A stretch of 64,000 nt of DNA, taken from the IMG/VR virus record IMGVR_UViG_3300023184_000025, positions 124,001 to 188,000 of that record; one strand, written 5' to 3'. This document shows positions 1-64,000 of the stretch, in pieces. The translations under genes and the position numbers were made by a program. Positions within the stretch are counted from its first letter, which is position 1; each line of letters starts with the position of its first letter. The notes under the pieces are model-generated. The model ran no database searches. It had not been told where the DNA came from and saw only the letters and a list, made by a program, of their open reading frames with translations.

Positions 1-352
1 CTAAACTCCAACTAGCGGGCTGTGCTTGAAAATATGTTGTCTCTTCGGCAGTGACAGTTACTTTAGCTCTACCTGTTGGTGCATTAAGTGTTACAAGCTC
101 TTTGGCATATAACAAATTTTCTCCGTCTTGACTAATCATACGAAACGTAAACGTTGCGCCTGTGATGTTTACAGGTTTTTGGTCCTGGTTTAGAAATTGG
201 AATAAAATAACATTATCCACTCCTAAATTTAATTTTAAGTCTTTTGCGTACACTGGTTGCCACCTTCTATCAAAAGTTGAGCCAATGCCTGACGTGTCAA
301 TCAGAATTACCTGTTGGATTTGCTGATATAAATAGGCAGTGGTTGAATACAT
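1..352 (-). CDS. Virion/baseplate protein with BppU-N-like beta-sandwich; 3' end runs off the window (not in ORF track)
   Basis: Manual translation from ATG 352: MYSTTAYLYQQIQQVILID...GVDNVILFQFLNQDQKPVNITGATFTFRM...TGRAKVTVTAEET, open to position 1. The 'F-x-N-x-D-x-KPV-x-ITG' pattern resembles BppU N-terminal domains. CATAAATA lies upstream at 376-369. Confidence 0.7.
   Translation of the reverse strand, partial: MYSTTAYLYQQIQQVILIDTSGIGSTFDRRWQPVYAKDLKLNLGVDNVILFQFLNQDQKPVNITGATFTFRMISQDGENLLYAKELVTLNAPTGRAKVTVTAEETTYFQAQPASWSL
327..334 (+). promoter_or_regulatory. T4-type late promoter TATAAATA
   Basis: Exact T4 gp55 consensus about 40 nt upstream of ATG 374. Confidence 0.55.
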
Positions 353-373
353 TTGGATCTCCAACTAATATTT

Positions 374-751
374 ATGGGTGATAATATCTTTACAAAATTG
401 ACTAAAAAGTATCCGTTTATAACTCTGTGTTTATATGCAGGGATAGAATACGTAGGAATTATACAAAATCAAGATGACGCAATTACAACAATCTACGACT
501 TTGGTGATGTTTCTGACCCTGAACTAAAAAAGCTGTTTATTGAGCTGGCCAATGATTGGTGGTGGGAAAGTAACCATAGTATACCTATAAACATATACTT
601 AAAAGCAGAGTGGGCTCCATTTAAGCCATATTTAAGAACTTTTGCCAACAAAGACCTTGAAATATTACACGGACCTGTTTGCAGTTTAAGTGACATCTCT
701 CGACGAAAAAGTAAACGTAAATCAATTACATTAGTCAGGAAGATTGACTAA
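374..751 (+). CDS. Hypothetical protein (125 aa; ATG 374 preferred over TTG 353)
   Basis: Protein-like ORF downstream of TATAAATA; no family recognised. Confidence 0.75.
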   Translation: MGDNIFTKLTKKYPFITLCLYAGIEYVGIIQNQDDAITTIYDFGDVSDPELKKLFIELANDWWWESNHSIPINIYLKAEWAPFKPYLRTFANKDLEILHGPVCSLSDISRRKSKRKSITLVRKID

Positions 752-1331
752 TTTTTTCAAATTGATCTGCTTCGTTTAACAAATTCATGTGCAGGGCCAC
801 TAACACAGCATAGCTAATTGCATGTGATTTTTTAAATGTATATCCACGACTATCATCACCGTTCCAAACATCAGCAAAGACGGTGTTCCAATCTTTATTT
901 TGTAAGTGTGCTTTTCCTGGCCTAATAATACTGATAAACGCAGCCATCCTAGTTATTGAATCTGGTTGCATTGACTTTAACAATTCTGTATAGTTTCCAA
1001 CGTGTACCAACCGAGAAGCCCAGGCGTTATCTGTCCATAGTCTTGTCCATGTGGGTGTGGTTTTGATCATTTGATCATAGTGTTCAGGATTTTTAACCAA
1101 CTGATAAACGCTCATGTTTAAAAAGTCTATCTTAAAATATCCACGTTGTTCGGCTTCTTCGTAGTTTATAGCCGCACACTGATTCACTGGATCAAATGGA
1201 ATATCAGTAACGTAAACACCACTGTTGTGTCGACGCACTTGTTCATTAATTGACTGTCGTGCAGGAATATGCTGTATTAATTTTAATACTGTTTCTCTGT
1301 CAGCAAAATCAATATCAATATCTGCGCTCAT
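735..1331 (-). CDS. Miniature DNA polymerase III alpha (DnaE/C-family)-like protein, 198 aa
   Basis: Ordered motifs DIDIDF, RRHNSGVYV, GYFKIDFLN, MAAFISIIRPG and GYTFKKSHAISYA match DnaE PDFDVDF, GKHAGGVVI, GLVKFDFLG, ALVALFRPG and GYGFNKSHSAAYA. Start overlaps the upstream stop as TAATG (alternative ATG 1337). Confidence 0.85.
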   Translation of the reverse strand: MSADIDIDFADRETVLKLIQHIPARQSINEQVRRHNSGVYVTDIPFDPVNQCAAINYEEAEQRGYFKIDFLNMSVYQLVKNPEHYDQMIKTTPTWTRLWTDNAWASRLVHVGNYTELLKSMQPDSITRMAAFISIIRPGKAHLQNKDWNTVFADVWNGDDSRGYTFKKSHAISYAVLVALHMNLLNEADQFEKISQSS

Positions 1332-2005
1332 TACCATCCTGCCTTTGCTAAAATATCCTTAGCATACTCTTGATCTGCCATGTAATCTTTAAATTTTTGT
1401 TGCCAAACATCTGCGTCAATGTATGGCCATATCATTGCAATTTGATTTTCATCTAAGCTGTTTAGGAACTCCTGGCCACTGTCACAGTTGTAAATTATCC
1501 AAGGACTAATCTTGCCAGTGGTAATTGCATGACAGATTATATTGATGTTACCGTATCTAAGATAATCCTTTGATGCATGACCATTCTTCTCTTCCCAGTC
1601 AATACTATGTTCAATGGACCTGGCCAAAGCATCATTGACGGACTCAATTTTAAGATACCACAACAGATACTCTGTGTAGATAGTATCTTTACACCAATAA
1701 TCAAGTTTTTTATTTTGTTTGACCACCCATTCAGTAAACCTAGCTGGATTAATTGCTCGAATATCCACACAGTATCTACCAAACTTGGCAAATGCTCGAT
1801 AATACGAACTGTTGGCAAAGTCATCAAATGTTTTTAATTTGGCCGACCCTTGTGTGACTTCATAGAATTTTAAATATGCTTGGAACCCAAGCTGGACTCC
1901 GCGTTCATTCTGATCTTGTCTGCGCTTCTTTTGTTCACAGACGTGTACTGCTAAACTATTTTCTCTAGAAAAGTCTTTTTTACAATACTGGCACTGGTAT
2001 GTCAT
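1331..2005 (-). CDS. Protein with N-terminal Zn finger (CxxC-x12-HxC); C-terminus possibly gp59-like
   Basis: MTYQCQYCKKDFSRENSLAVHVCE at the N-terminus; coupled to both neighbours. The gp59 similarity is only a weak impression. Confidence 0.75.
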   Translation of the reverse strand: MTYQCQYCKKDFSRENSLAVHVCEQKKRRQDQNERGVQLGFQAYLKFYEVTQGSAKLKTFDDFANSSYYRAFAKFGRYCVDIRAINPARFTEWVVKQNKKLDYWCKDTIYTEYLLWYLKIESVNDALARSIEHSIDWEEKNGHASKDYLRYGNINIICHAITTGKISPWIIYNCDSGQEFLNSLDENQIAMIWPYIDADVWQQKFKDYMADQEYAKDILAKAGW

Positions 2006-2445
2006 TTTTCCTGACCGTGATCTTTAACGTATTCATCTAGTTCTTTTTTGGTGATTAACTTACTAAGCAATTCTATCTCGTCCATTTTTTTGGTTGGATA
2101 TAGTTCTGCCAACTGCTTCTTAATACTGCCAGCACCAGGTTCTTTTTTCTTTAGACCAATCCAGGGATGTCGTGGTGTTCCTAGGTCAGGACTAATAGCA
2201 GTAGCACACAACCACTGAAGTTTAGGATGTTTGTTTATAGCAAAAAAATGTTTGTTCAAGTAATGATTACAACTACGCACATAGTATGCTTGTATTTCAC
2301 TACTATCCTCAACACTACTACCCCAACGTATCATAAGATAGTTACTGAACTTTTTTAATTCTTCCGGAGTTAAACTATCATAGAAATTACGATTCTTGGT
2401 ATCAAGCTGGCGCATTTCGTTACTGATGTTTAGTTTATCTGACAT
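2002..2445 (-). CDS. gp62: Clamp-loader small subunit (T4 gp62-like)
   Basis: Size and pattern (KKFSNYLMIRW...HPKLQW...HPWIGLKKK...KKQLAELYP...IELLSKLITKKEL) resemble gp62 family members. Confidence 0.6.
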   Translation of the reverse strand: MSDKLNISNEMRQLDTKNRNFYDSLTPEELKKFSNYLMIRWGSSVEDSSEIQAYYVRSCNHYLNKHFFAINKHPKLQWLCATAISPDLGTPRHPWIGLKKKEPGAGSIKKQLAELYPTKKMDEIELLSKLITKKELDEYVKDHGQEK

Positions 2446-2638
2446 TACCAATTGCCTTTGACAATATATTAATATGGTTTTTCATACGGCCATGCTCTCG
2501 ATGAATACGTTCAATTTCGTTGGCCTGTTGTTTGAGTTTTTCTTCTAGTTCTGTGATCCGAGTGTCAAGGGGGTTAATTTCTTTTTTTAGAATAACCGGC
2601 ACTCGAGGTCGGTCAGCATCGTCTTTGTATTGTTCCAT
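2435..2638 (-). CDS. Small coiled-coil hypothetical protein
   Basis: Heptad-rich LDTRITELEEKLKQQANEIERIHRE; overlaps the downstream gene. Confidence 0.65.
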   Translation of the reverse strand: MEQYKDDADRPRVPVILKKEINPLDTRITELEEKLKQQANEIERIHREHGRMKNHINILSKAIGNVR

Positions 2639-2842
2639 TTAATAAAACCTATTAATAAATTTTTGGTATACTGGAGAAATCCACCGAATGGTTACAAAAG
2701 CAATTGGCCAAGCTGTTATCCAGTGTATTGCCCATAGTATTGCTTCTAAGTGAAAGTAGTCTTGGTGCATGTGAGTAACTGTGAATGTAATCATTCCGGT
2801 TGCAGTTAAACTTGTCAATAATTGTAATATCAACAGTTTCAT
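2639..2842 (-). CDS. Small two-helix membrane protein (DUF2798-like)
   Basis: Two hydrophobic segments; AWPIAFVTIRWISPVYQKFI resembles the DUF2798 C-terminal helix; abuts both neighbours. Confidence 0.6.
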   Translation of the reverse strand: MKLLILQLLTSLTATGMITFTVTHMHQDYFHLEAILWAIHWITAWPIAFVTIRWISPVYQKFINRFY

Positions 2843-3343
2843 TTACCAAGCCTTATTGTAGTCAACAATTTCACAGTTGCGACTAATATCTTTGACAAAA
2901 TATACACACTCAGGATTGTCCCCATCCTGAATAGGAACTGCTAGCATTTGCCCATTTTTAAGTTTAGGCGCATACCAGGCAACTTCATGATAAACATCAA
3001 TTATTTCAATCTCAGGAAAACTGGGTCTGAAACTGGTTAGAGGATTAAATTGGAAAGCTTTAAATCCTCGATCATTGATAGACGTCAACGGCAGTACTTC
3101 AAGGTCTCCCACGTCGGGTTCCCCGATTAAGATTTGCCAATCAACTGGCATACGAATTTGATTTTCACCAATACGTAATACCAGTGCTGGGCTATTAAAA
3201 CTTTCCAAAAAAATTAACGGAATGTAATGATAGTCTGGGTTTGATGGGTCACTGTTATCAAGTATTGCAAAACGCATGTCGTCAACTTCGTCGGGCAATG
3301 TATCTAAATCATAGCAGGTATTATCTAGTGTTAGTATTCTCAT
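2843..3343 (-). CDS. Conserved hypothetical protein, possibly a degenerate stand-alone Hint-fold domain
   Basis: Clear ORF with its own promoter; strand pattern follows Hint blocks but catalytic residues are absent (see findings). Confidence 0.75.
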   Translation of the reverse strand: MRILTLDNTCYDLDTLPDEVDDMRFAILDNSDPSNPDYHYIPLIFLESFNSPALVLRIGENQIRMPVDWQILIGEPDVGDLEVLPLTSINDRGFKAFQFNPLTSFRPSFPEIEIIDVYHEVAWYAPKLKNGQMLAVPIQDGDNPECVYFVKDISRNCEIVDYNKAW

Positions 3344-3350
3344 AGTATGT

Positions 3351-3378
3351 ATTATACAGTATTATTGCAGAAAGTCAA
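3351..3378 (-). promoter_or_regulatory. Sigma70-type promoter TTGACT-N16-TATAAT, 7 nt before ATG 3343 (leaderless geometry)
   Basis: -35 at 3378-3373, -10 at 3356-3351. Confidence 0.55.
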
Positions 3379-3381
3379 CGG

Positions 3382-4848
3382 TTACTTGATGGTCATCCAT
3401 TCTAATTTTTCAGCTGAGAATGGGTAGTTGGCTTCTTTGTAAAACTGTTTTCGTTTGGTCATGTGCCGTTTTGCAAATTTGCAGGTACTAGTTATATCCC
3501 AAATTTGAACATGGTCTTTATCTTCTGCTTTTCTAATGCCCCTACCAATAGATTGAATAACCCTGACAAAGCTTTTGCCTGGTTCGATCAACACCAAGTT
3601 AAAAATTCTCGGTATGTTAATCCCAACTGCTGCCACACCGTAAGTGGCAACAATAATTTTACCTGTTGATTCTGCAATTTCATCATAGTGTTCTTGTCTT
3701 TCTGTGCCTTTGGTTGCACCCGAAACAAATACTGCCTTGTCTCCAAGACGCAGGGCCAGTGCTTGTCCTGCACTAATCCTATCAACAAGAACCAAGGTGT
3801 TACCAGTTTCGTTCACCTGTTTAATTAAGCTAGCAATTGTATCCAGTCTTCCTGATTCTTCTAGTAAGTATTTTAGCTCACTTTGGTAGTTGCTGTACTC
3901 AACATGATCAACTAGCTGTACAATGTTCACATGGCATTGTGCTAGTACACCCCTGTCTTGTAATTCACTAGCGGCTAACTTGCTAATAACCGGTCCTAAG
4001 CTAACATGCAATGCTTCAAATTCAAACTGTTCTTTTGGCACAGTACCAGTTAATCCCCAACGAATCGGCACTTCAGACATCACGCTGGTCAGCAAAGTTT
4101 TTAACGCATCTGCTTTGGCCATGTGTACTTCATCTACAATAACACATACAACGCCTTCGATAAAGTCCCCGATACTGACCTCAGCTTCACCTGACTTTGT
4201 GTTCTTCATCATGTTGTTGAGACTCTGCCAGGTACAGATTGTATGTGTTTTATTATACTCTTTTCTGTCACCAAAATACACGCCAACGTCGAGTCCAAGA
4301 TTAATGTAATCTTTTTCTGTTTGTCTCACTAGGTCTTTGTTGGGAACAATAACAATGCTACGTCCGTATTGTTGTATGCTATAACTCATAGCCGCAGTCA
4401 TAATTGTCTTGCCTGCGCCTGTGGCTACTTCTTGTATGCATTGTGGGTTTTGTAAAAAGTTGTTGACTATCTCTACCTGATAGTCACGCAACATAATTGG
4501 TTGGCCTTCCATCAGATGATTCTTGGGCCAATTTGTTTCAGCAAATGTATCTTCCTTGACTAGCGTAAAATCAAAGGTGGTACGATATTCTCGCAAATCC
4601 TCTACGTCAATGTCGTAGTTGTAGTCTTCTAGGATGGGAATGATCTCTGGCAGTAGATTTACATAGGTACTGCCGCCTAGTTGGAAGAAGCTGACCTTAC
4701 CATCCCATCTGCCCAGTCTTACCGCCGGAAGATATCGTGCATAAGGAACATCGTACTTAAATTTGTTTACTAAGGCACGCCTAGCAGTTAAATCAAGTCC
4801 TTCAATCTTTAAATTTACTTCGTCTCTGATTATTAATTTAGCCTGCAT
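3382..4848 (-). CDS. uvsW: UvsW-like SF2 DNA helicase
   Basis: Q-motif LRDYQ, Walker A ATGAGKT, DEVH, GLTGT, QSIGRGIR; T4-like context. Confidence 0.93.
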   Translation of the reverse strand: MQAKLIIRDEVNLKIEGLDLTARRALVNKFKYDVPYARYLPAVRLGRWDGKVSFFQLGGSTYVNLLPEIIPILEDYNYDIDVEDLREYRTTFDFTLVKEDTFAETNWPKNHLMEGQPIMLRDYQVEIVNNFLQNPQCIQEVATGAGKTIMTAAMSYSIQQYGRSIVIVPNKDLVRQTEKDYINLGLDVGVYFGDRKEYNKTHTICTWQSLNNMMKNTKSGEAEVSIGDFIEGVVCVIVDEVHMAKADALKTLLTSVMSEVPIRWGLTGTVPKEQFEFEALHVSLGPVISKLAASELQDRGVLAQCHVNIVQLVDHVEYSNYQSELKYLLEESGRLDTIASLIKQVNETGNTLVLVDRISAGQALALRLGDKAVFVSGATKGTERQEHYDEIAESTGKIIVATYGVAAVGINIPRIFNLVLIEPGKSFVRVIQSIGRGIRKAEDKDHVQIWDITSTCKFAKRHMTKRKQFYKEANYPFSAEKLEWMTIK

Positions 4849-5383
4849 AATTTTGTAGTTTCAGCCATTCTTGGTAAAAGTTATTATCCAGTTCAGGTGA
4901 TTCTACATAGTTAGCAAGATCCTCAACAGCATACCCTGATAGTATGCGTTCAAGTGTAACAATCTTTTTTGTATGTGTCTTTACCATATTAGAGTAGTCT
5001 ATCAATGTTTTTGCATATCCTGCAACGTCATTGGCACCGCAGAACTGTTGCATCTCTTCCCACACATTTGGTCTGTGTAACTGTTTGAATCTTTCTGCGG
5101 CCCACAATGCTGTGTCAAACTTATTTACAGTAACAGTAATAAAATCTTGACCTGCACTAACATGATAGGTTAAATCATGACTGGGTAAGCTATTATACAC
5201 TAAACTAATGTTTTGTACATACTGAGTTTTTTCTAAATCATTTAAAAAGGTGTGAGGTTTATTTAGTCGACATCTTTCTGCAGGCATCCTAACTGCTGTT
5301 TTTGATAATTCGCAGTTGGTGGAATCTATTATGGCCGCTAACACATGACCGCAGGTTCCGCCTGTATAACAAACAATGTTCAC
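4838..5383 (-). CDS. Hypothetical protein with sulfotransferase/P-loop-like N-terminal motif
   Basis: GTG 5383 overlaps the upstream TGA (GTGA); N-terminal VCYTGGTCGHVLAAII. Confidence 0.65.
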   Translation of the reverse strand: MNIVCYTGGTCGHVLAAIIDSTNCELSKTAVRMPAERCRLNKPHTFLNDLEKTQYVQNISLVYNSLPSHDLTYHVSAGQDFITVTVNKFDTALWAAERFKQLHRPNVWEEMQQFCGANDVAGYAKTLIDYSNMVKTHTKKIVTLERILSGYAVEDLANYVESPELDNNFYQEWLKLQNYAG

Positions 5384-6045
5384 GGTTGGTATTGCCAATG
5401 TATTTTAACATTGCCATTGATCATATCATCAACTTCGGGTAGCCAAGTATAATCAACAAGAGTGTCATTTATATTGATTATGTCATAGTTAACTCGCAAC
5501 AACTTAAATCCGTGTTGTTCCATGCTTAACAACCATGCTTGCAGTAACAAGCTAAAATTGTACTTTAATCGATTATGGAAAATAAAGATATCTCTAAAAG
5601 AGAAAAATATTTGTGTGCCTGTCTTTAAGAACCTGGTTTGAAATTGCCAATACTCTGTGTACTCATCAAATGTTTTCCACCTTAATCTAATAGTGTTGTT
5701 AACAATAAAATTGTCAGCTTGGTTGTACAAATGTTTAACAGAATCTTCTCCTGTGTCAATGACAGCCTTTGGGTACCAGGACAGTACCAAAGGTACTAGT
5801 TCAATTACTGTTAAATTGTCAATTGCAGGGTCAAGATAATATCCAGCACCATCATAGGTAACAGTTTTACCTGGATTAAGATGTTCAATAATATACTTGT
5901 CGTAGTTGTCAAGTATGATTTCTTTTGAATGTCGGTTTCTTACAAAATAGTTATGCTTGGGTTTGCTAAATTTCCATCTTGTGTAACTGGTTCTAAAGTC
6001 TGTTCTTAGAACTGCGTCTGCATATTTTCCAATTACTTTCGACAT
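5380..6045 (-). CDS. Hypothetical protein (221 aa)
   Basis: Long ORF overlapping both neighbours. Confidence 0.7.
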   Translation of the reverse strand: MSKVIGKYADAVLRTDFRTSYTRWKFSKPKHNYFVRNRHSKEIILDNYDKYIIEHLNPGKTVTYDGAGYYLDPAIDNLTVIELVPLVLSWYPKAVIDTGEDSVKHLYNQADNFIVNNTIRLRWKTFDEYTEYWQFQTRFLKTGTQIFFSFRDIFIFHNRLKYNFSLLLQAWLLSMEQHGFKLLRVNYDIININDTLVDYTWLPEVDDMINGNVKIHWQYQP

Positions 6046-6563
6046 AACAATAACTCACATGATGGTACTACCCAGGTAAAACAACTGCCGTCTTCGACAA
6101 ATATTTCGCTACGGTTTAATACAACAGTATCATTGAGATTCTTTTCTAACCATTTGACAATAGCTGTATCAAAGTGTTCAGGTAAATTATGATCAACAAA
6201 TGTTTCTGCGGCATTTAAATAATAACGATTCAAACAAAAGTAAATCCTAGGACATAAATCCAATAACAAATTTAGTTCTGTAATCATATTTTTTACTGTG
6301 AGCCTGCTAAATCGTTGATCGGTGATTACAACTAGTTCAGCATCATTGGGTGCCACCAGTTGAATATTGTGTTTATCAAAAAACTTATCTAATATTTTGT
6401 TATCTTTGAGCACATGAACTTTGATGATACCATTGTTAATGATATAGTCCTCGATGTTTTTTTCCCTACGAATTTTGCACTCCTCGGCAAATAGTCGTAG
6501 CTGTAGTCTACCCCAATTTGGGTGTCGCCATACTTTAGGATGTTTTTCAAACGTGATATTCAT
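6033..6563 (-). CDS. Hypothetical protein (176 aa)
   Basis: ORF with TAAATA (6578-6573) 9 nt before the ATG. Confidence 0.7.
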   Translation of the reverse strand: MNITFEKHPKVWRHPNWGRLQLRLFAEECKIRREKNIEDYIINNGIIKVHVLKDNKILDKFFDKHNIQLVAPNDAELVVITDQRFSRLTVKNMITELNLLLDLCPRIYFCLNRYYLNAAETFVDHNLPEHFDTAIVKWLEKNLNDTVVLNRSEIFVEDGSCFTWVVPSCELLLCRK

Positions 6564-6597
6564 AGGATCTTGTATTTACGGCACTCCTTACCACAAA

Positions 6598-6627
6598 TAA
6601 AAAAAGAGGTACCCTAAAGTACCCCTT
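6598..6627 (-). terminator. Rho-independent terminator after the AAA ATPase gene
   Basis: Minus strand AAGGGGTAC-TTTAGG-GTACCTCTT (one G-U pair) followed by a T tract. Confidence 0.75.
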
Positions 6628-6683
6628 AAACGGATCATCTAGGAGCTAGACTAAAATGATGATCCGGTAACTTTAACTGCTAA

Positions 6684-7715
6684 TTAGGCACTCTTCATAC
6701 ATGTTGTCTCACTCATGCGCTTCCAGTTATTAGGAAAGCTCTTGCGCAGGTCTGCAATCTTGAGCGCCATACGCAAGGATACCTCACGCAAACGATCTTT
6801 GTTGACATGCATGAACTCAATAATGTCGTCTTGTGCATACTCGTTAAAGTCGTAGTCTGCAAACAACACGCCATCTTTGGCAATCTGTTTGATGCGCAAC
6901 AACTTGTCACGCATGGTGTCCAGGGTCAAGTCCAGGTAGTGACAACGTGACTGCAACGCATCCAGGTGATCCCGCAATTTTTGCGACTTCATTTGGTCAA
7001 ATTTTAAATTTGTAATAAAGATAACACTACCTTTAAACTCAAAACGGTCTGGGATACCTTCACGGCGCAGAGCACTGGATTCTGACAACCAGGAGATAAC
7101 ACGTTTCTTGCTGGAGTCCAAGGCACCCTTGAGCAAGTTAAGGGCAACGTCATCTAACAAGATGCTGTCGCAGTCATCAAACACCACCACAGAGTTGGCG
7201 TCAGAAAACTTGTACAAGACTTGATATAGTCCAATTGGTGTGGCACTTCCCTTGACTACCTCTGCACGGAGTCGTTTACTAGCAAGCTTGTCAAACAAGC
7301 AGGCCTTGTCAATCTCTTGCTCCACGCCAAAGCTCTTGCCCACACCTGGAGGACCGCTCACAATCATAGCACGGATGTCACCACTGACACAGGCTTTGGT
7401 CATGTCGTGCAGGATGTCAAATCTCTCACGAATACGGTCCATTGCTTGCTCGTCGGTTTCCACCGGAGCAGTATGTTTAAATTCCACTACCTTGTTTTCT
7501 TTTACACTGGGCATATTATCTCCAACAATTTCAATATCTTGAATACCATCAACTTTGATGCGTACCACATCGTGTTCTGCGCCAAAGTAGCCATTGCTTT
7601 CTACTGTTACAAAGCCGCCTCGAGCACCTTGTGTGTAGTCTTTAACTAGTGTAAAAGTAACACCACGAACAGTTTGTTTGCGATAGTTACCGCTACGAAC
7701 GAGTACTTGCGTCAT
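6684..7715 (-). CDS. AAA+ P-loop ATPase of unknown function with small N-terminal beta domain
   Basis: Walker A GPPGVGKS, Walker B VVVFDDCD, sensor-1-like IFITN, Arg-finger-like SRC. Confidence 0.88.
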   Translation of the reverse strand: MTQVLVRSGNYRKQTVRGVTFTLVKDYTQGARGGFVTVESNGYFGAEHDVVRIKVDGIQDIEIVGDNMPSVKENKVVEFKHTAPVETDEQAMDRIRERFDILHDMTKACVSGDIRAMIVSGPPGVGKSFGVEQEIDKACLFDKLASKRLRAEVVKGSATPIGLYQVLYKFSDANSVVVFDDCDSILLDDVALNLLKGALDSSKKRVISWLSESSALRREGIPDRFEFKGSVIFITNLKFDQMKSQKLRDHLDALQSRCHYLDLTLDTMRDKLLRIKQIAKDGVLFADYDFNEYAQDDIIEFMHVNKDRLREVSLRMALKIADLRKSFPNNWKRMSETTCMKSA

Positions 7716-7748
7716 TGATCAGGCTCCTGTTTTGTTAACTTATGCTAT

Positions 7749-7777
7749 ATTATAGCAAACTGTGAATTACCGGTCAA
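7749..7777 (-). promoter_or_regulatory. Early sigma70 promoter TTGACC-N17-TATAAT (TGn extended -10)
   Basis: -35 at 7777-7772, -10 at 7754-7749; upstream of the AGGAG SD of the ATPase. Confidence 0.8.
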
Positions 7778-7840
7778 CTATTAGTTGATCTTGTTGCAAA
7801 CAATACAAAACTTGTATTCCTTGCTACTTATTATTCTATA

Positions 7841-7869
7841 ATTATAGCAAAAACCTATTTAATGGTCAA
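7841..7869 (-). promoter_or_regulatory. Second early sigma70 promoter TTGACC-N17-TATAAT (TGn extended -10)
   Basis: -35 at 7869-7864, -10 at 7846-7841. Confidence 0.75.
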
Positions 7870-7924
7870 CCAGGATTTTTTGCCTATTTTTTAAGCAGTT
7901 TTTGGATGTTGTTTTTGTGCAACA

Positions 7925-7953
7925 AAAGAAAAACCCTACTACTAGTAGGGTTT
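7925..7953 (-). terminator. Rho-independent terminator
   Basis: Perfect 10-bp stem AAACCCTACT/AGTAGGGTTT, 3-nt loop, T-rich tail on the minus strand. Confidence 0.8.
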
Positions 7954-7982
7954 GATAAGAAAACTGCTTAATTTTTAAGCGT

Positions 7983-8555
7983 TTATTCAACAGGTAGTGC
8001 CCTGTTAACTTTCTGTGTGCAAGTCAATGTGCTTTCGTTAGTAATTAAATATTGCCATCTACCAACTTGTGCAGGGTCGGTTGGATTTTTATCAGGAACC
8101 GTTACTCCGTTAATCTGAACGTTTTCTCTTCCATCGCCACCAGTAACAAAATTATCCACAGTCACAAAATTATCCACAGATGCCATTACAAAGGTTCTTC
8201 CTGGATCGTCAGCACTAAAAATTGGTCCAGCAGGAATAGAGTCAGGATTGTTTTTGTCTGGCAAACGACTTGGATCTACTGTGTATACGTCGCCACCGTA
8301 ATTAGCGGTAATTTTGCCCCAGAATAAATCACCACCGGTCACAGTTAAAGTCAACGGAATTTCACCATATACAGAAGTGTCTGCTTCAAATGTAAACAGT
8401 TCCGATAGGCCGTCGTTGTTAGTCCCAGGAGTTGCCCCGGCTGATGCAGATACTGCGCCTGTAAATACTGCTTGATTGTTAAAATTTAACCTTACTATTA
8501 CAGGTCCAACTGTAGTGAATGCGTTACCATAAAATTTAAATGTGCGTGTAGCCAT
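7983..8555 (-). CDS. Late beta-rich hypothetical protein, probably virion-associated
   Basis: TATAAATA plus AGGAG SD upstream; own terminator; G/T/N/V-rich. Confidence 0.75.
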   Translation of the reverse strand: MATRTFKFYGNAFTTVGPVIVRLNFNNQAVFTGAVSASAGATPGTNNDGLSELFTFEADTSVYGEIPLTLTVTGGDLFWGKITANYGGDVYTVDPSRLPDKNNPDSIPAGPIFSADDPGRTFVMASVDNFVTVDNFVTGGDGRENVQINGVTVPDKNPTDPAQVGRWQYLITNESTLTCTQKVNRALPVE

Positions 8556-8575
8556 TGTGTTATCTCCTATTGCAG

Positions 8576-9295
8576 TTATTTATACCGGATCCAAAACTTC
8601 TGCACAACCGGATCGGTAATTTCGTGAGGTTTGGGATTTCCGTGAAAAATAGCAATACGTGTTGTGGGATCTAATAATGTGCCTGCACCAGGACGACGAT
8701 ATTTTCTTGTTTTAAAGTCAAGACCTCCGTCCAGTAATTGCCAACGCCAGCTTTTGATTAAATTACTGTCAAAGAACCGTATATCCTTTGGGTTTAATGT
8801 TGCTGACAAATAGTCCTGATCACCTGGATATTTTCTTATTAAGTCTGCCAGATTTTGCTTTAAAAAGTCATCCCAGATATAGCTAAATTTAACTGTGTCC
8901 CAAAGCATTAAACTTGAGTTAATTCCTGCCCAATCTCGCCACAGGTATTTAAAATCTTTAATTGTCCAAAAATACTTGCTACTATCGCTCCATAAACAGT
9001 CTATGTTTTCAAATATAACCGTGTCAAGATCTAAGTACAACATTCTGCCCTGAAAATGTTCTGGGTTAAAAAGTTGTAACTTGTACCACCAACTTTGTCT
9101 AGGTCCAGAAACTCCTGGCCAATCTATTAATTCGTGTTTGATAAAAGGTGGCGGTACACCACGAAAAGCTTCTGTGTAAACATGAAATCGCACGTCCATG
9201 CTGACGTTTCTACAAATCATATGATATAAAGTATCAACATAGGACCAGTTATATTTGTCTCCATGTATCAAACATGCGCAGTCAATTGTGGTCAT
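8576..9295 (-). CDS. GT8-like glycosyltransferase (GT-A fold)
   Basis: MLYLDLDTVIF (DxD), NSSLM, GDQDYL, IFHGNPKP. Confidence 0.85.
   Translation of the reverse strand: MTTIDCACLIHGDKYNWSYVDTLYHMICRNVSMDVRFHVYTEAFRGVPPPFIKHELIDWPGVSGPRQSWWYKLQLFNPEHFQGRMLYLDLDTVIFENIDCLWSDSSKYFWTIKDFKYLWRDWAGINSSLMLWDTVKFSYIWDDFLKQNLADLIRKYPGDQDYLSATLNPKDIRFFDSNLIKSWRWQLLDGGLDFKTRKYRRPGAGTLLDPTTRIAIFHGNPKPHEITDPVVQKFWIRYK
8577..8584 (-). promoter_or_regulatory. T4-type late promoter TATAAATA
   Basis: Exact consensus upstream of the SD and ATG 8555. Confidence 0.75.
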
Positions 9296-10083
9296 AAAGG
9301 TGGGTTATGCCAAAAGTGTGGATATTGTTGTAATACCTGTTGTACCAGTGCAGGATACACAGTTGAGACAACATGGGTAGTACACTTATGATTGATAGCT
9401 GATATTGTGTCTAACTGTTTAAAAGCATGCAATACTTGCTCAGGATCTCTGTGTTGACTTTCTATACAACTAACCACTTTATTTTTTATTAGATCATCAC
9501 TGCCCATCCAGGTCCAGTGCCAGCCAACTGATTCATCTAGACCAACACAATGACTACGGTTTTTTCTTTTAACTACTGCTAGATTGCCTTTGTACAAGTC
9601 ATGCGGTGTTTCAAACATACCACGCCTGGCAACCACACTACCTTTCCATCCACGATCTGCACGTTGGTCAACTCGGTACATATACATATCAAATCCACAA
9701 CTTACTGGCCTATTATGTTGATCCATTTGATTAACAATTTTACTCCACTTGGTTGGATCAATGACCTCGTCGAGATCTCCGTGAATAACAATATCATCTG
9801 AATTGCAACTGCCAAGTGCAGTTTTAAATCCCTGTCTCATTGCCGTTTCGCAAATCAGGTTAGTCTGATCAGCAGTTAGTGGTAATCGAATTACTTGTAT
9901 TCTGTCTGAGTATTTGTCATTGTACTTTTTTAAATTGTCAGTCAAGTAATAGGGCTTTTCAATACCACTAAATGTTCTACTTGCTTCTAAAACTATCCAG
10001 CGATCTACATAGTGGTCGGTAATTGCTAGATGTATGTCTAGCATGTCAAATTCGTTGTTAAACAATAAGGTGTCAATGACCAT
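9292..10083 (-). CDS. GT17-like glycosyltransferase (beta-1,4-GlcNAc transferase family)
   Basis: FNNEFDMLDIHL, VDRWIVLEASRTFSG-x-x-KP, HGDLDEV, GWHWTW. Confidence 0.8.
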   Translation of the reverse strand: MVIDTLLFNNEFDMLDIHLAITDHYVDRWIVLEASRTFSGIEKPYYLTDNLKKYNDKYSDRIQVIRLPLTADQTNLICETAMRQGFKTALGSCNSDDIVIHGDLDEVIDPTKWSKIVNQMDQHNRPVSCGFDMYMYRVDQRADRGWKGSVVARRGMFETPHDLYKGNLAVVKRKNRSHCVGLDESVGWHWTWMGSDDLIKNKVVSCIESQHRDPEQVLHAFKQLDTISAINHKCTTHVVSTVYPALVQQVLQQYPHFWHNPPL

Positions 10084-10084
10084 T

Positions 10085-10723
10085 TTAAAACTTATAAATT
10101 ATTTGATATTCATCGTACACAGGATGTTTACCTTTTGATTCAAGATATTCAACAATTCTACGACCTTTGCCAGTTCTTAGATTTGTGTTTTTGAATCTGC
10201 TGTTGTCATCTATTGCCACAATGCATCCTGATTTTAAGTAAGATTCGATTACTTTAAATTCGTTTAAATGGTGCTCGGCGCTGTCCTTATCATTTTCCCA
10301 CTTGACGTCCCACGAATCTAAGTAAAACAAATCAACCATGGATAAATCAGACTGTTCGCTCAACCAAGTTACGCTGTCACTGCATGTGACTTTGAAATTT
10401 TTTGACAGTATTGCTGTTGATGCTGAGGCACAGGCACCCGGGTCAATATCCACTGACCTCACGGACCCGTTGTGCATATCTACAAATTCAGTGAATAATT
10501 TTGCACTCTGACCGTCTTTCCAGTTGCCCGGATTTCGTAGAGTGCCAGTTTCAATTATGTGGTACTGATCTTGACTACGATTTACTAGTTCAGCAAACAT
10601 AATGTTGAATCCGTGTGCTCGTTGATATAGTCCATCAACTAACCCTCGCTTTATTGCGCTAACACGTGGATTTAATAAATTGTAATAATTTTTTCGGTAA
10701 AACTCTAACCAGTCTTGTTTCAT
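10085..10723 (-). CDS. Class I SAM methyltransferase (Methyltransf_24-like)
   Basis: IIETGT, VRSVDID, CSDSVTWL, DLFYLDS, IVAIDD. Confidence 0.8.
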   Translation of the reverse strand: MKQDWLEFYRKNYYNLLNPRVSAIKRGLVDGLYQRAHGFNIMFAELVNRSQDQYHIIETGTLRNPGNWKDGQSAKLFTEFVDMHNGSVRSVDIDPGACASASTAILSKNFKVTCSDSVTWLSEQSDLSMVDLFYLDSWDVKWENDKDSAEHHLNEFKVIESYLKSGCIVAIDDNSRFKNTNLRTGKGRRIVEYLESKGKHPVYDEYQIIYKF

Positions 10724-10730
10724 TCTTTAT

Positions 10731-11312
10731 TTAAAGTAAATTGTTATCAGCTGTTGGTTTTGTAACCAACCAACAACGGCCTGATCTGTGTACTTTTATA
10801 TTCATTGGTCCAAAAAAATCCCAAACGGCCTGTTGAACTCCTGGGTAACCTTTTGTGTAGTCATCACCGGCAAACATAGAACCTGGGCGCATTTTTGGCC
10901 ACCAGGCAGTGAGATCTTTTGTTACTGCTTCATAGCTGTGGCCAGCATCCACGTAACAAAAGTCTACAGATTGATCTTGAAATTGGTTGGCTGCGTTCCA
11001 ACTCATCATGGTCAACATAGTGATTGAATCTATCACTGGTTCGATATTTTTACGGAAAATATTTTCCATGTTCTGCACTACACCTTGATCGTATGCTATA
11101 TCAGACTCACCTTTCCAACTGTCTACACAATAAAATTCACCTAACTTGTCTTGATTGATTAACTCAACCACGCAATATGCCGCACTACGCCCTGTCCAAG
11201 ATCCTAGCTCAACCCAGGTGCCGTTTTTAGGGAATTGTTCTAACACAAGGTCAAGCATGACTGTGTTTCTAACGCTCATAAATCCGTCTATGCCTTGATA
11301 AAAGTGGTCCAT
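10731..11312 (-). CDS. Class I SAM methyltransferase (Methyltransf_24-like); start revised to ATG 11312
   Basis: WVELGSWTGRSA, YCVDSW, DFCYVDAGHSYEAVTKDL, GDDY; TAAATA 4 nt before ATG 11312. Confidence 0.85.
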   Translation of the reverse strand: MDHFYQGIDGFMSVRNTVMLDLVLEQFPKNGTWVELGSWTGRSAAYCVVELINQDKLGEFYCVDSWKGESDIAYDQGVVQNMENIFRKNIEPVIDSITMLTMMSWNAANQFQDQSVDFCYVDAGHSYEAVTKDLTAWWPKMRPGSMFAGDDYTKGYPGVQQAVWDFFGPMNIKVHRSGRCWLVTKPTADNNLL

Positions 11313-11316
11313 ATTA

Positions 11317-11344
11317 TATTTACCATAATATACGTAGATAAATA
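11317..11344. promoter_or_regulatory. Back-to-back divergent late promoters (TAAATA minus 11322-11317; TAAATA plus 11339-11344)
   Basis: 4 and 5 nt from ATG 11312 and ATG 11350 respectively. Confidence 0.65.
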
Positions 11345-11349
11345 TTTCT

Positions 11350-12105
11350 ATGAAAATCGTACTTGTTACAGGTGGGTTTGATCCCATACACTCCGGGCAC
11401 CTTGCTTACTTTCAGTCGGCAAAACAATTAGGTGACAAACTAATTGTCGGACTTAACTCAGACGCATGGCTTACTCGTAAAAAAGGTAGGCCTTTTATGC
11501 CCATGAGTGAACGTTTTGCACTAATTGGTGCGTTAAGCATTGTAGACGAAGTTGTGGTTTACAACGATGATGATAACTCCAGTTGCAATGCAATTCAGTT
11601 GATCAAACAACGCTACCCCGGTGAACAAATTGTGTTTGCCAATGGTGGCGATCGCACCCGAGACAACATTCCCGAAATGATATTTGACGATGTTGAATTT
11701 GCGTTTGGGGTAGGCGGTGAAAACAAAATGAACTCTAGTTCATGGATCCTTGAGGATTGGAAGAAACCCCGGACCACCCGCGCCTGGGGATACTATCGTG
11801 TGTTACACGAAGTGGGTGCAAACACCAAACTCAAAGAGCTAACTGTTACGCCCAAGACATGTTTGAGCATGCAACGTCATGACCAACGTGCGGAGTTTTG
11901 GTTTGTTGCCGAAGGTGAAGCCGCTGTTTATACACTAGACTCTGGTAGTGATCACGATTTAGTTGGCACATATGGTCTGCATGAATATGTGTTTATTGAC
12001 AAAGGACAATGGCACATGCTATGCAACGAAACAAATCAGCCATTAAAATTAATTGAAATTCAGTACGGTGAGAACTGCATTGAAGAGGATATTGAAAGAA
12101 AATGA
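11350..12105 (+). CDS. HIGH-family nucleotidyltransferase (HldE/TagD-like) fused to a mannose-6-P isomerase type II-like cupin
   Basis: VTGGFDPIHSGH, GLNSD, ANGGDR; C-terminal RAWGYYRVL, LSMQRH..RAEFWFVAEG, EIQYG. Confidence 0.88.
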   Translation: MKIVLVTGGFDPIHSGHLAYFQSAKQLGDKLIVGLNSDAWLTRKKGRPFMPMSERFALIGALSIVDEVVVYNDDDNSSCNAIQLIKQRYPGEQIVFANGGDRTRDNIPEMIFDDVEFAFGVGGENKMNSSSWILEDWKKPRTTRAWGYYRVLHEVGANTKLKELTVTPKTCLSMQRHDQRAEFWFVAEGEAAVYTLDSGSDHDLVGTYGLHEYVFIDKGQWHMLCNETNQPLKLIEIQYGENCIEEDIERK

Positions 12106-12779
12106 TTCCAATTTTTATAGGGTATGACCCTAGAGAAGCAATTGCATTTCATACCTGTTCTAATAGTATTATTAGACATGCAACACAACCAGTGCAGATT
12201 ATTCCATTGGCATTAAACCTATTTAAAGACTACAAAGAAACACACACAGATGGCAGCAATCAATTTATCTATAGTAGATTTCTTGTGCCGCACTTGATGC
12301 AATTCAATGGATGGGCTATTTTTATAGACGGTGATATGGTTGTGCGTGACGACATTACTAAATTGTGGGAATTACAAAACCCCTATAAGGATGTATTGGT
12401 AGTCAAGCATGATTATAAAACAAAAATGTCTGAGAAATACCTTGGTTCAAAGAATGAAGACTATCCTAGAAAAAATTGGAGTAGTGTTATTTTATGGAAC
12501 TGTAATAGCTTTCCTAATCGTAAACTAACACCAGAATTTATACAAAAAGCCACAGGAGCCGAACTGCATCGATTTACCTGGATTGATGATAAACGCCTTG
12601 GTGAACTGCCACCTGAATGGAATTGGTTGCCCGATGAATACGGGCCAAACCCCGCGGCCAAGCTCTTGCACTATACCTTGGGCACTCCATGCTTCCACGA
12701 GTTTGCTGACACACCACAAGGCAACGAGTGGCACAGAGAACGCATACTCACTGAGTATTGTTTACAAAGGACACTATAA
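12102..12779 (+). CDS. GT-A glycosyltransferase (GT8-related)
   Basis: IFIGYDPRE, FIYSRFLVP, FIDGDM, PRKNWSSV, WNWL, LHYTLGTP. Confidence 0.82.
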   Translation: MIPIFIGYDPREAIAFHTCSNSIIRHATQPVQIIPLALNLFKDYKETHTDGSNQFIYSRFLVPHLMQFNGWAIFIDGDMVVRDDITKLWELQNPYKDVLVVKHDYKTKMSEKYLGSKNEDYPRKNWSSVILWNCNSFPNRKLTPEFIQKATGAELHRFTWIDDKRLGELPPEWNWLPDEYGPNPAAKLLHYTLGTPCFHEFADTPQGNEWHRERILTEYCLQRTL

Positions 12780-13588
12780 TGGGTAAGTGGTTATTTCTTA
12801 GCAAGAATGGCAAGGATGAATATATCAATATGTTTGCCGCGGGTTGTGGTGGGGAGATAACCAACTCCGACGACTTTGATTATTATTATGATGTATTAGT
12901 TGATGATAGACCCGTAGTACTGCGTGGAATTTTAAAACATAAAATTATGCGCAGTTGCTGGGAAGATAATAAAACATTCTATTACATGGACAGTGGCTAC
13001 TTTGGTAATCAACCCGGGCACCAGAATCCCCAAGGATGGAAGCTTTGGCACAGAATTGTAAAGAATGATCTTCAACACAACGAAATAGTTCCTAGGCCCG
13101 GTGATAGATGGAAAAAACTTCGAATTGACCTGGGTCCAAGAAGACATGGAAAAACAATAATTGTTGCGGCCCCCGATGAAAAACCTTGCAAGTTTTATGG
13201 AATTGATTTAGAAACCTGGCTCATTGAAACTGTGGAAACTTTAAAAAAATACACAGACCGGCCAATTATTATCAGACAACGTGAGCCAAAAAGAATAGAC
13301 CGTGTACAATTGAATCCATTATCTGCTATTTTGTCAAGAGATGTACATGCATTAGTAACATTTAACAGCGTTGCAGCCACAGAAGCAGTCATGCAGGGAA
13401 TTCCAGCATTTGTGTTGGCTCCATCAAATGCGGCAACGCCGGTTGGCAACACAGATCTGAGTAAGATCGAAACACCTTACTACCCCGATACAGATAAACT
13501 TCATGCCTGGGCTCATCATCTTGCATACGGACAGTTTCATGTGGATGAGTTACGAAATGGTACTGCATATAGGATTTTAACAACATGA
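12779..13588 (+). CDS. KpsS/capsule-synthesis-like GT-B transferase, paralog 1
   Basis: TAATG-coupled start; YYMDSGY, IIIRQR, LVTFNSVAATEAVMQGIPAFV. Confidence 0.65.
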   Translation: MGKWLFLSKNGKDEYINMFAAGCGGEITNSDDFDYYYDVLVDDRPVVLRGILKHKIMRSCWEDNKTFYYMDSGYFGNQPGHQNPQGWKLWHRIVKNDLQHNEIVPRPGDRWKKLRIDLGPRRHGKTIIVAAPDEKPCKFYGIDLETWLIETVETLKKYTDRPIIIRQREPKRIDRVQLNPLSAILSRDVHALVTFNSVAATEAVMQGIPAFVLAPSNAATPVGNTDLSKIETPYYPDTDKLHAWAHHLAYGQFHVDELRNGTAYRILTT

Positions 13589-14547
13589 AGGTTATAAGTT
13601 ATCTCTCAACCTTGCCTAAGAAACAAGAGCCTACACCTGAGTCTTTGCAAAAACAAAATAATAAGGCAAATACACTAAGATATTTTATCGACGGAGTAAT
13701 TAACGCTGGCGATGAAGGACAGGTGATTGAAACTATGCAATACGAACCAGCTGATGTTGCAATGATACTAGGCTGGGTTCACGAAAACGGTAAAACTGGT
13801 GCGCACCTGGCGTTCAGACAAGAAATCATCGATCGTCAAAAAGCCATTGGTGGTAGGACTGTTATTGCAGATAGCAATTTGTTTTTGTATAAAAATACTA
13901 CCAATCCTGGATACTGGTTGCGTTATAGCTACGATGGAGTTTTTCCAACCACTGGCGAATATTGCGATCATGAACCTGATCCAGTTAGATGGGAGATTAT
14001 AAAACAAGCCATTGGTGTTGAACTAAGTCCCTGGCGAAAAAATGGAGACCATATTTTGCTTTGCCTTCAACGAGATGGTGGTTGGAGTATGGCAGGGTGG
14101 AATGTGGTTGATTGGGCACTAAATGTCATAACAACATTAAGAAAGTTTACACAAAGAAGTATTCGTATAAGAGCCCACCCTGGCGATAAACGAGCAAAAA
14201 AATACTGCGATCGTCTACTAAAACTTTGTAGAGGAAGAGCATTGCTTAATGTTCATTTCAGCACCAATGAAAGATTAGAAGATGACCTTGGTCGATGTTG
14301 GGCCATGGTTAATCATAATAGTAGTCCTGCAGTTGCATCTGCATTACAGGGCATTCCGGTATTTGTTACTGATCCGGACCGAAGTCAGTGCAAAGAAATT
14401 GCCAATATCAATCTGGCAAATATAGAAAATCCTATTATATACGACCGAGAGTCGTGGATAAAACGCATAAGTCAATTCCACTGGAGCCATTCAGAACTTA
14501 AATCTGGGCATTGCTGGAGACACATGAAACGATGGGCTAACAAATGA
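13585..14547 (+). CDS. KpsS/capsule-synthesis-like GT-B transferase, paralog 2
   Basis: LLCLQRDG, IRIRAHPGD, VNHNSSPAVASALQGIPVFV. Confidence 0.65.
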   Translation: MKVISYLSTLPKKQEPTPESLQKQNNKANTLRYFIDGVINAGDEGQVIETMQYEPADVAMILGWVHENGKTGAHLAFRQEIIDRQKAIGGRTVIADSNLFLYKNTTNPGYWLRYSYDGVFPTTGEYCDHEPDPVRWEIIKQAIGVELSPWRKNGDHILLCLQRDGGWSMAGWNVVDWALNVITTLRKFTQRSIRIRAHPGDKRAKKYCDRLLKLCRGRALLNVHFSTNERLEDDLGRCWAMVNHNSSPAVASALQGIPVFVTDPDRSQCKEIANINLANIENPIIYDRESWIKRISQFHWSHSELKSGHCWRHMKRWANK

Positions 14548-15272
14548 TAGAAATTATTACTAGTTTTGATCAACGATATTATGATTTAATTGGTAAAGAC
14601 TGTGTTAATTCCTGGTTGAAACATTGGAATCCGTATTATAAACTCACTTGTTATGTTGAGGACTTTTCATTTTCTAATAATTACAGAATTAAACAAATAC
14701 AGTTCGATCAATTAGATCAGGACTATTACGCATTACAAAAAGAAGACTTTCATAGAAGCGTTAAAAGATTTTCAAAGAAGGCATATAGTTTTATCCATGC
14801 TATGAATAATACTGACCAACAGTGGATATTATGGATTGACGCAGATGTGATTACGGAAAGTACCATGCCGTGGGATTTTTGGAATAAAATTCTTAATCCG
14901 TCGCATTTATCTTTGTATTTGGGAGTATCATATACCGAAGATAAACAAGGTAATACAGGCAGTTGGCTAGTGCCCGAAACTGGAGTTTTTGCTGTTAATA
15001 CGCATCATCCAAAATTTAAATTATTTAAATCAGAATACACTCGTAGGTATAAGAAAAGAGACCATAAAGATCTCAGACGATTCTATGACAATGATGTATT
15101 TGGGGCGGCAATCAAATTGTCCAAGGCCGACTGCACTGATCTATGTGCTGACTTTGCTAAACCTTATAAAACACCCATGAGACATACTGTTCTCGGTCCA
15201 TATCTGACTCATCACAAAGCTAAACACAGTAAAGAACACTACAGTCAAACTGAGTTTGACGACGACCAATAA
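14544..15272 (+). CDS. GT-A nucleotide-diphospho-sugar transferase
   Basis: KKAYSFIHA, WILWIDADV (DxD), ETGVF, HHKAK. Confidence 0.75.
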   Translation: MIEIITSFDQRYYDLIGKDCVNSWLKHWNPYYKLTCYVEDFSFSNNYRIKQIQFDQLDQDYYALQKEDFHRSVKRFSKKAYSFIHAMNNTDQQWILWIDADVITESTMPWDFWNKILNPSHLSLYLGVSYTEDKQGNTGSWLVPETGVFAVNTHHPKFKLFKSEYTRRYKKRDHKDLRRFYDNDVFGAAIKLSKADCTDLCADFAKPYKTPMRHTVLGPYLTHHKAKHSKEHYSQTEFDDDQ

Positions 15273-16072
15273 GATTCACTTCTAGGACGTACCAAATCTT
15301 TAAGATTACTGCGTCCCGAGTCTTTACGTTTGCCTTTAAGATGGTCAAGATATGCGCCCCAGGGTGTATTAATCAATGGGTGCCCTTCGCCTTTGATCAA
15401 TCCCTTAGACCAATTTAGTTGTTTCCATTCTGGATACTTTACCTGTACTTCTTTGCGTGTTTCATCAAACACCCAGCAGTCGTTGTATTCTGCCATTGAC
15501 ATAACTCGGTCCGAGTCGTATGCCAACTGGAATTCTTTAAGCCATTCTTGTGTGGTTGAATTTTTTAAATTCATTGCATACAATCCACATTCTGTAAATT
15601 TCTTTTCACGACCTAAAAACGCCAGGCCGACATCTGCTGTAACTTGTTTGTTGATAAAATCTATTGTGATAGGAGTATGACATACCATGTCAGCATCCAT
15701 CCAAAACAATACATCAGCATTGGTATTTTTTGCGGCATGACACACTGAATAAATTTTATGGCTAAAACGAATTGCATCCCATCTAAATCCCAGGCCAGGG
15801 GCCTTGCCTTTGTGATCTACAGGACCTGTGGCAACTAAACCGTTGGCTCGTGGATCGTTACACCAACGCTGTTTAAATGCTACAATTTCTGGACTTGCGG
15901 CATGCAGGTCTCTCACATATAAGTTGGGTGCAGATTGTGTAATAGTGCAATCTTCTGTGTAAACATATAGGTCAACTTCTTGAGGCCAGTTTTGTAAAAA
16001 TGTATCAATCATGCGGCTGGCATATTTTTCATAACCGGCAGCATGAAATGTTGTTAGTACTGCGTATTTCAT
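15245..16072 (-). CDS. GT-A nucleotide-diphospho-sugar transferase (paralog of 14544-15272)
   Basis: RFSHKIYSVCHA, VLFWMDADM, ECGLY, DCWVFD, DHLKGKRK. Confidence 0.78.
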   Translation of the reverse strand: MKYAVLTTFHAAGYEKYASRMIDTFLQNWPQEVDLYVYTEDCTITQSAPNLYVRDLHAASPEIVAFKQRWCNDPRANGLVATGPVDHKGKAPGLGFRWDAIRFSHKIYSVCHAAKNTNADVLFWMDADMVCHTPITIDFINKQVTADVGLAFLGREKKFTECGLYAMNLKNSTTQEWLKEFQLAYDSDRVMSMAEYNDCWVFDETRKEVQVKYPEWKQLNWSKGLIKGEGHPLINTPWGAYLDHLKGKRKDSGRSNLKDLVRPRSESYWSSSNSV

Positions 16073-16785
16073 ATTGTTTTGTATATTTTGTTTTCTTTAT
16101 TGTTCCAATACTGATGGTCAGTAATTTGTTGTTTTATAATAGAGGTATCTATCTCATCAAGTGTTTGCTTTCTAGGAACATCTAAATCTAGATTGACCTG
16201 GTCTGGATGGAACCAAAATGCATTTACTGCCCTTGTGTCAAATGTAAAAAACTCATAACCATATTGTGACCACAAATCTTTGTACTTTGACAGTGAACAG
16301 CCATAATGAAACTTTCTATTGTATGTAACTTTTTTTATTGGATTTTCAACATAAGGAAAACTAGCCCAGTCGTTACCAAAGTTCTTGTTAATCTCGCAAC
16401 ACACGGTGGCTGGACGAAATCCCGATTGCAATAGGGCTGACGCTACTTCATAATCAAAACTGTCAATATCTAAACTAAAAAAGTCTGGTTGCTGGTACTG
16501 CTCGGGGATATACTGAGTTACGTTGTCTGGAGAAATCATTTTCTGTATTTTAATCAACTGATCAGGCCACCTTTCGGTCACTGATGAATTCCAGTCCCAG
16601 CCGTCTATGCCAACGCCGCAATACCCTTGATGTAGCAAGTCCAAAGTCATATTTTGTGTTCCATCGCCAAAACCAATCTCTACAAAAGTTTTTTTTGGGT
16701 CAGATATTCCAGCTAACATGTATTCAATAATCCCAGTCTCGGCATGTTGACTAAAACCTTGTCGTTCATACGGTAAATGTATCAT
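16069..16785 (-). CDS. FkbM/Methyltransf_21-like SAM methyltransferase
   Basis: ATGA-coupled start; FSQHAETGII, FVEIGFGDG, FFSLDIDSFDY, VNAFW. Confidence 0.75.
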   Translation of the reverse strand: MIHLPYERQGFSQHAETGIIEYMLAGISDPKKTFVEIGFGDGTQNMTLDLLHQGYCGVGIDGWDWNSSVTERWPDQLIKIQKMISPDNVTQYIPEQYQQPDFFSLDIDSFDYEVASALLQSGFRPATVCCEINKNFGNDWASFPYVENPIKKVTYNRKFHYGCSLSKYKDLWSQYGYEFFTFDTRAVNAFWFHPDQVNLDLDVPRKQTLDEIDTSIIKQQITDHQYWNNKENKIYKTI

Positions 16786-17429
16786 AATGGAGTCCATATT
16801 GTATTGCTCTTACTTTTAACTGGTGCGGCTTCATACGGGCCGCATAAATCATTGAGCCATTGCCTGTGTTGATCTTGCTGGCCGTTGTCCTCAATTAACA
16901 ACCAAGGTCTGTTGCGGCGTATAGTGTCACGACTTCCTTCAAGTACTGCATTTTCAAAACCCTCAACATCAATCTTGATCCAGTCCACAGATTGAAAATT
17001 GAATCGATCCAGCGTGGTCAACTCTCCAGTGTGTTGTTCAAACTCTGGGTTGGGCACAAACTCTGCCACTTGTTTGGTATGCCCACACTTGAGAGTTTGT
17101 AATTCAAATATTGCTGTTTGATCTCTATCGCCAAGACCCAAGTTATGCAATTCTACATTGTTATAATTTTCTAGATTTTTTTGCAGGACTTCAAAATTTT
17201 TAAGCACTGGTTCAAAACATACCACATGTTCAAACTGTTCAGCACTTGGTCTGGCAAATATACCAATGTTAGCACCAATATCAATCATTGTACGTTTTTG
17301 TGGAATATTATTATACACATAGTACCGGTAACGTTGTTGGTAATGTACATCTACAACATTTTGTAAACGCTCGCTGAAGAAACCATCAAGTGGTTCAGGA
17401 GAATACCAGAGTGAGTTAATTTTATACAT
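16782..17429 (-). CDS. FkbM family SAM methyltransferase
   Basis: IDIGANIG, VCFEP, LGLGD, DWIKIDVEGFE. Confidence 0.88.
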   Translation of the reverse strand: MYKINSLWYSPEPLDGFFSERLQNVVDVHYQQRYRYYVYNNIPQKRTMIDIGANIGIFARPSAEQFEHVVCFEPVLKNFEVLQKNLENYNNVELHNLGLGDRDQTAIFELQTLKCGHTKQVAEFVPNPEFEQHTGELTTLDRFNFQSVDWIKIDVEGFENAVLEGSRDTIRRNRPWLLIEDNGQQDQHRQWLNDLCGPYEAAPVKSKSNTIWTPL

Positions 17430-17430
17430 A

Positions 17431-17442
17431 TATAACTATTTA
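17431..17442. promoter_or_regulatory. Overlapping divergent late promoters in an 18-bp gap (TAAATA minus 17442-17437; TAACTA plus 17433-17438)
   Basis: 7 nt to ATG 17429 and 9 nt to ATG 17448; no SD on either side. Confidence 0.55.
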
Positions 17443-17447
17443 ACAAA

Positions 17448-18275
17448 ATGAAATTTAGTCTATTTAATAACTTTGGTGCGTTAAACTCTGCACCGGTATT
17501 TGCGGCCATAGAACAAGGTCTTAAATCTCTTGGCCATCAGGTAGTTCACAACGAATATGACGCAGATGCCGCTGTAATATGGTCGATGTTATGGACCGGT
17601 CGTATGCAAAGTAATCGAGAAGTTTGGAAAACATATCAAAACAAACCTATAATTGTTGCCGAAGTTGGAATGTTAGATCGAGGAAACACATGGAAAATTG
17701 GACTAAATGGTACCGGAGTATCTTGTTATAATTTCACTGATCTGATAGCATCAAGGGCAATAGATCTTGGATTAACATTGGCACCCTGGAGAACTGCTGG
17801 CGATCACATTGTGATTGCGCTACAACGTCAGGATAGTCAACAATGGTCTGGGCTACCGGATACACAAGCATGGGTTAATGATGTGTGCAATCGTTTAAAA
17901 AAATACACAGATCGCCCAATTGTTATTAGATCTCACCCAAGACAAAAAATAATACCAACAGCTATTTCCCCAAATAAGATTGCCAATTCGTACGATTGTT
18001 TTGATTTTAATCAATCATTAGAAAACGCATGGGCAGTTGTTAACTGGAGCAGTGGTCCTGGACCACAATCAATTATAAATGGTGTACCTGCATTTGTTGG
18101 CACAGATAGTCTGGCATCATTGGTTTCAACATTTAATCTAGCAGAAATAGAAAATCCGGCAATGCCGGATCGTAGTAGTTGGTTGAATATAATAGCACAT
18201 TCTGAATGGACACTAGACGAAATTGCGAGTGGTCATCCTATTCAAAGATTACTGCCTAGGTTGGTATCTCTGTAG
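17448..18275 (+). CDS. KpsS/capsule-synthesis-like GT-B transferase, paralog 3
   Basis: IVAEVG, IALQRQDS, IVIRSHPR, VVNWSSGPGPQSIINGVPAFV. Confidence 0.65.
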   Translation: MKFSLFNNFGALNSAPVFAAIEQGLKSLGHQVVHNEYDADAAVIWSMLWTGRMQSNREVWKTYQNKPIIVAEVGMLDRGNTWKIGLNGTGVSCYNFTDLIASRAIDLGLTLAPWRTAGDHIVIALQRQDSQQWSGLPDTQAWVNDVCNRLKKYTDRPIVIRSHPRQKIIPTAISPNKIANSYDCFDFNQSLENAWAVVNWSSGPGPQSIINGVPAFVGTDSLASLVSTFNLAEIENPAMPDRSSWLNIIAHSEWTLDEIASGHPIQRLLPRLVSL

Positions 18276-19226
18276 ATCTGCATTAACCATATCTTCAATC
18301 ATTTGTTTAAATGTTGTTTTTGGTTTCCAGTCCAATAGACTTCGAGCCCTGGTGCTGTCCCCGCATAGACTATATAATTCAGCAGGTCTTTTAAATCGTG
18401 GATCAGTTAGTACTTTGGATTCCCAGTTGGGAATATTAACATAATTAAACGCAACATCTAAAAGTTCTCGAATAGTATGTTGTTCGCCAGTGGCAATAAC
18501 ATAATCTTTGGCTTCATCTTGCTGTAACATTAGCCACATTGCTTCAACAAAGTCCCCGGCAAATCCCCAATCTCGGCGGCTGTCGATATTACCCAATGTA
18601 ATTGTTTCCTGCAATCCTAATTTAATACGTGCAACAGCATCTGTAACTTTGCGTGTAACAAATTCTTTTCCACGCAATGGACTTTCGTGATTGAATAACA
18701 CTCCTGAGCAAGCATAGAGACTATAACTTTCTCGAAAGTTCACAGTCATCCAGTGACTATACAGTTTACTAACCCCATACGGACTACGAGGAGTAAATGG
18801 GGTAGTTTCATTTTGTGTAGGTGTTGTGGCATTGCCAAACATTTCGCTGGTGCTTGCTTGATAAAAACGACTATTGGGACTATGTGTTTTAATTGCATTA
18901 AGAATATTAAGTGGACCCAATGAGTTGACTTCTGTAGTTAACTTATTCAAGTCCCAGCTAATTCCAACAAAGCTCTGAGCCGCAAGGTTATATATCTCTA
19001 CTGGTTTTAAACTTCTAAGTAGATGATTTATTGAATTTTCATCAGTGATATCACCTGTTACTAGTTCAATATCATTTTCAATTCCAAGCCATTTGATATT
19101 GTCAAGGTTTGGATTGCTATATCTTTTAACTAGTCCGTATACTTGATAATCTTTTTCAAGCAATAACTTTGCTAGGTACGGGCCATCTTGACCAGTCATT
19201 CCAGTGACAAAAGCAGTTTTTTTCAT
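18249..19226 (-). CDS. gmd: GDP-mannose 4,6-dehydratase
   Basis: TGMTGQDG, YNLAAQSFV, YQASTSEMFG, SPYGVSK, FNHESPLRG, FVTRK, RDWG. Confidence 0.95.
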   Translation of the reverse strand: MKKTAFVTGMTGQDGPYLAKLLLEKDYQVYGLVKRYSNPNLDNIKWLGIENDIELVTGDITDENSINHLLRSLKPVEIYNLAAQSFVGISWDLNKLTTEVNSLGPLNILNAIKTHSPNSRFYQASTSEMFGNATTPTQNETTPFTPRSPYGVSKLYSHWMTVNFRESYSLYACSGVLFNHESPLRGKEFVTRKVTDAVARIKLGLQETITLGNIDSRRDWGFAGDFVEAMWLMLQQDEAKDYVIATGEQHTIRELLDVAFNYVNIPNWESKVLTDPRFKRPAELYSLCGDSTRARSLLDWKPKTTFKQMIEDMVNADLQRYQPRQ

Positions 19227-19235
19227 TGTTTCCTC

Positions 19236-20000
19236 TTATTCTTTACCTAACCAGGTTAACGATTTATCAATCCAAGGTAGTGTTAGATCTCGTTGTTTTA
19301 CATGTCCATATTTGTTTATACTATCAACAGCAGTCACTGGCAATAACTTTGCCTCGGCTAATTCATACCAGGTAGTAGTTTTTGGATTTTTTGGAGATTG
19401 ATCGCTGTTATAAACAACCGCATGTAACCAAGGACTATCTGGCTGTTTTAAAAAATAGCCATCTCTGCAATCAAATCCTGAAACTGCCAGGGTATGTATT
19501 AAACTGACCATTGTCCAATTATAGTATTGGAAATCTAATTGATCAAACGCCTGTGCATTAAATTCCATATTGGTAGTCTGTGGTAACACTATGGCTAATG
19601 TGGCATTTGGGTGCATGGCCTTTTTCCAGTTGGCCAGTGTTTGAAACGGATTTATAACATACTGAAATGAGTCATGTGACCAAACTACATCAAACAATGT
19701 TTTGTGTATTGCAATTGGATCTTCAAAGTCTTGCCGTTGATATTGTGTATTGTGATATTTTTTAGTCATTGGGAACTGTTCAAATTGATCAATTCCGTAA
19801 CATTTAATATTTAAAGGGTCGGCACGTTCATCTCTGGTGGTTCTGGTAGCCCACCATTCAATGTCTAATCCACGTCCGCAACCCATGTCAACTACTGTGG
19901 CAATACTTTCCATAAAGTCATCATACGCATAAAACTGATTTAATGTTTGCAAACTATGTTGATGACTCTCTTCAGGGGAAATAAAATAAGTTTTGTTCAT
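19236..20000 (-). CDS. Class I SAM methyltransferase
   Basis: VVDMGCGRG, CYGID, FDVVWSHDSFQY. Confidence 0.8.
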   Translation of the reverse strand: MNKTYFISPEESHQHSLQTLNQFYAYDDFMESIATVVDMGCGRGLDIEWWATRTTRDERADPLNIKCYGIDQFEQFPMTKKYHNTQYQRQDFEDPIAIHKTLFDVVWSHDSFQYVINPFQTLANWKKAMHPNATLAIVLPQTTNMEFNAQAFDQLDFQYYNWTMVSLIHTLAVSGFDCRDGYFLKQPDSPWLHAVVYNSDQSPKNPKTTTWYELAEAKLLPVTAVDSINKYGHVKQRDLTLPWIDKSLTWLGKE

Positions 20001-20449
20001 ACTTGAATGTCTTCCATGCCGGACGTTCGTAATCTAACAATATGACCCATTTGCCATTGTTTAGTATCAAGTCCTTTCATAATACCCAGCCATTTATTAC
20101 GCAATAGAGCCACTTCGTTGATAATAGTTTCAAAATCAATAACCTCATCCTCGCCATCGACGTATTTTTCAGCATCTCGTGATGTTAATGCACGGGCATA
20201 TCCTTCTAGGTATTTTTGGAAATGGCGGCGGCGGATTTTGCGTAATTGTATATTGAGAAGATTGAGTACTGCTTCTATTTCTTGAAGCTGATTAAAACGA
20301 TGTTCAGTAATACCCGGCAATTCTTTGATATTTTTTTCAACTAGTCCGCCTATTGCACATTCTCGCTTGGCTAACCCTAGCTCTCGTTCATAATGTGCAA
20401 TAAAATCCGGAATGGCCGAAAGGCTTGCTACTACCTTGCTATAGTACAT
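19997..20449 (-). CDS. uvsY: UvsY-like recombination mediator
   Basis: Helical protein with RALTSRDAEKYVDGEDEV and KGLDTKQWQ, near uvsX. Confidence 0.8.
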   Translation of the reverse strand: MYYSKVVASLSAIPDFIAHYERELGLAKRECAIGGLVEKNIKELPGITEHRFNQLQEIEAVLNLLNIQLRKIRRRHFQKYLEGYARALTSRDAEKYVDGEDEVIDFETIINEVALLRNKWLGIMKGLDTKQWQMGHIVRLRTSGMEDIQV

Positions 20450-20451
20450 AG

Positions 20452-20709
20452 TTAATAATCTTCACCGTCCCAGTCCTCTTCTTCTTCATACTCTTCGTCT
20501 TCATCCTGTTCTTCAGAATCGTCTTGAATATAGTTGACTAGTGCTTTTTTAATATCGCTGTCTGATTTAAATGTTGTCCGGATGTCTTCTGGAGAATAAT
20601 CGTGATCGATTAGCATACTGATAAAACTATCCGCCGCTTCACTGCGATCAATTGTACCAATATAACGTTTTAATTCGCTCCAAATTTCTGCTACTAAATC
20701 TAAATGCAT
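20452..20709 (-). CDS. Small acidic-tailed hypothetical protein between uvsX and uvsY
   Basis: Tightly packed ORF with D/E-rich C-terminus. Confidence 0.75.
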   Translation of the reverse strand: MHLDLVAEIWSELKRYIGTIDRSEAADSFISMLIDHDYSPEDIRTTFKSDSDIKKALVNYIQDDSEEQDEDEEYEEEEDWDGEDY

Positions 20710-20714
20710 TTGTA

Positions 20715-21773
20715 TTATTCTCCCTGATCAGATTCTTCAGTACTTACCGTTTCTGTTTGATTGACAAAGTCTTTCATCACAATATCCAGGCAATCGTCGT
20801 CGTTGCGTTCCCAACCCTTACGGAACTTTTTAATAATTTCTCCAGCACTGGTAGTGAATACTAGGCTGTTGCCTTCTTTCTTGAGTAGGCCTTTCTTCTC
20901 AATCAAATCAGTGAGACCCGAATACGGACTCATTCCAGATTCGTAAGGAATTTTAACCTGCACACCTTCGAAAGGTTTAGCATAGCGTGTTTTCATTACC
21001 TTGCATGCGGCACGAATACCCATGACGTCGGTAATTTTGTTGCCATCTTCATCTTCTTTAAGTTTGAGTTTCTTCATTGCAACAACAATTGAGCTTGCAT
21101 AAACAAAACCTTGTCCACCGCTGATCTTGTCATCTGGATCAAACATGTCTTGACTGGCATATGTGTGATTGGTACATACCAAGCCTACATTGTAACTTCC
21201 AAACATGTTGACACAATTACGAACAAGTGATGTAAGTGCTTTGGGTTTACGTCCCATGTCACCTTTCATATCGCCAGCATCAAACTGATTTACATCAGTT
21301 GGTGTAAGCAACATGCCCAATGAATCAATGACAAATAACACTTTGGGACGTTCGCCATCTGGTAATGATTTGTAATCACTCATGAATGTGGAAATAGTTT
21401 TTGCCACATCATCAATCATGGCCATTGCTAGTTTGAGTAGTTTGCTTTCGCTAGTGTCAACACCAAGATCATGCAACCATTTTTCATCTAGTGCATTTTC
21501 AGAGTCAATCAGCACTACAAAGATACCTTGTTCTTGTGCGTTCTTGATAATGTTGCCGGAACAGATGTAGCTTTTGCCAGCGCCAGACTCTCCGGCAAAC
21601 ACCGTAACCTTGCCCAATGGCACACCTCGGTTAAAGTCTCCGCTGATCAAATAGTTCAGTGCATAGTTGCCTGTGCTGATCCAATCTGTGGGATCGTTAA
21701 AGCCAATGCTTAGGCCTTCGATGCTTTTTGTAATTTCCTTACGGAACTTGCTTACGTCAAACGGTTTTCCCAT
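20715..21773 (-). CDS. uvsX: UvsX/RecA-like recombinase
   Basis: ISTGNYALN, Walker A GESGAGKS, IDSENA, FVIDSLG, TNH, SGG. Confidence 0.93.
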   Translation of the reverse strand: MGKPFDVSKFRKEITKSIEGLSIGFNDPTDWISTGNYALNYLISGDFNRGVPLGKVTVFAGESGAGKSYICSGNIIKNAQEQGIFVVLIDSENALDEKWLHDLGVDTSESKLLKLAMAMIDDVAKTISTFMSDYKSLPDGERPKVLFVIDSLGMLLTPTDVNQFDAGDMKGDMGRKPKALTSLVRNCVNMFGSYNVGLVCTNHTYASQDMFDPDDKISGGQGFVYASSIVVAMKKLKLKEDEDGNKITDVMGIRAACKVMKTRYAKPFEGVQVKIPYESGMSPYSGLTDLIEKKGLLKKEGNSLVFTTSAGEIIKKFRKGWERNDDDCLDIVMKDFVNQTETVSTEESDQGE

Positions 21774-21800
21774 AAATGTTTTCCTAAAAATGTAAAGTTA

Positions 21801-21829
21801 ATTATACTAAAAATTAAGTCAAATGTCAA
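21801..21829 (-). promoter_or_regulatory. Consensus sigma70 promoter TTGACA-N17-TATAAT for uvsX
   Basis: -35 at 21829-21824, -10 at 21806-21801; AGGA SD downstream. Confidence 0.85.
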
Positions 21830-22649
21830 TGTGTAATTGTATGTATTTTTGCCAAAACGCAGAAACTATGTCAGAGTTAAAATCATCGTAGCCCATTTTT
21901 AAATACAATTCTTTCATTGCATTAACATAGTTTTCTTTGACAAAAATATTATTATCAATGTCAAATGATAAAATTTTATTTGTATGCAGTGGATAATATT
22001 CTGTTATTTCTTCTCGAATGTTATCGGGCAAATTTGAAAATTTTTTTATATCAAATCCTGAATATTCAAAATCTTTCCAACTTGGCCAATTTTCAGTGGC
22101 AAGAATCAAATATTTTTCTTTTGATTCATTGTATCCATACCCTAACGTACGATCTCCGGTGGTTTGTTTTAATGCTGATCCAATACTCCAAAATTTTTCA
22201 AAATTTACTAAATTGATAATTCTAGCATTTGGCCAGGCTGTTAATACTTTTGTTCTAGGGTTCAGCTGATAAGGATGGAATGTCAAAAATAAATCAAGTC
22301 CGCTGTTCAATTGTTCCCATATAAAATCACCAGTGATTGACCGTTGCCCTCTAATAATCCAATCTTCTATATCTTGTCTACAAAATAAATCACTATTTTT
22401 CCATTCGTAACCATCCTGGGGATAGCTAGGCACCCACTTTGTCATTTCACTCTTGTTTGGAGGCAATGTTGTGAGTACTGCATTTAATCTGTACTCGTAG
22501 TCATTGGGATATTTTAATAAATGTTTATTAAATTTAGGATTCTTAACCAGCGTGTGTCGGCTCAGCGTTAAAGAATTGCAAATAAAATTCCCGCCGGTGA
22601 ATGCAGGATATCTTAAAATTACAAAATTATGTGGTTCAAAGTCAGTCAT
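21819..22649 (-). CDS. Hypothetical protein with sulfotransferase/P-loop-like N-terminal motif
   Basis: ILRYPAFTGGNFICNSL; AT-rich; ATGA-coupled. Confidence 0.65.
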   Translation of the reverse strand: MTDFEPHNFVILRYPAFTGGNFICNSLTLSRHTLVKNPKFNKHLLKYPNDYEYRLNAVLTTLPPNKSEMTKWVPSYPQDGYEWKNSDLFCRQDIEDWIIRGQRSITGDFIWEQLNSGLDLFLTFHPYQLNPRTKVLTAWPNARIINLVNFEKFWSIGSALKQTTGDRTLGYGYNESKEKYLILATENWPSWKDFEYSGFDIKKFSNLPDNIREEITEYYPLHTNKILSFDIDNNIFVKENYVNAMKELYLKMGYDDFNSDIVSAFWQKYIQLHIDI

Positions 22650-23596
22650 TGAGATACTTTTAAATAATTTTTACTAAAGTAATGATTGTAATTATACTCA
22701 ATGGTATCTTGCTCTAATAGATATAAATCTTGCCAATCATCTGTTGATAGTAAACTAAATTTTGATATCATTGATACTAATTCTAGTAATCTAATAACTG
22801 GATTTTGAATTGTGTCGAATCGATAATCAAACAATTTAGTGTATTTTTTGAATCCATAGTATTTTTCCACATAGTCATGCCAACCGGGTTGTGCATATGC
22901 TAGGAACAATCCTCTGGTTACTACGCTGTATAAAAATTTTTCTGTTACAAATGGATAATAACTTGTGGCCAACGTTTCGCTTACTATGTGTAAAAAACTC
23001 TGTGTTAACTTATTTTCAAGATTATATATGTTGTCTGCATGTGCAAATCTAACATGTCCAAAGCTGTGTATAGTTTCTTGAAAATTATTACTGTTTACAA
23101 AAAATTTACCACTAACACGAGCTTGACCAGGAGTTAGATAATCTAATAGATGTCCATCGACATTATTAGATGTAAATTGAAAATTCTTACTGCAATATTC
23201 AGGAACAAAAAATTTAAACTTATCTAGTATTGAAACTAGTAGTGTTCTACCAACTTGCAACGATCCATTAAAACTACAAACAAAATTTTTATAATCCAGT
23301 TCTGGATGCATATTGTAATTATAAAAATGACCAGTGTTGATTCTTTCCTGCTCTTGTATCAAAAATGTAATTTTAAGATTTGGATATTTTGCTGTTATGT
23401 TGTTGGTGAAAATCTGATGAACTGTGATGTCAAAAATCTTATTCCGTTGAATAGCAAAATCATTTAATCTTTTTAGGATTTTATTTTGCAAATCAATATC
23501 AAATCCGCCTATGTGGTCGTTGAATAGAAATTTATCAGGTACCCAACTTGGGTCTTCTAATATCTTATCATAAACAACAGGGGGCAATGATATCAT
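22646..23596 (-). CDS. Putative glycosyltransferase, GT-B/GT10-like C-terminal region
   Basis: FLHIVSET...FVTEKF...GFK segment recalls the YVTEK motif of GT10-type enzymes; assignment tentative. Confidence 0.5.
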   Translation of the reverse strand: MISLPPVVYDKILEDPSWVPDKFLFNDHIGGFDIDLQNKILKRLNDFAIQRNKIFDITVHQIFTNNITAKYPNLKITFLIQEQERINTGHFYNYNMHPELDYKNFVCSFNGSLQVGRTLLVSILDKFKFFVPEYCSKNFQFTSNNVDGHLLDYLTPGQARVSGKFFVNSNNFQETIHSFGHVRFAHADNIYNLENKLTQSFLHIVSETLATSYYPFVTEKFLYSVVTRGLFLAYAQPGWHDYVEKYYGFKKYTKLFDYRFDTIQNPVIRLLELVSMISKFSLLSTDDWQDLYLLEQDTIEYNYNHYFSKNYLKVSQ

Positions 23597-24318
23597 ATAT
23601 TTTTGTATTCATCAAAGGTACTTACATAATGTTCAACATTATTTTTTAACAACATAGCCGATTTATATGGAGGATAGTACATTGCTTTGATAAATTGTTT
23701 AATTTGATTGTCAGACCAGCCATCCTGTATAATTCCGTTGAATGGTTTTTCTTTGTTAAAATAACGTCCAAGTTTTTTTGGAGGCGTTCCCAAATCTCCT
23801 GTTAACACATGTTTGATTGATTCAATTGCATGGTTTAGTATTTTAAAATTTAAACTAAATGCTGTGTCTTGTTCGTCAATTAAAAACTTCTGTTGAAGTA
23901 TAATATTGCCAGCATCAAATTGACTGTTAACATAGTGCCAGGTATAGCCGGTAAATTTTTCATTGTTGATTAATGCCCAACTTGACATCCATCGTCCTCG
24001 ATATTCTTCAAGCAACCCTGTATGTAAATTTATAATACCGTTTGGAAATTTTTTAATATTATCTTCAGATATTAAAAAAGGAATACCACTGATATTTAAC
24101 ATCAACTCTGCAGATTGTGTAACATACTTATTAAAGTCGTTGTTATTGGAAATTGATGTGTGCTGTATTAACAATTGGTCACAAAATTTTGTTAACAGCA
24201 ACTGATTAGGAGGATGATAGACCTGAATTTCTCCAGGTCTATACCCAAGCTCAAATAATTTACTAACTAAGGGGATACACGATGTATCAGTACAACCAAT
24301 TGATAGATTGCCCCTCAT
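23593..24318 (-). CDS. N10-formyl-THF-dependent formyltransferase (probably sugar N-formyltransferase)
   Basis: IINLHTGLLEEYRG, WAL, TGYTWH, DAGNII. Confidence 0.85.
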   Translation of the reverse strand: MRGNLSIGCTDTSCIPLVSKLFELGYRPGEIQVYHPPNQLLLTKFCDQLLIQHTSISNNNDFNKYVTQSAELMLNISGIPFLISEDNIKKFPNGIINLHTGLLEEYRGRWMSSWALINNEKFTGYTWHYVNSQFDAGNIILQQKFLIDEQDTAFSLNFKILNHAIESIKHVLTGDLGTPPKKLGRYFNKEKPFNGIIQDGWSDNQIKQFIKAMYYPPYKSAMLLKNNVEHYVSTFDEYKNI

Positions 24319-24330
24319 GGTAAGAATTTA

Positions 24331-25320
24331 TTACTTTTGTTGACGTGAGCGAATCATTGCCAAAATGTCTTGTGCATTTTGTCCGCTGGGTTTGGCAGAT
24401 TGCACAGGAGCAGTTGGTGCTGGTGTGTCGTCAGACTCGAAAGGACTATTGTTGCTTACAACTGGCTTAGACACAGGCTTGTTGGTTGGAGCAGGTGTAT
24501 CCTCATCAACTTCTGTAGAACTACCTGCAGGTGCTTGTACGCCTGCTGGACGGAAGTATTGACCCCAACGTTCAAGGTCGTATGGCTTGCCATCTACTGA
24601 TGCTTCAAACATTTCCTTCATTACTTTGAGTTCAACTTCACCGGGCTTCTTGGGTAAGAAGCTGGCAAGATCAAACAATCCGTGTGTTTCGAGAGAAGTT
24701 TGTTCTGCTTCTGTAAGTGCAGATTCTTTACGTGCCCACTTAGACGTACTGTAGTCAGCGTAACCGCCTTTGCTGGTTTTACTAATACGGAAGTCCAGTC
24801 CACGCATTAAATCTGTTGGGATTTCTTCCAGTTCTGGATCCATCAATGCACCTTTAATAATATTAAAGATTTGAGGACCAATGATAAATCTACGGATAGG
24901 ATTTTCTGGTGTCTTGTCGTCACCAATTGGGTTCTCACGAACAAAGCCTTGGAAAATGTAACTGCGTTTTTTCCAGTACTTACGACCCATGTCTTCAAGA
25001 CTCTTGTCCTTGAACCATGTGCGTACTTCTGCTAAGATTGGGCAAGCGTCGCCCCACATCTCAACACAGGGTACTTGTACCATAACCTGTTTAGAATCCA
25101 TTTCTCCTTTGATGCCATTGAATGGCAGTCGAATCATGGCTCGTTCGGCCCAGAAGAATGTGTTTTTAGAGTTTGCGTCTGGTAAGAATCGAATAGTAGC
25201 ATTTGCTCCTTCGTCCATGTTCCAGTGTGGGTAGATTGCGTTGTCGCCGCCTGATGATTGACCGCCTTTGTTTGACTCTGCGGCTGAGAGACGTGCGCGG
25301 ATTTCTGATAATGATGCCAT
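24331..25320 (-). CDS. gp32: Single-stranded DNA-binding protein (T4 gp32-like)
   Basis: IRFLP, CPI, KRSYI, LMRGLDFRI, DYSTSKW, low-complexity acidic/Pro C-tail. Confidence 0.9.
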   Translation of the reverse strand: MASLSEIRARLSAAESNKGGQSSGGDNAIYPHWNMDEGANATIRFLPDANSKNTFFWAERAMIRLPFNGIKGEMDSKQVMVQVPCVEMWGDACPILAEVRTWFKDKSLEDMGRKYWKKRSYIFQGFVRENPIGDDKTPENPIRRFIIGPQIFNIIKGALMDPELEEIPTDLMRGLDFRISKTSKGGYADYSTSKWARKESALTEAEQTSLETHGLFDLASFLPKKPGEVELKVMKEMFEASVDGKPYDLERWGQYFRPAGVQAPAGSSTEVDEDTPAPTNKPVSKPVVSNNSPFESDDTPAPTAPVQSAKPSGQNAQDILAMIRSRQQK

Positions 25321-25366
25321 TTTAAGTTGCCTTTCTAAGTGTTATAAAATGTTTTCTAAGTTGCCT
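25321..25366 (-). promoter_or_regulatory. A-rich repeated gp32 leader (AGGCAACTTA x2, ACTTAGAAA x2); candidate translational operator
   Basis: Direct repeats at 25323-25332/25357-25366 and 25332-25340/25353-25361, directly before the ATG. Confidence 0.55.
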
Positions 25367-25374
25367 GTGATGCT

Positions 25375-25436
25375 AATAAAAAAGCGTGTCACTGTTGTAG
25401 TGTACACGCTTTTAGTGTCAGCGTCAATGATATTTA
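25375..25436 (-). terminator. Terminator-like hairpin overlapping a sigma70 promoter (TTGACG-N17-TACACT), with TAAATA just upstream
   Basis: 10-bp arms at 25380-25389 and 25404-25413 plus a 4-bp inner stem and T tract; -10 at 25404-25399, -35 at 25427-25422; TAAATA at 25436-25431. Confidence 0.65.
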
Positions 25437-25461
25437 TGACGCATTTGCTCTAATAACTATT

Positions 25462-27924
25462 TTATGATTTCATCATGCCAGACAGCTGACGCAATCGGCT
25501 TAGAACATCTTGTTCCACATCATCAAACTTTTGTAGTTTACCAGAGTGTCCGTATTGGCCTTGCAGTGATGTTGATTCTTCAAATGTTTTCTTAAATCCT
25601 TGAACAAAGTCACTTGGATTTGGTGTACCGGCGCCAACCATTTTACCAAGAGCGCCCATATTGGTGTCATCGGCACCTTCGCTCATTACTTGATCAATAA
25701 GTTTTTTGCCACCGTATAGTACAGCCAATAACAAACCCAATGGTATTGCATACTTGGCAGCGGCAATTGCCAGCTCACCAATAGTTTTACTATCAATTGC
25801 GTTGCCAACAATACTGGTTAATGCTCCTGCGGCATCCTTTGCATCTGTGTAAACTTTGTTCATTCCTTGTGGGATTGACTTAGCAATTTCATCTGCTATG
25901 GAATATACACCAGCACCAAGACCAACCTTGCCTGCATTTTGAGCTGTTGATTGTGCGGCTGATTTACCAACTTCTACAGCACCTTTACCAATTCCTGTGG
26001 CTGCCTTTCCGGCCACTTCGGCGCCAGCTTTGCCTGTTTTGGTTGCCATGCGTCCCAATGCAGGTCCAACACGAGATAATATTGGCAATAACATTCTTGC
26101 TCCAGCAGCCAATGCAGGAATAATAGGAGCAATCTCATTAAGCTGTGCTTCGGATAGTTTATTTTCTTTGCTTAGTTCTCTACCGGCCATTTGTCCAGCA
26201 GTTCCGCCAGCGGCCCCACCAATCACACCGCCAATTGCGGCACCAACTGGTCCACCTGCTAATGCACCCAATGCTGATCCAGCAACTGTTCCGCCAACAC
26301 CACCGGCTGTTCCGCCAGCAAGTTCGCCTTTCCAACCTTCGTTCAATCCTGACAACTGGCGCATACGTTCAACGCTTTCACTGCTCATGTTGCTGGACTT
26401 GGTCATCATTACGCCATCGGTGTCAAGGTCCTCGCCAAGATCTGATTCATGCAAACTGTCGTAGGCCAACTCATGTACAAGGTCGCCGTGCTCGTCGTTT
26501 AGTTGGTCCAATTCTTGATCACTTAGATCTGTTCCGTCAGTAAATGAAGCACGGCCAATATATGCATCACTGAAGTCTGGATAGTCTCTAGAATCAACGT
26601 TTTCAATTTCTAAGCTACGCATGTCAACTTCTTTACCATTGAGCATGATACCTTGTCTGGCACCTTCTGTCATGCCTTGCTCACCAGAGTCAGGCCCTAC
26701 AGTAGAATTAATATCGATACCAAGCTCACCTAGACGATTGATAACTTCAGGATCTTCCCAGCAGTCAGCATTGGGATCGCGGTCAGCTAGGTCATTCAAC
26801 CGATCAAACAAGATGTCATCGCCCACTAGGTCATACAATTGTTCTGTTGCATTGGTTGCATCAGCACCCACAATCAATGGCTTACTCATTAATTCTTTAA
26901 GTTTTGCGTCTGATTCAGGCGTGTCAGGTAATGCCCAGGTGCCCTCCATGACATGGTCGGCCCATGATTCAAATTGATCTACTTCTTTCATTTTATCTTC
27001 CTTATTGGCTAATTTTGCCAGAATTGGTAACGCTTCTTCTATGCGCTGGTCTATTGATTGTTCAACAAACAGGTCACGTATGGATTCTACTGCATGATCT
27101 TTTTCGCTAATTTCAGCAGGGTCAAACGTGTCACGTGTTTCCAAATATCCACGACGGCTGATCATGTGTTTGGCTTTGTTCTTGAGTTCAGTATAATGTC
27201 TTACTGCCGACTCGACCATACCAATGGCATCATTGTTTAGGTTTTTGTGTCGTGCGGCACGAATAAATCTACCTAAAGTGTTTAGTTCTACTACCATCTC
27301 GTTGATGTGCTGTCCAAGTGCATCGTAAGGATGGCCGCCTTCGGAACAATGTCTAGCCATGACCTTGCCACACATGAGATTTTTGTGTGGTAACTTATAT
27401 CGACTGCCGTCTGCTGTTTCCACAAACAAACTTTCAATGGCCCGGAATCGTGCTTCGCCTTCTGCAATGTCACGATTGTGCTTGATCATTAATCGTGCTT
27501 CCATGGGCTGGTCACTGTAGCTTATGTTCTTTTTACCATAGTAGCCTTCAAACAAACCTTCTTTGATGGCTGCCATACCTTGCATGGTGTACTTTAATCT
27601 ACTTAGATTGTTCAACTCAAAACTTAATAAATTTCTAGTTGCAAAATTTTTAAGCTGTTCTAGGAACTTGTACCAATCTGATTTATCATCACCTTCCATG
27701 GTACGGCCAACATTGTCCCCAAAGAACACCTGTAGTGTATTGTTAGGGCCTAGCAAAACAACCACAGTTCCGTAGTTTTTATTTTCTGTTTTCCAATCAA
27801 AGCTAAAGATCTCTGTTTGATTAGGGTCAGAAACAGGCTTGCCTGAATTATCCAGTAATTCAGGATCAAGGTCGCGTGTGACTAGTAAGTCGTTGAGTTC
27901 GGTTGCTGGCGTGTTCTGATTCAT
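25462..27924 (-). CDS. Putative prohead-core/internal head polyprotein (820 aa) with glycine zipper
   Basis: TAAATA 6 nt before ATG; many hydrophobic-x-E sites (IKEG, LFEG, VMEG, MTEG, LHES, LNEG, LSEA, MSEG, FEES); RxRQLSG motif twice; next to terminase. Confidence 0.7.
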   Translation of the reverse strand: MNQNTPATELNDLLVTRDLDPELLDNSGKPVSDPNQTEIFSFDWKTENKNYGTVVVLLGPNNTLQVFFGDNVGRTMEGDDKSDWYKFLEQLKNFATRNLLSFELNNLSRLKYTMQGMAAIKEGLFEGYYGKKNISYSDQPMEARLMIKHNRDIAEGEARFRAIESLFVETADGSRYKLPHKNLMCGKVMARHCSEGGHPYDALGQHINEMVVELNTLGRFIRAARHKNLNNDAIGMVESAVRHYTELKNKAKHMISRRGYLETRDTFDPAEISEKDHAVESIRDLFVEQSIDQRIEEALPILAKLANKEDKMKEVDQFESWADHVMEGTWALPDTPESDAKLKELMSKPLIVGADATNATEQLYDLVGDDILFDRLNDLADRDPNADCWEDPEVINRLGELGIDINSTVGPDSGEQGMTEGARQGIMLNGKEVDMRSLEIENVDSRDYPDFSDAYIGRASFTDGTDLSDQELDQLNDEHGDLVHELAYDSLHESDLGEDLDTDGVMMTKSSNMSSESVERMRQLSGLNEGWKGELAGGTAGGVGGTVAGSALGALAGGPVGAAIGGVIGGAAGGTAGQMAGRELSKENKLSEAQLNEIAPIIPALAAGARMLLPILSRVGPALGRMATKTGKAGAEVAGKAATGIGKGAVEVGKSAAQSTAQNAGKVGLGAGVYSIADEIAKSIPQGMNKVYTDAKDAAGALTSIVGNAIDSKTIGELAIAAAKYAIPLGLLLAVLYGGKKLIDQVMSEGADDTNMGALGKMVGAGTPNPSDFVQGFKKTFEESTSLQGQYGHSGKLQKFDDVEQDVLSRLRQLSGMMKS

Positions 27925-27936
27925 ATCTTATATTTA

Positions 27937-29505
27937 TTACATCATTGTCATAACAAACGGCAGTGGTTCAATTACCACATCCTGGTGATCGCGCATTTGT
28001 TCGTCAAGATTCTGGTGATAACTCTGCAATAACTGCATCATTCTAACTACCAGTAAAGTTGACATTACCAGATCGTCTGTTTCTCCCATTTTTGCCGCAT
28101 AGCTTGCGCCTGACGCAACAAAGTTTTTAAGTTCACTGATCAGGCTTTTGCTGTTGATTTTCATACGCTTTGACTCAACCAGGTGTTTTAACTTGGCGCA
28201 AGCAGATAGCTTTGACTTGTTGGTTGTGTTAAATCCTTTACGGAATCTACGACTAACACTAACTCCGGGTTCGCTGAGGAAATAGCCTTGTATGTTTTCT
28301 TCTCCGTATTCAGCAATAGAAATTAGTGCGGCTTCCCCAATGGTGTTATTTTCCACTGAAAAATAGATACTTTTTGGGTCACGCACAGTTTCATTGATGT
28401 GTCGTATAATGTCGGCTAGTATTCTAACTTGGCCAGGAATGTCAGTTTTATTATGTCTCCATTCTCCAACTTGTAGTGTGGAGTTTGCATCAAATATCTG
28501 AATTGCTGCCGGGTCGCCGCCGGTGCCCAGACTAGGGTCAAGTGCAACAACATAAATTTTTTCAGGATCTATTCGACAATACCATCGTACTTCACCAGTT
28601 TTATAAGCTGGGTCTACACCTTCTAGATCAATCAATGTTGTTGGAGCAATCAGCGTTTCATCATTGATGATGAATTCGCAATCCATTTCACGTCGGAAAC
28701 GATCAGTGCCCAGGGCCGCACGTTGTTGTGTTGCCCAAGATTCATCACGGTCCGGATGCTCATTCCAAAAGCTACGATAGGCTTTGAAGCCATTGACACC
28801 AATTTCAGTAGGATTACCAAATTCATCTTCACAACGATTGGCGCCTTTCCATAACAGAGCAAACTGGTCTTCGTCACTGTTGGGAGTTGATGTAATAATT
28901 GCTTTACCACCAGTGGCTAGTGTGGGACTGATAGAAGTCCAAAATTCTGTGGCAATTGTAGGTCGGACAAATGCAAACTCGTCTGCGTACAGTAATGATA
29001 TACTCATACCACGACCGGTGTTTTCTGTGGTTGTTGCTGACACAATACGCGAGCCGTTGTCAAATTCTAAACTACCTTTGTTGTAACTTGTGACGCCAGC
29101 ACGAATATGATCAGGTACCGATTCATAGGCGTATCGTACCCGTTGCATGATCTCTTGTGCTCCTGTGTATTTGTGTGCGGCAACTAGTATAGTACTGTCA
29201 GGAATAAACATAGCATACCAAAGTAGATATCCGGCAGCTGATGTTGACTTACCTGTTTGTCGAGGCATCATTGAAATTGAATATCTATAATTATGGTAGG
29301 TATGAATTAGTCTACGTTGATATTCAAACGGATGATACAACATTCGACCACGAGTTGGGTGCTGTATATAGAAAAAATGGTCCATAAAATAAAGTGGACC
29401 ACTAGCAGGATCGGCACAGGCAATAAACTCATCAAGCTGTTGCTCGGTATAGTTAATACGTAAATGGGGTGGCTTAATTAAAACGCCTTCTAAAGACTTA
29501 CTCAT
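27937..29505 (-). CDS. gp17: Terminase large subunit
   Basis: PRQTGKST, GRGMS, Walker B ADEFAF, TSTPN, nuclease LDPSLG and DDLVM. Confidence 0.95.
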   Translation of the reverse strand: MSKSLEGVLIKPPHLRINYTEQQLDEFIACADPASGPLYFMDHFFYIQHPTRGRMLYHPFEYQRRLIHTYHNYRYSISMMPRQTGKSTSAAGYLLWYAMFIPDSTILVAAHKYTGAQEIMQRVRYAYESVPDHIRAGVTSYNKGSLEFDNGSRIVSATTTENTGRGMSISLLYADEFAFVRPTIATEFWTSISPTLATGGKAIITSTPNSDEDQFALLWKGANRCEDEFGNPTEIGVNGFKAYRSFWNEHPDRDESWATQQRAALGTDRFRREMDCEFIINDETLIAPTTLIDLEGVDPAYKTGEVRWYCRIDPEKIYVVALDPSLGTGGDPAAIQIFDANSTLQVGEWRHNKTDIPGQVRILADIIRHINETVRDPKSIYFSVENNTIGEAALISIAEYGEENIQGYFLSEPGVSVSRRFRKGFNTTNKSKLSACAKLKHLVESKRMKINSKSLISELKNFVASGASYAAKMGETDDLVMSTLLVVRMMQLLQSYHQNLDEQMRDHQDVVIEPLPFVMTMM

Positions 29506-29547
29506 ATCAATATATATGGTAAAACGGCAGTTAAGCCAGAGTTTTAA

Positions 29548-30360
29548 TTAATCAGCTTTGCCACACTTGGCACGTTTAGCGTTGGTCAATGTGCCAAAAT
29601 CTACAGCCCATTCGGTGTCAGGTGTAATTTCTTTTGCATTAGCAGGAAATTTAAACTGTACACCTGCTTGACTTTGAATAGTAGAAATCATTGCACGGAA
29701 TTGAGTTAGATCGTTACCCAGGTTAACATAAGGTTTTGTATGTGGGAATGCCCAGCCAGCTATTTCATGAGTGACATTGTTGATTACAATTTTATAGTAA
29801 GCATGTGGCACAATAACACCGTTACCAATTGTTTCATCGCCGGCGCCATATAACGCACCCACATAGATTGTGTATGCTTGATTGCGTTGTACTACCCATC
29901 CACGTACTGATGTTTCTAACAGTTTCCAAATTCCACGATTAAGTGACCCGTGTTGTGGATACATGTTGGTCATTAGGAATGATTCGTACTCAACTTGCTC
30001 GCTCCAGGATAAATCACCGTCGGGCGCGGCATGGCCTTTGTCGTAGCCTGTGCCAGCATAGTCATCTGGCTTGGCACCATTTGGTACTGAACGATCAGCA
30101 ACAAATGCATTTGTTCTTGGCCAGCATCCTAATGCATTAGGTGGTGTTAGGGTATAGGCAACATAAACAGGAATCTTGACTGGTGCATCATACGCAACGA
30201 AGTACGCTTCGCGACATATAGGTTGTGCTGGTCGCTTTGTTTTTGCAAAGCCGTATGGGCTGTGTATTTGACATGCTTGTGGGGGTAATGGAGCACGTTG
30301 TTCCCATGCTTGAGCTAGACTTGATGCCGCTAGCAATACGGCAAATAACAGTTTTTTCAT
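29548..30360 (-). CDS. DNA/RNA non-specific endonuclease (Serratia NucA family) with Sec signal peptide
   Basis: MKKLLFAVLLAASSLAQA signal; YDKGH, TNMYPQ, LNRGIWKLLE. Confidence 0.9.
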   Translation of the reverse strand: MKKLLFAVLLAASSLAQAWEQRAPLPPQACQIHSPYGFAKTKRPAQPICREAYFVAYDAPVKIPVYVAYTLTPPNALGCWPRTNAFVADRSVPNGAKPDDYAGTGYDKGHAAPDGDLSWSEQVEYESFLMTNMYPQHGSLNRGIWKLLETSVRGWVVQRNQAYTIYVGALYGAGDETIGNGVIVPHAYYKIVINNVTHEIAGWAFPHTKPYVNLGNDLTQFRAMISTIQSQAGVQFKFPANAKEITPDTEWAVDFGTLTNAKRAKCGKAD

Positions 30361-30381
30361 CTGGTATTTAGTTACCCAGAT

Positions 30382-30771
30382 TTAGCGTGGGTAACCTTTG
30401 AATGCGTTAATTGGACTTTTGTTATCAATAAATGGAGGTTCTTTGCTAGGACCAGTTGACACCATCTTTTTGCCGCCAGGAGTGTTGGTCATTTTAAGAG
30501 CAGAGTCAATTATCTGCGCAACGCTATTGTTCATTCCGACTACAATGCCGTGCTCACCAAATGTTGTTTCATCATGCCACTCGGGCATGTTAGGATTAAC
30601 CTCATCCTTAACAGCGTCACTTCTTGCACGAGCAATTGCTACACCAAATCTATAATTTTTATACGGGTCTGCGGCACTGAGGCCGGGAATCACATAGGTG
30701 TAGCGCATAGGGTCAGCTTGCTCAGCCGGCAACTGGGCGGATTGTTCAGTGATAAACTCGCGGGCTCTCAT
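30382..30771 (-). CDS. Putative internal head protein with capsid-targeting-like N-terminus
   Basis: MRAREFITEQ; ends SPINAFKGYPR; paralog of the adjacent gene. Confidence 0.7.
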   Translation of the reverse strand: MRAREFITEQSAQLPAEQADPMRYTYVIPGLSAADPYKNYRFGVAIARARSDAVKDEVNPNMPEWHDETTFGEHGIVVGMNNSVAQIIDSALKMTNTPGGKKMVSTGPSKEPPFIDNKSPINAFKGYPR

Positions 30772-31142
30772 CTTGGGTAGCCTTTGAATCCAGTAACAGG
30801 ACTGACTTTGTGTGTGTCGTTGGGTTCTTTACTAGAATGATCACGAATTAACTCATGTGCATCGGTTCCTGAAACTGTGTTAAATGCCTGTCTCATCATA
30901 TTATGTTCTGTTTCGGTATACGGATATGCCATATTATTCTTTCCAGCAAAACTTTCATCTTCCATGTCCAATGCTTTAGTACTTTTACCATCGGCCATAG
31001 CAGTTGCCTTCATTACCTGATTCAAGTGATATATTCTATCTGTACCATCATCCTTGAATTTATATGCGCCGCGAGAAACAGAGGCATGATCTTTATGCAT
31101 CTTGCCTTTTTTAGATTCAACAATAAATTCGTGTGCTCTCAT
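30768..31142 (-). CDS. Putative internal head protein with capsid-targeting-like N-terminus (start revised to 31142)
   Basis: MRAHEFIVES; TAATG-coupled; ends SPVTGFKGYPR. Confidence 0.7.
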   Translation of the reverse strand: MRAHEFIVESKKGKMHKDHASVSRGAYKFKDDGTDRIYHLNQVMKATAMADGKSTKALDMEDESFAGKNNMAYPYTETEHNMMRQAFNTVSGTDAHELIRDHSSKEPNDTHKVSPVTGFKGYPR

Positions 31143-31420
31143 TATGGTTGCCAAACGCCAACTTGCCCTGAGCTTGCAGTACCAACTTCTTGTATAGTAG
31201 CGTTAGATCCAGTGATTGTGAGTTGATTGCCAACTCCTACCCAAACAGTCACACGATTGTTTGCGGGAATCACAACAGGATTTGAATATAAATTACCAGT
31301 AGACGGACCGTATACTAAATTTACATTGTAGGTAACAGTATTTGTACCTGTGGATATTCTGGCTTTATCTGTGTACCATGTCTGGCTACTAGCAGATGTA
31401 TAAACGTTGGCTTGACTCAT
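31142..31420 (-). CDS. Small beta-rich virion-like hypothetical protein
   Basis: SD upstream; T/N/V/G-rich; coupled to the next gene. Confidence 0.7.
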   Translation of the reverse strand: MSQANVYTSASSQTWYTDKARISTGTNTVTYNVNLVYGPSTGNLYSNPVVIPANNRVTVWVGVGNQLTITGSNATIQEVGTASSGQVGVWQP

Positions 31421-31436
31421 GTTCTTATTTTCCTTT

Positions 31437-32498
31437 TTACCATGCTCGGCAAGACCAATAGCGAGCCGATGTCTTTGGACCAGGGTTCTCGCAATGATGT
31501 CTTGCTCTAAAACTCTTACGACGTGCAGGATTTGATTTCTTGATCTTCATTGTCTTTTGGCCAGCACGTTTTGCACTTGTTCCGCCATGTCCAAAGTTTA
31601 CTTTTTTAATGTTGCCAGTGCTGGGATCTTTAACATAGACTTTAAACTTTTTGACATCACCACGCATGGGTTTGCTCAGCGGCACATTACGTCCGTGATA
31701 CTCAGCTTCGGACATTTCAACTTCATCAGACTCGTCTTGATTACTTTCAATATAGTCAGCGGCTGTGTCAACATAGTCAGCGGCTTTGGTAATTTTTGAT
31801 TGCACCCACTCTGGCATGTTTTCGTTGTCGTCCAGCATGCCTGTTAAACGTCGGGCGGCACGAACAATAGTTTCAAGATCATCCTTGGCCATGTCACCTT
31901 CTTGGTCATATTCTCCGCTGTCTACAACATCAATGTTAGATTCTTTTACTTGATCTGAAGAATTGTCTAGTGTACGAATAACATCTCGTACCCAACCACT
32001 AACATCGCTGGATCCAATTTCTTCTACATCCCCTACCCACTCGGCAACATCTTTTACCGCATCCATTACTGCCTGCGGACCATGACGGCTCAGTAATCCT
32101 GGGTGTTGCATTAAAATACGATGTAGGATTGCACGTTCGGCTGGGGCTGGTTCATCGTCTAAACTTTCGTGTACACCTGGCATTGGGTTAGTAACATCTG
32201 TTTCCAATTCTTTTGCCGTTAACACACCAGCTGATTGATCTTCGCCAATGCTGTATCCCATGCCAGAACTGTTTCCTACTGCACCATAACGACGAATTTC
32301 TTCAGAAGTAAATCCGTGAGATTCTAATAGTTCAATTGCACGAGCATCGGCATGAAGGATAATATCGTTTCCAACCACGTCAACAATGTGTGTTTCTACC
32401 AGGCATTGTTCTCCGTAGTCAAAGGCAAATGTATCGCCAACAGCAGGAGTGGCGGACCACTCTTCGGCTTCAGTTAGATAATCTTTTAATGTTTTCAT
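31437..32498 (-). CDS. Modular internal head protein (353 aa) with basic C-terminal module
   Basis: MKTLKDYLTEA N-terminus; IGED, VHES, VKES and MSEA junctions; modules EGDMAK..LPEWVQSKITKA and RRKSFRARHHC..ARYWSCRAW. Confidence 0.72.
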   Translation of the reverse strand: MKTLKDYLTEAEEWSATPAVGDTFAFDYGEQCLVETHIVDVVGNDIILHADARAIELLESHGFTSEEIRRYGAVGNSSGMGYSIGEDQSAGVLTAKELETDVTNPMPGVHESLDDEPAPAERAILHRILMQHPGLLSRHGPQAVMDAVKDVAEWVGDVEEIGSSDVSGWVRDVIRTLDNSSDQVKESNIDVVDSGEYDQEGDMAKDDLETIVRAARRLTGMLDDNENMPEWVQSKITKAADYVDTAADYIESNQDESDEVEMSEAEYHGRNVPLSKPMRGDVKKFKVYVKDPSTGNIKKVNFGHGGTSAKRAGQKTMKIKKSNPARRKSFRARHHCENPGPKTSARYWSCRAW

Positions 32499-34681
32499 TT
32501 TCTAGAATAACGTTGATATAATTCCCACAGCCGGGCTTCCTGGCTTTCAGCCATTGGTCCAACTGATCCACGAGCTGGATCACGATTAAGAACCGGAGTA
32601 GTGGTTTGTCCTGTTGTCTTTGGTCCGTTTAAACCACCGCTGAGTGTTTTAGTCATTGTGTCAATGCCAGCATACTCTGTGTTGTCTGCGCTGTTAGCCA
32701 ACTCTTCGTCCACTTGTTCGCAACCACATTCTCTAGAACCGCAGGATGGGCAAACTTCCGAGTAACCTTCACTGCTACCGCCCATACCGGCCAACTTTAG
32801 AATCTGTGCTAGTTTTCCTGCATCTTCATCTGTGGCAGACACGTTAAGACTATTATGTCCTTCTGAATCAACAGTGGCATTGATATTCATGCTTTCGTTT
32901 AACACTTCAGTCATTCTAGCGTTGAAACTTTCAGCTAGTTTTGCTTCGTATACACCTTTACCGTACTGCATTCCGCTTTTGCTTGGAGTGCTGTCAGACG
33001 TTTCTTCAACTTCTTTTTTCTTGGCTTTCTTTTCAGGCAAGCCTTTGTGCTTGGTGGCAGCAAAGTCTTCAGCATCTTTCTTTTTCATAGTTTTGGCCAC
33101 TTTGCCAACTTCTTTGCTGGCTGGCTTCCCGCCTTTTTGTGCGGCATGAACCATGCCCATGAACTTTTGTTGCTTCTTGCTTGTTGCTTTTTCGTCAAGT
33201 TCTTTTTCATTGACCTGCGCATTACCTGGCTGATTGTTTTTAATCATGGTCATTGCGGCCCATAGTGAGCTTTCAAGACGACTAGCAAAGCCTGGTGGCA
33301 TTTGTCCTCCGCCCTGAGCTTTTTTGGCAATTGCACGTAGTTCAGCAAGTTCATTATAAATTTCTTGAGCCTGTCCTGAGTCAGAGCCTTCTTTGGTCAT
33401 TAACTTTGAAGTACCGCTTGGTCCTTTGGCACCAATACTCTTGCCTGTGCCTTTTGGACGACCTTTGCCGCGCTTGTCTCCTGCGGCTGGTGTATCATCT
33501 GTGCCCACGCTGTGGCCAGTATTGGGATCAACACGGCGTGTTACTTTTCGACCAGTTGCTGTGTGTTCAATATCATGCAATGCACCACGCTCGATAGAAC
33601 CAACTTTGGGTTTCTCTGGACGTGGCTTCTTCCATGATGTAAATGGATTGTTGTCATCTTCGTCAACTTCTCCTGGTGCACCTTTGATACCAGCGGCTTT
33701 GAGTGCGGCTGCTCTGTCTGGGTAGCCTTTAGTTCCGGGCTTGATGTCTTTGGATGCTTTTCCAATTGCGGCTTTTACCTTTGGCGAGGCATTGCTGGCA
33801 TTAACATGCTTCATTGTTGTTTTGGCCTGGTGACTTTTTGCACCCATTTTACCAATGGCACTTTTCATTGCTTCAGCAGCAACATCGCCCAACATTTCAT
33901 CAACTTCTTGTTTTGCGCCAGCAATTTTGTCAGCAAAAGTAATTTTGTCTTTGGGTTCGGCTAGTGCGGCAAATGATTTTTGCTTGGCAGTCATTGGAGA
34001 ACTACCTTCACCAAATTGCACATTGTCCCCTGCTGAGAATTGTGTGTTGGCCAAACGCTTTGGTAATCGACCTTTAGCAATGATAAAATCTAATTCCTGG
34101 TCTGTTGGGCCTGCTTGTTCTAGATCGTGAGCCAGGTCCTGCATTGCATCGTTGTCCCATATATCGTCGCCATACAATGCGGCAATTGAATCTAGTACTT
34201 TGTCAAAGTTAACTGCGCCTACAGCTTCACCAACGGGCTTTTTGCCTGTCTGTGGCAAGCCTGCTTTGCGTTGTAGGTCACGAATCATGTCTTCGTCGCT
34301 GCCATGGCCCAATGTGTCGAGGGCCTTCTGACCAACTTTCTTAACACCACTGCCAATTTTTTTAACTACATCGCCCATGTCTTCATCAAATGCATCGCCT
34401 ACTTTATCTCCGGCAATTGCGCCACCTACTGCTCCGAGTGGTCCCAGAGCCAGTGCACCTAGTCCAGCACCGATACCAGTTCCAATTATGCCTTCATCAA
34501 CTTCTTTAGCTTTACCGCCTTTGGCATCTTTGCCCAGTCGTCCAGCAATGACATCGCCACGTGTGACCTTGTCATAGGGCTTGGCATTGTTGGCCAAGTT
34601 GCCGTCGCCTTTGCCTTCTTTTAGTGTTTGTTTATCAGCCAGGTCACTCAGCTTTTTGTTTAAGTCGTAAAAAAATGTCAT
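32495..34681 (-). CDS. Putative prohead-core/internal head polyprotein (728 aa)
   Basis: Repeated LKEG, VDEG, VGEA, FGEG, VDEM, VDED, TKEG, LDEK, VEET, LAES, LNES, MAES; glycine zipper; AT-hook-like KGRPKG. Confidence 0.7.
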   Translation of the reverse strand: MTFFYDLNKKLSDLADKQTLKEGKGDGNLANNAKPYDKVTRGDVIAGRLGKDAKGGKAKEVDEGIIGTGIGAGLGALALGPLGAVGGAIAGDKVGDAFDEDMGDVVKKIGSGVKKVGQKALDTLGHGSDEDMIRDLQRKAGLPQTGKKPVGEAVGAVNFDKVLDSIAALYGDDIWDNDAMQDLAHDLEQAGPTDQELDFIIAKGRLPKRLANTQFSAGDNVQFGEGSSPMTAKQKSFAALAEPKDKITFADKIAGAKQEVDEMLGDVAAEAMKSAIGKMGAKSHQAKTTMKHVNASNASPKVKAAIGKASKDIKPGTKGYPDRAAALKAAGIKGAPGEVDEDDNNPFTSWKKPRPEKPKVGSIERGALHDIEHTATGRKVTRRVDPNTGHSVGTDDTPAAGDKRGKGRPKGTGKSIGAKGPSGTSKLMTKEGSDSGQAQEIYNELAELRAIAKKAQGGGQMPPGFASRLESSLWAAMTMIKNNQPGNAQVNEKELDEKATSKKQQKFMGMVHAAQKGGKPASKEVGKVAKTMKKKDAEDFAATKHKGLPEKKAKKKEVEETSDSTPSKSGMQYGKGVYEAKLAESFNARMTEVLNESMNINATVDSEGHNSLNVSATDEDAGKLAQILKLAGMGGSSEGYSEVCPSCGSRECGCEQVDEELANSADNTEYAGIDTMTKTLSGGLNGPKTTGQTTTPVLNRDPARGSVGPMAESQEARLWELYQRYSRK

Positions 34682-34691
34682 GTTGTTTTCC

Positions 34692-35291
34692 TTATTTCAT
34701 AAAGCCGGTTGCAGGCTTGGGTGGTCTTTTAATTGTTGTCAATGGGCTTTTGACTCCCATTGGCAGTTGATTTGTTGTCTGTGCAGGTGCAGTTTTGCCA
34801 CCAGCCACAGTCCATTTAGCATCAGCGGCAGAATTTTTAACAACTTCGTGCTCACTGGGTTCAGCGGCATAGTCAGCTTTTAATTTCTTTTGTTCAGCAT
34901 CTGTGGGTGGCAAATCTGTGGTTAGCAGATCCTTTTGATTTTCAATGCCCAATAACTCTTTGTCCATGCCTTCGGCCCAGTCACGTTGATCCATCACAAT
35001 GCTGTTTGCATCAAGACCCAGCAGTTCAGCAATCTGAACCACCTGTGGTGGTGTAGCCGGATATTTAAAACTAACATCAATGATGTTTACAGACTGATTA
35101 GCATGGTCTGGGAACCCAACTGGTTTAGATAAAATTGGGGTTTTCTTTGGCTCAGAGATTTTGATTGGGTCGAATTTTTTTAACTTTTCGTTAAAAGCTT
35201 TCATAAAACCACCTGGCAAATCACCAATGATTTTAATACGGTAATCAAAGGTTTGAGCACTTTCAATCAAGTATTGTGCAAATGTTTTCAT
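34692..35291 (-). CDS. Putative head protein with capsid-targeting-like N-terminus
   Basis: MKTFAQYLIES; TAAATA and AGGA SD upstream. Confidence 0.7.
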   Translation of the reverse strand: MKTFAQYLIESAQTFDYRIKIIGDLPGGFMKAFNEKLKKFDPIKISEPKKTPILSKPVGFPDHANQSVNIIDVSFKYPATPPQVVQIAELLGLDANSIVMDQRDWAEGMDKELLGIENQKDLLTTDLPPTDAEQKKLKADYAAEPSEHEVVKNSAADAKWTVAGGKTAPAQTTNQLPMGVKSPLTTIKRPPKPATGFMK

Positions 35292-35312
35292 ATTTAGGAT
35301 CCTATATTATAT

Positions 35313-35798
35313 TTATCGATCAGACGTCTTTGTGTTGGTTCGATCAACTAGTCTACTGAGTAATTCATTACGGTCAATAACAGCACCTTGACCAGTTGGC
35401 ATGTTGTTATTGTTAACATCATCTTTATCTAGTTTTGCTTTCTTTAACTGTAGATCAATCATCTTTAGCTTTTTATTCATCTTGGCAGTTTTTGCTGTGA
35501 TAGCATGGCCTAGCATCTGGCTGGCAACACTGAAAATTTCGCTAGCAAAACGGCTGTCTACTTGCATGCCCAGGTCCATAAGATTGTCAAATTCTTTAGT
35601 GGCCTTGGCAGCCAGTTCGTCCATTTCCTGATCACTGGCTTCTAGCCCTCGAACCGCAGGTAATGCTGCCTCAATCTTATCTAAGGCATCTAGGGTTTCT
35701 GGTAGTACTGGGAAAGTGGGCTGTGACTCAGGTGTCACAACAGTATCTTCAGAGTCTGAAGATGGAAGATCAAATAAAGATTCAAGTTTACGAGTCAT
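35313..35798 (-). CDS. gp16: Probable terminase small subunit (gp16-like)
   Basis: Size, helical hairpin plus coiled coil and GAVIDRNELL tail resemble gp16; TAAATA 4 nt before ATG. Confidence 0.55.
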   Translation of the reverse strand: MTRKLESLFDLPSSDSEDTVVTPESQPTFPVLPETLDALDKIEAALPAVRGLEASDQEMDELAAKATKEFDNLMDLGMQVDSRFASEIFSVASQMLGHAITAKTAKMNKKLKMIDLQLKKAKLDKDDVNNNNMPTGQGAVIDRNELLSRLVDRTNTKTSDR

Positions 35799-35813
35799 GC
35801 GGTATTTACCGCA

Positions 35814-36245
35814 TTATTTGTTGCCGTTCTGGAATATGTCGTCTTCGGTAATTACTCTAAAAACCAGGCCCTGGCGCTGACACCATTTTTGAGCACTATC
35901 CCATTTGGCATAATTTACAGCAACCACAGCACGATCACGTTCACTCATTTTGCCTTCTATTACACTTTGCTTTTTGGGTTTGATTTCAATTACTTCAGCA
36001 AAGGTTTTGTTATTTTTTGTTCTGTATGTGACTAAAAAGTCTGGGATGTAATTAGAAATTTTACCGGTTAGTGGATGACGATAAGGAATAACAATAGACT
36101 CGCTGGCCCATTGAAGTATATTGTCGTTGCTGTCGCAAAATCGCATAAATGCTAATTCCCAGCCACTGCGATAACGAGGGCTACTATTGCCTACATACTT
36201 TTGTGTGTTTTCTACTTTATAAACACCTTGTGCAAACTTGCTCAT
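35814..36245 (-). CDS. gp4: Head completion nuclease (T4 gp4; TnsA-N-like)
   Basis: YRSGWE..FM..CD, WASE...IPY, YIPDF, IEIKP, NYAKW. Confidence 0.9.
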   Translation of the reverse strand: MSKFAQGVYKVENTQKYVGNSSPRYRSGWELAFMRFCDSNDNILQWASESIVIPYRHPLTGKISNYIPDFLVTYRTKNNKTFAEVIEIKPKKQSVIEGKMSERDRAVVAVNYAKWDSAQKWCQRQGLVFRVITEDDIFQNGNK

Positions 36246-36604
36246 ATCAATACATTACGGGCGGCATAGTAATTAGGAACAACCGATGAGTTAATTCCCA
36301 GTAGCGTTGCTGGACTACGCATGCCATTTAGGTAGTAGGCCAGTGTGCTGTTCAGTTGTAGTTGATCTTGGTCACTGATTGCAGCCAAGATTGTCATTAC
36401 TGATGTTTGTGTTTTGCTAGCAATTCTAAACAACGTAGTTGTAAAGTTTTGAGCTGCTACTTTGTCTTTCATTGCCTGAAAGAAAAAACTATAAACACTA
36501 TCGTATTCGTTGGTATCTACTTCTTCAGAGTAGTTGTAAAAAGTGTCAAAAATCCGTACAGTTAGATCAATCTTGGGATTGATTTCATTGATAGAACGTG
36601 CCAT
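36242..36604 (-). CDS. Hypothetical structural-module protein (120 aa)
   Basis: Packed between the tube-like gene and gp4 (ATGA overlap). Confidence 0.75.
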   Translation of the reverse strand: MARSINEINPKIDLTVRIFDTFYNYSEEVDTNEYDSVYSFFFQAMKDKVAAQNFTTTLFRIASKTQTSVMTILAAISDQDQLQLNSTLAYYLNGMRSPATLLGINSSVVPNYYAARNVLI

Positions 36605-36606
36605 TT

Positions 36607-37746
36607 TTAGTTCCTAGGTGGGGTTGGAAATAGTGGTGCTTGTAAACGTTGCTGGATGCTGGTCTGGCCGCCAGGCTGTGCTCTTACGGCGGCAGGAATA
36701 GTTGTACGTAGTACATCTTTGAGTCCAGCATTGGCTTCTTCTTTGATAATACTCTGAAGATTCTTTCCTTTAAACGTACCATAAGCTGTGCCTGCTTTTT
36801 GTACTGCACCGATAATACCTGCAACAGATCCACTTTGTAGGTCTTCATAGATACCAATACCGGCATCCAATAATCCGCCTTGTCCAATAATGCTGGAAGT
36901 GCCGCCAGGGCGGCTTAGTGGGCTTGGTTCCTGATCATAGTAATTTGGATCAGCGAATCCTTGAACATTTGTGTCAGGTCTAACTGCACCAATTGCGCCA
37001 CTATAGTATTTCACGGTTTCATAATTGATAGTCATTGAGTTTTGCATAACACCATCCCCTTGACTGTAATCATATGTATCATGAGACCAATCTGAGATCA
37101 TTGGGTTGATCAACACATACTCAACAAACTTGTGTTGATTGAATCCGTAAATTGAAATGTCTCTAAAGAACGCTGGCTTTCCGCCTGCGGCATTGGTACC
37201 ATCAGCATAGGCCTCTCCAATATAACCCCAGTCGTTGATAAATCTATCATTGGCATAGATGTCTCTGGTGTTATACCCAAAGCCGGCTGTTCTGTTTGCA
37301 TTTGCGCCCATAGAGCCGTTTGTGGATGTTTGTCCTCGGTAAGGTTGACTAGGATCTTTGTAGTAATAGCTGTAATAGTTATACCACATTGTACGAATTA
37401 AATCACCGCCATCATCATGAAAATCAACCTGACAAGGTTGATAGTTAATTTTTTTCTGAACCAACCGTTTTCTGTTGTACTGATTTAAAGTTTCTACTTC
37501 GATATTAAACTGCGGTAGTTGAATATTTTTTACTAACAGTCCAACTGTTGATTGCGACCCTGCTTGAAAGACCTGTCTCAGAGCAGGTATTTCAGTGGTG
37601 TTTATGTTAAAATAAACGTGGAAAAGAAACTTGAATCTGGGCAGGTTTTCGTAACCATTGGTACGAAATGTTTTACTCGCATGTGTATAATCTTTGAGAT
37701 AATCGTTCCCAAAGAATGTTTTAAGAAAGTCCTGCCCAAATGCCAT
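36607..37746 (-). CDS. Tail-tube-fold baseplate protein (gp54/gp48-like)
   Basis: LLVKNIQLPQF, QYNRKR, FHDD, and MQNSMTINYE; follows gp19. Confidence 0.75.
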   Translation of the reverse strand: MAFGQDFLKTFFGNDYLKDYTHASKTFRTNGYENLPRFKFLFHVYFNINTTEIPALRQVFQAGSQSTVGLLVKNIQLPQFNIEVETLNQYNRKRLVQKKINYQPCQVDFHDDGGDLIRTMWYNYYSYYYKDPSQPYRGQTSTNGSMGANANRTAGFGYNTRDIYANDRFINDWGYIGEAYADGTNAAGGKPAFFRDISIYGFNQHKFVEYVLINPMISDWSHDTYDYSQGDGVMQNSMTINYETVKYYSGAIGAVRPDTNVQGFADPNYYDQEPSPLSRPGGTSSIIGQGGLLDAGIGIYEDLQSGSVAGIIGAVQKAGTAYGTFKGKNLQSIIKEEANAGLKDVLRTTIPAAVRAQPGGQTSIQQRLQAPLFPTPPRN

Positions 37747-37753
37747 GTGCTAA

Positions 37754-38371
37754 TTAACCGCTGACTACGTTGTTTACAGTACGTGCAACAGTGGCACCAA
37801 CACCAGAACCAAGTGGAGTCTGGAGAGCGTTGTCGAAACGAATCTGCATTGTAATAGTTACAGCTTCACTTGATGAATAGTTCAAGTCATTGTAGTTAAC
37901 GTTGGACAAGTAGCAACCATACAATTCCCAAGTTTCAAGAACCACTGGAGTATATGCGCCATTACCGCCGTCTAGAATTTCACACTTGGTAGTGAACTTG
38001 TAGTCAATACCTGAAGCGGCACTGGCCTGCTCATAGAAGTCCAATTGCTTTTGTAGTTGTTCACCAACTAAACGAGCAACTTGACCGCTGGCGTCATCAC
38101 GTAGGTTAACAGTGACCTGCTCCCAACTGTGTTTACCAGCAACATATAACTTGCTGTTATAGATGTCAATTGGAATTTCTTCAAATGTTACCGACGGGCG
38201 AGTAAAGTCAATCACTTGCTTGGTCAATTCAGTACGCGGTGTCATGATACCGAAGTTTTCGAATATCGCACGAAAGCGATATTTAAGTTTTGGCATTAAC
38301 AAACCTTGGTTGGGATTACTTTGATCACTTGCCAAAGGAACTGTCATTCTGCTAATAGATGCTACGGCCAT
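37754..38371 (-). CDS. gp19: Tail tube protein
   Basis: KYRFR, RPSVTFE, AGKHSWE, WELYGCY, QIRFDNA; downstream of the sheath gene. Confidence 0.88.
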   Translation of the reverse strand: MAVASISRMTVPLASDQSNPNQGLLMPKLKYRFRAIFENFGIMTPRTELTKQVIDFTRPSVTFEEIPIDIYNSKLYVAGKHSWEQVTVNLRDDASGQVARLVGEQLQKQLDFYEQASAASGIDYKFTTKCEILDGGNGAYTPVVLETWELYGCYLSNVNYNDLNYSSSEAVTITMQIRFDNALQTPLGSGVGATVARTVNNVVSG

Positions 38372-38393
38372 ATTAAAATCTCCTATATGTAAT

Positions 38394-38399
38394 TATTTA
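38394..38399 (-). promoter_or_regulatory. Late promoter TAAATA for tail tube
   Basis: CATAAATA followed by AGGAG SD. Confidence 0.7.
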
Positions 38400-38414
38400 T
38401 GGCAAGTGATGACT

Positions 38415-38442
38415 AAAAAAATGGGGCATAAGCCCCATTTTT
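38415..38442 (-). terminator. Terminator after the sheath gene
   Basis: AAAAATGGGGC/GCCCCATTTTT stem with 4-nt loop. Confidence 0.85.
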
Positions 38443-38471
38443 CTGCATTGTAATGCCATATAACCAGCCTA

Positions 38472-41400
38472 TTAGGCAGCGGCTGCGCCACCACCAGAAA
38501 TAGTGCCAGTGTTCTGAATACGAACCGGAATGTAGATAAATTCAACTGCCTTGACAGGCTCAATTGCAATATCAACATACAATTCATTACGATCAATACG
38601 AGCTGGTGTGTTGTTACTTTCGTCACACACAACCAAGTAATCGTAGATGCCTCGTTTTGCCACAAGGTCAATCATTAACCCGTCAATGGCATTGCTGATC
38701 TCATTACGAGTGATCTGATCGTTTGGTTCGAACACAAACTGCTTACCAATCTCCATTAAACGTCCACGGATGAATGCAACTAAACGAGCCACGTTAATAC
38801 GATCCATAGCACTAGTCATTGCACTCTCGGTCTTGTTACCATAGTTTGTGATGCCCACACCTGGAATGAATGTAATTGGGTTGATCTTGTGTTCATACAA
38901 GATATCTCTTACACTTTGACCTGTTGCAATAGTTACAAATTCACCAGTTAAACTGTTGATGTAACCAATACGTTCAGCATTGTCAACAATACCACGACGT
39001 ACACCAGCTGGTGCTAACCAGGGAAATGCCACTTCGTCACTGCGAACAATTGTACGTAACATCATGTGACTCGATGGTTGAACAACCTGTCCACCGCTCA
39101 AGTCAGTGGTTTGACATTGTGGGTAGAACACACCAAGGTATGGATCGCTGGTAGTAATACCATCTTCGCCACCAATGCCCAAACCGCCTTGGTTTGTGGC
39201 CCAGTCAACCAAGCTATTGCCGCTAGGGCCAAGGCGTAATGGTGTGTCACCAATGACAAACGCAGTATTATTGCGCTCATTGTTTAGAGCCACCATGTTG
39301 ATCATTAACTCTGGATACTGTGGGCAAGCAATCAGGTTAAATTGTTGTTGCTCTTCACGTAGCGTATCCTGTGTATCAATTGCTGATTTCAATGCGGCAA
39401 CAATGATTTCACGCTGTGCTTTACGTCCCATGTATGGACTGCCGTCACTCTTGTTACCACTAACAGTTACCCAGGCATTAGTTTCAAGCAATGCCCAATA
39501 ATCGCTGTCAGTAGGCACGTTACCTGTGCTGTTGGCAACGCATACATAAATTACACCGTTGTACAGAGTTTTATTTCCTACTAGGTAGGCAGTCTGAGAC
39601 GAGTATGGATCAACGCTGAAGTCTTGTGCATTGAAATAATCAACGCTGAACTGTTTAACGTTATATCCACTACGACGAGTATTAAATAACAACATACCTG
39701 CTGGATATAAGTCAGCTTCGGGCGCATCTAAGTCTAGATAGTTGCTGGTTAGCAAACTTATAATTGTTGGATATGCATCAGACACTGGATCAGTTGTGCC
39801 ATTTGGTGCCCAACGTGCATCAGCAAACAATACACCGTTTTGGCTAGTTTGGTCTGTGTTGTTGATAGCAACCCAGGTATCAGCGCCGTCAATTTCTTCA
39901 TAGCGATAAATCAATGGGTAATTTTCTAAGTCAGCTGTGTCAATCCACAAATCTCCATACACAAGAGAAGTACCGTCTGTTTGTGTAGTTGGCTGTGATG
40001 CGCTGATAATAGGTCCATTTGGATCAGTTACTGTTAGGTCATAGCCGCGGACATCATTGTCAACTGTTCTATAACCAGCCCAGCCGTTTCCGTCTTGAAT
40101 CATAATGTCAACTTGTGTAGCCGATGAGTAATACCAGTTGCGACCGTTTGCAGGATCTTGGCTTGGAGCATTTGCACTGGCAGTATAATCTAATGCCACC
40201 CAGCTTGAAAGAACTAATGCACTGGTAATGTCATCTGCGTTTGAGTAACGAACGCCAGTTACGGTTGTATTAATGCCAGCATCTCCCACTGGATCGTTAG
40301 TTGTGCTGAGTAATTCAATTACGCCGCCACGACTATGAACCATAGAAATTGATCCGTCGGAGTTTATATTTGCAGAAACATACGGAACATTTGCACTTGA
40401 AACTGCGGCAACAAATGCTGCCGATGTAGTTCCACTAATAGTTACTTCAACCGGAGTACTCATTGTGCTACTATTTGGTGCACTGGCAGAAATAGTAAAT
40501 TGACTACTAGTAGTAAATGTTGGAGTAGTTGTATCGCCGGTGATGGTTGTAGCACCTGTGGACATTCTCTCAAAAATTTCCAGAGTAAATGTATTGTTGT
40601 TGTTTGGTAGCTCAGGTGCTACGTTATATTGCACATAAAGTGAGCCGGCAGTGATATTTTTGCCGCCGCCCGATGGGTCAAGTCCTTTGTTAGCGGCTGC
40701 ATCATCTTGGTAGATTGGAGCAGTTTTTGTAACAAAGCTAGCCAATACAGTACTGTACTCTTTAACAATAATACTTGCACCTGCATTTACAGCAGTTACC
40801 ATATTCCAAACTGATCCAGTTGGACGTGGTTGAGTATCTGTACTTCTCCAGCGAGGAACTGTGTAGTTAGGACTTTGTTGTAATACTGGGGCGTAATAAA
40901 TGCCATCTTGTATGCCCAACTCAGACAGCATAACGTCTGAGCTGTCAGGGTCAATGTTGATAATGCCGCCGTCTGCTGAAGAGCCATCGCTTTCTGCATC
41001 CGAATTGGCGGCTAAAATAAGTCGACTACTGCTGTTGGCAGATGCAACAACACCAGGAATTGCGGCAGCGTTAATGTCAGTTACCAAGTTTGCCAGTGTG
41101 GCATTTGGTGACGATCTTGTTGAAACTGCAACTCCGTTAATAATAATTGTCTGCGTTGCAGTCATTTGGAATGTAACAGAGTTAGTGCCCTGTATTGTTG
41201 GCCACTGCTGTTGCCAATCCATACTACCAACCAGGTACCATGCATTGTCAGTTGACTTATAGTAAACTGGGTTTTTGTTGTTTGTTGCAACTACGGCGTA
41301 GTCACCAATTGATCCAATACTTGCTTTAGGCACACCTGAAGTTAAGTCTGCTGTGTCTGTGATTACCATTGGAGTTTGTGAACTAAACGCACCAGTGGTT

Positions 41401-41852
41401 GCATTCCATTGTAGGATACCCCAAATGCTTGAAGTTGTATCCAACCAGTATGTGCCATTGGCTGGCGCACCAGTTGGGCGAACCAAGCTGGCAGTTAATT
41501 CAGACAAGTCAACGTCAGCACGTTGAACATAAGCACGATTACTGATACCCAACACCGAGTGCGCGGCAAGTAAGCCATACTCGTTGAGCTCGTAGCCGTT
41601 GATCGGTGTGCCGGCTGTGGTTTTGTAGAAGAACGGATTGCCAAACGTTGCGGCAAGATCTCGCTGGCTGGTGATTAAATACACTTTGCCTGCGTTAACT
41701 TTTAATGTTCCAGCGGCAACACCAGTTCCTGTTCCGGAAACTTTATTCTGCGCAGTGGCAAGAAGGATATACGGTACCGAATTTGTCGCGGAAGGTATAT
41801 AATTAGACTCGTCAATAACTGTGACTTGTACGCCTGGGGATACTAGTGCCAT
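38472..41852 (-). CDS. gp18: Contractile tail sheath protein, enlarged (1126 aa)
   Basis: MALVSPGVQVTVIDES, FGNP, PWLAPAGVRRG, INPI, RINVARL, FEPND, AVEFIYI. Confidence 0.95.
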   Translation of the reverse strand: MALVSPGVQVTVIDESNYIPSATNSVPYILLATAQNKVSGTGTGVAAGTLKVNAGKVYLITSQRDLAATFGNPFFYKTTAGTPINGYELNEYGLLAAHSVLGISNRAYVQRADVDLSELTASLVRPTGAPANGTYWLDTTSSIWGILQWNATTGAFSSQTPMVITDTADLTSGVPKASIGSIGDYAVVATNNKNPVYYKSTDNAWYLVGSMDWQQQWPTIQGTNSVTFQMTATQTIIINGVAVSTRSSPNATLANLVTDINAAAIPGVVASANSSSRLILAANSDAESDGSSADGGIINIDPDSSDVMLSELGIQDGIYYAPVLQQSPNYTVPRWRSTDTQPRPTGSVWNMVTAVNAGASIIVKEYSTVLASFVTKTAPIYQDDAAANKGLDPSGGGKNITAGSLYVQYNVAPELPNNNNTFTLEIFERMSTGATTITGDTTTPTFTTSSQFTISASAPNSSTMSTPVEVTISGTTSAAFVAAVSSANVPYVSANINSDGSISMVHSRGGVIELLSTTNDPVGDAGINTTVTGVRYSNADDITSALVLSSWVALDYTASANAPSQDPANGRNWYYSSATQVDIMIQDGNGWAGYRTVDNDVRGYDLTVTDPNGPIISASQPTTQTDGTSLVYGDLWIDTADLENYPLIYRYEEIDGADTWVAINNTDQTSQNGVLFADARWAPNGTTDPVSDAYPTIISLLTSNYLDLDAPEADLYPAGMLLFNTRRSGYNVKQFSVDYFNAQDFSVDPYSSQTAYLVGNKTLYNGVIYVCVANSTGNVPTDSDYWALLETNAWVTVSGNKSDGSPYMGRKAQREIIVAALKSAIDTQDTLREEQQQFNLIACPQYPELMINMVALNNERNNTAFVIGDTPLRLGPSGNSLVDWATNQGGLGIGGEDGITTSDPYLGVFYPQCQTTDLSGGQVVQPSSHMMLRTIVRSDEVAFPWLAPAGVRRGIVDNAERIGYINSLTGEFVTIATGQSVRDILYEHKINPITFIPGVGITNYGNKTESAMTSAMDRINVARLVAFIRGRLMEIGKQFVFEPNDQITRNEISNAIDGLMIDLVAKRGIYDYLVVCDESNNTPARIDRNELYVDIAIEPVKAVEFIYIPVRIQNTGTISGGGAAAA

Positions 41853-41880
41853 AATTTCATCCTTTTAAAATGGTTATCAA

Positions 41881-41946
41881 TATTTAGCAATTGTGGCAAA
41901 ACTCAGCCGGTAACCGGTGCCTTAATTAAGGTTCGCCATATAAATA
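41881..41946. promoter_or_regulatory. Divergent late promoters (TAAATA minus 41886-41881; TATAAATA plus 41939-41946)
   Basis: Sheath gene has an AAGGA SD leader; the HNH ATG is 5 nt after TATAAATA. Confidence 0.7.
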
Positions 41947-41951
41947 CCTGT

Positions 41952-42296
41952 ATGAGACCATTATGTGAAGTATGTAAAAAGAACTTTTCTGCTGTGAACG
42001 GTTACCACAATAACAAGATTTATTATCGTAAACGATGTAATGCTTGTATACGCAAAAAGAAAAAACTTAAATCGCAGACCCCAAGATGGCAGTTAAATGG
42101 TTACAAGAAAAAAGCCGCATGTGATCGTTGCGGCTTTAAAGCTAGACATCCAAGTCAGTTGCTAGTGTATCACGTTGATGGTAATTTAAACAGCACCGAG
42201 CTAAGAAATTTAAAAACTATTTGTCTTAATTGCATTGCCGAAATTAACCGGCTCGATCTTCCGTGGAAACCAGGAGACCTGCCACCAGATCATTGA
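41952..42296 (+). CDS. Small Zn-binding HNH-like endonuclease
   Basis: CxxC pairs (CEVC, CNAC, CDRC, CLNC) and VYHVDGN...NL. Confidence 0.75.
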   Translation: MRPLCEVCKKNFSAVNGYHNNKIYYRKRCNACIRKKKKLKSQTPRWQLNGYKKKAACDRCGFKARHPSQLLVYHVDGNLNSTELRNLKTICLNCIAEINRLDLPWKPGDLPPDH

Positions 42297-42891
42297 TCTG
42301 CTTATACAAATGGTCCATAGTTCCATTATTATCAACCACAGCATCAAAGTCTGTACCAACCCAGGCTGTTTCACTAGCATGTACACCTAGGTGCTTGAGC
42401 TTCTCTTTGGCAAATGCGTCACCATTGTTTGCTTTTCCGGCCATGATATGCCAGCTGGGTAACTCACCTCGTTGTACCCAGATTACTTTGCCGTTGACTT
42501 CTTTGATAGCTTTAATTTCATTTGCAAAACGACAATCACTTATAACAATACTGTCTTTGCTGTTGCGTAAACGTGCTTCTAGACTGGCAATCCAGATATC
42601 GTCATGAAATCCTTTGCGGCATACTTCAGTACCCCACAGTTGTAGCATCAAACGCGGAGTTAGTTCAGGCATGTTTAGGCGGGAGGCCCACCATGGATCA
42701 ACTTGTTCACGCCATTCTCGTGCTTCTCGAGTTCGACCTTCCAGCATGGTTCGATCCCACCCAAACACATGTGCCACAGCATCTTTAAGAGAATTTGCAA
42801 AGCTTTCTCGTCTGAATTCATGTATATTAACAAGGTAATCTGCAATGGTGTCTTTGCCACTGCCAATAAACCCACAAATGCCAATAATCAT
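42244..42891 (-). CDS. gp1: Deoxynucleoside monophosphate kinase (T4 gp1-like); start revised to 42891
   Basis: IIGICGFIGSGKDT, FANSLKD, LQLWGTE, ISDCRF.NE. Confidence 0.9.
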   Translation of the reverse strand: MIIGICGFIGSGKDTIADYLVNIHEFRRESFANSLKDAVAHVFGWDRTMLEGRTREAREWREQVDPWWASRLNMPELTPRLMLQLWGTEVCRKGFHDDIWIASLEARLRNSKDSIVISDCRFANEIKAIKEVNGKVIWVQRGELPSWHIMAGKANNGDAFAKEKLKHLGVHASETAWVGTDFDAVVDNNGTMDHLYKQINDLVAGLLVSTEDRAG

Positions 42892-42904
42892 TAAAAAATC
42901 CTTG

Positions 42905-43603
42905 TTAAAATTTAGGTAATTGGATAGAAATCTCATCTGCCCAGGAGTTCATTCCGTCATGTGTCAAATGCATGTTATCGGCGGCAATCAGATTGTTTTT
43001 AATTCCATATTCAAAAGGAGTAATATCAATGTATTTGTCCCAATTTAAGAAATCCAGATATCCACCAGATTTAGGTATAGCGGATCCCAATGCTGGTGCC
43101 CAATCAAAATCGTTGCTAAAGATATTGTATACAAAACTAAACCTATAGTCAATGCCCTGTGATTCTAAAAATGAGTGGCAAGCTACAATTTTTTGTGTTG
43201 ATTGTTCTACTAGAAACTTTTCATTGTTACTTGAATATTGTAATTTAAAAAACTTTTCGACGTCTGGATGATAAGACGGGGTAATTTTACCTTTATACTT
43301 AAAAAAATTCCCGCCGGAAAAGACTGCAATCCCATCGTTAGTTGGACCGTGTAAATCTTCTTTAAATACCAGATCTTTAGTTTCCTTCGGAAAGTATGCT
43401 TCTCTTCGACGAACTCCTGTCCATAAAATAAAAACAAAATCTGGCTTGCCATTTAATCGAATCTCATCAAATATACTAAAACTTATAAAGTCGTTGCCCG
43501 CGGCACCACGTGCTTTATTTGTGACTGAGCATCCTTGAAATAGATGTTCTGGCCAGGATTGCCTGACTGTGTAACTACAGCCCGATACTAAAACTTTTTT
43601 CAT
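42905..43603 (-). CDS. SGNH/GDSL-like hydrolase or acyltransferase; start revised to 43603
   Basis: VSGCSYT, GAAGN, terminal MHLTHDG; TAACTA 5 nt before ATG 43603. Confidence 0.7.
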   Translation of the reverse strand: MKKVLVSGCSYTVRQSWPEHLFQGCSVTNKARGAAGNDFISFSIFDEIRLNGKPDFVFILWTGVRRREAYFPKETKDLVFKEDLHGPTNDGIAVFSGGNFFKYKGKITPSYHPDVEKFFKLQYSSNNEKFLVEQSTQKIVACHSFLESQGIDYRFSFVYNIFSNDFDWAPALGSAIPKSGGYLDFLNWDKYIDITPFEYGIKNNLIAADNMHLTHDGMNSWADEISIQLPKF

Positions 43604-43634
43604 ACTAATAGTTATTGTTGTAATATGCTGGGCA

Positions 43635-44156
43635 TCAGGCCAGTTCCTTAATGTTAAGGGTTTCCAAACTGTCGTGTAACAAGTCAATCTGTCGACGACA
43701 ATCTTCAAGGGCATGATGACTGGCTGGATATTTATTGAGTCCAGGGCATAACCCATAGACTGTTCTAGCATCTCGAACAACATAAAATTTCCAGGGCAAT
43801 GGAATGTTATAACTTTTGTAGGCATGCTCTAGGATATTCATGTCAAATGTAGGGCCGTTGGCCCATAATCGCTTACTGTGCCAAACAAGCTTGCCTAGTT
43901 CTTCCAGTGATTGTTTTAGTGGTATTCGCCCGTCTTCGGCAAATGCTTCTTCTCTGGCCGCAGTTGGTTGAGTTGCCCACCAATCTATAGTACCTTGTTC
44001 AATATTGCGACCTTCCTGGCTTTCAATATCAATTCTGGCATAGTACTGCTGATTGTAATATCCGCGAGTAAACGGATCAAACGCCTGGGCGGCAATGGTT
44101 AGAATGCAAGCTTCTGGGCCTGTGCCCACAGTCTCAATATCAATCATGAGATCCAT
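43635..44156 (-). CDS. DEDDh 3'-5' exonuclease (Rv2179c-like exoribonuclease)
   Basis: MIDIET, WANGPTFD, RDART, HHALEDC. Confidence 0.88.
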   Translation of the reverse strand: MDLMIDIETVGTGPEACILTIAAQAFDPFTRGYYNQQYYARIDIESQEGRNIEQGTIDWWATQPTAAREEAFAEDGRIPLKQSLEELGKLVWHSKRLWANGPTFDMNILEHAYKSYNIPLPWKFYVVRDARTVYGLCPGLNKYPASHHALEDCRRQIDLLHDSLETLNIKELA

Positions 44157-44172
44157 TTAATCACCTATTTAA

Positions 44173-44832
44173 TTAAGTTATCATTTGTAAAATTTTATCC
44201 GTTAATAATCTGTGGCTGTGCCTGTTAGGATGTGCCCCGTCTGGATAAAAGTATTCAGGGTAATTTTTGTATTCTTTAAATTTAGTTTCTCCATTAAGAA
44301 GAATTTGTAAGTACTGTTCTTTTTGTTTAACATTACCAATCACCGGCAAGCTAATCAACTGTTTCCATCCCGGACTGACTGAATGCTTACTCTCCTTAAA
44401 TTCTGGAACTAACAACTTAGAAAAGCTAGGAATAACATAATTAAGATTTGATGTATTGCACTCTTCAAGTGACGAATACCCCCCAATTAGAATCACTTTA
44501 AGTCGAAATGATTGTTGTATTTCAAATAATTGTGCAAGAGATTCATTACTTAATTTCTCTATTAAATCAAACGGCATTTTGCTATTCAATTCTTGTTTGG
44601 TTGCATCTCTTAAGGGGTCGGTGAAAAAGAATACTAAAAAATCGTAACTATCTGTAGCTGACTTTATAAAATGTTGAATTCTGGTTATAGCCGTTTGGTT
44701 ACTGGCTCCACCTAGTCCCACGTTTATCACCACATGATTTAATTCTTCAAGGTATTGCTGGACGCCAGAATGTATAGGGTATGGATCCCATTCACCTTGG
44801 CTCCAGCTGTCGCCCCCGATTAAAAATTTCAT
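44173..44832 (-). CDS. SGNH/GDSL-like hydrolase or acyltransferase
   Basis: GGDSWSQG, GGASN, DGAHPN..SH. Confidence 0.75.
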   Translation of the reverse strand: MKFLIGGDSWSQGEWDPYPIHSGVQQYLEELNHVVINVGLGGASNQTAITRIQHFIKSATDSYDFLVFFFTDPLRDATKQELNSKMPFDLIEKLSNESLAQLFEIQQSFRLKVILIGGYSSLEECNTSNLNYVIPSFSKLLVPEFKESKHSVSPGWKQLISLPVIGNVKQKEQYLQILLNGETKFKEYKNYPEYFYPDGAHPNRHSHRLLTDKILQMIT

Positions 44833-44834
44833 GT

Positions 44835-45278
44835 TTACCTATTTAGAATTGAATAGTATTGAAGGAAAACGTTTGGCTCTGACAGATCTAACAATATTTC
44901 ACCATTAAAACCAATGTAGCTTGTGGTCCATGTTTGTCCATCTGTTGTATTGATAGTTAATCCTTGATGGATAAATTTTTCATTTAGATTAAACCCATCA
45001 AGATTAACTCCGAGTATTTTAACATATAAATCTTGTGTAATTTTTCCATCCTGATCAAAAATCACATCAGTATTGTGGTCTTTGCCACTGAAACGTAACT
45101 TTACCACTGCTGGTAGATCTAAATAAATTTTTGGTTTAGACAGATACTGCCCGTCAACTAATTCTGGCTGGACCTGGGTTACGTTATCACCCGAAGACAA
45201 TACAACAGTCATGAGTTTATCATTGACACAACCAAATTCAAACTCAATTTCAATATAGCAATGGTTAAGTTTTTTCAT
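44835..45278 (-). CDS. Hypothetical beta-rich protein coupled to the radical SAM gene
   Basis: Overlaps the radical SAM stop; no family recognised. Confidence 0.7.
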   Translation of the reverse strand: MKKLNHCYIEIEFEFGCVNDKLMTVVLSSGDNVTQVQPELVDGQYLSKPKIYLDLPAVVKLRFSGKDHNTDVIFDQDGKITQDLYVKILGVNLDGFNLNEKFIHQGLTINTTDGQTWTTSYIGFNGEILLDLSEPNVFLQYYSILNR

Positions 45279-46725
45279 TCATCAACGTTTCAAGGACAAA
45301 ATGGTTATCCATACTCTGGTGCACGGTGTATCCTAGTGATTTACTAAATTCGGCTAGCTCATTTACCCATTCGGCTCTTAAGGCAGGAGTACTATTAATT
45401 TCTTCGTTGACCCAAGATTGAGGACTTGGGCCAATCATCTTTATACCCAACTCATCTTTATGCCGATCTAGGTATGTGTTAGTAAAAACAGCAAGGCTAC
45501 CACCCCAGTTAACTGAAATCACATCCTTGAATCTAGTATTATCAATCAACCATTGTTTTGCATAATCAATGTCTTTTCTTACTTCTGTGATCCAACCAAC
45601 CAGTGCTAAAAGGTTAATCTTAATTCCGTATTTTTGTGCTTGCTCTAGATGGAATTCAATTGAACTATTTGAGAATTTTTTACCAATATGATATCTAATA
45701 TGTTCATTTAAATTCTCAAGACCAACAATTAAAATTTCAGCGCCGCTACTGGCTACCAGTTCCCAGTCAGTTTCTGAGCTGGCTGTTTTCTCTCTAAAAA
45801 TATAATAACCCGACCAGCTAAAAGAATTATCTGGGTTGTTACGATTGTACTCGCTGAGTAGCGTAATAAAACGATTAAATTCTTTAAGATTTCCGTTGGT
45901 TAACGCATCTTGAAATTTAAAAGTACGAATATTATATTTTTTATTTTGCTCTATCATCTCGTTGAAAATGTTGTCTGCTGTTCTCCAGGTGAAGTTTTTC
46001 CAATTTTCAATGTAATCACAAAACTTACATTTCCTAACACATCCTCTACTACCCATTATGCCAAGAATCTTTTTCCCGTAAACAGAAAAATTGTAGTCAG
46101 AATAATCAGGCGTGGGCAACAGAGACAATTCTTCTCTGTTTAACTCTTTCCAGTCAGAAGTATTGATACCTGGATATTCATTATTTCCTGTAAGAAGTTC
46201 ATACAAAGAGTGCTCGCCGTCGCCACGAATAATGTAATCAACCAATCCAATATTAACCAACTCTTCAGCCAATGGAAGTGGGCCCATAAAACCGTGTTCA
46301 GAACATCCTGGACCGCCCACAATGATCTTGATGTTAGGATTGATTTTTTTTATAAAATACACAATCCATCTAAGACTATTCTGACACAAATAACTAAAAA
46401 CGCTAATGCCCACATACTTTGGATTATATGACACTATCTGTTCTGCAATGCTGATAAACAAGTCCGATAACCAATCTTTAACCTCTTTGTCCACATGCCC
46501 ATTAAAGAAAAAAGATATGATTTCATTTTTGTTTGGGTGTTCGTTAACAAGTTTAACTATGTCTCCATTTAAGTCCACTGCTAGACATGATAGTCCGGCT
46601 TTTTCTATTACTGGTTTTAATGAGGCTGGGGCCATTAATGCAAAATTAGTTTCCGTCCAGGGAATAGAAATAGCAACCATATCTTTGGTTTCGTTGTTTA
46701 TATTATTAAGGCTTGTAAAATTCAT
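45265..46725 (-). CDS. Cobalamin-binding radical SAM enzyme (class B-like); start uncertain
   Basis: B12-binding region GISVF, IIVGGP, GDGE; SRGCVRKCKFC (CxxxCxxC); GLE. Confidence 0.88.
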   Translation of the reverse strand: MNFTSLNNINNETKDMVAISIPWTETNFALMAPASLKPVIEKAGLSCLAVDLNGDIVKLVNEHPNKNEIISFFFNGHVDKEVKDWLSDLFISIAEQIVSYNPKYVGISVFSYLCQNSLRWIVYFIKKINPNIKIIVGGPGCSEHGFMGPLPLAEELVNIGLVDYIIRGDGEHSLYELLTGNNEYPGINTSDWKELNREELSLLPTPDYSDYNFSVYGKKILGIMGSRGCVRKCKFCDYIENWKNFTWRTADNIFNEMIEQNKKYNIRTFKFQDALTNGNLKEFNRFITLLSEYNRNNPDNSFSWSGYYIFREKTASSETDWELVASSGAEILIVGLENLNEHIRYHIGKKFSNSSIEFHLEQAQKYGIKINLLALVGWITEVRKDIDYAKQWLIDNTRFKDVISVNWGGSLAVFTNTYLDRHKDELGIKMIGPSPQSWVNEEINSTPALRAEWVNELAEFSKSLGYTVHQSMDNHFVLETLMNEKT

Positions 46726-46750
46726 TTTTAGTTGTCTACGGGCAATTCCA

Positions 46751-46782
46751 ACAAGTGTAACAGATACACTTGTACCTGTCAA
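46751..46782 (-). promoter_or_regulatory. Sigma70 promoter TTGACA-N17-TACACT with inverted repeat over the -10
   Basis: -35 at 46782-46777, -10 at 46759-46754; ACAAGTGTA/TACACTTGT arms at 46751-46759 and 46765-46773. Confidence 0.65.
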
Positions 46783-46808
46783 CTGTTATATTTTCAAATT
46801 GATATCTA

Positions 46809-47573
46809 TTAACCAATGACCAATGTCAGCGGCTGTGATCCATCTACATAGAGTTTTAGATCTTCTATGCATCTATCCATCTGAGTTTGTGCTTCGCTCT
46901 TCATTGCTGATCCATTTAGGGTGCCACCACCTTGAGGTCCAGCAATGGTGCCAAACTTTTCACGTGCTTCACCAATGATCATTTTAGAAGCGGCAACCAT
47001 GTAATCACGTATCCATTGACTAATTTGAAAGTCGCTTAACAAAGTAATTTCAGGTTTGAGATTGTAGGTCCATAACAACACTACTTCGCCAGTGCCTTTT
47101 GGGTCACGTATTAGCTGTAGTTTTTTTGTAACAGGATTCCAGGTAAAGTTGATATAGCCACCAAACATACGTGCGGCCAGTTCCACATACTGTTGATAAA
47201 AGTCGTAGGTTGCAAGTCCGCCTTGCTGTTGATTAAAGTTTAATAGATAAGTGTTTAATGTTGCGGCGCCAAACGGGTCAAAACTTGTGCCACCGCCTCC
47301 GGTGCTGAGGCCAATTGTGCGTCTGAAAATTTGTCTGACTTGTGTAACTTCTTGTGGCAACGTGTATTCATTTACATCGTTAAGTAATTCCATAAAGCTG
47401 TAGCTTTCTTCATAGGCATTTTGCGCACGTTGGCGATAAGTGCCTATAGTTTTCTGATAAGCGGCTTCGAAGTGTGCTGGGTCTAGCTCAATGTCAATTA
47501 TTTGACTGGCTAGTTGTAACTGCACATATTCTATCAGTTGTTTCTTCAGCGGGTCTAGTGTTTGATCTGCCAT
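46809..47573 (-). CDS. gp13: Neck protein (T4 gp13-like)
   Basis: LQL..QIIDIEL, YTLP, WIRDY..A..KMIIG..R.KF, LNG..MKSEA; TAAATA plus AAGGAG SD. Confidence 0.85.
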   Translation of the reverse strand: MADQTLDPLKKQLIEYVQLQLASQIIDIELDPAHFEAAYQKTIGTYRQRAQNAYEESYSFMELLNDVNEYTLPQEVTQVRQIFRRTIGLSTGGGGTSFDPFGAATLNTYLLNFNQQQGGLATYDFYQQYVELAARMFGGYINFTWNPVTKKLQLIRDPKGTGEVVLLWTYNLKPEITLLSDFQISQWIRDYMVAASKMIIGEAREKFGTIAGPQGGGTLNGSAMKSEAQTQMDRCIEDLKLYVDGSQPLTLVIG

Positions 47574-47594
47574 GTAGGGCTCCTTGCCCTATAT

Positions 47595-48740
47595 TTAGCG
47601 CACCTTCAACAGTATCAAGTTCTCATTGCCACGTCCGTTAAACTTGGTATCTGTTGCCTTGATGTCCTTGAATACCTTACGAGCCTGTGGTGCTCCTACT
47701 GACAGCAACGCTTTGATCTGTTCAGCAGGCTTACGTAGGGTTTTTTGCACACTGGTAGCGGCGTCAAACCCAATGATAGAACTGCTTTTTACAGTAAGAG
47801 AGCCAATGTGACTGTCTGCTGTGACATGGATCAACTTGCGTTTTTTGGTGTCGTACAACCAGGCTTCTGTGGCACCCACCAGGCCCGTGACAGGCACTGA
47901 CTTGAGTTTGAGTTCTGCAAACTCTTTGAGATACTTGAATTTGGCTGTGAGTTTGGCAGGATCAATGGGTTTTGACTTGCGTGGCTTGCGCTCGACCTTT
48001 TTAATTTGCACATAGGCACCACAGTCGTTGATCACTGTCTCGCAGAACTTGATCATATTACGAATGTCAATTTTGCTATAGCAACTGTACGCTTCAACCA
48101 ATTGTGAGTCTTTGCCTTTGGCAACTTCCTCAAATTCTTCTAGTCGTTTTTTCCAAATGTCAGAAATGGTACTGATCATTTGTGGCGCTACATTCATGCC
48201 GCGTATTGTGGCAATAGGTTTGACATTGGCTGACATTTTGGCACCCTCGGTAACAAAGTCATCAAACAGGCCTTCGATTTCGCCAGCACACTCGGATACC
48301 TTTTCACGCAATCGGTCCTGAATGGTTATTTTGGCCGCCGATGCATCCTCAGCCACTACTTCTTCTTTCATTTCTTCTTTGATCTCTAGTAATTCTTTAA
48401 TGAGATTATCTAATTTAATTTGTTCATGTTCGTTTAACTCAAGCCCCATGTCACTCATGCGGCACAACCAGCCTGTGGTCAGACGAATTTGACTGTCGCT
48501 GAGACTGCGAATCTGTTTGGCATCTCGGGTACGCTCATGACGATCCAAATAGGATGCAATCATGTCCTTGGCATCTTTTTTGCCGTAAAAGTAATTGTAC
48601 CATCCAAATGCCTTGCTCAATGCACTGATGCGATAGTCAGATGGTTGGTGTGCCCAAATGGGTTCCATGCCCATGGCATTGGTATCTGCACTACGTGGGT
48701 TCAGTGGCTTGGGTGGTTTAATTTTAGTTTGGGTAATCAT
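47595..48740 (-). CDS. Hypothetical protein (381 aa) in the early island
   Basis: Long ORF with AAGGA SD; no family recognised. Confidence 0.85.
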   Translation of the reverse strand: MITQTKIKPPKPLNPRSADTNAMGMEPIWAHQPSDYRISALSKAFGWYNYFYGKKDAKDMIASYLDRHERTRDAKQIRSLSDSQIRLTTGWLCRMSDMGLELNEHEQIKLDNLIKELLEIKEEMKEEVVAEDASAAKITIQDRLREKVSECAGEIEGLFDDFVTEGAKMSANVKPIATIRGMNVAPQMISTISDIWKKRLEEFEEVAKGKDSQLVEAYSCYSKIDIRNMIKFCETVINDCGAYVQIKKVERKPRKSKPIDPAKLTAKFKYLKEFAELKLKSVPVTGLVGATEAWLYDTKKRKLIHVTADSHIGSLTVKSSSIIGFDAATSVQKTLRKPAEQIKALLSVGAPQARKVFKDIKATDTKFNGRGNENLILLKVR

Positions 48741-48748
48741 GTTAGTCC

Positions 48749-49036
48749 TTACTTAGTTCTGGGCAAGTGTTTTACAGCATCAAAAAGTTTAGCGGCACGG
48801 GTAACGTCAAAATTCTTGTGCTTGTACATCCAGGCTTTTTTGCGTTCTGCTGTTTCCAGGGCCTCTGCCAGTTTCCATTTAGTGTTAAAGTCCACTGTCA
48901 TTATTATACGGCTCATGTCCACAATGTCAAGAGCGTACTCTACCCATTTTTCTGTGGCTTTTATTTTGTCGTAAGACTGTATAAATCCCTTGCCTTTTGG
49001 GCCTGTGTACTTTGTTAAAAAGTTTGTGGCTTGCAT
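48749..49036 (-). CDS. Early hypothetical protein (95 aa; start revised to 49036)
   Basis: AAAGGAG SD and consensus promoter upstream. Confidence 0.75.
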   Translation of the reverse strand: MQATNFLTKYTGPKGKGFIQSYDKIKATEKWVEYALDIVDMSRIIMTVDFNTKWKLAEALETAERKKAWMYKHKNFDVTRAAKLFDAVKHLPRTK

Positions 49037-49063
49037 ATACACTCCTTTGTTGTACAAGTGTAT

Positions 49064-49092
49064 ATTATAGCAGACTCAGATTATGTAGTCAA
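49064..49092 (-). promoter_or_regulatory. Early sigma70 promoter TTGACT-N17-TATAAT (TGn)
   Basis: -35 at 49092-49087, -10 at 49069-49064. Confidence 0.8.
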
Positions 49093-49188
49093 CGGCGTTG
49101 TTGTTTTGGGAGGTGTGGGCCGTTTGGGTGCGGTGTCACAGGATTCGATTCCTTTAAAATGCCATTTTCTGCAATGTGTACATTCCAT
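49081..49188 (-). CDS. 35-aa Cys/His microprotein (not in ORF track)
   Basis: MECTHCRKWHFKGIESCDTAPKRPTPPKTTTPLTT*; AAAGG SD and consensus promoter directly upstream. Confidence 0.6.
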   Translation of the reverse strand: MECTHCRKWHFKGIESCDTAPKRPTPPKTTTPLTT

Positions 49189-49215
49189 TTGTTTAAACCT
49201 TTTAGTTGAGTTGTA

Positions 49216-49244
49216 ATTATAACATTATATTGATTAACTGTCAA
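49216..49244 (-). promoter_or_regulatory. Early sigma70 promoter TTGACA-N17-TATAAT (TGn)
   Basis: -35 at 49244-49239, -10 at 49221-49216. Confidence 0.85.
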
Positions 49245-49301
49245 CTGCTAGTTGTTGTTTTTAGAACACACTAGCTTTAAACTAAACTACAATGCCACCC
49301 A

Positions 49302-49307
49302 TAAATA
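49302..49307 (+). promoter_or_regulatory. Late promoter TAAATA, 7 nt before the gp14 ATG
   Basis: CATAAATA-GTACACT-ATG, no SD. Confidence 0.7.
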
Positions 49308-49314
49308 GTACACT

Positions 49315-50631
49315 ATGCCACGTTTAAGCCTTTATCGCCCTAATAAAACCAGTGACTACCGGTTCTTGGACCGCACTATTGCGGAAATGTACACCGTTGG
49401 TGGACTTGATATATTCATACACAAATACCTTGGGCCCAAGGTCTTAGATGGGTCAGACAGCAATCCTGACGTTACTCAACCAAAATACGATTCAACCAAT
49501 CCGTTGTTTATTCAGGATTTGTTATTGTTAGAAAACAGAGATCGTGCATATGATCCAGACATTTACCGATTACGTGGCGTTTACCGAACACAGGACATTG
49601 ATTTTGATTTAACACAGTTTGGTCTATTCCTTAACAATGACACTTTGTTTCTTACATTCCACTACAACGATATGCTCGATACCATTGGAAGAAAGCTCAT
49701 GAGTGGTGATGTGTTGGAAGTGCCAAATTTAAAAGACTACAATCCATTAAACGATGCAATTCCACGTGCATTGCCCAAATATTATGTGATTCAGGATTCA
49801 GCTTTTGCCAGTGAGGGTTTTAGTCAAACTTGGTTACCACACTTGTGGCGTGTCAAAGCCACACCTATGGTCAATGCACAAGAATATCAAGAAATTGTCA
49901 ACAAGCCTTTTGTTACAGAAAACATCTGGGATCCAGGAAATTTTTATCCAGCTGGTACCATTGTCAACAACGGCAACACATATTATCGGGCCGCGCAGAA
50001 CGTTCTCGTGGGTACTGAAATTACAGATACTGCATACTGGACAGAGGTTGATCCGCCAACTACCAGCGATGTAATGAGCACAAGACCAAAAGATCTTGCA
50101 ATCAATGATGCTATTCTTGCACAGGCTGAGATTGAAGTACCGCTCAGTGGTTACGATACTGTTAAGTTTTATATCTATCCAACTAATCCTGATGGAACAC
50201 CCGGTGATCCTAGTGGACCAACTGCTGACGAAACACTTAATACTGCCGACGGCCTTGAACCAAACTTGTCGGATGCGTCACAGACGCCCATAGGAGATGG
50301 CTACACAATGGGCTATCTCACCGGAGATGGTATTGCACCAAACGGTTTACCAGTGACTCCCGGAGTATCGTTTCCTACAAATCCAGCCGAAGGCGACTAT
50401 GCACTACGGTTAGATTATTTTCCAAATAGACTGTTTAGATTCAACGGCAACGTTTGGCTCAGGATTGAGGACAAGGTCAGAACTGATTTGACAAATGGTC
50501 CTCTCAATAAAACTTTACGTTCAAGCTTTGTAAATAATACCAACGAAGTAGAAACCAACGACAGAGGCGCAATTCCAAGCAGACAAAGCCTCAGTGAGAT
50601 TCTTAAACCCAGAGCAGATAACGGCGGATAA
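49315..50631 (+). CDS. gp14: Neck/head-tail connector (T4 gp14-like) with extra domains
   Basis: DLTQFGLFL.NDTLFLTFH, GDVLEVP, HLWR; precedes gp15; CBM-like insertion. Confidence 0.75.
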   Translation: MPRLSLYRPNKTSDYRFLDRTIAEMYTVGGLDIFIHKYLGPKVLDGSDSNPDVTQPKYDSTNPLFIQDLLLLENRDRAYDPDIYRLRGVYRTQDIDFDLTQFGLFLNNDTLFLTFHYNDMLDTIGRKLMSGDVLEVPNLKDYNPLNDAIPRALPKYYVIQDSAFASEGFSQTWLPHLWRVKATPMVNAQEYQEIVNKPFVTENIWDPGNFYPAGTIVNNGNTYYRAAQNVLVGTEITDTAYWTEVDPPTTSDVMSTRPKDLAINDAILAQAEIEVPLSGYDTVKFYIYPTNPDGTPGDPSGPTADETLNTADGLEPNLSDASQTPIGDGYTMGYLTGDGIAPNGLPVTPGVSFPTNPAEGDYALRLDYFPNRLFRFNGNVWLRIEDKVRTDLTNGPLNKTLRSSFVNNTNEVETNDRGAIPSRQSLSEILKPRADNGG

Positions 50632-50634
50632 CAC

Positions 50635-52017
50635 ATGCAACAGTTTTTTTATGATGAACAGATACGAAGATTTTTGTTACAATTTACAAGAATTTTTTCT
50701 AACTTTGCAATTGAATATGGTAGAGACGAAAGCGCAAACGCAACATTGATACGTGTGCCAGTTCGCTATGGTGATGCCACACGACAAGCACAGACTATCT
50801 TGCAGGAGAACTCTGCTAACAGTTTGCCTTCTACTCCATTAATGACATTTTACATAACTGGTATGGACTACGATCGACCAAGGATGCAAGATCCTTATCA
50901 TGTTAATAAAATGCAGGTTCGACAACGATATTACGATACCAGTACTGATTCCTACGAAACCACACAAGGCAATGCATTTACCATTGAACGATTGATGCCT
51001 GTTCCTTATAAAATGACTATTGGATTAGATATATGGACTTCAAACACCAATCAAAAAATGCAGTTGTTTGAGCAAATAGCAACATTGTTTAATCCTGCTC
51101 TTGAACTTCAGGGAACCGATAACTTCATTGATTGGACCAGTTTAAGCGTAGTCGAGTTAGAGTCTGTCACTTGGACTAGTCGGACTATTCCGCAGAATAC
51201 AGAAAATCCCATAGACATTATGAACATGAGATTTGGTATTCCAATTTGGATCAGTAGTCCTGCTAAAGTTAAAAAGCTTGGTGTTGTTGATAAAATCATT
51301 TATTCTGTGTTTAACAGTTTAGGTGATGCCAGCGACGCTATCACCAACAATGACTTATTACTAGGAACTAGACAACAGATTACACCATATGGTTACCAAA
51401 CTTTGTTAATTGGTAATAAAATACAGATTCTTAAAGAAAGAACAACAGTAGATCAATCAAATTCAAACACAAACTTGCCGGATAGTCCTCCTAGTAACGA
51501 ACTATGGCCAGCAGTGGTTGGAATGTATGGTGTACTGAGACCAGGCATTAGTCAGATTCGACTTGAGGATCAATGGGACGGAACAGGAAATGTTATTGGT
51601 ACTGTGTCTTACGATCCTACAGATGAGCGATTTATGTTGTTTGATGTAGACATAGATACCATTCCTCAGAATACGCTGGCCCCAATTGATTCTGTTATCG
51701 ACCCCTTGATCAGTGGTCCAGGTGTGGGTCTTCCATCAGCTGTGGATGGCACAAGATATTTGTTATTAAATGCTGTGGGGGCTATTGGAAATATTAAGCC
51801 TGCTGAAGCCTGGGGTCCGTTGGTGGCCAACGCTAATGATATTGTTCAGTACATTGATGGCATCTGGGACGTAGTGTTCAGAGCTGTTGACAGCACTGAA
51901 AACTTGCAATTTTGTACAAACCTAACCACAGGGTTACAATATCGATGGACTGGCAGTGAATGGGTTAAAAGTTATGAAGGTATATATTCTGGAGGCACCT
52001 GGAGCCTTGTGCTATGA
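50635..52017 (+). CDS. gp15: Tail sheath stabiliser/terminator (T4 gp15-like) with C-terminal extension
   Basis: FFYDEQIRRF..QF..IFSN, VPVRYG, PVPY, QLFEQIATLFNP. Confidence 0.88.
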   Translation: MQQFFYDEQIRRFLLQFTRIFSNFAIEYGRDESANATLIRVPVRYGDATRQAQTILQENSANSLPSTPLMTFYITGMDYDRPRMQDPYHVNKMQVRQRYYDTSTDSYETTQGNAFTIERLMPVPYKMTIGLDIWTSNTNQKMQLFEQIATLFNPALELQGTDNFIDWTSLSVVELESVTWTSRTIPQNTENPIDIMNMRFGIPIWISSPAKVKKLGVVDKIIYSVFNSLGDASDAITNNDLLLGTRQQITPYGYQTLLIGNKIQILKERTTVDQSNSNTNLPDSPPSNELWPAVVGMYGVLRPGISQIRLEDQWDGTGNVIGTVSYDPTDERFMLFDVDIDTIPQNTLAPIDSVIDPLISGPGVGLPSAVDGTRYLLLNAVGAIGNIKPAEAWGPLVANANDIVQYIDGIWDVVFRAVDSTENLQFCTNLTTGLQYRWTGSEWVKSYEGIYSGGTWSLVL

Positions 52018-52445
52018 TCAATGCTGTTGGTGTTTGGTTTTATAGTTTAGACACCCAAAGGTATTTGTATCTGTTAAGGAACGATCCTAAACATCCAAAT
52101 ACCTGGGGATTGCCTGGCGGCAAAACAGAACCTAAAGAAACTCTACTAGATACAATACACAGAGAATGTGCCGAGGAACTTGGTTTTTTTCCGTTTCATG
52201 TTAAATTAATTCCTTTAGAACAATTTACCAGTGCCGATGGATTATTTTGCTATCATACATTTTTCTGCTGTGTTGCTGGAGAGTTTAAACCAACTCTCAA
52301 TTATGAACACATAGGATATGCCTGGATAGACACGGGTACGTGGCCTAAGCCTATGCACCCTGGATTATGGTCAACGGTTAATTTTGAAGCAGTACAAAAT
52401 AAAATTGATACATTAAAAAAAACCGTTACACGTCACAGTAACTAA
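52014..52445 (+). CDS. Nudix hydrolase
   Basis: Nudix box WGLPGGKTEPKETLLDTIHRECAEELG. Confidence 0.9.
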   Translation: MINAVGVWFYSLDTQRYLYLLRNDPKHPNTWGLPGGKTEPKETLLDTIHRECAEELGFFPFHVKLIPLEQFTSADGLFCYHTFFCCVAGEFKPTLNYEHIGYAWIDTGTWPKPMHPGLWSTVNFEAVQNKIDTLKKTVTRHSN

Positions 52446-53100
52446 CAAATTTTCTAAAATCGTAACAACTTACATTTCGATTGTTCTTCCACATGTCTGG
52501 CATATTTGTTTCTGTGCCAACTAATATGAACTGAGTTGTTTTATAAGCCGTAAACACTGAGTTAACATGTTCTTTCCAGGCAATTCTACCAGCTTGATTA
52601 TCAGTGTCATTGTTATATCCAAGTAAGAATACCTCGTTGTGGCCATCAAATGCCGCAATATAAACTGCCGCTGCCAATTCATCAAGCCGCCCAATGTGTG
52701 GCACTAGATAAAGTTTACCAGGGTACTTAGAAACATTTCTTGCTGTTGTATAAACAATATTCTGGTCAGAATATCCAGTTGCATCAATTTCTTGTAGATG
52801 ACTATCTTCTGAAGTGACATAAAAATCAAACTTCATTGACTTCCACAAGTCTCCTGATCCGTATGTCTGTAATTTTTTCTTTCCAAGTAATCCACCTTTG
52901 TGTTTTTCTAATTTTTTAAAATTAAATTGGTCCTGATCAAGTGCGCTGCCAATGACTGCGGCTCGACCTGAAATATGTTGGTTTTCAATTGGATTGGGTA
53001 ACCATTCTTTTGTTTGGTTTTTTTGATTTCCTGACCAGACTAAATTTGTAACTACAAATTCCCCAGTGTAATCTGCACGGTATCTATTAATAATGTTCAC
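52426..53100 (-). CDS. Maf/DUF115 (MptE-like) fold protein, possible glycosyltransferase
   Basis: RAAVIGS, QTYG, DFYVT, AAAVYIAAFDG.NEVFLLGYN pattern; GTGA-coupled to the fibre gene. Confidence 0.5.
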   Translation of the reverse strand: MNIINRYRADYTGEFVVTNLVWSGNQKNQTKEWLPNPIENQHISGRAAVIGSALDQDQFNFKKLEKHKGGLLGKKKLQTYGSGDLWKSMKFDFYVTSEDSHLQEIDATGYSDQNIVYTTARNVSKYPGKLYLVPHIGRLDELAAAVYIAAFDGHNEVFLLGYNNDTDNQAGRIAWKEHVNSVFTAYKTTQFILVGTETNMPDMWKNNRNVSCYDFRKFVSYCDV

Positions 53101-54689
53101 AAACGTCCTCCTATAACTTCAATTACCCCTGGTTCCGAACTTGAATAGTTTTCCAATGCTTTACCAATGATGCACCCTGGTTGATACTCAGCCAGATTTA
53201 ATTTTTTGGCAACTCCTGGAATATCGCTAGAAACTAGTCGATCTCCTTTTTTGATGTCGCCAACAACACGACAAGGAACTCGTCCTAGCAAAGCAACCAA
53301 AACTGCATTAGCATTATTTTCTCCGGCATTCATTATAAATGCAGGATTTGTGGAAATAATGCCGGCAACGGCTGGACTGCTAGAAACAGTGGTAATTGTT
53401 ACTTCAGCTTTGCCACCAAATTCAACAACTGTACCTGGTGGATAAATTTTATCAGCTACATATTTTTCTGCAACGTCAGCATACTGTGCAGATGTGGCCT
53501 TGGCAAATACTGTGTTGTAATATACACTTGAGCTACCAACATTACCGACGCCGTTGGCGTTGCTATTCACAATATTGCCACCAGTTATTGTGCCAGTTCC
53601 TACTGTTAATCCAGCAAAGGTTGGAGTACTGCCAGTTGTTAATCCTGAAATGTCTGCTTGTGCCAGCGTCACTGCACCGGTGCGACTGGCAACCGACGTT
53701 ACTTTGGCATCAGTGTACGTGGTACTGATACTAGATGCAGTCCAAGTTCCGCTAGTCAACGTACCAACACCAGTAATGTTGGTCTGTGACGCAGTGGTCA
53801 ATGTTCCCACAATGCTTGTGCCGCTTAGATTACCTGAAGTGATATTGCCTGTTACTGCCAATGATCCCAGTGTACCAACACCAGTAATGTTGGTCTGTGA
53901 CGCAGTGGTCAATGTTCCCACAATGCTTGTGCCGCTTAGATTACCTGAAGTGATATTGCCTGTTACTGCCAATGACGTCAATGTGCCCACTGATGTGATA
54001 TTTGTTTGTGCGGCTGTCTGTAAAGTACCTGTTAAGTTCGTTGCAACAACAGCAGTAGCACCAATATTGCCTACATTGGCATTGCCGCTAGCATTGAGTG
54101 TTCCAGTGATATTTGCACCAGTTGTTGATACAACAACCACGTTGCTGGTATTAGCAATGCCAACTGTGACATTGCCACCCGAGCTTACAACTCTGACATT
54201 ACTTGTACCACTTTGAATACTGGTTGCATCAATGCCAGTCAGTTGACTACCATTGCCCAAGATGTAACTGCCTGTGATGTTACCTGTTACACCAAGGGTA
54301 CCGGCAATGTTGGCACCTGTGGATGCTACAACAACTACGTTGCTGGTGCCTGCCACGCCTACAGTGACGTTGCCGCCTGAGCTGACCACTCTAACATTAC
54401 TTGTACCACTCTGGATGCTGGTTGCATCAATGCCTGTTAGCTGACTACCGTTGCCTAAAATATAGTTTCCCGACACGTTGCCAGTTACACTTAAACTTGT
54501 TCCGGTATATGTTTTGTTGGCTATAGTTTGAACACAATTTTGTCCAACTAAAGCAAACCCACCAAGGGTAGCACCATCAGCAATGCGCAACACATGAAGA
54601 TCTGTATCAACGGAAATTTCCCCGTTGGCTCCAAGAAAGTTATTATTTTGTACGGTTGTTCCTCGTCTAAATTGGACTACTGTTGGCAT
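53097..54689 (-). CDS. Tail fibre-like protein with QFRRG N-terminal anchor and C-terminal autocleaving chaperone (peptidase G2-like)
   Basis: MPTVVQFRRGTT; GNIT/GNLS repeats; SAQYADVAE..Y..GTVV..GG..EV, VALLGRVP, IIGKALE. Confidence 0.8.
   Translation of the reverse strand: MPTVVQFRRGTTVQNNNFLGANGEISVDTDLHVLRIADGATLGGFALVGQNCVQTIANKTYTGTSLSVTGNVSGNYILGNGSQLTGIDATSIQSGTSNVRVVSSGGNVTVGVAGTSNVVVVASTGANIAGTLGVTGNITGSYILGNGSQLTGIDATSIQSGTSNVRVVSSGGNVTVGIANTSNVVVVSTTGANITGTLNASGNANVGNIGATAVVATNLTGTLQTAAQTNITSVGTLTSLAVTGNITSGNLSGTSIVGTLTTASQTNITGVGTLGSLAVTGNITSGNLSGTSIVGTLTTASQTNITGVGTLTSGTWTASSISTTYTDAKVTSVASRTGAVTLAQADISGLTTGSTPTFAGLTVGTGTITGGNIVNSNANGVGNVGSSSVYYNTVFAKATSAQYADVAEKYVADKIYPPGTVVEFGGKAEVTITTVSSSPAVAGIISTNPAFIMNAGENNANAVLVALLGRVPCRVVGDIKKGDRLVSSDIPGVAKKLNLAEYQPGCIIGKALENYSSSEPGVIEVIGGRL
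53761..53975. repeat. Tandem direct repeat, period 111 nt (37 aa), about 100 nt identical
   Basis: Copies begin near 53761 and 53872. Confidence 0.9.
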
Positions 54690-54724
54690 GAATTATCCTT
54701 ATATACTGTTATATTTATGCGCTA

Positions 54725-56131
54725 TTATGCGCCAACGTAGGCTTCGCCTGTGGCTAAATCGTTGTAGCTCATTGGTCCTTCGGCGCCACAATCAAATGTT
54801 GACGCTATAGATACGCCAAACGCATCAGTTGTGGCTATATCACTCACACTACCGTAATCACCAAACGGGAGGTCAGTGGCTGTTCCATAAGCCAGAGTAT
54901 TCCAACCCACGCCATCGTAAGTTTCAAATGCGCCAGCAGTGGTATTGTAACGTATAGCGCCAGTAACTGCACTACGCTGTTGAGTTGTTCCAACAGGAAC
55001 TGCAAAACTACCTGTGTTATCAATAACAACATCGCCGTTTGCATTTTCAGTAATAATACTATTTCCAAGGTAAATGGTATTGCCAGCTAGATATAAATTA
55101 CTCCAACGATTAGTTGCATTTCCTAAACTATAGGTAACGTCAGTTACAGGGATAAGATTAGAGTTTACATATCTTGAAGAAAAAGATCCATTGGCATATA
55201 GATTACCAAAATTTGCATTGCCTTGTACGCTCAGGCCTCCAGTGACATCAACTAGGCCTGCGCTGGTAATATTGCCTCCGGTAACATTGCCAGTGGCAAT
55301 CACACGGCCGCTGGTGACTACATTGCCACTGTTGATATTTCCTGATGCTGTAATTGCTGTAACATTAGCATTGGTAGCACCAATGTTACCCACATTGGCA
55401 TTGCCAGTCACACTTAATACACCAGTGGTTACTAGATTGCCGCCGGTGACATTACCTGTGGTTGCTAATAGCCCAGGAACATATAGTCCCGACGAAGCAA
55501 ATATTGCAACATTGCTAGTTCCAGCCACACCAACTGTGACATTGCCATCAGAGCTTACAACATTGACATTACTTGTACCGTTGCTGATGGAATTTAAACT
55601 GATGCCAGTGACTCCAATAGAAACTGACCTTGCCGCGGCATTTCCTATAATAGAAATGTTATTACCAGCAGTCAGAGTCAGTGTATCACCAACTGTGTTT
55701 GCCAGCACCGCGGTACTGTTGGCATAGATATTGCCAAATGCAAACGCTGAATTTTGTTCAAATGTAAGTGCAGTGGTTCCAACAACAATGGGATTATTGG
55801 TAGTAAGCTTCCATTGAGTGTCTTTGTAAACAGTACCTTCGGTCACCATTACAATAGTACCAGCTTCTAGTTCTCCAGTCACATCACTGTCTGTGGCTCT
55901 GATCCAAGTACCTGATGATCCACTGCCCACAGTTTGTACTATATACAATCCATTTTGACTACCAGTTGTTTGTCCAGCAACAAGAATCCTATTATTTGTT
56001 GACAAAGAAACACCGTCAACTAAGGCAGGGGCGCCGCCACTTAATGTGACATTTGAAGTCGTGATTACACGCACCGCTTGCTTGTAATCAATGTTTGAAA
56101 TTTGTTGTGCCGATATCCGTGTTAAACCCAT
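54725..56131 (-). CDS. Fibre-like virion structural protein
   Basis: DYKQAVRVITT, RILV..Q..G.QNGLY, GNVTGGN repeats, AIRYNT. Confidence 0.8.
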   Translation of the reverse strand: MGLTRISAQQISNIDYKQAVRVITTSNVTLSGGAPALVDGVSLSTNNRILVAGQTTGSQNGLYIVQTVGSGSSGTWIRATDSDVTGELEAGTIVMVTEGTVYKDTQWKLTTNNPIVVGTTALTFEQNSAFAFGNIYANSTAVLANTVGDTLTLTAGNNISIIGNAAARSVSIGVTGISLNSISNGTSNVNVVSSDGNVTVGVAGTSNVAIFASSGLYVPGLLATTGNVTGGNLVTTGVLSVTGNANVGNIGATNANVTAITASGNINSGNVVTSGRVIATGNVTGGNITSAGLVDVTGGLSVQGNANFGNLYANGSFSSRYVNSNLIPVTDVTYSLGNATNRWSNLYLAGNTIYLGNSIITENANGDVVIDNTGSFAVPVGTTQQRSAVTGAIRYNTTAGAFETYDGVGWNTLAYGTATDLPFGDYGSVSDIATTDAFGVSIASTFDCGAEGPMSYNDLATGEAYVGA

Positions 56132-56160
56132 GTGCCCACCATTTGATCAGATATTTAGTC

Positions 56161-56190
56161 AAAAAAATAGGGCCGTTACGGCCCTATTTT
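56161..56190 (-). terminator. Terminator after the giant fibre gene, followed by TAAATA (56157-56152)
   Basis: 12-bp perfect stem AAAATAGGGCCG/CGGCCCTATTTT, 3-nt loop. Confidence 0.9.
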
Positions 56191-56203
56191 GTCCTTTAGT
56201 TGA

Positions 56204-59200
56204 TTATAGTCGACCTACCACAACTTCAATAACGCCTTCTGTGCCATTAAAGTCGGATAATGCCTTACCAATAACTGTACCAATCTGTGGACTTGTGCAA
56301 GCACAAGCACGACCGTCACCTGCAGAAATCATCATGTCACCTTTACGTACTGTGCCAACTACTTTGGTTGGAACACGACCGGTCAACGCAACAATTGCTG
56401 TGTATTCAGCTTCTAATCCTGAGTTCATGATGTAACTTGGATTTGTAGAAATAACACCTGCCACACTACTTGCGCCAGTGCCAGCTATGGTAACTTCTTT
56501 TGATCCGCCAAACATCATAACAGTACCCGGTTCATACGTAGCGTCTGATTCGTAGTACTCTGCCAAGTCAGCGTACTGAGCTGATGTTGCTTTGGCAAAC
56601 ACAGTATTAAAGTATGTTGTACTTGAACCAATATTACCAACACCGTTGGCGTTGCTATTTACAATGTTGCCACCAGTAATGGTTCCTGTACTGACACTCA
56701 GGTTACCACCAGTGATGTTGCCAGTAACTGTCAATGATCCCAGTGTACCAACTGAAGTAATGTTGGTTTGTGCCGCAGTGGTCAATGTTCCCACAATGTT
56801 GGTACCCGATAGGTTACCACCAGTGACGTTGCCAGATACACCAAGTCCACCTATGATAATAGCAGTACCTGTAGCGGTTGTAGTAGAAGTTGTGTTGGGT
56901 GCATTCAGCTTCATTGCCACGTTGGCTGCCATACTGCCAGCAACTGCAAATCTAATTTGTCCACCAATGTCAACAGCGCCAAGTACTAGATCACTTGGAT
57001 TACCTGCGGCCACATTACCTGTAACGTACAAATACGCATCATTAGGAGTAACTGAGGTACCCATGGCGTTGTTGAGAACTGCTGTGGCACCGTTATATGT
57101 GCTACTGGCAATACCAAAGTCAGCATAATATGTGGCGTCATTACCGTTGTTTGAAGTCAACACCCAGTCACTTGTGGCTGTGTTTCCTGCACTTTGGTTC
57201 TGATTGTTAATCTGAGCGTAGTCATCGTACTGTGATACAAAGTTGACCACAGACTGTGGTAGTATACTAAATCCAGCTGGCAGACCAGCGTACAAGGCAT
57301 TGAAACCAGTGGATGCATTACCAAAGAATTGACCTGAGTTACCAGATATCTGTTGGATGTTACCCGCAATGGTTGTTGTACCAGACACATACAAGTTACC
57401 AATTGTGGCATTACCTGTTGACATGGCAATGCCTCCTGGTGTAATATTACCAGTAACTGTCAATGAACCTAAAGTACCCACGGCAGTAATATTTGTCTGA
57501 CTTGCAGTGGTTAATGTTCCCACAATGTTGGTACCCGATAGGTTACCACCTGTGATGTTGCCAGATACACCTAGTGTACCAGTAATATTGGCTCCTGTGG
57601 AGGCAAATACTGCCACATTTGATGTAGCACCAATACTAACTGTGGCATTGCCGCCCGAGCTCACAACTTTAACATTACTTGTGCCACTTTGAATACTAGT
57701 TGCATCAATACCGGTTAGTTGACTACCATTACCTAGTACGTAGTTACCAGTGATGTTGCCTGTTGCAGTGATATAACCTGTGACATTGGCACCTGTACTA
57801 GTCACAACCGCAACGTTGGCTGTGCCAGCTGAGCTAACAGTGACGTTGCCACTGGCAAATGCTCTAACATTACTTGTACCATTCTGTATACTTGTGGCGT
57901 CAATACCAGTCAACAGACTACCATTACCTAGTACGTAGTTACCAGTGATGTTGCCTGTTGCAGTGATATAACCTGTGACGTTGGCACCGCCTGAGCTTAG
58001 AGTTTGTACTGTTGCACCTGCAATATTGGCACGAACGTTACCACCTGAAGTAAGCACAGATACTGCACTGGTACCGTTGGCAATGGTTGTTGTGTCAACG
58101 CTTGAGCTAGCAATGGTTGCAGGAGTTGTACCATCTGCGGCATAGAATGCCATTTGTCCATTCACTGCTTTGAGCTGTAGGTTGCCTAGGTAAATTGTGC
58201 TACCAGACACATACAAGCTATTCCACCAGCTTGTTGCATTGCCCAATGAGAACGTTGCATTGGCTGTTGGCAAAATATTACCTGTGGCTGAAAGTGTTCC
58301 CTGGCCGTCAACTGCCTCAAGAATTGCAGAACCTGTGGCATTTTGAAGTGCTGTAACTGTGGTTGTAGTTGTTAAAATACGTGCATCAATCACGTCTGTT
58401 GTCAACGGAGCTTCAGTGAATGTCAGCACATTGCCTGTTACAGAATAAGCACTGGTTGGAATCTGTACAACGCCGTTGATTGCAACAATAGTACTGGCAG
58501 TTGTGGAATTTTCACTGAGTACAAACGCTGTTTGGCTGTTAGTCCCGTTGAATTGATCAGAAACAACAACAGTAAATGTTGTACCTGCTGACGTCCACTT
58601 GGAGTTGTCATAGTACTCTAAACTGTTAGATGATGTGTTAAAACGCATCATACCAGTTACACCACTACCTGGACGCTGTAGTGTATTACCCACTGGCATA
58701 ACAATACTAGTTGCAGAATTAAATGCCACTAAGGCATTAACTGTTTGAGTTGCATTTCCAAAGCTGGCTGTGTTTGCTCCGGCATCCACATAAAATACAT
58801 TGGCGGCACCACCATTCACTGCAAAGTCAACGTCGCCCAGGGCTGTGTTAAAGTTTACTCGTCCATTTGTGTCAGTAATGTTATCACCACTGATTTGAAT
58901 GTTGCCTATGTTGGCTTGGCCAGCTGTGGTAATGTTACCGCCAGTGATGTTACCAGTTACACCCAGTGTACCTACAACAGTACCGTTGCCGGTTACTGCC
59001 AGTGTAGCAATATTGGCAATACCTGCTGTGGTTACGTTACCACCAGTGATGTTACCAGTTACACCCAGTGTGCCTACAACAGTACCATTGCCGGTTACTG
59101 CCAGTGTGCCAATGTTGGCAATACCTGCTGTGGTTACGTTACCACCAGTGATGTTGCCTGTGGCCACAATCAAACCAGCTGTGCCTAGGTTACCCACATT

Positions 59201-61234
59201 GGCATTGCCTGTTACACCCAGTGTGCCTACAACAGTACCATTGCCGGTTACTGCCAGTGTGCCAATGTTGGCAATACCTGCTGTGGTTACGTTACCACCT
59301 GTAATGTTACCAGTTACTGATGCTGTTCCTGTGACTTCTAGTGTGCCAATGTTGGCTGTGCCTACTGTGTTTACGTTACCGCCTTTGAGGTTTCCAGTTA
59401 CGTCCAAGCTTGTGCCAGTTGCAACACCAATGTTTGGTGTTGTTAAGTTTGCACTGGCCTTGACAATGATATTGCCGCTGCCATCAAATGCTGTGGTATT
59501 TTGATCAACCTTGGCGCTGAATGTTGTGCTGTTTAATACCAAACCAGCACTGGTGTTGGCTGTGTAGGTCTGTGAACTTGAGAACTGAGCAAAAGTAATA
59601 TTGCTTGTACCAAAAGTAATAACTCCTGGAGGTGCGTCAACAATATATGCAGAACCTTTATTGACATCACCACTCTGTACAAAGAAGTAGTCGTTGATGC
59701 TCAAGTCTGTTGTGCTGTTAGGACCATATGTGTCTGCGTCTGTTGTTCTAGTGATAACAGTTGCGCTGGTGTATTGATATATACCATTTTGTGTGGCGTC
59801 AGCCTGGTCCTTGACCAGGATACGTGTGCCAGCTGTGGCAACGTTGGCAGTATCAATTAAGGTAAATGTACCTGTTGTGGTTAATGTTGCACCAACACCA
59901 GCTGTACCGTTGTTGTAGGTAATGGTGCCACCTGTGGCTGCGGCCAGGTTACCTGTTGTGGCTGCCACTACAGCGGCGTGATATGCCAACTGAGTTGACA
60001 CCATGTTGTCAACATAGACTTTGGATGCGGCATCGTTGGCTTGAACAGGCTGACTCAATCCATTGATGTATGTGCTATTGAGAACAATGTTGCCTGATGT
60101 TGGAGACAAGTTTATGTCGCCAGTGGCTGTGCTAACAGTAATGCCTGATGCTCCACGTACCACTGCTGTGTTTACGTTACCACCGTTGACATTGCCAGTT
60201 GTGGAAATAACACCAGCACCTGCTGATATATTACCACCGGTGATGTTGCCTGTTACGCCTAATGTTGTGGTAACTGTGGCTGCACCAGTCACTGCTAGTG
60301 TGCCAACGTTGGCTATGCCTGCTGTGGTCAAGTTACCACCAGTTACATTACCTGTGGCTGTGATAAAGCCACTAGTGCCTAGGTTGCCAACGTTGGCATT
60401 GCCTGATACACTTAAAGTTACACCTACTACTGCGGCATTGCTGACCAAGTTGCCGCCGGTAATATTACCTGTAGCATTGATTTGCCCGGTAGTTGATAAG
60501 TTTCCAGCTGATAAATTTCCAGTTAGTGTAGTTGATCCAGTAACTGCCAGATTGCCAACATTGGCTGTGCCTGTTGTGGTCAAATTGCCACCGGTGATGT
60601 TGCCAGTTACACCCAGTGTGCCTGCAACAGTACCATTACCTGTCACGGCCAGTGTGCCAATATTGGCTGTACCTGTTGTGGTTACGTTACCACCAGTTAC
60701 ATTACCTGGAGTTGAAATGTTGGCAGCAACTATGTTACCTGTGAAGTTTGTTACATTGCCAACGATGTTGCCTTGAAATTCTGATGTTCCGATTACAATC
60801 AAGTTAGCGCCAATGTTGGCATTGCCCGCACCGGTAAAATTGAATGTTTTCAAACTGGCATAACTTGCGACAGTGACAGTGGTATTGGTTACTTCACTGC
60901 TGGTGTAAACAGTTTCAAACTGACCAGCTGATTCTTTCCAGACAAATGCAATATTTGTACTATTACCGCGTTTGCCAATAAAACCAATATCCAGTGAAGG
61001 AGCACCAGTTTGATTGTCTGCCAATAGTAATATTGGATCTTGAATACTGACATTAACTGTGTCAATTGTGGTAGTTGTACCGTTAACTGTTAAGTTGCCC
61101 GAAACAGTAAGATCACTACCATAGGTAATATTATTGGCAAGTTTTTGTGAGGTTATTGAATAGCTAACCAGCTTAACGTTAGCATCAATGGTTGAATCAG
61201 TAATCTGATTATTTTTAATTCTGGTTACGGCCAT
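56204..61234 (-). CDS. Giant tail fibre/adhesin-like protein (1676 aa) with C-terminal autocleaving chaperone
   Basis: Dense GNITGGN/GNANVG repeats; SAQYADLAEYY, VALTGRVP, VIGKAL. Confidence 0.85.
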   Translation of the reverse strand: MAVTRIKNNQITDSTIDANVKLVSYSITSQKLANNITYGSDLTVSGNLTVNGTTTTIDTVNVSIQDPILLLADNQTGAPSLDIGFIGKRGNSTNIAFVWKESAGQFETVYTSSEVTNTTVTVASYASLKTFNFTGAGNANIGANLIVIGTSEFQGNIVGNVTNFTGNIVAANISTPGNVTGGNVTTTGTANIGTLAVTGNGTVAGTLGVTGNITGGNLTTTGTANVGNLAVTGSTTLTGNLSAGNLSTTGQINATGNITGGNLVSNAAVVGVTLSVSGNANVGNLGTSGFITATGNVTGGNLTTAGIANVGTLAVTGAATVTTTLGVTGNITGGNISAGAGVISTTGNVNGGNVNTAVVRGASGITVSTATGDINLSPTSGNIVLNSTYINGLSQPVQANDAASKVYVDNMVSTQLAYHAAVVAATTGNLAAATGGTITYNNGTAGVGATLTTTGTFTLIDTANVATAGTRILVKDQADATQNGIYQYTSATVITRTTDADTYGPNSTTDLSINDYFFVQSGDVNKGSAYIVDAPPGVITFGTSNITFAQFSSSQTYTANTSAGLVLNSTTFSAKVDQNTTAFDGSGNIIVKASANLTTPNIGVATGTSLDVTGNLKGGNVNTVGTANIGTLEVTGTASVTGNITGGNVTTAGIANIGTLAVTGNGTVVGTLGVTGNANVGNLGTAGLIVATGNITGGNVTTAGIANIGTLAVTGNGTVVGTLGVTGNITGGNVTTAGIANIATLAVTGNGTVVGTLGVTGNITGGNITTAGQANIGNIQISGDNITDTNGRVNFNTALGDVDFAVNGGAANVFYVDAGANTASFGNATQTVNALVAFNSATSIVMPVGNTLQRPGSGVTGMMRFNTSSNSLEYYDNSKWTSAGTTFTVVVSDQFNGTNSQTAFVLSENSTTASTIVAINGVVQIPTSAYSVTGNVLTFTEAPLTTDVIDARILTTTTTVTALQNATGSAILEAVDGQGTLSATGNILPTANATFSLGNATSWWNSLYVSGSTIYLGNLQLKAVNGQMAFYAADGTTPATIASSSVDTTTIANGTSAVSVLTSGGNVRANIAGATVQTLSSGGANVTGYITATGNITGNYVLGNGSLLTGIDATSIQNGTSNVRAFASGNVTVSSAGTANVAVVTSTGANVTGYITATGNITGNYVLGNGSQLTGIDATSIQSGTSNVKVVSSGGNATVSIGATSNVAVFASTGANITGTLGVSGNITGGNLSGTNIVGTLTTASQTNITAVGTLGSLTVTGNITPGGIAMSTGNATIGNLYVSGTTTIAGNIQQISGNSGQFFGNASTGFNALYAGLPAGFSILPQSVVNFVSQYDDYAQINNQNQSAGNTATSDWVLTSNNGNDATYYADFGIASSTYNGATAVLNNAMGTSVTPNDAYLYVTGNVAAGNPSDLVLGAVDIGGQIRFAVAGSMAANVAMKLNAPNTTSTTTATGTAIIIGGLGVSGNVTGGNLSGTNIVGTLTTAAQTNITSVGTLGSLTVTGNITGGNLSVSTGTITGGNIVNSNANGVGNIGSSTTYFNTVFAKATSAQYADLAEYYESDATYEPGTVMMFGGSKEVTIAGTGASSVAGVISTNPSYIMNSGLEAEYTAIVALTGRVPTKVVGTVRKGDMMISAGDGRACACTSPQIGTVIGKALSDFNGTEGVIEVVVGRL
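58941..59310. repeat. Near-identical 102-nt (34-aa) tandem repeats in the fibre gene; further copy near 60590-60705
   Basis: Unit GNITGGNVTTAGIANIGTLAVTGNGTVVGTLGVT; copies at 58941 and 59043, third after a short insert. Confidence 0.9.
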
Positions 61235-61337
61235 TTTTGGTCTCCAATTGGGCTTCTTCGCTACCTATTGAAGCGCCAATAGGTTTTACTATACCTATTT
61301 ATGGTACACCATGAAAAATTAACTGAGTATAGTTGGA

Positions 61338-62600
61338 TTATGAACTAATGTTTGCGCCAAAAGACACACGTTTCCAGGCGCTGTTGGCATAAACAGCTAG
61401 ACAAGGACTGCCGCTGTCACCATTGCTGACATAAATCAATTGACCATTAGCAACATTACCTAGACTGTTGGCCTGTGAAACTGTGTATGTGGGCAACTGT
61501 AGACTGTGTGTGTTTGTTATATTTACCACACCGGGCACAGTTATTGTGAGCTCTTGACCTGATGCGTTGGTAACAGCATTGATTGTGGTCAGCATTGCTG
61601 TGAATCTAACGTCAATCACGTCAGACGCTATTGGAGGCTCAGCAAATGTGATTGAGTTTCCAGCAACTGTGTATGCAATGTCAGGAAACTGTACCACACC
61701 GTTGGTGCTGACAATAACGGCAGCGGCAGTGGTACTTTGGTCCAGTGTAAAAACTGTGGTAGTACCATCCCCTGTGATATATTGATTGGTGATTTCTGAA
61801 ACAGCACCACCAATTCCTGCCCATTGAGCACCGTCCCAAACTTCTACATCTGTTGATCCGGTGTTGTATCGTATTGTACCTTGAACAGGGCTTGCTGGGC
61901 GTTGAGAGGTATTTCCAGTCGGTAACACCAGGCCTGTTGTGGTATCAATAATTGCAAAGCCGTTTCCTGTTGGTTCTAGAATAATATTACCATTAATCTG
62001 ATTGGTAGTTATAGTGGTATTTGCAATTAATATATTGCCAATTGTGGTATTTCCTGGTAGATTTGTAGTTCCAAGTAATCCTGAATATTGATAACCCGCT
62101 ACATAAACCACATTTCCTGCTGTGAGTACTGTGGGAATAGTTTCGCCTATGAAGTTTAACACTCCGGATTGTGTATCAAGGTAATATTCACCCACACCAC
62201 CAATACCAGCAGAAAATATCTGTGTACCAGTTGATTCAATATTGGCAGCGGCGCTGGGTCCAACAAATACTTTTGGCAGCCAGGTAGCGCCAAATTCTTG
62301 TGGAATCCAGTACGTTTTGTTGGTTAACCAAGTGGGTCTGATGGCACCAATAGGCGGGACTGTGGTATCTGGAGTACATTCAATTGCTCCGCTATTTCTA
62401 TAGGCAGTGGTAATTCCGGCAATTGCCTGGGCAGTATTTCCAATTTGATCAGACTGCACCCATACAATATCGCCACGCAACAAAGGTGGACTAGCAATAC
62501 TTTCGTTTGACGCACTCTTGGTTGCGGAGTTGGCAGTTTTTGCAACGCCTTGCAGTTTCTTAAAGAGTAAGTCAACGTATTGTGCAATTGAGACTGCCAT
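61338..62600 (-). CDS. Virion structural protein sharing modules with the fibre genes
   Basis: LVLPTGNTSQRP..GTIRYNT; GDGTTTVFTL..V.TNGVVQ.P..Y modules. Confidence 0.8.
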   Translation of the reverse strand: MAVSIAQYVDLLFKKLQGVAKTANSATKSASNESIASPPLLRGDIVWVQSDQIGNTAQAIAGITTAYRNSGAIECTPDTTVPPIGAIRPTWLTNKTYWIPQEFGATWLPKVFVGPSAAANIESTGTQIFSAGIGGVGEYYLDTQSGVLNFIGETIPTVLTAGNVVYVAGYQYSGLLGTTNLPGNTTIGNILIANTTITTNQINGNIILEPTGNGFAIIDTTTGLVLPTGNTSQRPASPVQGTIRYNTGSTDVEVWDGAQWAGIGGAVSEITNQYITGDGTTTVFTLDQSTTAAAVIVSTNGVVQFPDIAYTVAGNSITFAEPPIASDVIDVRFTAMLTTINAVTNASGQELTITVPGVVNITNTHSLQLPTYTVSQANSLGNVANGQLIYVSNGDSGSPCLAVYANSAWKRVSFGANISS

Positions 62601-64000
62601 TAATTACTCGCCGCGTTAAGTGATAGGCCAGTTACTGACTGTCCAGATGCAAGAGCAATTCTCACATAGATTTCGTTTGTTGCTGTGCTTGAACTTGATA
62701 CTGTTCCAAACGTGCAAGTCTTGTTTGTGCTTGCGGTGTTTACGTTGGGAACAACCACGCCTCCAAGGGCACAGCCGTTTGATCCGTTACCTGGACTATT
62801 AACACCAGGGTAGCCAGCACCAGCATAAGCAGTGGTCATACTAATCCATCCGTTGGCACTAGAACTTGAATCAATAACCGATCCTGGTAGTGCTACCCAC
62901 ATACCAGCAACATTACCAGCATAGGTAATATCAAATTTTGATACGTTGGTACGCACAAATTTAATTGTAAAGTATTGTGTGCCTGTGCGTCCAGCACTTA
63001 GATTAGGACCTGCAGGCAGGTATCCTGTTGAATAATTGGTTTGATCGTGCTTGAGAACACCGGCTGATCCTGATCCAACTACCGTGGCATCATATGTTTG
63101 TAAAGTACTTGATTGGCTGTTAAATGCTGCCTCACTGCCGGTGTATGTTGGATTATTCACTGATCCAGGATTGATAATTCTATATGCATTACCTGATCCG
63201 GTGCCAACACTGGTAACAATGACATTTCCTTCGTCAATGGCAGTGGCAGAGCCTGACTTGTACAGAACTATATTGCCCAGCGCCGAAGTCAAAGTCAGTG
63301 TGCCCGAGCTGTAGCTGTTGTTAACTGTAATACTTGGGCCAGTTGAACTGGCACCAAACCCAGTGGTCACTGTGGCAGTGGTTGAGAATGAAGCTGATGC
63401 AAATGAGTTTAGAACATTGCTGCCAATGTTGCTGGCATTGTAGTTGACTGATGCAGGTGCCGCAAAAGCGCCGCCTGATGATCCTGTGGCCAACACATTT
63501 GATGTTGGATAAGTGTTGCCACTGACATTGGCCACATTTGCAGAAATTGCAAATTGATTTGCATTGGTAAAGTGAGGAATAGTACTACTGTACAACAAAG
63601 TAGTTGACCCCGGAGGAGTCATTGTGGCTACACTAAAACTTGGGGTTGCAGGACTTGAGTTGTCATAGTACCAGCTGGGGGTGTTTGTGTTTCCTGTAGC
63701 AGAGTCTGCTATGTATATTTCGTTCCAGCCTGCTGGAGCAACTGTGCCTGAAATTGCTGACGAGAACACATACCAAAATCCAGCCGCAATGTTGGCATTG
63801 GCAGAATTATAATCAAAGTTGTTGGTAATAACCAAGTTGCCGCCGTAGGTGCCGTTGGCAGTTGGGCTGGCTCCTGCGTTCAGTGTCACTGTGCCCACAT
63901 TTGCACCGTTACGAACAGCAGTGATTATGCCAGTGTCGCCTGGCCCAACTGTGCTGATAGTGTTGGTAGCATATGTGGCAGCTCTACGCACTGATGTCAC
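62600..64000 (-). CDS. Ser/Thr/Gly/Asn-rich virion structural protein, C-terminal part (start beyond the window)
   Basis: Frame open from the window edge to the stop at 62600 (TAATG coupling). Confidence 0.8.
   Translation of the reverse strand: MTSVRRAATYATNTISTVGPGDTGIITAVRNGANVGTVTLNAGASPTANGTYGGNLVITNNFDYNSANANIAAGFWYVFSSAISGTVAPAGWNEIYIADSATGNTNTPSWYYDNSSPATPSFSVATMTPPGSTTLLYSSTIPHFTNANQFAISANVANVSGNTYPTSNVLATGSSGGAFAAPASVNYNASNIGSNVLNSFASASFSTTATVTTGFGASSTGPSITVNNSYSSGTLTLTSALGNIVLYKSGSATAIDEGNVIVTSVGTGSGNAYRIINPGSVNNPTYTGSEAAFNSQSSTLQTYDATVVGSGSAGVLKHDQTNYSTGYLPAGPNLSAGRTGTQYFTIKFVRTNVSKFDITYAGNVAGMWVALPGSVIDSSSSANGWISMTTAYAGAGYPGVNSPGNGSNGCALGGVVVPNVNTASTNKTCTFGTVSSSSTATNEIYVRIALASGQSVTGLSLNAASN

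What the first reader, a model, noticed from the sequence alone, without database searches (positions are those of the whole stretch)
27925..49314. Two-tier late translation: many leaderless mRNAs versus SD-led structural genes
Seen (examples span the whole window): TAAATA-to-ATG spacers of 4 nt (10723, 11312, 30360, 35798), 5 nt (11350, 41952; TAACTA 43603; TATATA 29505), 6 nt (27924) and 7 nt (17429, 44832, 49315), all without SD. In contrast, sheath, tube, gp13, the 8555 gene and the 54689 and 61234 fibre genes have TAAATA plus an SD leader. Known: T4 late transcripts start a few nt after TATAAATA and carry SD leaders. Inference: low-copy late proteins are translated leaderless and high-copy ones SD-led. 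This also points to a host competent in leaderless initiation.
Basis: partly seen in the sequence, partly recalled or inferred. Interest (0 to 1): 0.7.

Follow-up and report, generated by a model that had tools for sequence, protein, structure and literature searches.

The report
Promoters fused to start codons
In this uncultured 345-kb freshwater jumbo phage and its many relatives, about 30 genes have the T4-type late promoter core TAAATA only 4-7 bases before their ATG and no ribosome-binding site, which implies mRNAs with no leader, a layout absent from T4, PA5oct and Atu_ph07.

Summary
All 12 listed sites check out. Genome-wide, TAAATA is the commonest hexamer 4-7 nt before called starts (29 genes; shuffles average 2.6, maximum 10). 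It is also the commonest hexamer 15-28 nt upstream (31 genes, nearly all with an SD). Only 5 copies fall at 8-14 nt.

In 80 related contigs the layout is conserved gene by gene while flanks diverge:
- 820-aa gene: 52 of 53 distinct upstreams have TAAATA at 4-7 nt.
- w35798: 27 of 27 at 4-5 nt.
- Tube gene and w35291: always TAAATA plus SD.

The genome encodes a gp55-type late sigma. A 5-nt spacer puts the T4-type start site on the A of ATG. The base before ATG is a pyrimidine in 83% of these genes, against 48% in the other called genes.

T4, PA5oct and Atu_ph07 have 0-2 such genes. A host-type TTGACw-N16-18-TAnnnT promoter is likewise fused to the ATG of w3343 in 50 of 61 orthologues, so the layout is not confined to late genes.

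No start-site data exist, so leaderless transcripts remain an inference (about 0.7). The low-copy versus high-copy split is only a trend. This is a new variant of a known kind.

The parts
27922..27936 (-). TAAATA (27931-27936), 6-nt spacer, ATG of an 820-aa virion protein; no SD
   Evidence: In orthologues, 53 of 53 distinct upstreams keep exact TAAATA, 52 of them at spacer 4-7.
29503..29516 (-). TATATA variant (29511-29516), 5-nt spacer, ATG of the large terminase
   Evidence: In orthologues, 22 of 57 distinct upstreams have exact TAAATA at 4-7 and 19 have a one-mismatch variant.
30358..30370 (-). TAAATA (30365-30370), 4-nt spacer, ATG of a nuclease
   Evidence: Some orthologues instead carry TAAATA plus an SD leader, so this gene switches class.
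35796..35814 (-). TAAATA (35803-35808), 4-nt spacer, ATG of a 161-aa protein. The motif sits in a 7-bp hairpin that also pairs the A and U of the start codon.
   Evidence: 27 of 27 orthologues at spacer 4-5; -9.8 kcal/mol, z = -3.5.
41941..41954 (+). TAAATA, 5-nt spacer, ATG of an HNH endonuclease
43601..43614 (-). TAACTA variant, 5-nt spacer, ATG (internal ATG of a longer frame); unverified
   Evidence: One-mismatch variants are not enriched.
44830..44845 (-). TAAATA, 7-nt spacer, ATG of a 219-aa protein
49302..49317 (+). TAAATA, 7-nt spacer, ATG of a 438-aa virion structural protein, at a divergent junction
10721..10733 (-). TAAATA, 4-nt spacer, ATG. The TAA of the motif is also the stop codon of the upstream gene.
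11310..11352 (.). Back-to-back divergent pair. TAAATA+4+ATG reads leftward (start 11312) and TAAATA+5+ATG reads rightward (start 11350). Only 37 nt separate the two ATGs.
   Evidence: There is no room for any leader or other promoter.
17427..17442 (-). TAAATA, 7-nt spacer, ATG of a methyltransferase, in an 18-nt divergent gap
35289..35315 (-). SD-led class: TAAATA (35310-35315), 18-nt leader region with AGGA, ATG
   Evidence: Orthologues: 24 of 24 at spacer 17-19 with an SD.
38369..38399 (-). SD-led class: TAAATA, 22 nt containing AGGAG, ATG of the tail tube gene
   Evidence: Orthologues: 12 of 12 at spacer 20-23 with an SD.
41850..41886 (-). SD-led class: TAAATA, 28 nt containing an SD, ATG of the tail sheath gene
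47571..47597 (-). SD-led class: TAAATA, 18 nt containing AAGGAG, ATG of the head-tail adaptor (gp13-like)
3341..3378 (-). Host-type promoter fused to a start codon: TTGACT, 16 nt, TATAAT, 7 nt, ATG of a 166-aa protein; no SD
   Evidence: Orthologues: 50 of 61 distinct upstreams have -35 / N16-18 / TAnnnT / N5-8 / ATG; 43 of those 50 have a 6-nt spacer; 0 of 61 have an SD.

Best explanation
TAAATA is the -10-type core of this phage's late promoters and is read by host RNA polymerase carrying the phage's gp55-like sigma factor.

In one set of genes the motif lies 15-30 nt or more before the ATG, and the transcript carries a normal leader with a Shine-Dalgarno sequence. In a second set (about 30 genes with an exact motif, 8% of my calls) it lies 4-7 nt before the ATG. 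Transcription there should begin on the A of the ATG or 1-3 nt before it, giving an mRNA with no ribosome-binding site. Such an mRNA must be started by the leaderless route, in which a ribosome recognises a 5'-terminal AUG.

The same architecture is used with host-type -35/-10 promoters for a few other genes. Leaders of intermediate length are avoided, presumably because they serve neither route.

Shown: the motif, its two spacing classes, the empty zone between them, the absence of an SD, the sigma gene, and conservation across a large clade.
Inferred: the transcription start position, the translation route, and the idea that leaderless genes are the modestly expressed ones.
For: 1. Same element in both classes. 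TAAATA is the top hexamer at 4-7 nt (29 genes) and at 15-28 nt (31 genes). Both classes share C at -3 and G/C at -2 before the motif, which other genomic copies lack. The motif is depleted in coding DNA.
2. Machinery. A gp55 homologue is present: 37% identity to T4 gp55, and phrog_12791 'sigma factor for late transcription' at 5e-75. Rak2-like relatives are already predicted to use ATAAATA with a gp55-like sigma (PMC5259590).
3. Geometry. T4's TATAAATA occupies -13 to -6 (PMC2988020). A 5-nt spacer therefore puts +1 on the A of ATG. Observed spacers are 4 (7 genes), 5 (10), 6 (5) and 7 (7).
4. Spacing classes. Spacer counts are 29 at 4-7, 5 at 8-14 and 31 at 15-28; p = 3e-16 against a uniform spread.
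5. Start-site signature. The base before ATG is a pyrimidine in 83% of short-spacer genes, against 48% in the other called genes (p = 3e-4). This fits the usual pyrimidine(-1)/purine(+1) start-site preference.
6. Conservation over relatives whose large terminase is 75-100% identical. The 820-aa gene has 52 of 53 distinct upstreams at 4-7 nt, and only 1 of 53 has an SD. w35798 has 27 of 27 at 4-5 nt. The SD-led genes stay SD-led (24 of 24 and 12 of 12). Across 1.1 Mb of relatives, 192 sites fall at 4-7 nt against 8 at 8-14 nt.
7. Divergent junctions. Nine of the 29 short-spacer genes sit at divergent junctions, some only 18-37 nt wide, where read-through from upstream is impossible.
8. Start codons. 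Downstream alternative starts with an SD are no commoner than in controls (3 of 29).
9. Independent parallel. The w3343 orthologues carry TTGACw-N16-18-TAnnnT-N6-ATG in 50 of 61 distinct upstreams, none has an SD, and 92% have a pyrimidine at -1.
10. Clade specificity. The same pipeline finds 0, 2 and 1 short-spacer genes in T4, PA5oct and Atu_ph07.
Against: No transcription start site was measured. The only RNA data set holds a 90-95% relative as short assembled contigs and gives no 5' ends.

Spacers of 6-7 nt may give 1-3 nt leaders rather than none.

No gp33 or gp45 homologue was found by BLAST, so T4 geometry is assumed rather than shown for this sigma factor.

My gene calls are crude: 381 genes, with the longest frame taken as the start.

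Twenty of the 29 short-spacer genes have a same-strand upstream neighbour, 13 of them within 45 nt. Read-through transcripts therefore also carry these genes.

The motif occupies the same window as an SD, so an RNA-level role cannot be fully excluded.
Confidence: 0.72

Rival explanations
1. TAAATA at 4-7 nt is a real late promoter, but it serves only the genes downstream. The adjacent gene is translated from longer read-through transcripts by coupling or SD-independent internal initiation. Closeness to the ATG merely reflects genome compaction.
For: Twenty of 29 short-spacer genes have a same-strand upstream neighbour, at a median gap of 21 nt. At 10723 the TAA of the motif is the upstream gene's stop codon.
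Against: Compaction predicts promoters at any offset, including 8-14 nt and inside upstream genes. The observed counts are 29 against 5 and 192 against 8 in relatives. The spacing is held to within about 1 nt per gene over deep divergence. Nine cases sit at divergent junctions with no upstream transcript. The pyrimidine bias at -1 is unexplained.
Confidence: 0.12
2. In the short-spacer class TAAATA acts in the RNA as an SD substitute, for example an A/U-rich enhancer or a site for a phage-modified ribosome, rather than as a promoter.
For: It occupies the same 4-7 nt window as SD hexamers. The phage encodes its own IF1.
Against: An exact hexamer is kept in 52 of 53 and 27 of 27 orthologous upstreams, more than an A/U-rich site would need. 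The same hexamer with the same flanking bias sits upstream of true SDs in the other class. The w3343 family shows a complete -35/-10 promoter in the same position. No bS21, IF3 or S1 gene was found.
Confidence: 0.08
3. Chance, or wrong start codons: the true starts lie elsewhere and the pattern is an artefact of A/T-rich intergenic DNA.
For: My gene caller is simple, and one-mismatch variants are at background level.
Against: Shuffles give 2.6 against 29 observed. tblastn alignments of orthologues reach residue 1 at the same ATG. Alternative downstream starts are not enriched. The same pipeline finds 0-2 cases in three other phages.
Confidence: 0.03

Closest known systems
Phage T4 late promoters (TATAAATA read by gp55, with gp33 and the gp45 clamp)
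   Same: A gp55-family sigma is present. An A/T-rich -10-type box has no -35 element. The box lies before structural genes. The SD-led class looks like T4: TAAATA is also the top hexamer 15-28 nt before T4 starts.
   Different: Only the 6-bp core is conserved (12 full TATAAATA copies in the genome). No gp33 or gp45 is detectable. T4 has no genes with the box 4-7 nt before the ATG, whereas this genome has 29.
Predicted ATAAATA late promoter of Rak2-like jumbo phages (CBB, GAP32)
   Same: The same motif, a gp55-like sigma and no gp33 or gp45 are reported for these relatives (PMC5259590). The sheath protein is about 40% identical.
   Different: No promoter-ATG fusion is described for them. CBB has only 9 raw TAAATA-N4-7-ATG matches, fewer than its control count.
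Thermus phage phiYS40 middle and late leaderless mRNAs, and the Deinococcus-Thermus '-10 region adjacent to ORF' pattern
   Same: A -10-type element lies a few bases before the start codon, there is no SD, and many genes are affected. The phage case is described as altering the IF2/IF3 balance (PMC3594737; PMC12340547).
   Different: Those systems use the host primary sigma in a phylum where leaderless mRNAs are the norm. Here the element is a phage-sigma promoter in a T4-superfamily jumbo phage whose host clues are betaproteobacterial, and roughly half of my called genes have a clear SD (193 of 381).
Lambda cI mRNA from PRM (classic leaderless mRNA in a proteobacterium)
   Same: Transcription starts on the A of AUG from a promoter directly upstream (my own knowledge).
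   Different: That is a single regulatory gene rather than a conserved class of about 30 genes.
T4 genes e, soc and I-TevI: a hairpin masks the start site in early read-through RNA, and late transcripts start inside the hairpin
   Same: At w35798 a 7-bp hairpin (-9.8 kcal/mol) encloses TAAATA and pairs the A and U of the start codon. A transcript starting at the ATG would lack it. The T4 cases are from my own knowledge.
   Different: In T4 the late transcripts still carry an SD. Here nothing would remain upstream of the AUG. The hairpin is specific to this gene and is not general.

Membership tests
T4-type (gp55-dependent) late transcription | Phage-encoded gp55-family sigma factor | tested here: met
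   T4 gp55 hits a 316-aa frame at genome 215572-216522 (E = 2.9e-6, 37% identity). PHROG 'sigma factor for late transcription' scores 5.4e-75.
T4-type (gp55-dependent) late transcription | TATAAATA-like box before late and structural genes, with no -35 element | tested here: met
   The TAAATA core precedes sheath, tube, portal, terminase and baseplate genes. No conserved upstream element is seen beyond a C/G bias at -3 and -2. The two 5' bases of the T4 octamer are not conserved.
T4-type (gp55-dependent) late transcription | gp33 co-activator and gp45 sliding-clamp activator | tested here: inconclusive
   There are no BLAST hits to T4 gp33 or gp45. A gp44 clamp-loader homologue exists. Both proteins are small and fast-evolving, and CBB also lacks detectable homologues.
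T4-type (gp55-dependent) late transcription | Transcription starts about 6 nt after the box | not testable with these tools
   There are no read-level RNA data for this phage.
Leaderless mRNA | Primary 5' end at, or within a few nt of, the start codon | not testable with these tools
   This is inferred from promoter geometry only.
Leaderless mRNA | No Shine-Dalgarno sequence before the start codon | tested here: met
   26 of 29 short-spacer genes have no SD-like 4-mer. Among orthologues, 1 of 53, 1 of 27 and 0 of 61 have one.
Leaderless mRNA | AUG (not GUG or UUG) as the 5'-terminal start codon | tested here: met
   28 of 29 use ATG. This does not discriminate, because 97% of all called genes use ATG.
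Leaderless mRNA | -10 element at a fixed short distance from the start codon, conserved in orthologues | tested here: met

The most novel reading that the evidence does not exclude
A whole freshwater clade of T4-superfamily jumbo phages may have made leaderless initiation a regular, conserved second channel of gene expression. It would cover about a tenth of their genes and run from both host-type and phage-sigma promoters welded to the AUG. The probable host is a betaproteobacterium, where such mRNAs are not known to be common. Leader length would be under disruptive selection (none, or long enough for an SD), and a phage-encoded IF1 might tune ribosomes towards or away from this channel.
Probability: 0.5. 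Interest if true: 0.72.

Novelty: new variant of a known kind. Interest (0 to 1): 0.6.

Why it matters
Leaderless translation is usually treated as a curiosity in proteobacteria and their phages. Here it appears as a conserved, gene-specific design feature in a large environmental phage clade.

It offers a natural set of matched promoters, the same sigma and the same box, with or without a leader. That set could be used to ask how leader choice sets protein output.

It also matters for annotation. Start codons and promoters in these genomes can be predicted jointly, and gene callers that weight a ribosome-binding site may mis-start these genes.

If the phage IF1 is linked, it would give a function to translation-factor genes seen in huge phages.

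Tried and rejected
RNA evidence. One search for RNA runs found a single metatranscriptome. It holds a 90-95% relative as 150-420 nt assembled pieces, with no usable 5' ends.

Near-identical phages. megablast against cultured phages found none.

bS21 idea. Relatives of the terminase sit in three Bacteroidota MAGs. I therefore tested whether the phage carries ribosomal protein bS21 to unlock SD use. No bS21 was found, and the 72-aa short-spacer frame next to the portal has no Pfam match.

Bacteroidota host. The evidence is against it. TTGAC-N18-19-TAnAAT lies 36 of 45 times in non-coding DNA. The Bacteroidota TTTG...TAnnTTTG pattern is barely enriched there (3 of 21 copies, against 9% of the genome). 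SDs are strong. The phage tmRNA is of the betaproteobacterial two-piece type.

One-mismatch motif variants. They are not enriched, so I did not count them.

Inverted repeat flanking TAAATA. It is not general and is specific to w35798.

Flawed control. A reversed-motif control overlaps ATAAATA and should be ignored.

Unrelated lineage. The 'moraphage' paper describes a different lineage.

IF3 and S1. No homologue of either was found.


Full report
WHAT THE WINDOW IS

The window is bases 124001-188000 of a single 345,154-bp contig with 40.3% G+C. The contig is an IMG/VR virus record rated 99% complete. Near-identical DNA occurs in lake and freshwater metagenomes.

It is a jumbo myovirus of the wider T4 superfamily:
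- The sheath protein is about 40% identical to those of Atu_ph07, Phosso and PA5oct, and matches the Rak2-like phages over about half its length.
- The window holds terminase, tube, sheath, adaptor and fibre genes.
- Blastp against T4 proteins identifies DNA polymerase, portal, protease, the major capsid protein, the clamp loader and others.

CHECKING THE OBSERVATION

The SD-led examples are also correct. For the 61234 gene the box lies 61 nt upstream.

I called 381 genes with a self-trained coding model, taking the longest frame as the start. The results genome-wide:
- 68 genes have TAAATA within 40 nt upstream on the sense strand. The spacer distribution has two humps: 4-7 nt (29 genes) and about 15-28 nt (31 genes), with only 5 at 8-14 nt.
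- The departure from a uniform spread has p = 3e-16. Shuffling each upstream region gives on average 2.6 genes at 4-7 nt, and at most 10.
- TAAATA is the single commonest hexamer in the 4-7 nt window, ahead of every SD hexamer, and also the commonest at 15-28 nt.
- Genome-wide it is the rarest of its 15 same-composition permutations, and 41% of copies lie in the 9% of non-coding DNA. That pattern fits a signal selected against where it is not wanted.
- Genes of the long-spacer class almost all show AGGA or GGAG 6-9 nt before the ATG. The short-spacer class has no room for one and shows none.

IS TAAATA A PROMOTER?

Several results say it is:
- The genome encodes a clear homologue of the T4 late sigma factor gp55.
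- The Rak2-like relatives CBB and GAP32 have been predicted to use ATAAATA with a gp55-like sigma, and they lack detectable gp33 and gp45 (PMC5259590). The same holds here.
- Both spacing classes share the same weak context before the box (C at -3, G or C at -2, little T at -1). The 153 other genomic copies do not.
- 31% of short-spacer genes and 32% of long-spacer genes sit at divergent junctions, against 7% of other genes. That is expected for first genes of transcription units.

WHERE WOULD TRANSCRIPTION START?

In T4 the octamer TATAAATA occupies -13 to -6 (PMC2988020). TAAATA therefore ends at -6, and a 5-nt spacer puts +1 on the A of ATG. The observed spacers are 4, 5, 6 and 7 nt, in 7, 10, 5 and 7 genes.

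The base just before the ATG is a pyrimidine in 24 of 29 short-spacer genes, against 48% in the other called genes (p = 3e-4). This matches the general preference of bacterial polymerase to start at a purine preceded by a pyrimidine (my own knowledge).

The near-empty 8-14 nt zone is what one expects if a leader must be either absent or long enough to hold an SD.

Several divergent junctions leave no alternative:
- The ATGs at 11312 and 11350 are 37 nt apart, with two back-to-back boxes between them.
- Gaps of 18 and 26 nt occur at window 17429 and at genome 90556.
- At genome 62484/62547 a 62-nt gap holds a host-type promoter fused to one ATG and a TAAATA fused to the other.

COMPARATIVE EVIDENCE

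The large terminase finds hundreds of relatives in IMG/VR. I fetched 80 loci at 75-100% protein identity, with 10 kb of flanks.

| Gene | Distinct upstream sequences | Result |
|---|---|---|
| 820-aa gene (w27924) | 53 | All have exact TAAATA; 52 at 4-7 nt; 1 has an SD-like word |
| w35798 | 27 | All at 4-5 nt |
| Large terminase | 57 | 22 exact at 4-7 nt; 19 one-mismatch variants |
| w35291 (SD-led) | 24 | All at 17-19 nt with an SD |
| Tube gene (SD-led) | 12 | All at 20-23 nt with an SD |
| Two control genes | 45 and 38 | SDs and no box |

The nuclease w30360 changes class between relatives. Across the 1.1 Mb of related DNA, a frame-based count gives 192 boxes at 4-7 nt before a first ATG, against 8 at 8-14 nt. 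The sequence around the box diverges freely, so the spacing itself is under selection.

SPECIFICITY

The identical pipeline on T4, PA5oct and 320 kb of Atu_ph07 again finds TAAATA among the top hexamers 15-28 nt before starts (first in T4 and PA5oct, sixth in Atu_ph07). It finds only 0, 2 and 1 genes at 4-7 nt. Published start-site maps of other jumbo phages report no leaderless transcripts: phiKZ (PMC8244752), and AR9 with leaders of 26-491 nt (PMC5312081).

NOT ONLY LATE GENES

Canonical TTGAC-N18-19-TAnAAT promoters are concentrated in non-coding DNA (36 of 45). In seven genes the -10 hexamer lies 5-7 nt before the ATG.

For w3343 I fetched 80 orthologous loci. Of 61 distinct upstream sequences:
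- 50 have TTGnnn, 16-18 nt, TAnnnT, 5-8 nt, ATG;
- 43 of those 50 have a spacer of exactly 6 nt;
- none has an SD;
- 92% have a pyrimidine at -1.

This is the textbook geometry for a start on the A of ATG with a primary sigma. It shows that promoter-ATG fusion is a general habit of this clade. It also argues that the host ribosome can start on such mRNAs, though when w3343 is expressed during infection is unknown.

THE TWO-TIER IDEA

Functions of the short-spacer class: portal, large terminase (variant box), a gp25-like wedge protein, the 820-aa virion protein, other virion proteins, two radical-SAM enzymes, two metallophosphoesterases, methyltransferases, nucleases and homing endonucleases. 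None is a known abundant protein.

The SD-led class has sheath, tube, adaptor, fibre- and spike-like proteins and a head-decoration-like protein. It also has the late sigma itself, PhoH, endolysin, a gp6-like wedge protein and a 1162-aa lysin or tape-measure-like protein.

The major capsid gene has a strong SD and no box within 50 nt. It lies downstream of an SD-led late promoter together with the protease gene and two unassigned genes (271 aa and 362 aa).

So abundant proteins are SD-led and no abundant protein is in the short-spacer class. The converse does not hold.

HOST

- Strong SDs and canonical -35/-10 boxes argue for a host with ordinary sigma-70 and anti-SD use.
- The phage carries 28 tRNAs and a tmRNA whose tag is ANDEQFALAA. 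The tmRNA matches the Rfam betaproteobacterial two-piece model over its full length (120 bits).
- A conflicting hint: more distant terminase relatives (57-73% identity) lie in three Bacteroidota MAGs.
- I found no bS21, IF3 or S1 gene. There is a clear IF1 gene, 82 aa and 72 bits to Pfam PF01176. Whether it bears on leaderless initiation is unknown.

WHAT IS KNOWN ALREADY

- Leaderless mRNAs from a -10 box next to the reading frame are established in Deinococcus-Thermus (PMC12340547).
- They are described for the middle and late genes of Thermus phage phiYS40 (PMC3594737).
- Lambda cI is the classic proteobacterial case (my own knowledge).
- A full-text search for 'leaderless' together with 'gp55' found nothing relevant.

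I therefore rate this a new variant of a known kind: the T4-type late promoter joined directly to the start codon as a conserved class.

LIMITS

- No start site was measured.
- The gene calls are crude.
- Spacers of 6-7 nt may give 1-3 nt leaders rather than none.
- One-mismatch boxes cannot be told from chance.
- Most short-spacer genes are also reachable by read-through transcripts, on which they would lack any SD.

At w35798 such read-through RNA would fold a 7-bp hairpin that pairs the start codon, with compensatory changes in orthologues. This recalls the T4 lysozyme and soc arrangement (my own knowledge) and fits a start inside the hairpin.

Noticed in passing
window 3341-3378 (minus strand); orthologues L152-L231: A canonical host-type promoter (TTGACT, 16 nt, TATAAT) lies 7 nt before the ATG of a 166-aa gene of unknown function, with no SD. 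The fusion is conserved in 50 of 61 distinct orthologous upstreams, mostly with a 6-nt spacer.
   Followed up: yes
window 35796-35814 (minus strand): A 7-bp hairpin (AUGCGGU / ACCGCAU, -9.8 kcal/mol, z = -3.5) encloses the TAAATA box and pairs the A and U of the start codon. Orthologues show compensatory arm changes (GCGG/CCGC, GCGA/TCGC, CCAA/TTGG, GGCG/CGCC). It is not a general feature of the other short-spacer promoters.
   Followed up: partly
genome 193560-193562 (minus strand), outside the window; L138:4360-4362: The major capsid gene (a T4 gp23 homologue) is interrupted by one in-frame TAA, with homology continuing in the same frame for about 100 codons. TAA is the commonest stop codon here, so recoding is unlikely. 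It may be an assembly or population variant, or read-through.
   Followed up: no
L150:1495-1743 (minus strand), genome 41717-41965: The phage encodes an initiation factor IF1 homologue (82 aa, Pfam PF01176, 72 bits). It lies directly upstream of a short-spacer gene (start 41708) whose product looks like a superoxide dismutase by eye.
   Followed up: partly
L143:12725-13069 (minus strand), and genome 293608-307992: A phage-borne two-piece tmRNA of the betaproteobacterial type (Rfam RF01850, 120 bits; tag ANDEQFALAA) and 28 tRNA genes. This is a host clue.
   Followed up: partly
L147, L148, L149: Terminase relatives at 57-73% identity lie on contigs binned into three Bacteroidota MAGs (Lishizhenia, Haliscomenobacter, Chitinophagales). 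This conflicts with the promoter, SD and tmRNA evidence for this phage's host.
   Followed up: no
genome 62485-62546, outside the window (L130): A 62-nt divergent gap holds a host-type promoter fused to one ATG (TTGACT-N17-TATAAT-N6-ATG, leftward) and a TAAATA-N7-ATG rightward. No leader is possible on either side.
   Followed up: partly
window 30358-30370; orthologues in L003-L082: The nuclease gene is of the short-spacer type here. Several relatives carry TAAATA plus an SD leader instead, so genes can switch between the two classes.
   Followed up: partly
window 34600-38500 in RNA run X24: A metatranscriptome labelled marine holds transcripts of a 90-95% identical relative of this freshwater phage. 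Depth drops to zero in the bins that hold several gene junctions, but the divergence of intergenic DNA could explain that.
   Followed up: no

What the first reader, a model, noticed from the sequence alone, without database searches (positions are those of the whole stretch)
30382..35291. Four genes with T4 capsid-targeting-sequence-like N-termini
Seen: MRAREFITEQ, MRAHEFIVES, MKTLKDYLTEA and MKTFAQYLIES. The first two are tandem paralogs ending in FKGYPR. Known: T4 IPII/IPIII use MKTYQEFIAE for encapsidation, and IPI blocks the GmrSD restriction system. Inference: a set of uncharacterised packaged internal proteins, and good candidates for new anti-defence factors.
Basis: partly seen in the sequence, partly recalled or inferred. 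Interest (0 to 1): 0.6.

Follow-up and report, generated by a model that had tools for sequence, protein, structure and literature searches.

The report
T4-like capsid-targeting leaders, jumbo phage
Four genes of an uncultured 345-kb phage start with a short tag very like the one phage T4 uses to load proteins into its head, so they probably encode proteins packaged with the DNA; whether they counter host defences is untested.

Summary
All four minus-strand genes exist with the stated N-termini. The strict leader motif occurs 5 times in the 345-kb genome against 0.02 expected from shuffles.

The tags match real T4 IPII/IPIII/IPI leaders in register from the cleavage site: aromatic at P4, Leu/Ile at P3, Glu at P1. 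The genome, just outside the window, encodes a T4 gp21-type prohead protease with its His and Ser kept. It also has gp67-like, gp22-like and gp23-like proteins whose predicted cleavage sites have the same shape.

The leaders sit on proteins that are otherwise unrelated. They are the best-conserved segment of each family, and their codons vary synonymously. The MRA-type tag starts genes in at least 119 IMG/VR contigs, on varied cargo including GNAT acetyltransferases.

Homologues of the 199-aa protein, and the proteins encoded beside them, are mass-spectrometry-confirmed virion proteins in the cultured phages PA5oct and Atu_ph07.

Best reading (about 0.7): these are propeptide tags that load proteins into the prohead and are cut off after (L/I)xE. 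Packaging and cleavage are inferred, not shown.

The anti-defence idea has no support for these four genes, which form a conserved cassette. A hypervariable second leader locus at the contig ends is the better place to look. This is a new member of a known kind.

The parts
34692..35291 (-). 199-aa protein with an MKT-class leader (MKTFAQYLIE|S; leader codons 35262-35291). Conserved core virion protein of this lineage. Ferredoxin-like domain at about residues 14-118, disordered C-terminal third.
   Evidence: ORF. In 23 orthologues M1 K2 F4 Q6 Y7 L8 E10 S11 are invariant. Homologues PA5oct gp202 and Atu_ph07 gp113 are ESI-MS/MS virion proteins. AF2 model, pLDDT 65.6. Foldseek finds only uncharacterised viral proteins.
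32495..34681 (-). 728-aa basic, low-complexity protein with a DUF3008-like segment. It may carry a longer leader ending TLKE at residue 22.
   Evidence: ORF. DUF3008 and PHROG matches at residues 491-563. Orthologues keep a hydrophobic N-terminus followed by [LV]xE at residues 15-27. The genes at the same position, PA5oct gp203 and Atu_ph07 gp112, are virion proteins.
31437..32498 (-). 353-aa acidic protein with an MKT-class leader (MKTLKDYLTE|A; leader codons 32469-32498). It has a conserved N-domain, a variable acidic middle, and a basic Cys/Trp-containing C-terminal domain (phrog_7595).
   Evidence: ORF. PHROG. Orthologues of 155-524 aa keep the leader (mean conservation 0.71) while the middle falls to 0.2-0.4.
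31142..31420 (-). 92-aa cassette member without a leader; function unknown.
   Evidence: ORF. Present at the same position in the related loci. No family match.
30768..31142 (-). 124-aa protein with an MRA-class leader (MRAHEFIVE|S; leader codons 31116-31142). Subfamily B of the tandem pair; ends FKGYPR.
   Evidence: The start ATG overlaps the upstream stop.
30382..30771 (-). 129-aa protein with an MRA-class leader (MRAREFITE|Q; leader codons 30745-30771). Subfamily A of the tandem pair; ends FKGYPR.
   Evidence: AF2 model is low-confidence (pLDDT 58).
35313..35798 (-). Small-terminase-like gene that bounds the cassette upstream (weak assignment).
   Evidence: phrog_445, terminase small subunit, E 2.6e-4; phrog_16202, E 1.5e-12. 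Same position in PA5oct and in the related loci.
27937..29505 (-). Large terminase, T4 gp17 type, bounding the cassette downstream.
   Evidence: Terminase_6N and Terminase_6C. 53% identity to the PA5oct large terminase.

Best explanation
The four genes, and probably the 728-aa gene among them, encode internal head proteins of a T4-superfamily jumbo phage. Each is made with a 9-10-residue N-terminal propeptide, and I propose the 728-aa protein has one of about 22 residues.

The propeptide would work like T4's capsid targeting sequence. It would bind the assembling scaffold core, so the protein is enclosed when the capsid shell forms. The phage's gp21-type serine protease would then cut after the Glu of an aromatic-(Leu/Ile)-x-Glu site, freeing the mature protein inside the head. 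The mature protein would stay with the DNA and probably leave with it at infection.

What is shown:
- The tags exist and are far beyond chance.
- They match T4 leaders in register.
- They are shared by unrelated proteins and conserved at protein level.
- The protease and T4-type core genes are present.
- Homologues of one of the four are virion proteins in cultured relatives.

What is inferred:
- Binding of the tags to the core.
- Cleavage at the proposed sites.
- Ejection into the host.
- Any role after ejection.
For: 1) Register match to T4. Counted back from the cut, T4 IPII/IPIII read Y-Q-E-F-I-A-E. The MRA class reads A-R-E-F-I-T-E, identical at P5, P4, P3 and P1. The MKT class reads F-A-Q-Y-L-I-E, with aromatic P7 and P4, aliphatic P3 and Glu P1. 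In T4, residues 4 and 7 carry targeting and residues 8 and 10 carry processing (PMC9026906). T4 gp21 cuts after Glu in I/LxE (PMC12991175).

2) The machinery is present, at genome 193-199 kb just outside the window. The gene order is portal, gp67-like, Peptidase_S77 protease (E 6.5e-25), gp22-like scaffold, gp23-like capsid protein, as in T4. The protease aligns with gp21 at E 7e-19. It keeps the His and Ser that align with T4's catalytic H85 and S140; those two catalytic residues are named.

3) Internal controls have sites of the same shape. The capsid protein has KYLKE|N ahead of the conserved core, kept in three relatives and as RFLVE|N in PA5oct. The gp67-like protein begins MSKFEQLIE and aligns with T4 gp67 MEGLIE. 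The protease begins MALYLRE, as T4 gp21 has LIE at residue 9.

4) The tags are modular. All-against-all BLAST shows that the MRA proteins at genome 707-1375 and 344134-344553 share only their first 8-23 residues with the window genes. In a relative, one cargo body carries a different leader.

5) The constraint is at protein level. The first 10 alignment columns are the most conserved block: 0.82 against 0.38-0.63 in the MRA family, 0.95 against 0.57-0.90 in the 199-aa family, and 0.71 against 0.2-0.6 in the variable family. The leader codons differ synonymously between copies. Two orthologues that lack Glu at residue 9 have LGE or ITE at residues 11-13 instead.

6) The tag is widespread. The MRA leader starts genes in at least 119 IMG/VR contigs. 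Of 76 complete frames, 75 are 50 aa or longer, and only 4 of the 85 matches have an upstream in-frame ATG. Cargo includes GNAT acetyltransferases. Four of five tagged contigs of 121-340 kb have the S77 protease; the five smaller fragments (80-141 kb) do not.

7) Virion presence in cultured relatives. PA5oct gp202 and gp203 are ESI-MS/MS structural proteins. Atu_ph07 gp113 (11 peptides, 62% coverage), gp112 and gp111 are virion proteins. The true start of gp113 reads MKTLQDYLTE|S.
Against: There is no direct evidence that any of these proteins is packaged or cleaved. The phage is uncultured.

PA5oct gp202 and the Phosso homologue keep residues 4 and 7 but lack Leu-x-Glu (MKSFRDYYDA, MKNFYEYLSS). 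In those phages the N-terminus may not be cut, or it may simply be part of the protein.

PA5oct has no shared leader family at all. Virion evidence therefore exists only for the 199-aa family and its neighbours, not for the MRA pair or the 353-aa protein.

One MRA-tagged gene elsewhere has a twin-arginine export signal directly after the tag, followed by LysM and SLT domains. That fits export as well as packaging.

The mature proteins are not markedly basic, with pI 4.9-8.8.

The protease-substrate complex prediction gave no answer.
Confidence: 0.7

Rival explanations
1. The proteins are targeted and cleaved as proposed, but they are housekeeping internal or core proteins. They would act in DNA condensation, core architecture or ejection mechanics, not as anti-defence effectors. 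This rivals the reader's functional inference, not the targeting mechanism.
For: The cassette order and content are conserved across 43 related loci at 61-98% identity for the 199-aa protein, 29-33% in the four most distant loci. The 199-aa family reaches PA5oct, Atu_ph07 and Phosso. It is an abundant virion protein in Atu_ph07, with 62% coverage. Both MRA subfamilies are kept as a pair in nearly every relative. There is no similarity to T4 IPs or to any named family.
Against: Conservation does not exclude a counter-defence role against a conserved host system. The middle of the 353-aa family varies greatly in length, from 155 to 524 aa. T4 IPII and IPIII also have no proven defence target.
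Confidence: 0.45
2. The shared N-terminus is a functional module of another kind, and the proteins are neither enclosed in the head nor cleaved. It could be a docking peptide for another assembly or chaperone, an export-related N-region, or a translation-initiation or expression element.
For: One MRA-tagged gene elsewhere continues directly into a twin-arginine signal with LysM and SLT domains. PA5oct and Phosso homologues of the 199-aa protein lack the Leu-x-Glu site. No cleavage has been observed.
Against: The tag matches T4's proven targeting and cleavage tag at the functionally mapped positions. It co-occurs with a gp21-type protease. Synonymous codon variation argues against an RNA- or DNA-level element. 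When Glu-9 is lost, a Leu/Ile-x-Glu site reappears a few residues later, which only makes sense for a cleavage site. Homologues are in virions.
Confidence: 0.15
3. The similarity is only a relic of gene duplication or a chance resemblance, with no function of its own.
For: The 129-aa and 124-aa genes are true tandem paralogues.
Against: Five occurrences against 0.02 expected. The other tagged proteins share nothing beyond the tag. The tag is the most conserved block in three families. It heads genes in at least 119 contigs, against roughly four expected by chance; that figure is my estimate from the pattern's information content.
Confidence: 0.03

Closest known systems
T4 internal proteins IPI, IPII, IPIII and their capsid targeting sequence (Mullaney and Black 1996; reviewed in PMC9026906 and PMC3012670)
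   Same: A short N-terminal tag of 10-19 residues sits on otherwise unrelated proteins. Aromatic residues at positions 4 and 7 are followed by Leu/Ile-x-Glu. The phage has a gp21-type protease and a T4-type scaffold core. The MKT class even begins MKT like T4, and the MRA class shares E-F-I-x-E with IPII/IPIII.
   Different: The phage lineage is different: an uncultured jumbo clade nearest Arenbergviridae/PA5oct and Atu_ph07, with 53% large-terminase identity. The mature proteins are unrelated to T4 IPs and are not strongly basic. The window cassette lies between the terminase genes and is conserved rather than hypervariable. A second consensus (MRAxEFIxE, 9 residues) dominates.
T4 Alt, a packaged ADP-ribosyltransferase that has a propeptide
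   Same: An enzyme cargo loaded into the head by a cleavable N-terminal propeptide. Here GNAT acetyltransferases carry the MRA tag, both in this genome (outside the window) and in other contigs.
   Different: The enzyme class is different. None of the four window genes has a recognisable enzyme domain.
Propeptides of phiKZ, 201phi2-1 and SPN3US ejection proteins
   Same: These are jumbo phages whose gp21-related protease removes N-terminal propeptides after Glu. Paralogues share identical N-termini that the authors liken to a CTS (PMC5694885).
   Different: Those phages use A/S/G-x-E sites and mostly long propeptides of more than 100 residues. Here the site is Leu/Ile-x-Glu and the tags are T4-length.

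Membership tests
T4-type capsid-targeting-sequence (CTS) proteins | Short N-terminal leader (10-19 residues) shared by proteins whose mature parts are unrelated | tested here: met
   All-against-all BLAST: similarity between tagged proteins from different families is confined to the first 8-23 residues. An unsupervised N-terminal comparison recovers the MRA and MKT groups.
T4-type capsid-targeting-sequence (CTS) proteins | Leader ends in the gp21 cleavage consensus Leu/Ile-x-Glu | tested here: met
   ITE, IVE, LTE and LIE at residues 7-9 or 8-10 in the four genes. Orthologues that lose Glu-9 gain LGE or ITE at residues 11-13.
T4-type capsid-targeting-sequence (CTS) proteins | Targeting determinants: hydrophobic or aromatic residues at positions 4 and 7 of the IPIII leader | tested here: inconclusive
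   The MKT class has F or L at position 4 and Y at position 7, invariant in 23 orthologues. The MRA class is one residue shorter: it keeps the P4 aromatic (F6) but has Ala at the P7 position. Whether that still targets is unknown.
T4-type capsid-targeting-sequence (CTS) proteins | Phage encodes a gp21-type prohead protease and a T4-type scaffold core | tested here: met
   Peptidase_S77 E 6.5e-25, with the catalytic His and Ser aligned. gp67-like, gp22-like and gp23-like genes lie in T4 order at genome 193-199 kb.
T4-type capsid-targeting-sequence (CTS) proteins | Protein is physically inside the mature head | not testable with these tools
   Indirect only. Homologues of the 199-aa protein and the proteins encoded beside them are ESI-MS/MS virion proteins in PA5oct and Atu_ph07. 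There are no data for the MRA pair or the 353-aa protein.
T4-type capsid-targeting-sequence (CTS) proteins | Leader is removed in the virion | not testable with these tools
   No N-terminal peptide data. The Atu_ph07 search database used a start 29 codons too late, so it could not have seen the leader.
T4 IPI / IPII / IPIII protein families | Sequence similarity of the mature protein to IPI, IPII or IPIII | tested here: not met
   BLASTP against the three T4 proteins gives only leader matches and noise, best E 0.045. There are no PHROG or Pfam internal-protein families.
T4 IPI-like anti-restriction locus | Hypervariable gene content between close relatives | tested here: not met
   The window cassette is conserved in order across related loci. 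The second leader locus at the contig ends, outside the window, does differ between this genome and relatives G001 and G002; G002 is 98% identical in the 199-aa protein.

The most novel reading that the evidence does not exclude
The MRAxEFIxE and MKTxxxYLxE tags are a portable capsid-loading signal used across a large clade of uncultured freshwater-type jumbo phages. If so, every tagged gene can be read from sequence alone as part of the injected proteome. That set includes GNAT acetyltransferases and the fast-changing genes at the second locus. It would include new host-takeover or anti-defence effectors delivered with the DNA.
Probability: 0.3. Interest if true: 0.7.

Novelty: new member of a known kind. 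Interest (0 to 1): 0.55.

Why it matters
T4's capsid targeting sequence is the textbook way a phage loads proteins into its head and delivers them with its DNA. It is also used as an engineering tool. It has so far been described for T4 and its close relatives; in the paper library searched, no paper reports it for the PA5oct/Atu_ph07-type or uncultured jumbo phages.

A recognisable tag in this lineage has three consequences:
- It gives a sequence-only way to list the likely packaged proteins of phages that cannot be grown.
- It points to packaged enzymes such as acetyltransferases.
- It is testable in the cultured phage Atu_ph07, whose gp113 carries the tag once its start codon is corrected.

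It would also extend the range of phages in which tag-directed protein packaging could be engineered.

Tried and rejected
- Megablast of the region against GenBank phages: no match.
- Pfam and PHROGs on the four proteins: no named family. The only hits are phrog_7595 and phrog_32745, both of unknown function, on the 353-aa protein. This held at lenient thresholds too.
- ESM Atlas feature search on the 353-aa and 129-aa proteins: only sub-threshold leads, DUF6321 and DUF5824 at scores of 0.79 or lower.
- AlphaFold2 of the 129-aa family: pLDDT 58, too poor to search.
- Foldseek of the 199-aa model against the PDB: only generic ferredoxin-like folds (ribosomal S6, HPPK, GlnK) at TM about 0.3. Against viral models it found only uncharacterised proteins.
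- Complex prediction of the protease with residues 1-120 of the 199-aa protein: no answer, score 0.00. This is not evidence either way.
- T4 late-promoter motif TATAAATA: not enriched, and absent from the cassette.
- Sigma-70 promoter and terminator scans: at background. The tight spacing and overlapping stop/start codons suggest one late operon.
- Search for a shared leader family in PA5oct: none.
- PA5oct paper: no mention of cleavage of these proteins, and no supplement held.
- The big protein searches and the read-mapping tools were not used. The claim does not rest on absence of relatives or on expression.
Full report
**What the window is.** The window is bases 124001-188000 of a 345,154-bp IMG/VR virus record that is about 99% complete, with 40% G+C. 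By large terminase its nearest cultured relatives are Pseudomonas phage PA5oct at 53% identity, Sinorhizobium phage Phosso and Agrobacterium phage Atu_ph07. All three are jumbo myoviruses of the T4 superfamily. Megablast finds no close GenBank phage.

**The observation.** They lie in a tightly packed run of genes, read here from upstream to downstream on the minus strand:
- tail tube genes (37754-38371 and 36607-37746)
- a 120-aa gene
- a gp4-like head-closure gene (35814-36245)
- a small-terminase-like gene (35313-35798)
- the 199-aa gene
- a 728-aa gene
- the 353-aa gene
- a 92-aa gene
- the 124-aa and 129-aa tandem pair
- a secreted nuclease
- the large terminase (27937-29505)

Gaps between the genes are 10-42 bases or are overlapping ATGA/TAATG junctions.

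The tandem pair are paralogues: 24% identity, E 2.7e-7, both ending FKGYPR.

The strict leader motif occurs 5 times in the genome against 0.02 expected from shuffles.

**Comparison with real T4 leaders.** From the T4 record, IPII and IPIII begin MKTYQEFIAE, and IPI begins MKTFKEF with ITE at residues 17-19. A review of the T4 work states four points (PMC9026906):
- The leaders are 10-19 residues long.
- Residues 4 and 7 of the IPIII leader carry targeting.
- Residues 8 and 10 carry processing.
- Asp at position 10 blocks cleavage but not targeting.

T4 gp21 cuts after Glu in I/LxE motifs (PMC12991175).

The MKT class here (MKTFAQYLIE, MKTLKDYLTE) has F or L at 4, Y at 7, L at 8 and E at 10. 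The MRA class (MRAREFITE, MRAHEFIVE) is one residue shorter. Counted back from the Glu, it reads E-F-I-x-E exactly as in IPII/IPIII.

**The machinery.** Just outside the window, at genome 193-199 kb, the gene order is portal, a 271-aa acidic protein, a Peptidase_S77 protease, a 362-aa coiled-coil scaffold and a gp23-type capsid protein. This is the T4 order 20-67-(68)-21-22-23.
- The protease aligns with T4 gp21 at E 7e-19. It keeps the His and Ser that align with T4 H85 and S140, the residues mutated to make catalytically dead gp21.
- The acidic protein begins MSKFEQLIE and aligns with T4 gp67, which begins MEGLIE.
- The capsid protein has KYLKE followed by NASAG about 40 residues ahead of the conserved core. 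This site is conserved in three relatives and appears as RFLVE in PA5oct. It lies within about ten residues of where T4 gp23's FLTE|A site falls in the pairwise alignment.
- The protease itself begins MALYLRE, as T4 gp21 has LIE at residue 9.

So the substrates that must be cleaved in a T4-type head carry sites of the same aromatic-Leu/Ile-x-Glu shape as the four leaders.

**The tags are modular and under protein-level selection.** The genome holds more tagged genes. At the contig ends lie three tandem genes:
- 139 aa at 344134-344553
- 436 aa running across the junction of the two contig ends, with a GNAT acetyltransferase domain
- 222 aa at 707-1375

All three begin MRAQ(E/D)FI. They share nothing with the window genes beyond the first 8-23 residues.

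In relatives this second locus has different gene content. One cargo body carries an MRA leader in G001 but a different leader, ending LFE, in this genome.

Across 43 related IMG/VR loci the window cassette is conserved in order. The first ten alignment columns are the best-conserved block in all three families. M1, R2, A3, E5 and F6 are invariant in the MRA family. M1, K2, F4, Q6, Y7, L8, E10 and S11 are invariant in the 199-aa family.

The leader DNA differs by synonymous codons between copies, and the reversed-pattern control finds nothing. Two orthologues without Glu at residue 9 have LGE or ITE at residues 11-13.

**Distribution.** From the pattern's information content I expect roughly four by chance; that figure is my own estimate. 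In the 80 loci fetched:
- 75 of 76 complete frames are 50 aa or longer, and only 4 of the 85 matches have an upstream in-frame ATG.
- Cargo ranges from 67 to 446 aa.
- Cargo includes many members of the FKGYPR family, several GNAT acetyltransferases, DUF6321 and DUF6934 proteins, and one LysM-SLT protein with a twin-arginine signal.
- Four of five tagged contigs of 121-340 kb contain a Peptidase_S77 gene. The five smaller fragments, 17-40% complete, do not, which says nothing either way.

**Virion evidence from cultured relatives.** In PA5oct two genes lie between the small-terminase-like gene and the large terminase. These are gp202, the homologue of the 199-aa protein, and gp203. Both are annotated as ESI-MS/MS structural proteins.

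In Atu_ph07 the three genes upstream of the terminase are all in the virion proteome (PMC6102473 Table S5):

| Protein | Unique peptides | Coverage |
|---|---|---|
| gp113 (homologue of the 199-aa protein) | 11 | 62% |
| gp112 | 15 | 29.6% |
| gp111 | 2 | 23.9% |

The deposited start of gp113 is 29 codons too far downstream. The upstream in-frame ATG gives MKTLQDYLTE followed by S. The published search therefore could not have seen the leader.

PA5oct gp202 (MKSFRDYYDA) and the Phosso homologue (MKNFYEYLSS) keep positions 4 and 7 but not Leu-x-Glu. Given the T4 data, this could mean targeting without cleavage, but it is also the main caution.

**What the proteins are.** None has a named family.
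- The 199-aa protein folds as a ferredoxin-like domain (residues 14-118, pLDDT about 80) with a separate short helix at residues 4-10 and a disordered tail. Its structural neighbours are uncharacterised viral proteins, including one from Atu_ph07.
- Predicted mature sizes and pI are 13.1 kDa/6.9, 12.9 kDa/8.8, 37.9 kDa/4.9 and 20.7 kDa/7.8.
- The 728-aa protein is basic and of low complexity, with a DUF3008-like segment. Its orthologues keep a hydrophobic N-terminus followed by [LV]xE at residues 15-27. I count it as a probable fifth member with a longer, IPI-like leader.

**Verdict.** The capsid-targeting reading is the best explanation, at about 0.7. The anti-defence reading is unsupported for these four genes. 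They look like conserved internal components. The hypervariable locus at the contig ends and the tagged enzymes are the better candidates.

The mechanism is T4's. The lineage, the MRA consensus and the cargo are new, so this is a new member of a known kind. 

Noticed in passing
outside the window: genome 193248-194465 (minus strand): The gp23-type major capsid gene has an in-frame TAA at codon 302. The related genome G002 (98% identical in the 199-aa protein) has GAA (Glu) there, and three relatives have intact 405-aa genes. This is either an assembly error or an ochre variant in the sampled population.
   Followed up: partly
outside the window: genome 344550-345154 joined to 1-706 (minus strand): The two contig ends join into one open 436-aa frame with an MRA leader and a GNAT domain. 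The record is therefore a circularly permuted assembly, not a true linear end. Three tandem MRA-tagged genes sit there in a locus whose content differs from that of relatives G001 and G002.
   Followed up: partly
window 29548-30360 (minus strand): A DNA/RNA non-specific endonuclease (PF01223, E 4e-37) with a Sec-type signal peptide lies between the leader genes and the large terminase. Several relatives carry a different 145-aa secreted protein at that place.
   Followed up: no
L195:4001-4756 (Atu_ph07, MF403008.1, gp113 / AUZ94910): The deposited start codon is 29 codons too far downstream. The upstream in-frame ATG yields an MKT-class leader ending LTE.
   Followed up: yes
L108:413-1294 (+): An MRA-tagged gene in another viral contig continues directly into a twin-arginine export signal, then LysM and SLT lytic-transglycosylase domains. 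A second MRA-tagged gene follows it. This is hard to reconcile with simple head packaging.
   Followed up: no
window 30382-30399 and 30768-30785 (C-terminal codons of the tandem pair): The MRA short family has an invariant C-terminal S-P-x-x-x-F-x-G-Y-P-R in 24 sequences. The 728-aa protein contains TKGYPDR. The role is unexplained; it could be a second interaction motif.
   Followed up: no
window 35814-36245 (minus strand): A T4 gp4-like head-closure protein with a TnsA-like endonuclease fold (PF08722, E 1.4e-20; phrog_218, E 2.3e-41) sits just upstream of the small-terminase-like gene, as in PA5oct.
   Followed up: no
PA5oct genome ends (MK797984.1, 400-3000 and 280600-286400): PA5oct has a 16-member family of small genes (55-113 aa) sharing MD(L/F/I)IL-type N-termini, clustered mainly at both genome ends. 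It is unrelated to the leaders studied here.
   Followed up: no

What the first reader, a model, noticed from the sequence alone, without database searches (positions are those of the whole stretch)
52426..54689. Maf/DUF115-like gene translationally coupled to a Ser/Thr-rich fibre: a dedicated fibre glycosyltransferase?
Seen: a GTGA overlap makes this the last gene of the fibre operon, with a pattern resembling the DUF115 core though degenerate (GSA for GNG, GYN for GFD). Known: Maf proteins O-glycosylate flagellin with CMP-activated nonulosonic acids and are encoded beside their substrate. Inference: the same substrate-adjacent logic applied to phage tail fibres, linking the fibre block to the glycan cluster.
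Basis: partly seen in the sequence, partly recalled or inferred. Interest (0 to 1): 0.65.

Follow-up and report, generated by a model that had tools for sequence, protein, structure and literature searches.

The report
Degenerate Maf-like gene ending fibre operon
The last gene of this freshwater jumbo phage's tail-fibre operon has the fold of a flagellin-type (Maf/sialyltransferase-like) glycosyltransferase, but it has lost that family's sugar-donor motifs and lid, so it is probably a non-catalytic helper and an intact paralogue 13 kb upstream is the likelier enzyme.

Summary
A 224-aa ORF (52426-53100, minus strand) starts at a GTG inside a GTGA overlap with the stop of a 530-aa fibre gene. 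It is the last gene of the fibre operon, convergent on NUDIX-gp15.

No Pfam, PHROG or NCBIfam model reaches it. Its AlphaFold model (pLDDT 85.6) matches the Maf glycosyltransferase best (5mu5, Z 11.0), then MptE and Cst-I.

It belongs to an undescribed phage-only family of stand-alone proteins of about 190-260 aa. All 156 related loci in which the downstream flank could be scored hold a member in this same slot.

Most members keep sialyltransferase-like motifs (GNGxSR, YGCN, [S/A]G, GFD) and a lid of about 29 residues. The window's protein lies in a well-supported clade that deleted the lid and lost those motifs, yet is strongly conserved.

Every record with such a degenerate gene also carries an intact 194-aa paralogue inside the fibre operon, just outside this window. 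Three near-complete relatives with an intact terminal gene lack it.

Best reading: a pseudo-glycosyltransferase acting as a fibre-module accessory. This is inferred, not shown. The genome has no NeuB or CMP-sugar synthetase, so the proposed link to the GDP-mannose-type glycan cluster is unsupported.

The parts
52426..53100 (-). 224-aa stand-alone Maf/GT42-fold protein ('A1'): lid-less, motif-degenerate member of a phage family; last gene of the fibre operon
   Evidence: ORF and translation. No Pfam, PHROG or NCBIfam hit. 957 homologues of about 221 aa. AF2 pLDDT 85.6. 5mu5 Maf Z 11.0, 8sd5 MptE Z 9.6, 2p56 Cst-I Z 8.8. Degeneracy shown.
53097..53100 (-). GTGA start/stop overlap between the fibre gene and A1
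   Evidence: Sequence. In 48 of 57 non-redundant related loci the start overlaps the upstream stop by 4 nt (29) or 1 nt (19).
53097..54689 (-). 530-aa tail fibre gene
   Evidence: Mtd_N, E 3.9e-8. PHROG tail/tail-fibre families. Ser+Thr 25%.
54567..54677 (-). Mtd_N-like N-terminal domain of the fibre (residues 5-41)
   Evidence: PF18454, 33.5 bits, above the cut-off.
53613..54512 (-). Ser/Thr/Gly-rich repetitive shaft (about residues 60-359), with internal 111-bp and 198-bp tandem duplications
   Evidence: Ser+Thr 34%. Tandem repeats at 53761-53975 (100% identical) and 54115-54490 (78%).
53100..53612 (-). Conserved C-terminal domain of the fibre (residues 360-530), probably a distant Peptidase_G2-type intramolecular chaperone; also ends the 1676-aa fibre
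   Evidence: Alignment A3, 63% mean column identity. Sub-threshold PF11962 hits in 21 of 32 members, best E 2.4e-4. It is the C-terminus of the gene directly upstream of A1 in 47 of 57 loci.
52014..52445 (+). Convergent NUDIX hydrolase gene whose 3' end overlaps A1 by 20 nt, followed upstream by gp15
   Evidence: PF00293, E 4.4e-14, and T4-gp15_tss. NUDIX+gp15 follow the A1 homologue in 80 of 80 loci.

Best explanation
Shown: the 224-aa protein is a stand-alone member of a phage-specific family with the Maf/GT42/MptE-type Rossmann fold. In aquatic T4-like and jumbo myoviruses this family is fixed as the last gene of the tail-fibre operon, start-coupled to the preceding fibre gene and convergent on NUDIX-gp15.

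Shown: most members keep the CMP-sugar-transferase-like motifs (GNGxSR, YGCN, [S/A]G, GFD) and a lid of about 29 residues. The window's protein lies in one clade that deleted the lid and lost those motifs, yet stays strongly conserved.

Shown: the records with this degenerate form all carry a second, intact, hairpin-less 194-aa paralogue ('A2') about 10-13 kb upstream in the same fibre operon.

Inferred: A1 no longer transfers sugar. It survives as a non-catalytic accessory of the fibre module, either an acceptor-binding or specificity partner for A2, or a fibre maturation factor. It uses the conserved scaffold, the N-terminal beta-hairpin that A2 lacks, and its clade-specific conserved residues. 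A2, not A1, would be the enzyme if the fibres are glycosylated.
For: Fold: Z 11.0 over 180 residues to Maf 5mu5; 9.6 to MptE; 8.8 to Cst-I; Foldseek prob 0.99 to 8sd5.

Homology to the canonical forms: hhalign A1 against A2 gives prob 98.5%, E 2.4e-15. The A1 profile finds A2 in the phage's own genome at E 3.2e-4.

Motif census over 76 family representatives:
- Lidded, n=50: GNG 42, CN 46, [AST]G 43, D/E 46.
- Lid-less, n=26: GNG 1, CN 1, [AST]G 3, D/E 17.
The query sits in an SH-aLRT 100 clade of 21 lid-less rows plus 2 others.

Within A1, the position aligned to the invariant Asp of GFD is Asn in 33 of 39 and never Asp. No Ser aligns with the S-S-G of A2. The position aligned to A2 D45 is Asp or Glu in only 25 of 39. 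The S and D counterparts, and an upstream acidic residue, are required in Maf enzymes.

Same slot: convergent NUDIX+gp15 in 80 of 80 degenerate-type loci. Convergent gp15 in 76 of 76 loci found with the canonical-form profile and having 1.5 kb or more downstream; NUDIX adjacent in 68 of those. 62 of the 76 carry GNG+CN.

Start/stop overlap in 48 of 57 loci.

Complementarity: an A2-type orthologue is present in 6 of 6 records with a degenerate terminal gene, and in 0 of 3 near-complete records with a canonical one.

A2 itself: Maf Z 11.7, Cst-I Z 8.9.

Strong purifying selection on A1: 64% mean column identity and 34 invariant positions.
Against: No experiment, and no predicted contact with a fibre or with A2.

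The canonical pocket of A1 still holds clade-conserved residues (G51, S52, D55 in 38 of 39; Y80; Y117; G161; Y162). It may therefore still bind a ligand.

Geobacillus Maf works with Asn at the GxD position, so 'GYN' alone does not prove inactivity.

The A2 co-occurrence rests on 9 records that are phylogenetically clustered. G006 and G007 carry other weak paralogues.

MptE and thiamine pyrophosphokinases share the fold without a lid.

Confidence: 0.5

Rival explanations
1. One reading: A1 is itself an active, dedicated O-glycosyltransferase that modifies Ser/Thr of the co-translated fibre, using a divergent donor-binding site.
For: Maf-like fold. Strictly conserved, start-coupled place after a fibre gene. 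Canonical orthologues in the same slot look catalytically intact. G51, S52, D55 and Y162 are conserved in the canonical pocket. An Asn at the GxD position is tolerated in GkMaf. The fibre shaft is 34% Ser+Thr.
Against: GNG, CN and the S-G serine are lost, and the whole lid is deleted. In GT42 enzymes the lid carries the phosphate-binding tyrosines and the catalytic His (my knowledge of Cst-II). After lid loss the motifs drift freely between lid-less members, which is the signature of relaxed constraint on the old site. The genome has no CMP-sugar pathway. An intact paralogue is always present alongside.
Confidence: 0.2
2. A1 is a Tfa/gp38-like tail-fibre assembly or tip-accessory protein unrelated to glycosylation, built on an exapted transferase scaffold.
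For: It holds the classical position directly downstream of, and coupled to, the last fibre gene. In two lineages it sits next to a PF16778 tail assembly chaperone gene. It follows fibres of different types, IMC-type or Gly_rich_2. It has lost the catalytic motifs.
Against: No similarity to known Tfa or gp38 families. 47 of 57 upstream fibres already end in a probable self-chaperone domain. This view does not explain the complementary presence of A2.
Confidence: 0.15
3. A1 has been repurposed to other chemistry on a small molecule or nucleotide (MptE- or thiamine-pyrophosphokinase-like diphosphoryl transfer, or nucleotide binding). It might work with the neighbouring NUDIX hydrolase rather than with the fibres.
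For: MptE (Z 9.6; Foldseek prob 0.99), SteA and TPK folds are among the best matches, and they lack a lid. The NUDIX gene is the invariant convergent neighbour (80 of 80). Clade-specific invariant His, Asp and Cys residues (H42, H67, D152, H154, C222, D223) could form a new site.
Against: NUDIX-gp15 adjacency exists without A1 in PA5oct, so NUDIX goes with gp15. A1 is transcribed with the fibres on the other strand. Its nearest relatives carry sialyltransferase-type, not kinase-type, motifs. No pterin or thiamine context.
Confidence: 0.1

Closest known systems
Maf (motility-associated factor) flagellin nonulosonic-acid glycosyltransferases, e.g. Magnetospirillum magneticum Maf, PDB 5mu5 (Pfam PF01973 central domain)
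   Same: Best structural match for both A1 (Z 11.0, 180 residues) and A2 (Z 11.7). Encoded beside a Ser/Thr-rich filamentous protein. Canonical family members keep the Ser and Asp motif positions that mutagenesis shows to be needed in Maf.
   Different: Maf has about 630 aa, with N- and C-terminal acceptor-binding domains or a GlfM partner. The phage proteins are bare core domains of 190-260 aa. No PF01973 hit reaches the cut-off. A1 lacks the catalytic motif residues. The genome has no CMP-nonulosonate pathway.
GT42 sialyltransferases Cst-I/Cst-II of Campylobacter jejuni (PF06002; PDB 2p56, 1ro7)
   Same: Same GT-A-variant Rossmann fold (Z 8.8-8.9). A2 and the lidded relatives share the G-N-G-x-S, C-N and S-G...G-x-D motifs and a lid after GxD.
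   Different: Only sub-threshold sequence similarity (best E 0.0016, in 6 of 30 A2 members). No invariant His in A2 that would correspond to the Cst-II catalytic base. A1 has none of the motifs and no lid.
MptE 6-hydroxymethylpterin diphosphokinase (PDB 8sd5) and thiamine pyrophosphokinases
   Same: Small, lid-less proteins of the same fold. 8sd5 is the only high-probability Foldseek match (prob 0.99, TM 0.46) and gives Z 9.6.
   Different: Archaeal cofactor-pathway enzymes. No such pathway context here. The phage family's intact members look like sugar transferases, not kinases.
Pseudo-glycosyltransferase partners and specificity factors of protein O-glycosylation (GlfM with Maf-2; GtfB with GtfA on streptococcal serine-rich adhesins, the latter from my own knowledge)
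   Same: By analogy only: a catalytically inert or non-enzymatic partner, encoded in cis, presents a Ser/Thr-rich acceptor to the active transferase. This fits the pattern of A1 (degenerate, with hairpin) plus A2 (intact, without hairpin).
   Different: GlfM is a four-helix bundle and GtfB has a GT-B fold. No A1-A2 or A1-fibre contact has been shown or predicted here.

Membership tests
Pfam PF01973 (DUF115 / MptE-like / Maf_flag10) | Sequence scores at or above the curated gathering cut-off (34.6 bits) | tested here: not met
   No PF01973 hit for A1 at E<=0.1. 0 of 39 family members hit at E<=1. The genome-wide scan finds only A2, at 12.4 bits. A2 family: 9 of 30 members hit weakly, best E 0.017.
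Pfam PF01973 (DUF115 / MptE-like / Maf_flag10) | Modified GT-A/Rossmann fold of the Maf central domain and MptE | tested here: met
   VIA-align: 5mu5 Z 11.0 (rmsd 4.1, 180 aligned); 8sd5 Z 9.6. Foldseek: 8sd5_B prob 0.99.
Maf flagellin glycosyltransferases | Residues required for activity: the acidic residue equivalent to MmMaf 324, the conserved Ser, and Asp/Asn equivalent to MmMaf 415 | tested here: not met
   By alignment through A2 and the canonical relatives: no Ser at the S-G position; the GxD position is Asn in 33 of 39, otherwise T, H, C or L; the upstream acidic position is D/E in only 25 of 39. The mapping is motif-based, not a superposition.
Maf flagellin glycosyltransferases | Multidomain architecture with an acceptor-binding N/C-terminal (TPR) domain, or a GlfM partner | tested here: not met
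   224 aa, a single domain. No relative longer than 316 aa among 1.84 billion representatives.
Maf flagellin glycosyltransferases | Genomic association with a CMP-nonulosonic acid (or Kdo) donor pathway | tested here: not met
   No NeuB (PF03102) and no CTP_transf_3 (PF02348) in the 345-kb, 99%-complete genome. The window's glycan cluster is of GDP-mannose type. A host-supplied donor remains possible.
GT42 sialyltransferases (Cst-I/II, PF06002) | G-N-G-P-S loop, C-N motif, T/S-S-G and G-x-D motifs, and a lid carrying phosphate-binding Tyr and the catalytic His | tested here: not met
   A1 has G-S-x-x-D, S/T-G, no S-G, G-Y-N, and 11 residues where the lidded relatives have about 29. No PF06002 hit.
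MptE / thiamine pyrophosphokinase-type diphosphokinases | Same fold together with Mg-ATP-binding acidic residues and a cofactor-pathway context | tested here: inconclusive
   The fold is met (Z 9.6; TPKs Z 6-7.6). The catalytic residues could not be mapped because no coordinates or reference alignment were available. No pterin or thiamine genes were seen near the gene.
Tail fibre assembly chaperones (Tfa, gp38, PF16778-type) | Sequence or fold similarity to a known chaperone family | tested here: not met
   No Pfam or PHROG chaperone hit. The fold is Rossmann-like, unlike known Tfa or gp38. Only the gene position is shared.
Phage family defined here (stand-alone hairpin + Maf/GT42-like core, terminal gene of the fibre operon) | N-terminal YRxDYxGE...EWxPN hairpin; AAFDGH-x-E-[IV]-F-L-L-G core; C-terminal D-[LVI]; position convergent on NUDIX/gp15 | tested here: met
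   Alignments A1 and A4. Synteny in 80 of 80 and 76 of 76 loci. Profile search finds 202 representatives.

The most novel reading that the evidence does not exclude
Aquatic jumbo and T4-like myoviruses O-glycosylate their tail fibres with a hitherto undescribed, minimal Maf/GT42-fold transferase encoded as the terminal gene of the fibre operon. In one clade the system has split into two parts. The intact 194-aa paralogue (A2) does the chemistry. The degenerate, lid-less terminal protein (A1) has become a pseudo-glycosyltransferase that recognises the fibre and presents it. This would be a viral counterpart of the Maf-2/GlfM or GtfA/GtfB two-component protein O-glycosylation systems.
Probability: 0.2. 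Interest if true: 0.75.

Novelty: new variant of a known kind. Interest (0 to 1): 0.55.

Why it matters
Virion glycosylation is established for only a few phages, and I know of no dedicated tail-fibre glycosyltransferase (my own knowledge). My literature searches found no description of Maf/DUF115-like genes in phage fibre modules.

This analysis defines a large family that current Pfam, PHROG and NCBIfam models do not detect. It has 202 representatives at 50% identity and thousands of sequences, and it is tied to the fibre operon of abundant freshwater and marine myoviruses.

It also shows a natural enzyme-to-pseudoenzyme transition, with a compensating paralogue. That gives a testable system for asking how phages modify or mature receptor-binding fibres. 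Fibre modification bears on host range, on escape from fibre-directed defences, and on the annotation of 'hypothetical' genes in jumbo phages. It also warns against calling this particular gene a glycosyltransferase from its fold alone.

Tried and rejected
(1) Sequence routes for A1 gave nothing useful:
- Pfam, PHROGs and NCBIfam.
- tblastn against 50,697 phage records.
- The profile against PDB sequences returned only spurious ankyrin hits on 'AAFDGHKE'.
- Foldseek against PDB was dominated by TIM-barrel noise, apart from 8sd5.
- The ESM Atlas shape search found only the protein's own family.

(2) Complex prediction of A1 with the fibre's C-terminal domain (alignments A3 + A1) returned 'no answer' (score 0.00). 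That is neither for nor against binding. It used the only job, so the more informative A1+A2 pair could not be tried.

(3) I first took the conserved partner to be the fibre's C-terminal (Peptidase_G2-like) domain specifically. I softened this, because 10 of 57 loci have Gly_rich_2 fibres, a PF16778 chaperone gene or other genes upstream instead.

(4) The 359-aa gene after A1 in locus L001 looked GT10-like to me ('FVTEK'). Pfam did not support this, so I dropped it.

(5) PA5oct gp323, next to its NUDIX gene, is unrelated to A1 (hhalign prob 0.2%).

(6) Promoter and terminator scans were at shuffle level.

(7) No RNA runs hold the locus, so co-transcription could not be checked and read laying was not used.

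(8) Literature searches for MptE structure details and for phage MptE-like proteins gave nothing usable; one search was a rejected query.

(9) The careful ML tree did not finish. The quick IQ-TREE result is the one reported.
Full report
WHAT IS THERE

The finding covers two minus-strand ORFs. One is a 530-aa fibre gene at 53097-54689. The other is a 224-aa ORF at 52426-53100, here called A1. Its GTG start overlaps the fibre's TGA stop: GTGA on the minus strand at 53097-53100.

Homologues start at the same alignment column, mostly with ATG (52 of 57), so the start is right. A1 is the last gene on its strand. Its 3' end overlaps the convergent NUDIX gene (52014-52445) by 20 nt. The T4 gp15-like tail completion gene lies beyond that.

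The fibre has three parts:
- An Mtd_N N-terminus.
- A repetitive shaft with 34% Ser+Thr. The whole protein is 25%, and the neighbouring fibres are 21-25%.
- A conserved C-terminal domain of 171 aa.

GENOME AND HABITAT

The window is bases 124001-188000 of a 345,154-bp virus record that CheckV estimates as 99% complete. By gp15, the nearest cultured relatives are jumbo phages: Phosso, Atu_ph07 and PA5oct, at 33-36% identity. Near-identical DNA occurs in lake and freshwater metagenomes from several studies. No RNA run holds it.

FOLD AND FAMILY OF A1

No Pfam, PHROG or NCBIfam model matches A1, and no deposited phage genome encodes it. Metagenomes hold 957 homologues of about 221 aa. Their alignment A1 has 64% mean column identity and 34 invariant positions.

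The AlphaFold2 model built on that alignment has pLDDT 85.6. An exhaustive structural comparison ranks these chains first:
- Maf glycosyltransferase 5mu5: Z 11.0, 180 residues aligned.
- MptE 8sd5: Z 9.6.
- Cst-I 2p56: Z 8.8.
- SteA, thiamine pyrophosphokinases and GT29 sialyltransferases follow.

Foldseek gives 8sd5 a probability of 0.99. Viral models with the same fold include proteins annotated DUF115 or MptE-like.

AN INTACT PARALOGUE JUST OUTSIDE THE WINDOW

A genome-wide PF01973 scan found one weak hit, 2 kb beyond the window's end. It is a 194-aa gene here called A2 (L005:1249-1833, minus strand). It lies inside the same minus-strand fibre block, about 13 kb upstream of A1.

A2 carries textbook motifs: VLGNGVSR, YGCN, FSSGP, LLGFDMGP. 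It has 2,774 homologues. Members hit PF01973 (9 of 30) and CST-I (6 of 30) below threshold. Its model matches Maf at Z 11.7 and Cst-I at Z 8.9.

The A1 and A2 profiles align with 98.5% probability (E 2.4e-15, 157 columns).

THE FAMILY AND ITS DEGENERATE CLADE

A profile search of 1.84 billion representatives found only 202 relatives. None is longer than 316 aa, so there are no fusions.

Relatives of 240-258 aa share A1's N-terminal hairpin (YRxDYxGE...EWxPN). They also keep GNGxSR, YGCNAxYRD, AGAxAxYLAAFDGH, GFD, and a lid of about 29 residues with the sequence NNNVYADTxxY.

The motif census over 76 representatives of 190 aa or more:

| Group | n | GNG | CN | [AST]G | D/E at GxD |
|---|---|---|---|---|---|
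| Lidded | 50 | 42 | 46 | 43 | 46 |
| Lid-less | 26 | 1 | 1 | 3 | 17 |

On a quick ML tree the query falls in an SH-aLRT 100 clade of 21 lid-less rows plus 2 others.

Within A1:
- The residue aligned with the GFD aspartate is Asn in 33 of 39 sequences and is never Asp.
- No Ser aligns with the S-S-G of A2.
- The residue aligned with A2 D45 is acidic in only 25 of 39.

The Ser, the Asp (Asn in Geobacillus Maf) and an upstream acidic residue are needed for activity in Maf enzymes (bioRxiv 10.1101/2020.06.03.131540).

Between lid-less members the old motif positions differ freely (GSxxD, GAGPS, DSIK, STHD and others), while the scaffold stays conserved. That pattern points to loss of the ancestral site, not to a tuned variant of it.

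SYNTENY

In 80 of 80 viral loci with an A1-type gene, convergent NUDIX and gp15 follow it.

Among 57 non-redundant loci with enough upstream sequence:
- 48 have a 4-nt or 1-nt start/stop overlap with the upstream gene.
- In 47 the upstream gene ends in the same C-terminal domain as the window's fibre, although the proteins range from 80 to 1,102 aa.

That domain gives sub-threshold Peptidase_G2 (intramolecular chaperone) hits in 21 of 32 members. The remaining loci have Gly_rich_2 fibres or a PF16778 chaperone gene upstream instead.

The canonical lidded genes occupy the same slot. Of the loci found with their profile that have 1.5 kb or more downstream, 76 of 76 have convergent gp15 and 68 of 76 have NUDIX adjacent.

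PA5oct has the gp14-gp15-NUDIX arrangement and a convergent fibre gene, but no such terminal gene.

COMPLEMENTARITY WITH A2

An A2-type orthologue (232-355 bits in the relatives) is present in all six records with a lid-less terminal gene where the region is covered: G000, G001, G002, G003, G005 and G010.

It is absent from three near-complete records (87-100%) whose terminal gene is canonical: G006, G007 and G009. Those have only weaker paralogues of 30-78 bits besides the terminal gene itself.

The sample is small and phylogenetically clustered, so this is suggestive only.

DONOR CHEMISTRY AND THE GLYCAN CLUSTER

The window's glycan cluster lies at about 9-20 kb. It encodes the following:
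- GT17/GT2-like and GT8-like transferases.
- Several methyltransferases.
- A cytidylyltransferase-like/cupin protein.
- GDP-mannose 4,6-dehydratase.

The whole genome has no NeuB and no CMP-nonulosonate/Kdo synthetase. Nothing ties that cluster to A1.

INTERPRETATION

Shown:
- The Maf/GT42/MptE-type fold.
- Membership of a phage-specific family anchored at the end of the fibre operon.
- Loss of the lid and donor motifs in the clade that contains this gene.
- Strong conservation despite that loss.
- Co-occurrence with an intact paralogue.

Inferred:
- A1 is no longer a sugar transferase.
- It acts as a non-catalytic accessory of the fibre module, perhaps presenting fibres to A2.

The second inference rests on analogy with Maf-2/GlfM (bioRxiv 10.1101/2023.12.03.569772) and with GtfA/GtfB (my own knowledge).

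The rival readings are given above with their refutations:
- An active divergent glycosyltransferase.
- A Tfa-like chaperone.
- A repurposed diphosphokinase-like enzyme.

The one complex prediction, A1 with the fibre C-terminal domain, gave no answer and counts for nothing either way.

VERDICT

I rate it a new variant of a known kind, of moderate interest. The interest lies mainly in the undescribed fibre-operon family and its transition from enzyme to pseudoenzyme.

Noticed in passing
Outside the window: L005:1249-1833 (-) = G000:C1:190005-190589 (would be about window 66005-66589): An intact 194-aa Maf/GT42-like paralogue (VLGNGVSR, YGCN, FSSGP, LLGFDMGP) embedded among small fibre-like genes of the same operon. 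It has 2,774 homologues. It also matches three places in pelagiphage HTVC008M; the best of these lies beside carbamoyltransferase and 2OG-Fe(II) oxygenase genes, not fibres.
   Followed up: yes
window 53100-53612 (-) and window 56207-56665 (-): The 530-aa and 1676-aa fibres end in the same conserved C-terminal domain of about 160-170 aa (YADLAEMY...GRVPCRVVG...). It gives sub-threshold Peptidase_G2 (autoproteolytic intramolecular chaperone) hits. If real, it would be cleaved off after trimerisation.
   Followed up: partly
window 53761-53975 and 54115-54490: Two in-frame tandem duplications inside the fibre shaft: 111 bp x1.9 at 100% identity, and 198 bp x1.9 at 78%. The perfect copy suggests a very recent duplication or ongoing length variation of the fibre.
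   Followed up: no
window 45265-46782 (-): A 505-aa radical SAM / B12-binding-domain protein, encoded directly beside the 254-aa ORF (46809-47573) that occupies the gp13 position of relatives, within the structural region. This is an unusual enzyme for that place. A related lineage (L001) instead has a 505-aa Trp_halogenase-family gene inside its fibre block.
   Followed up: no
window 9292-19226: Glycan/LPS-type island: GT17/GT2-like, two Methyltransf_24, a cytidylyltransferase-like+cupin fusion, GT8-like, FkbM methyltransferase and GDP-mannose 4,6-dehydratase. Several ORFs of 240-320 aa between them have no family hit. The genome has no nonulosonate genes.
   Followed up: partly
L001:7600-7998 and L084:1386-1862: In two lineages the gene directly upstream of the A1 homologue is a PF16778 'phage tail assembly chaperone' gene rather than a fibre. 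In L001 an extra 359-aa gene of unknown family sits between A1 and NUDIX.
   Followed up: partly
G007:C1:301474-301959 and 46152-46565; G006:C1:125591-126028: Related jumbo-phage records with a canonical terminal gene carry further, more distant paralogues of the family elsewhere in the genome (30-78 bits to the A2 profile). Their context was not examined.
   Followed up: no
window 38472-41852 (-): The tail sheath is unusually long (1,126 aa). Only its last ~100 residues match Phage_sheath_1C. This is typical of jumbo myoviruses but was not analysed.
   Followed up: no
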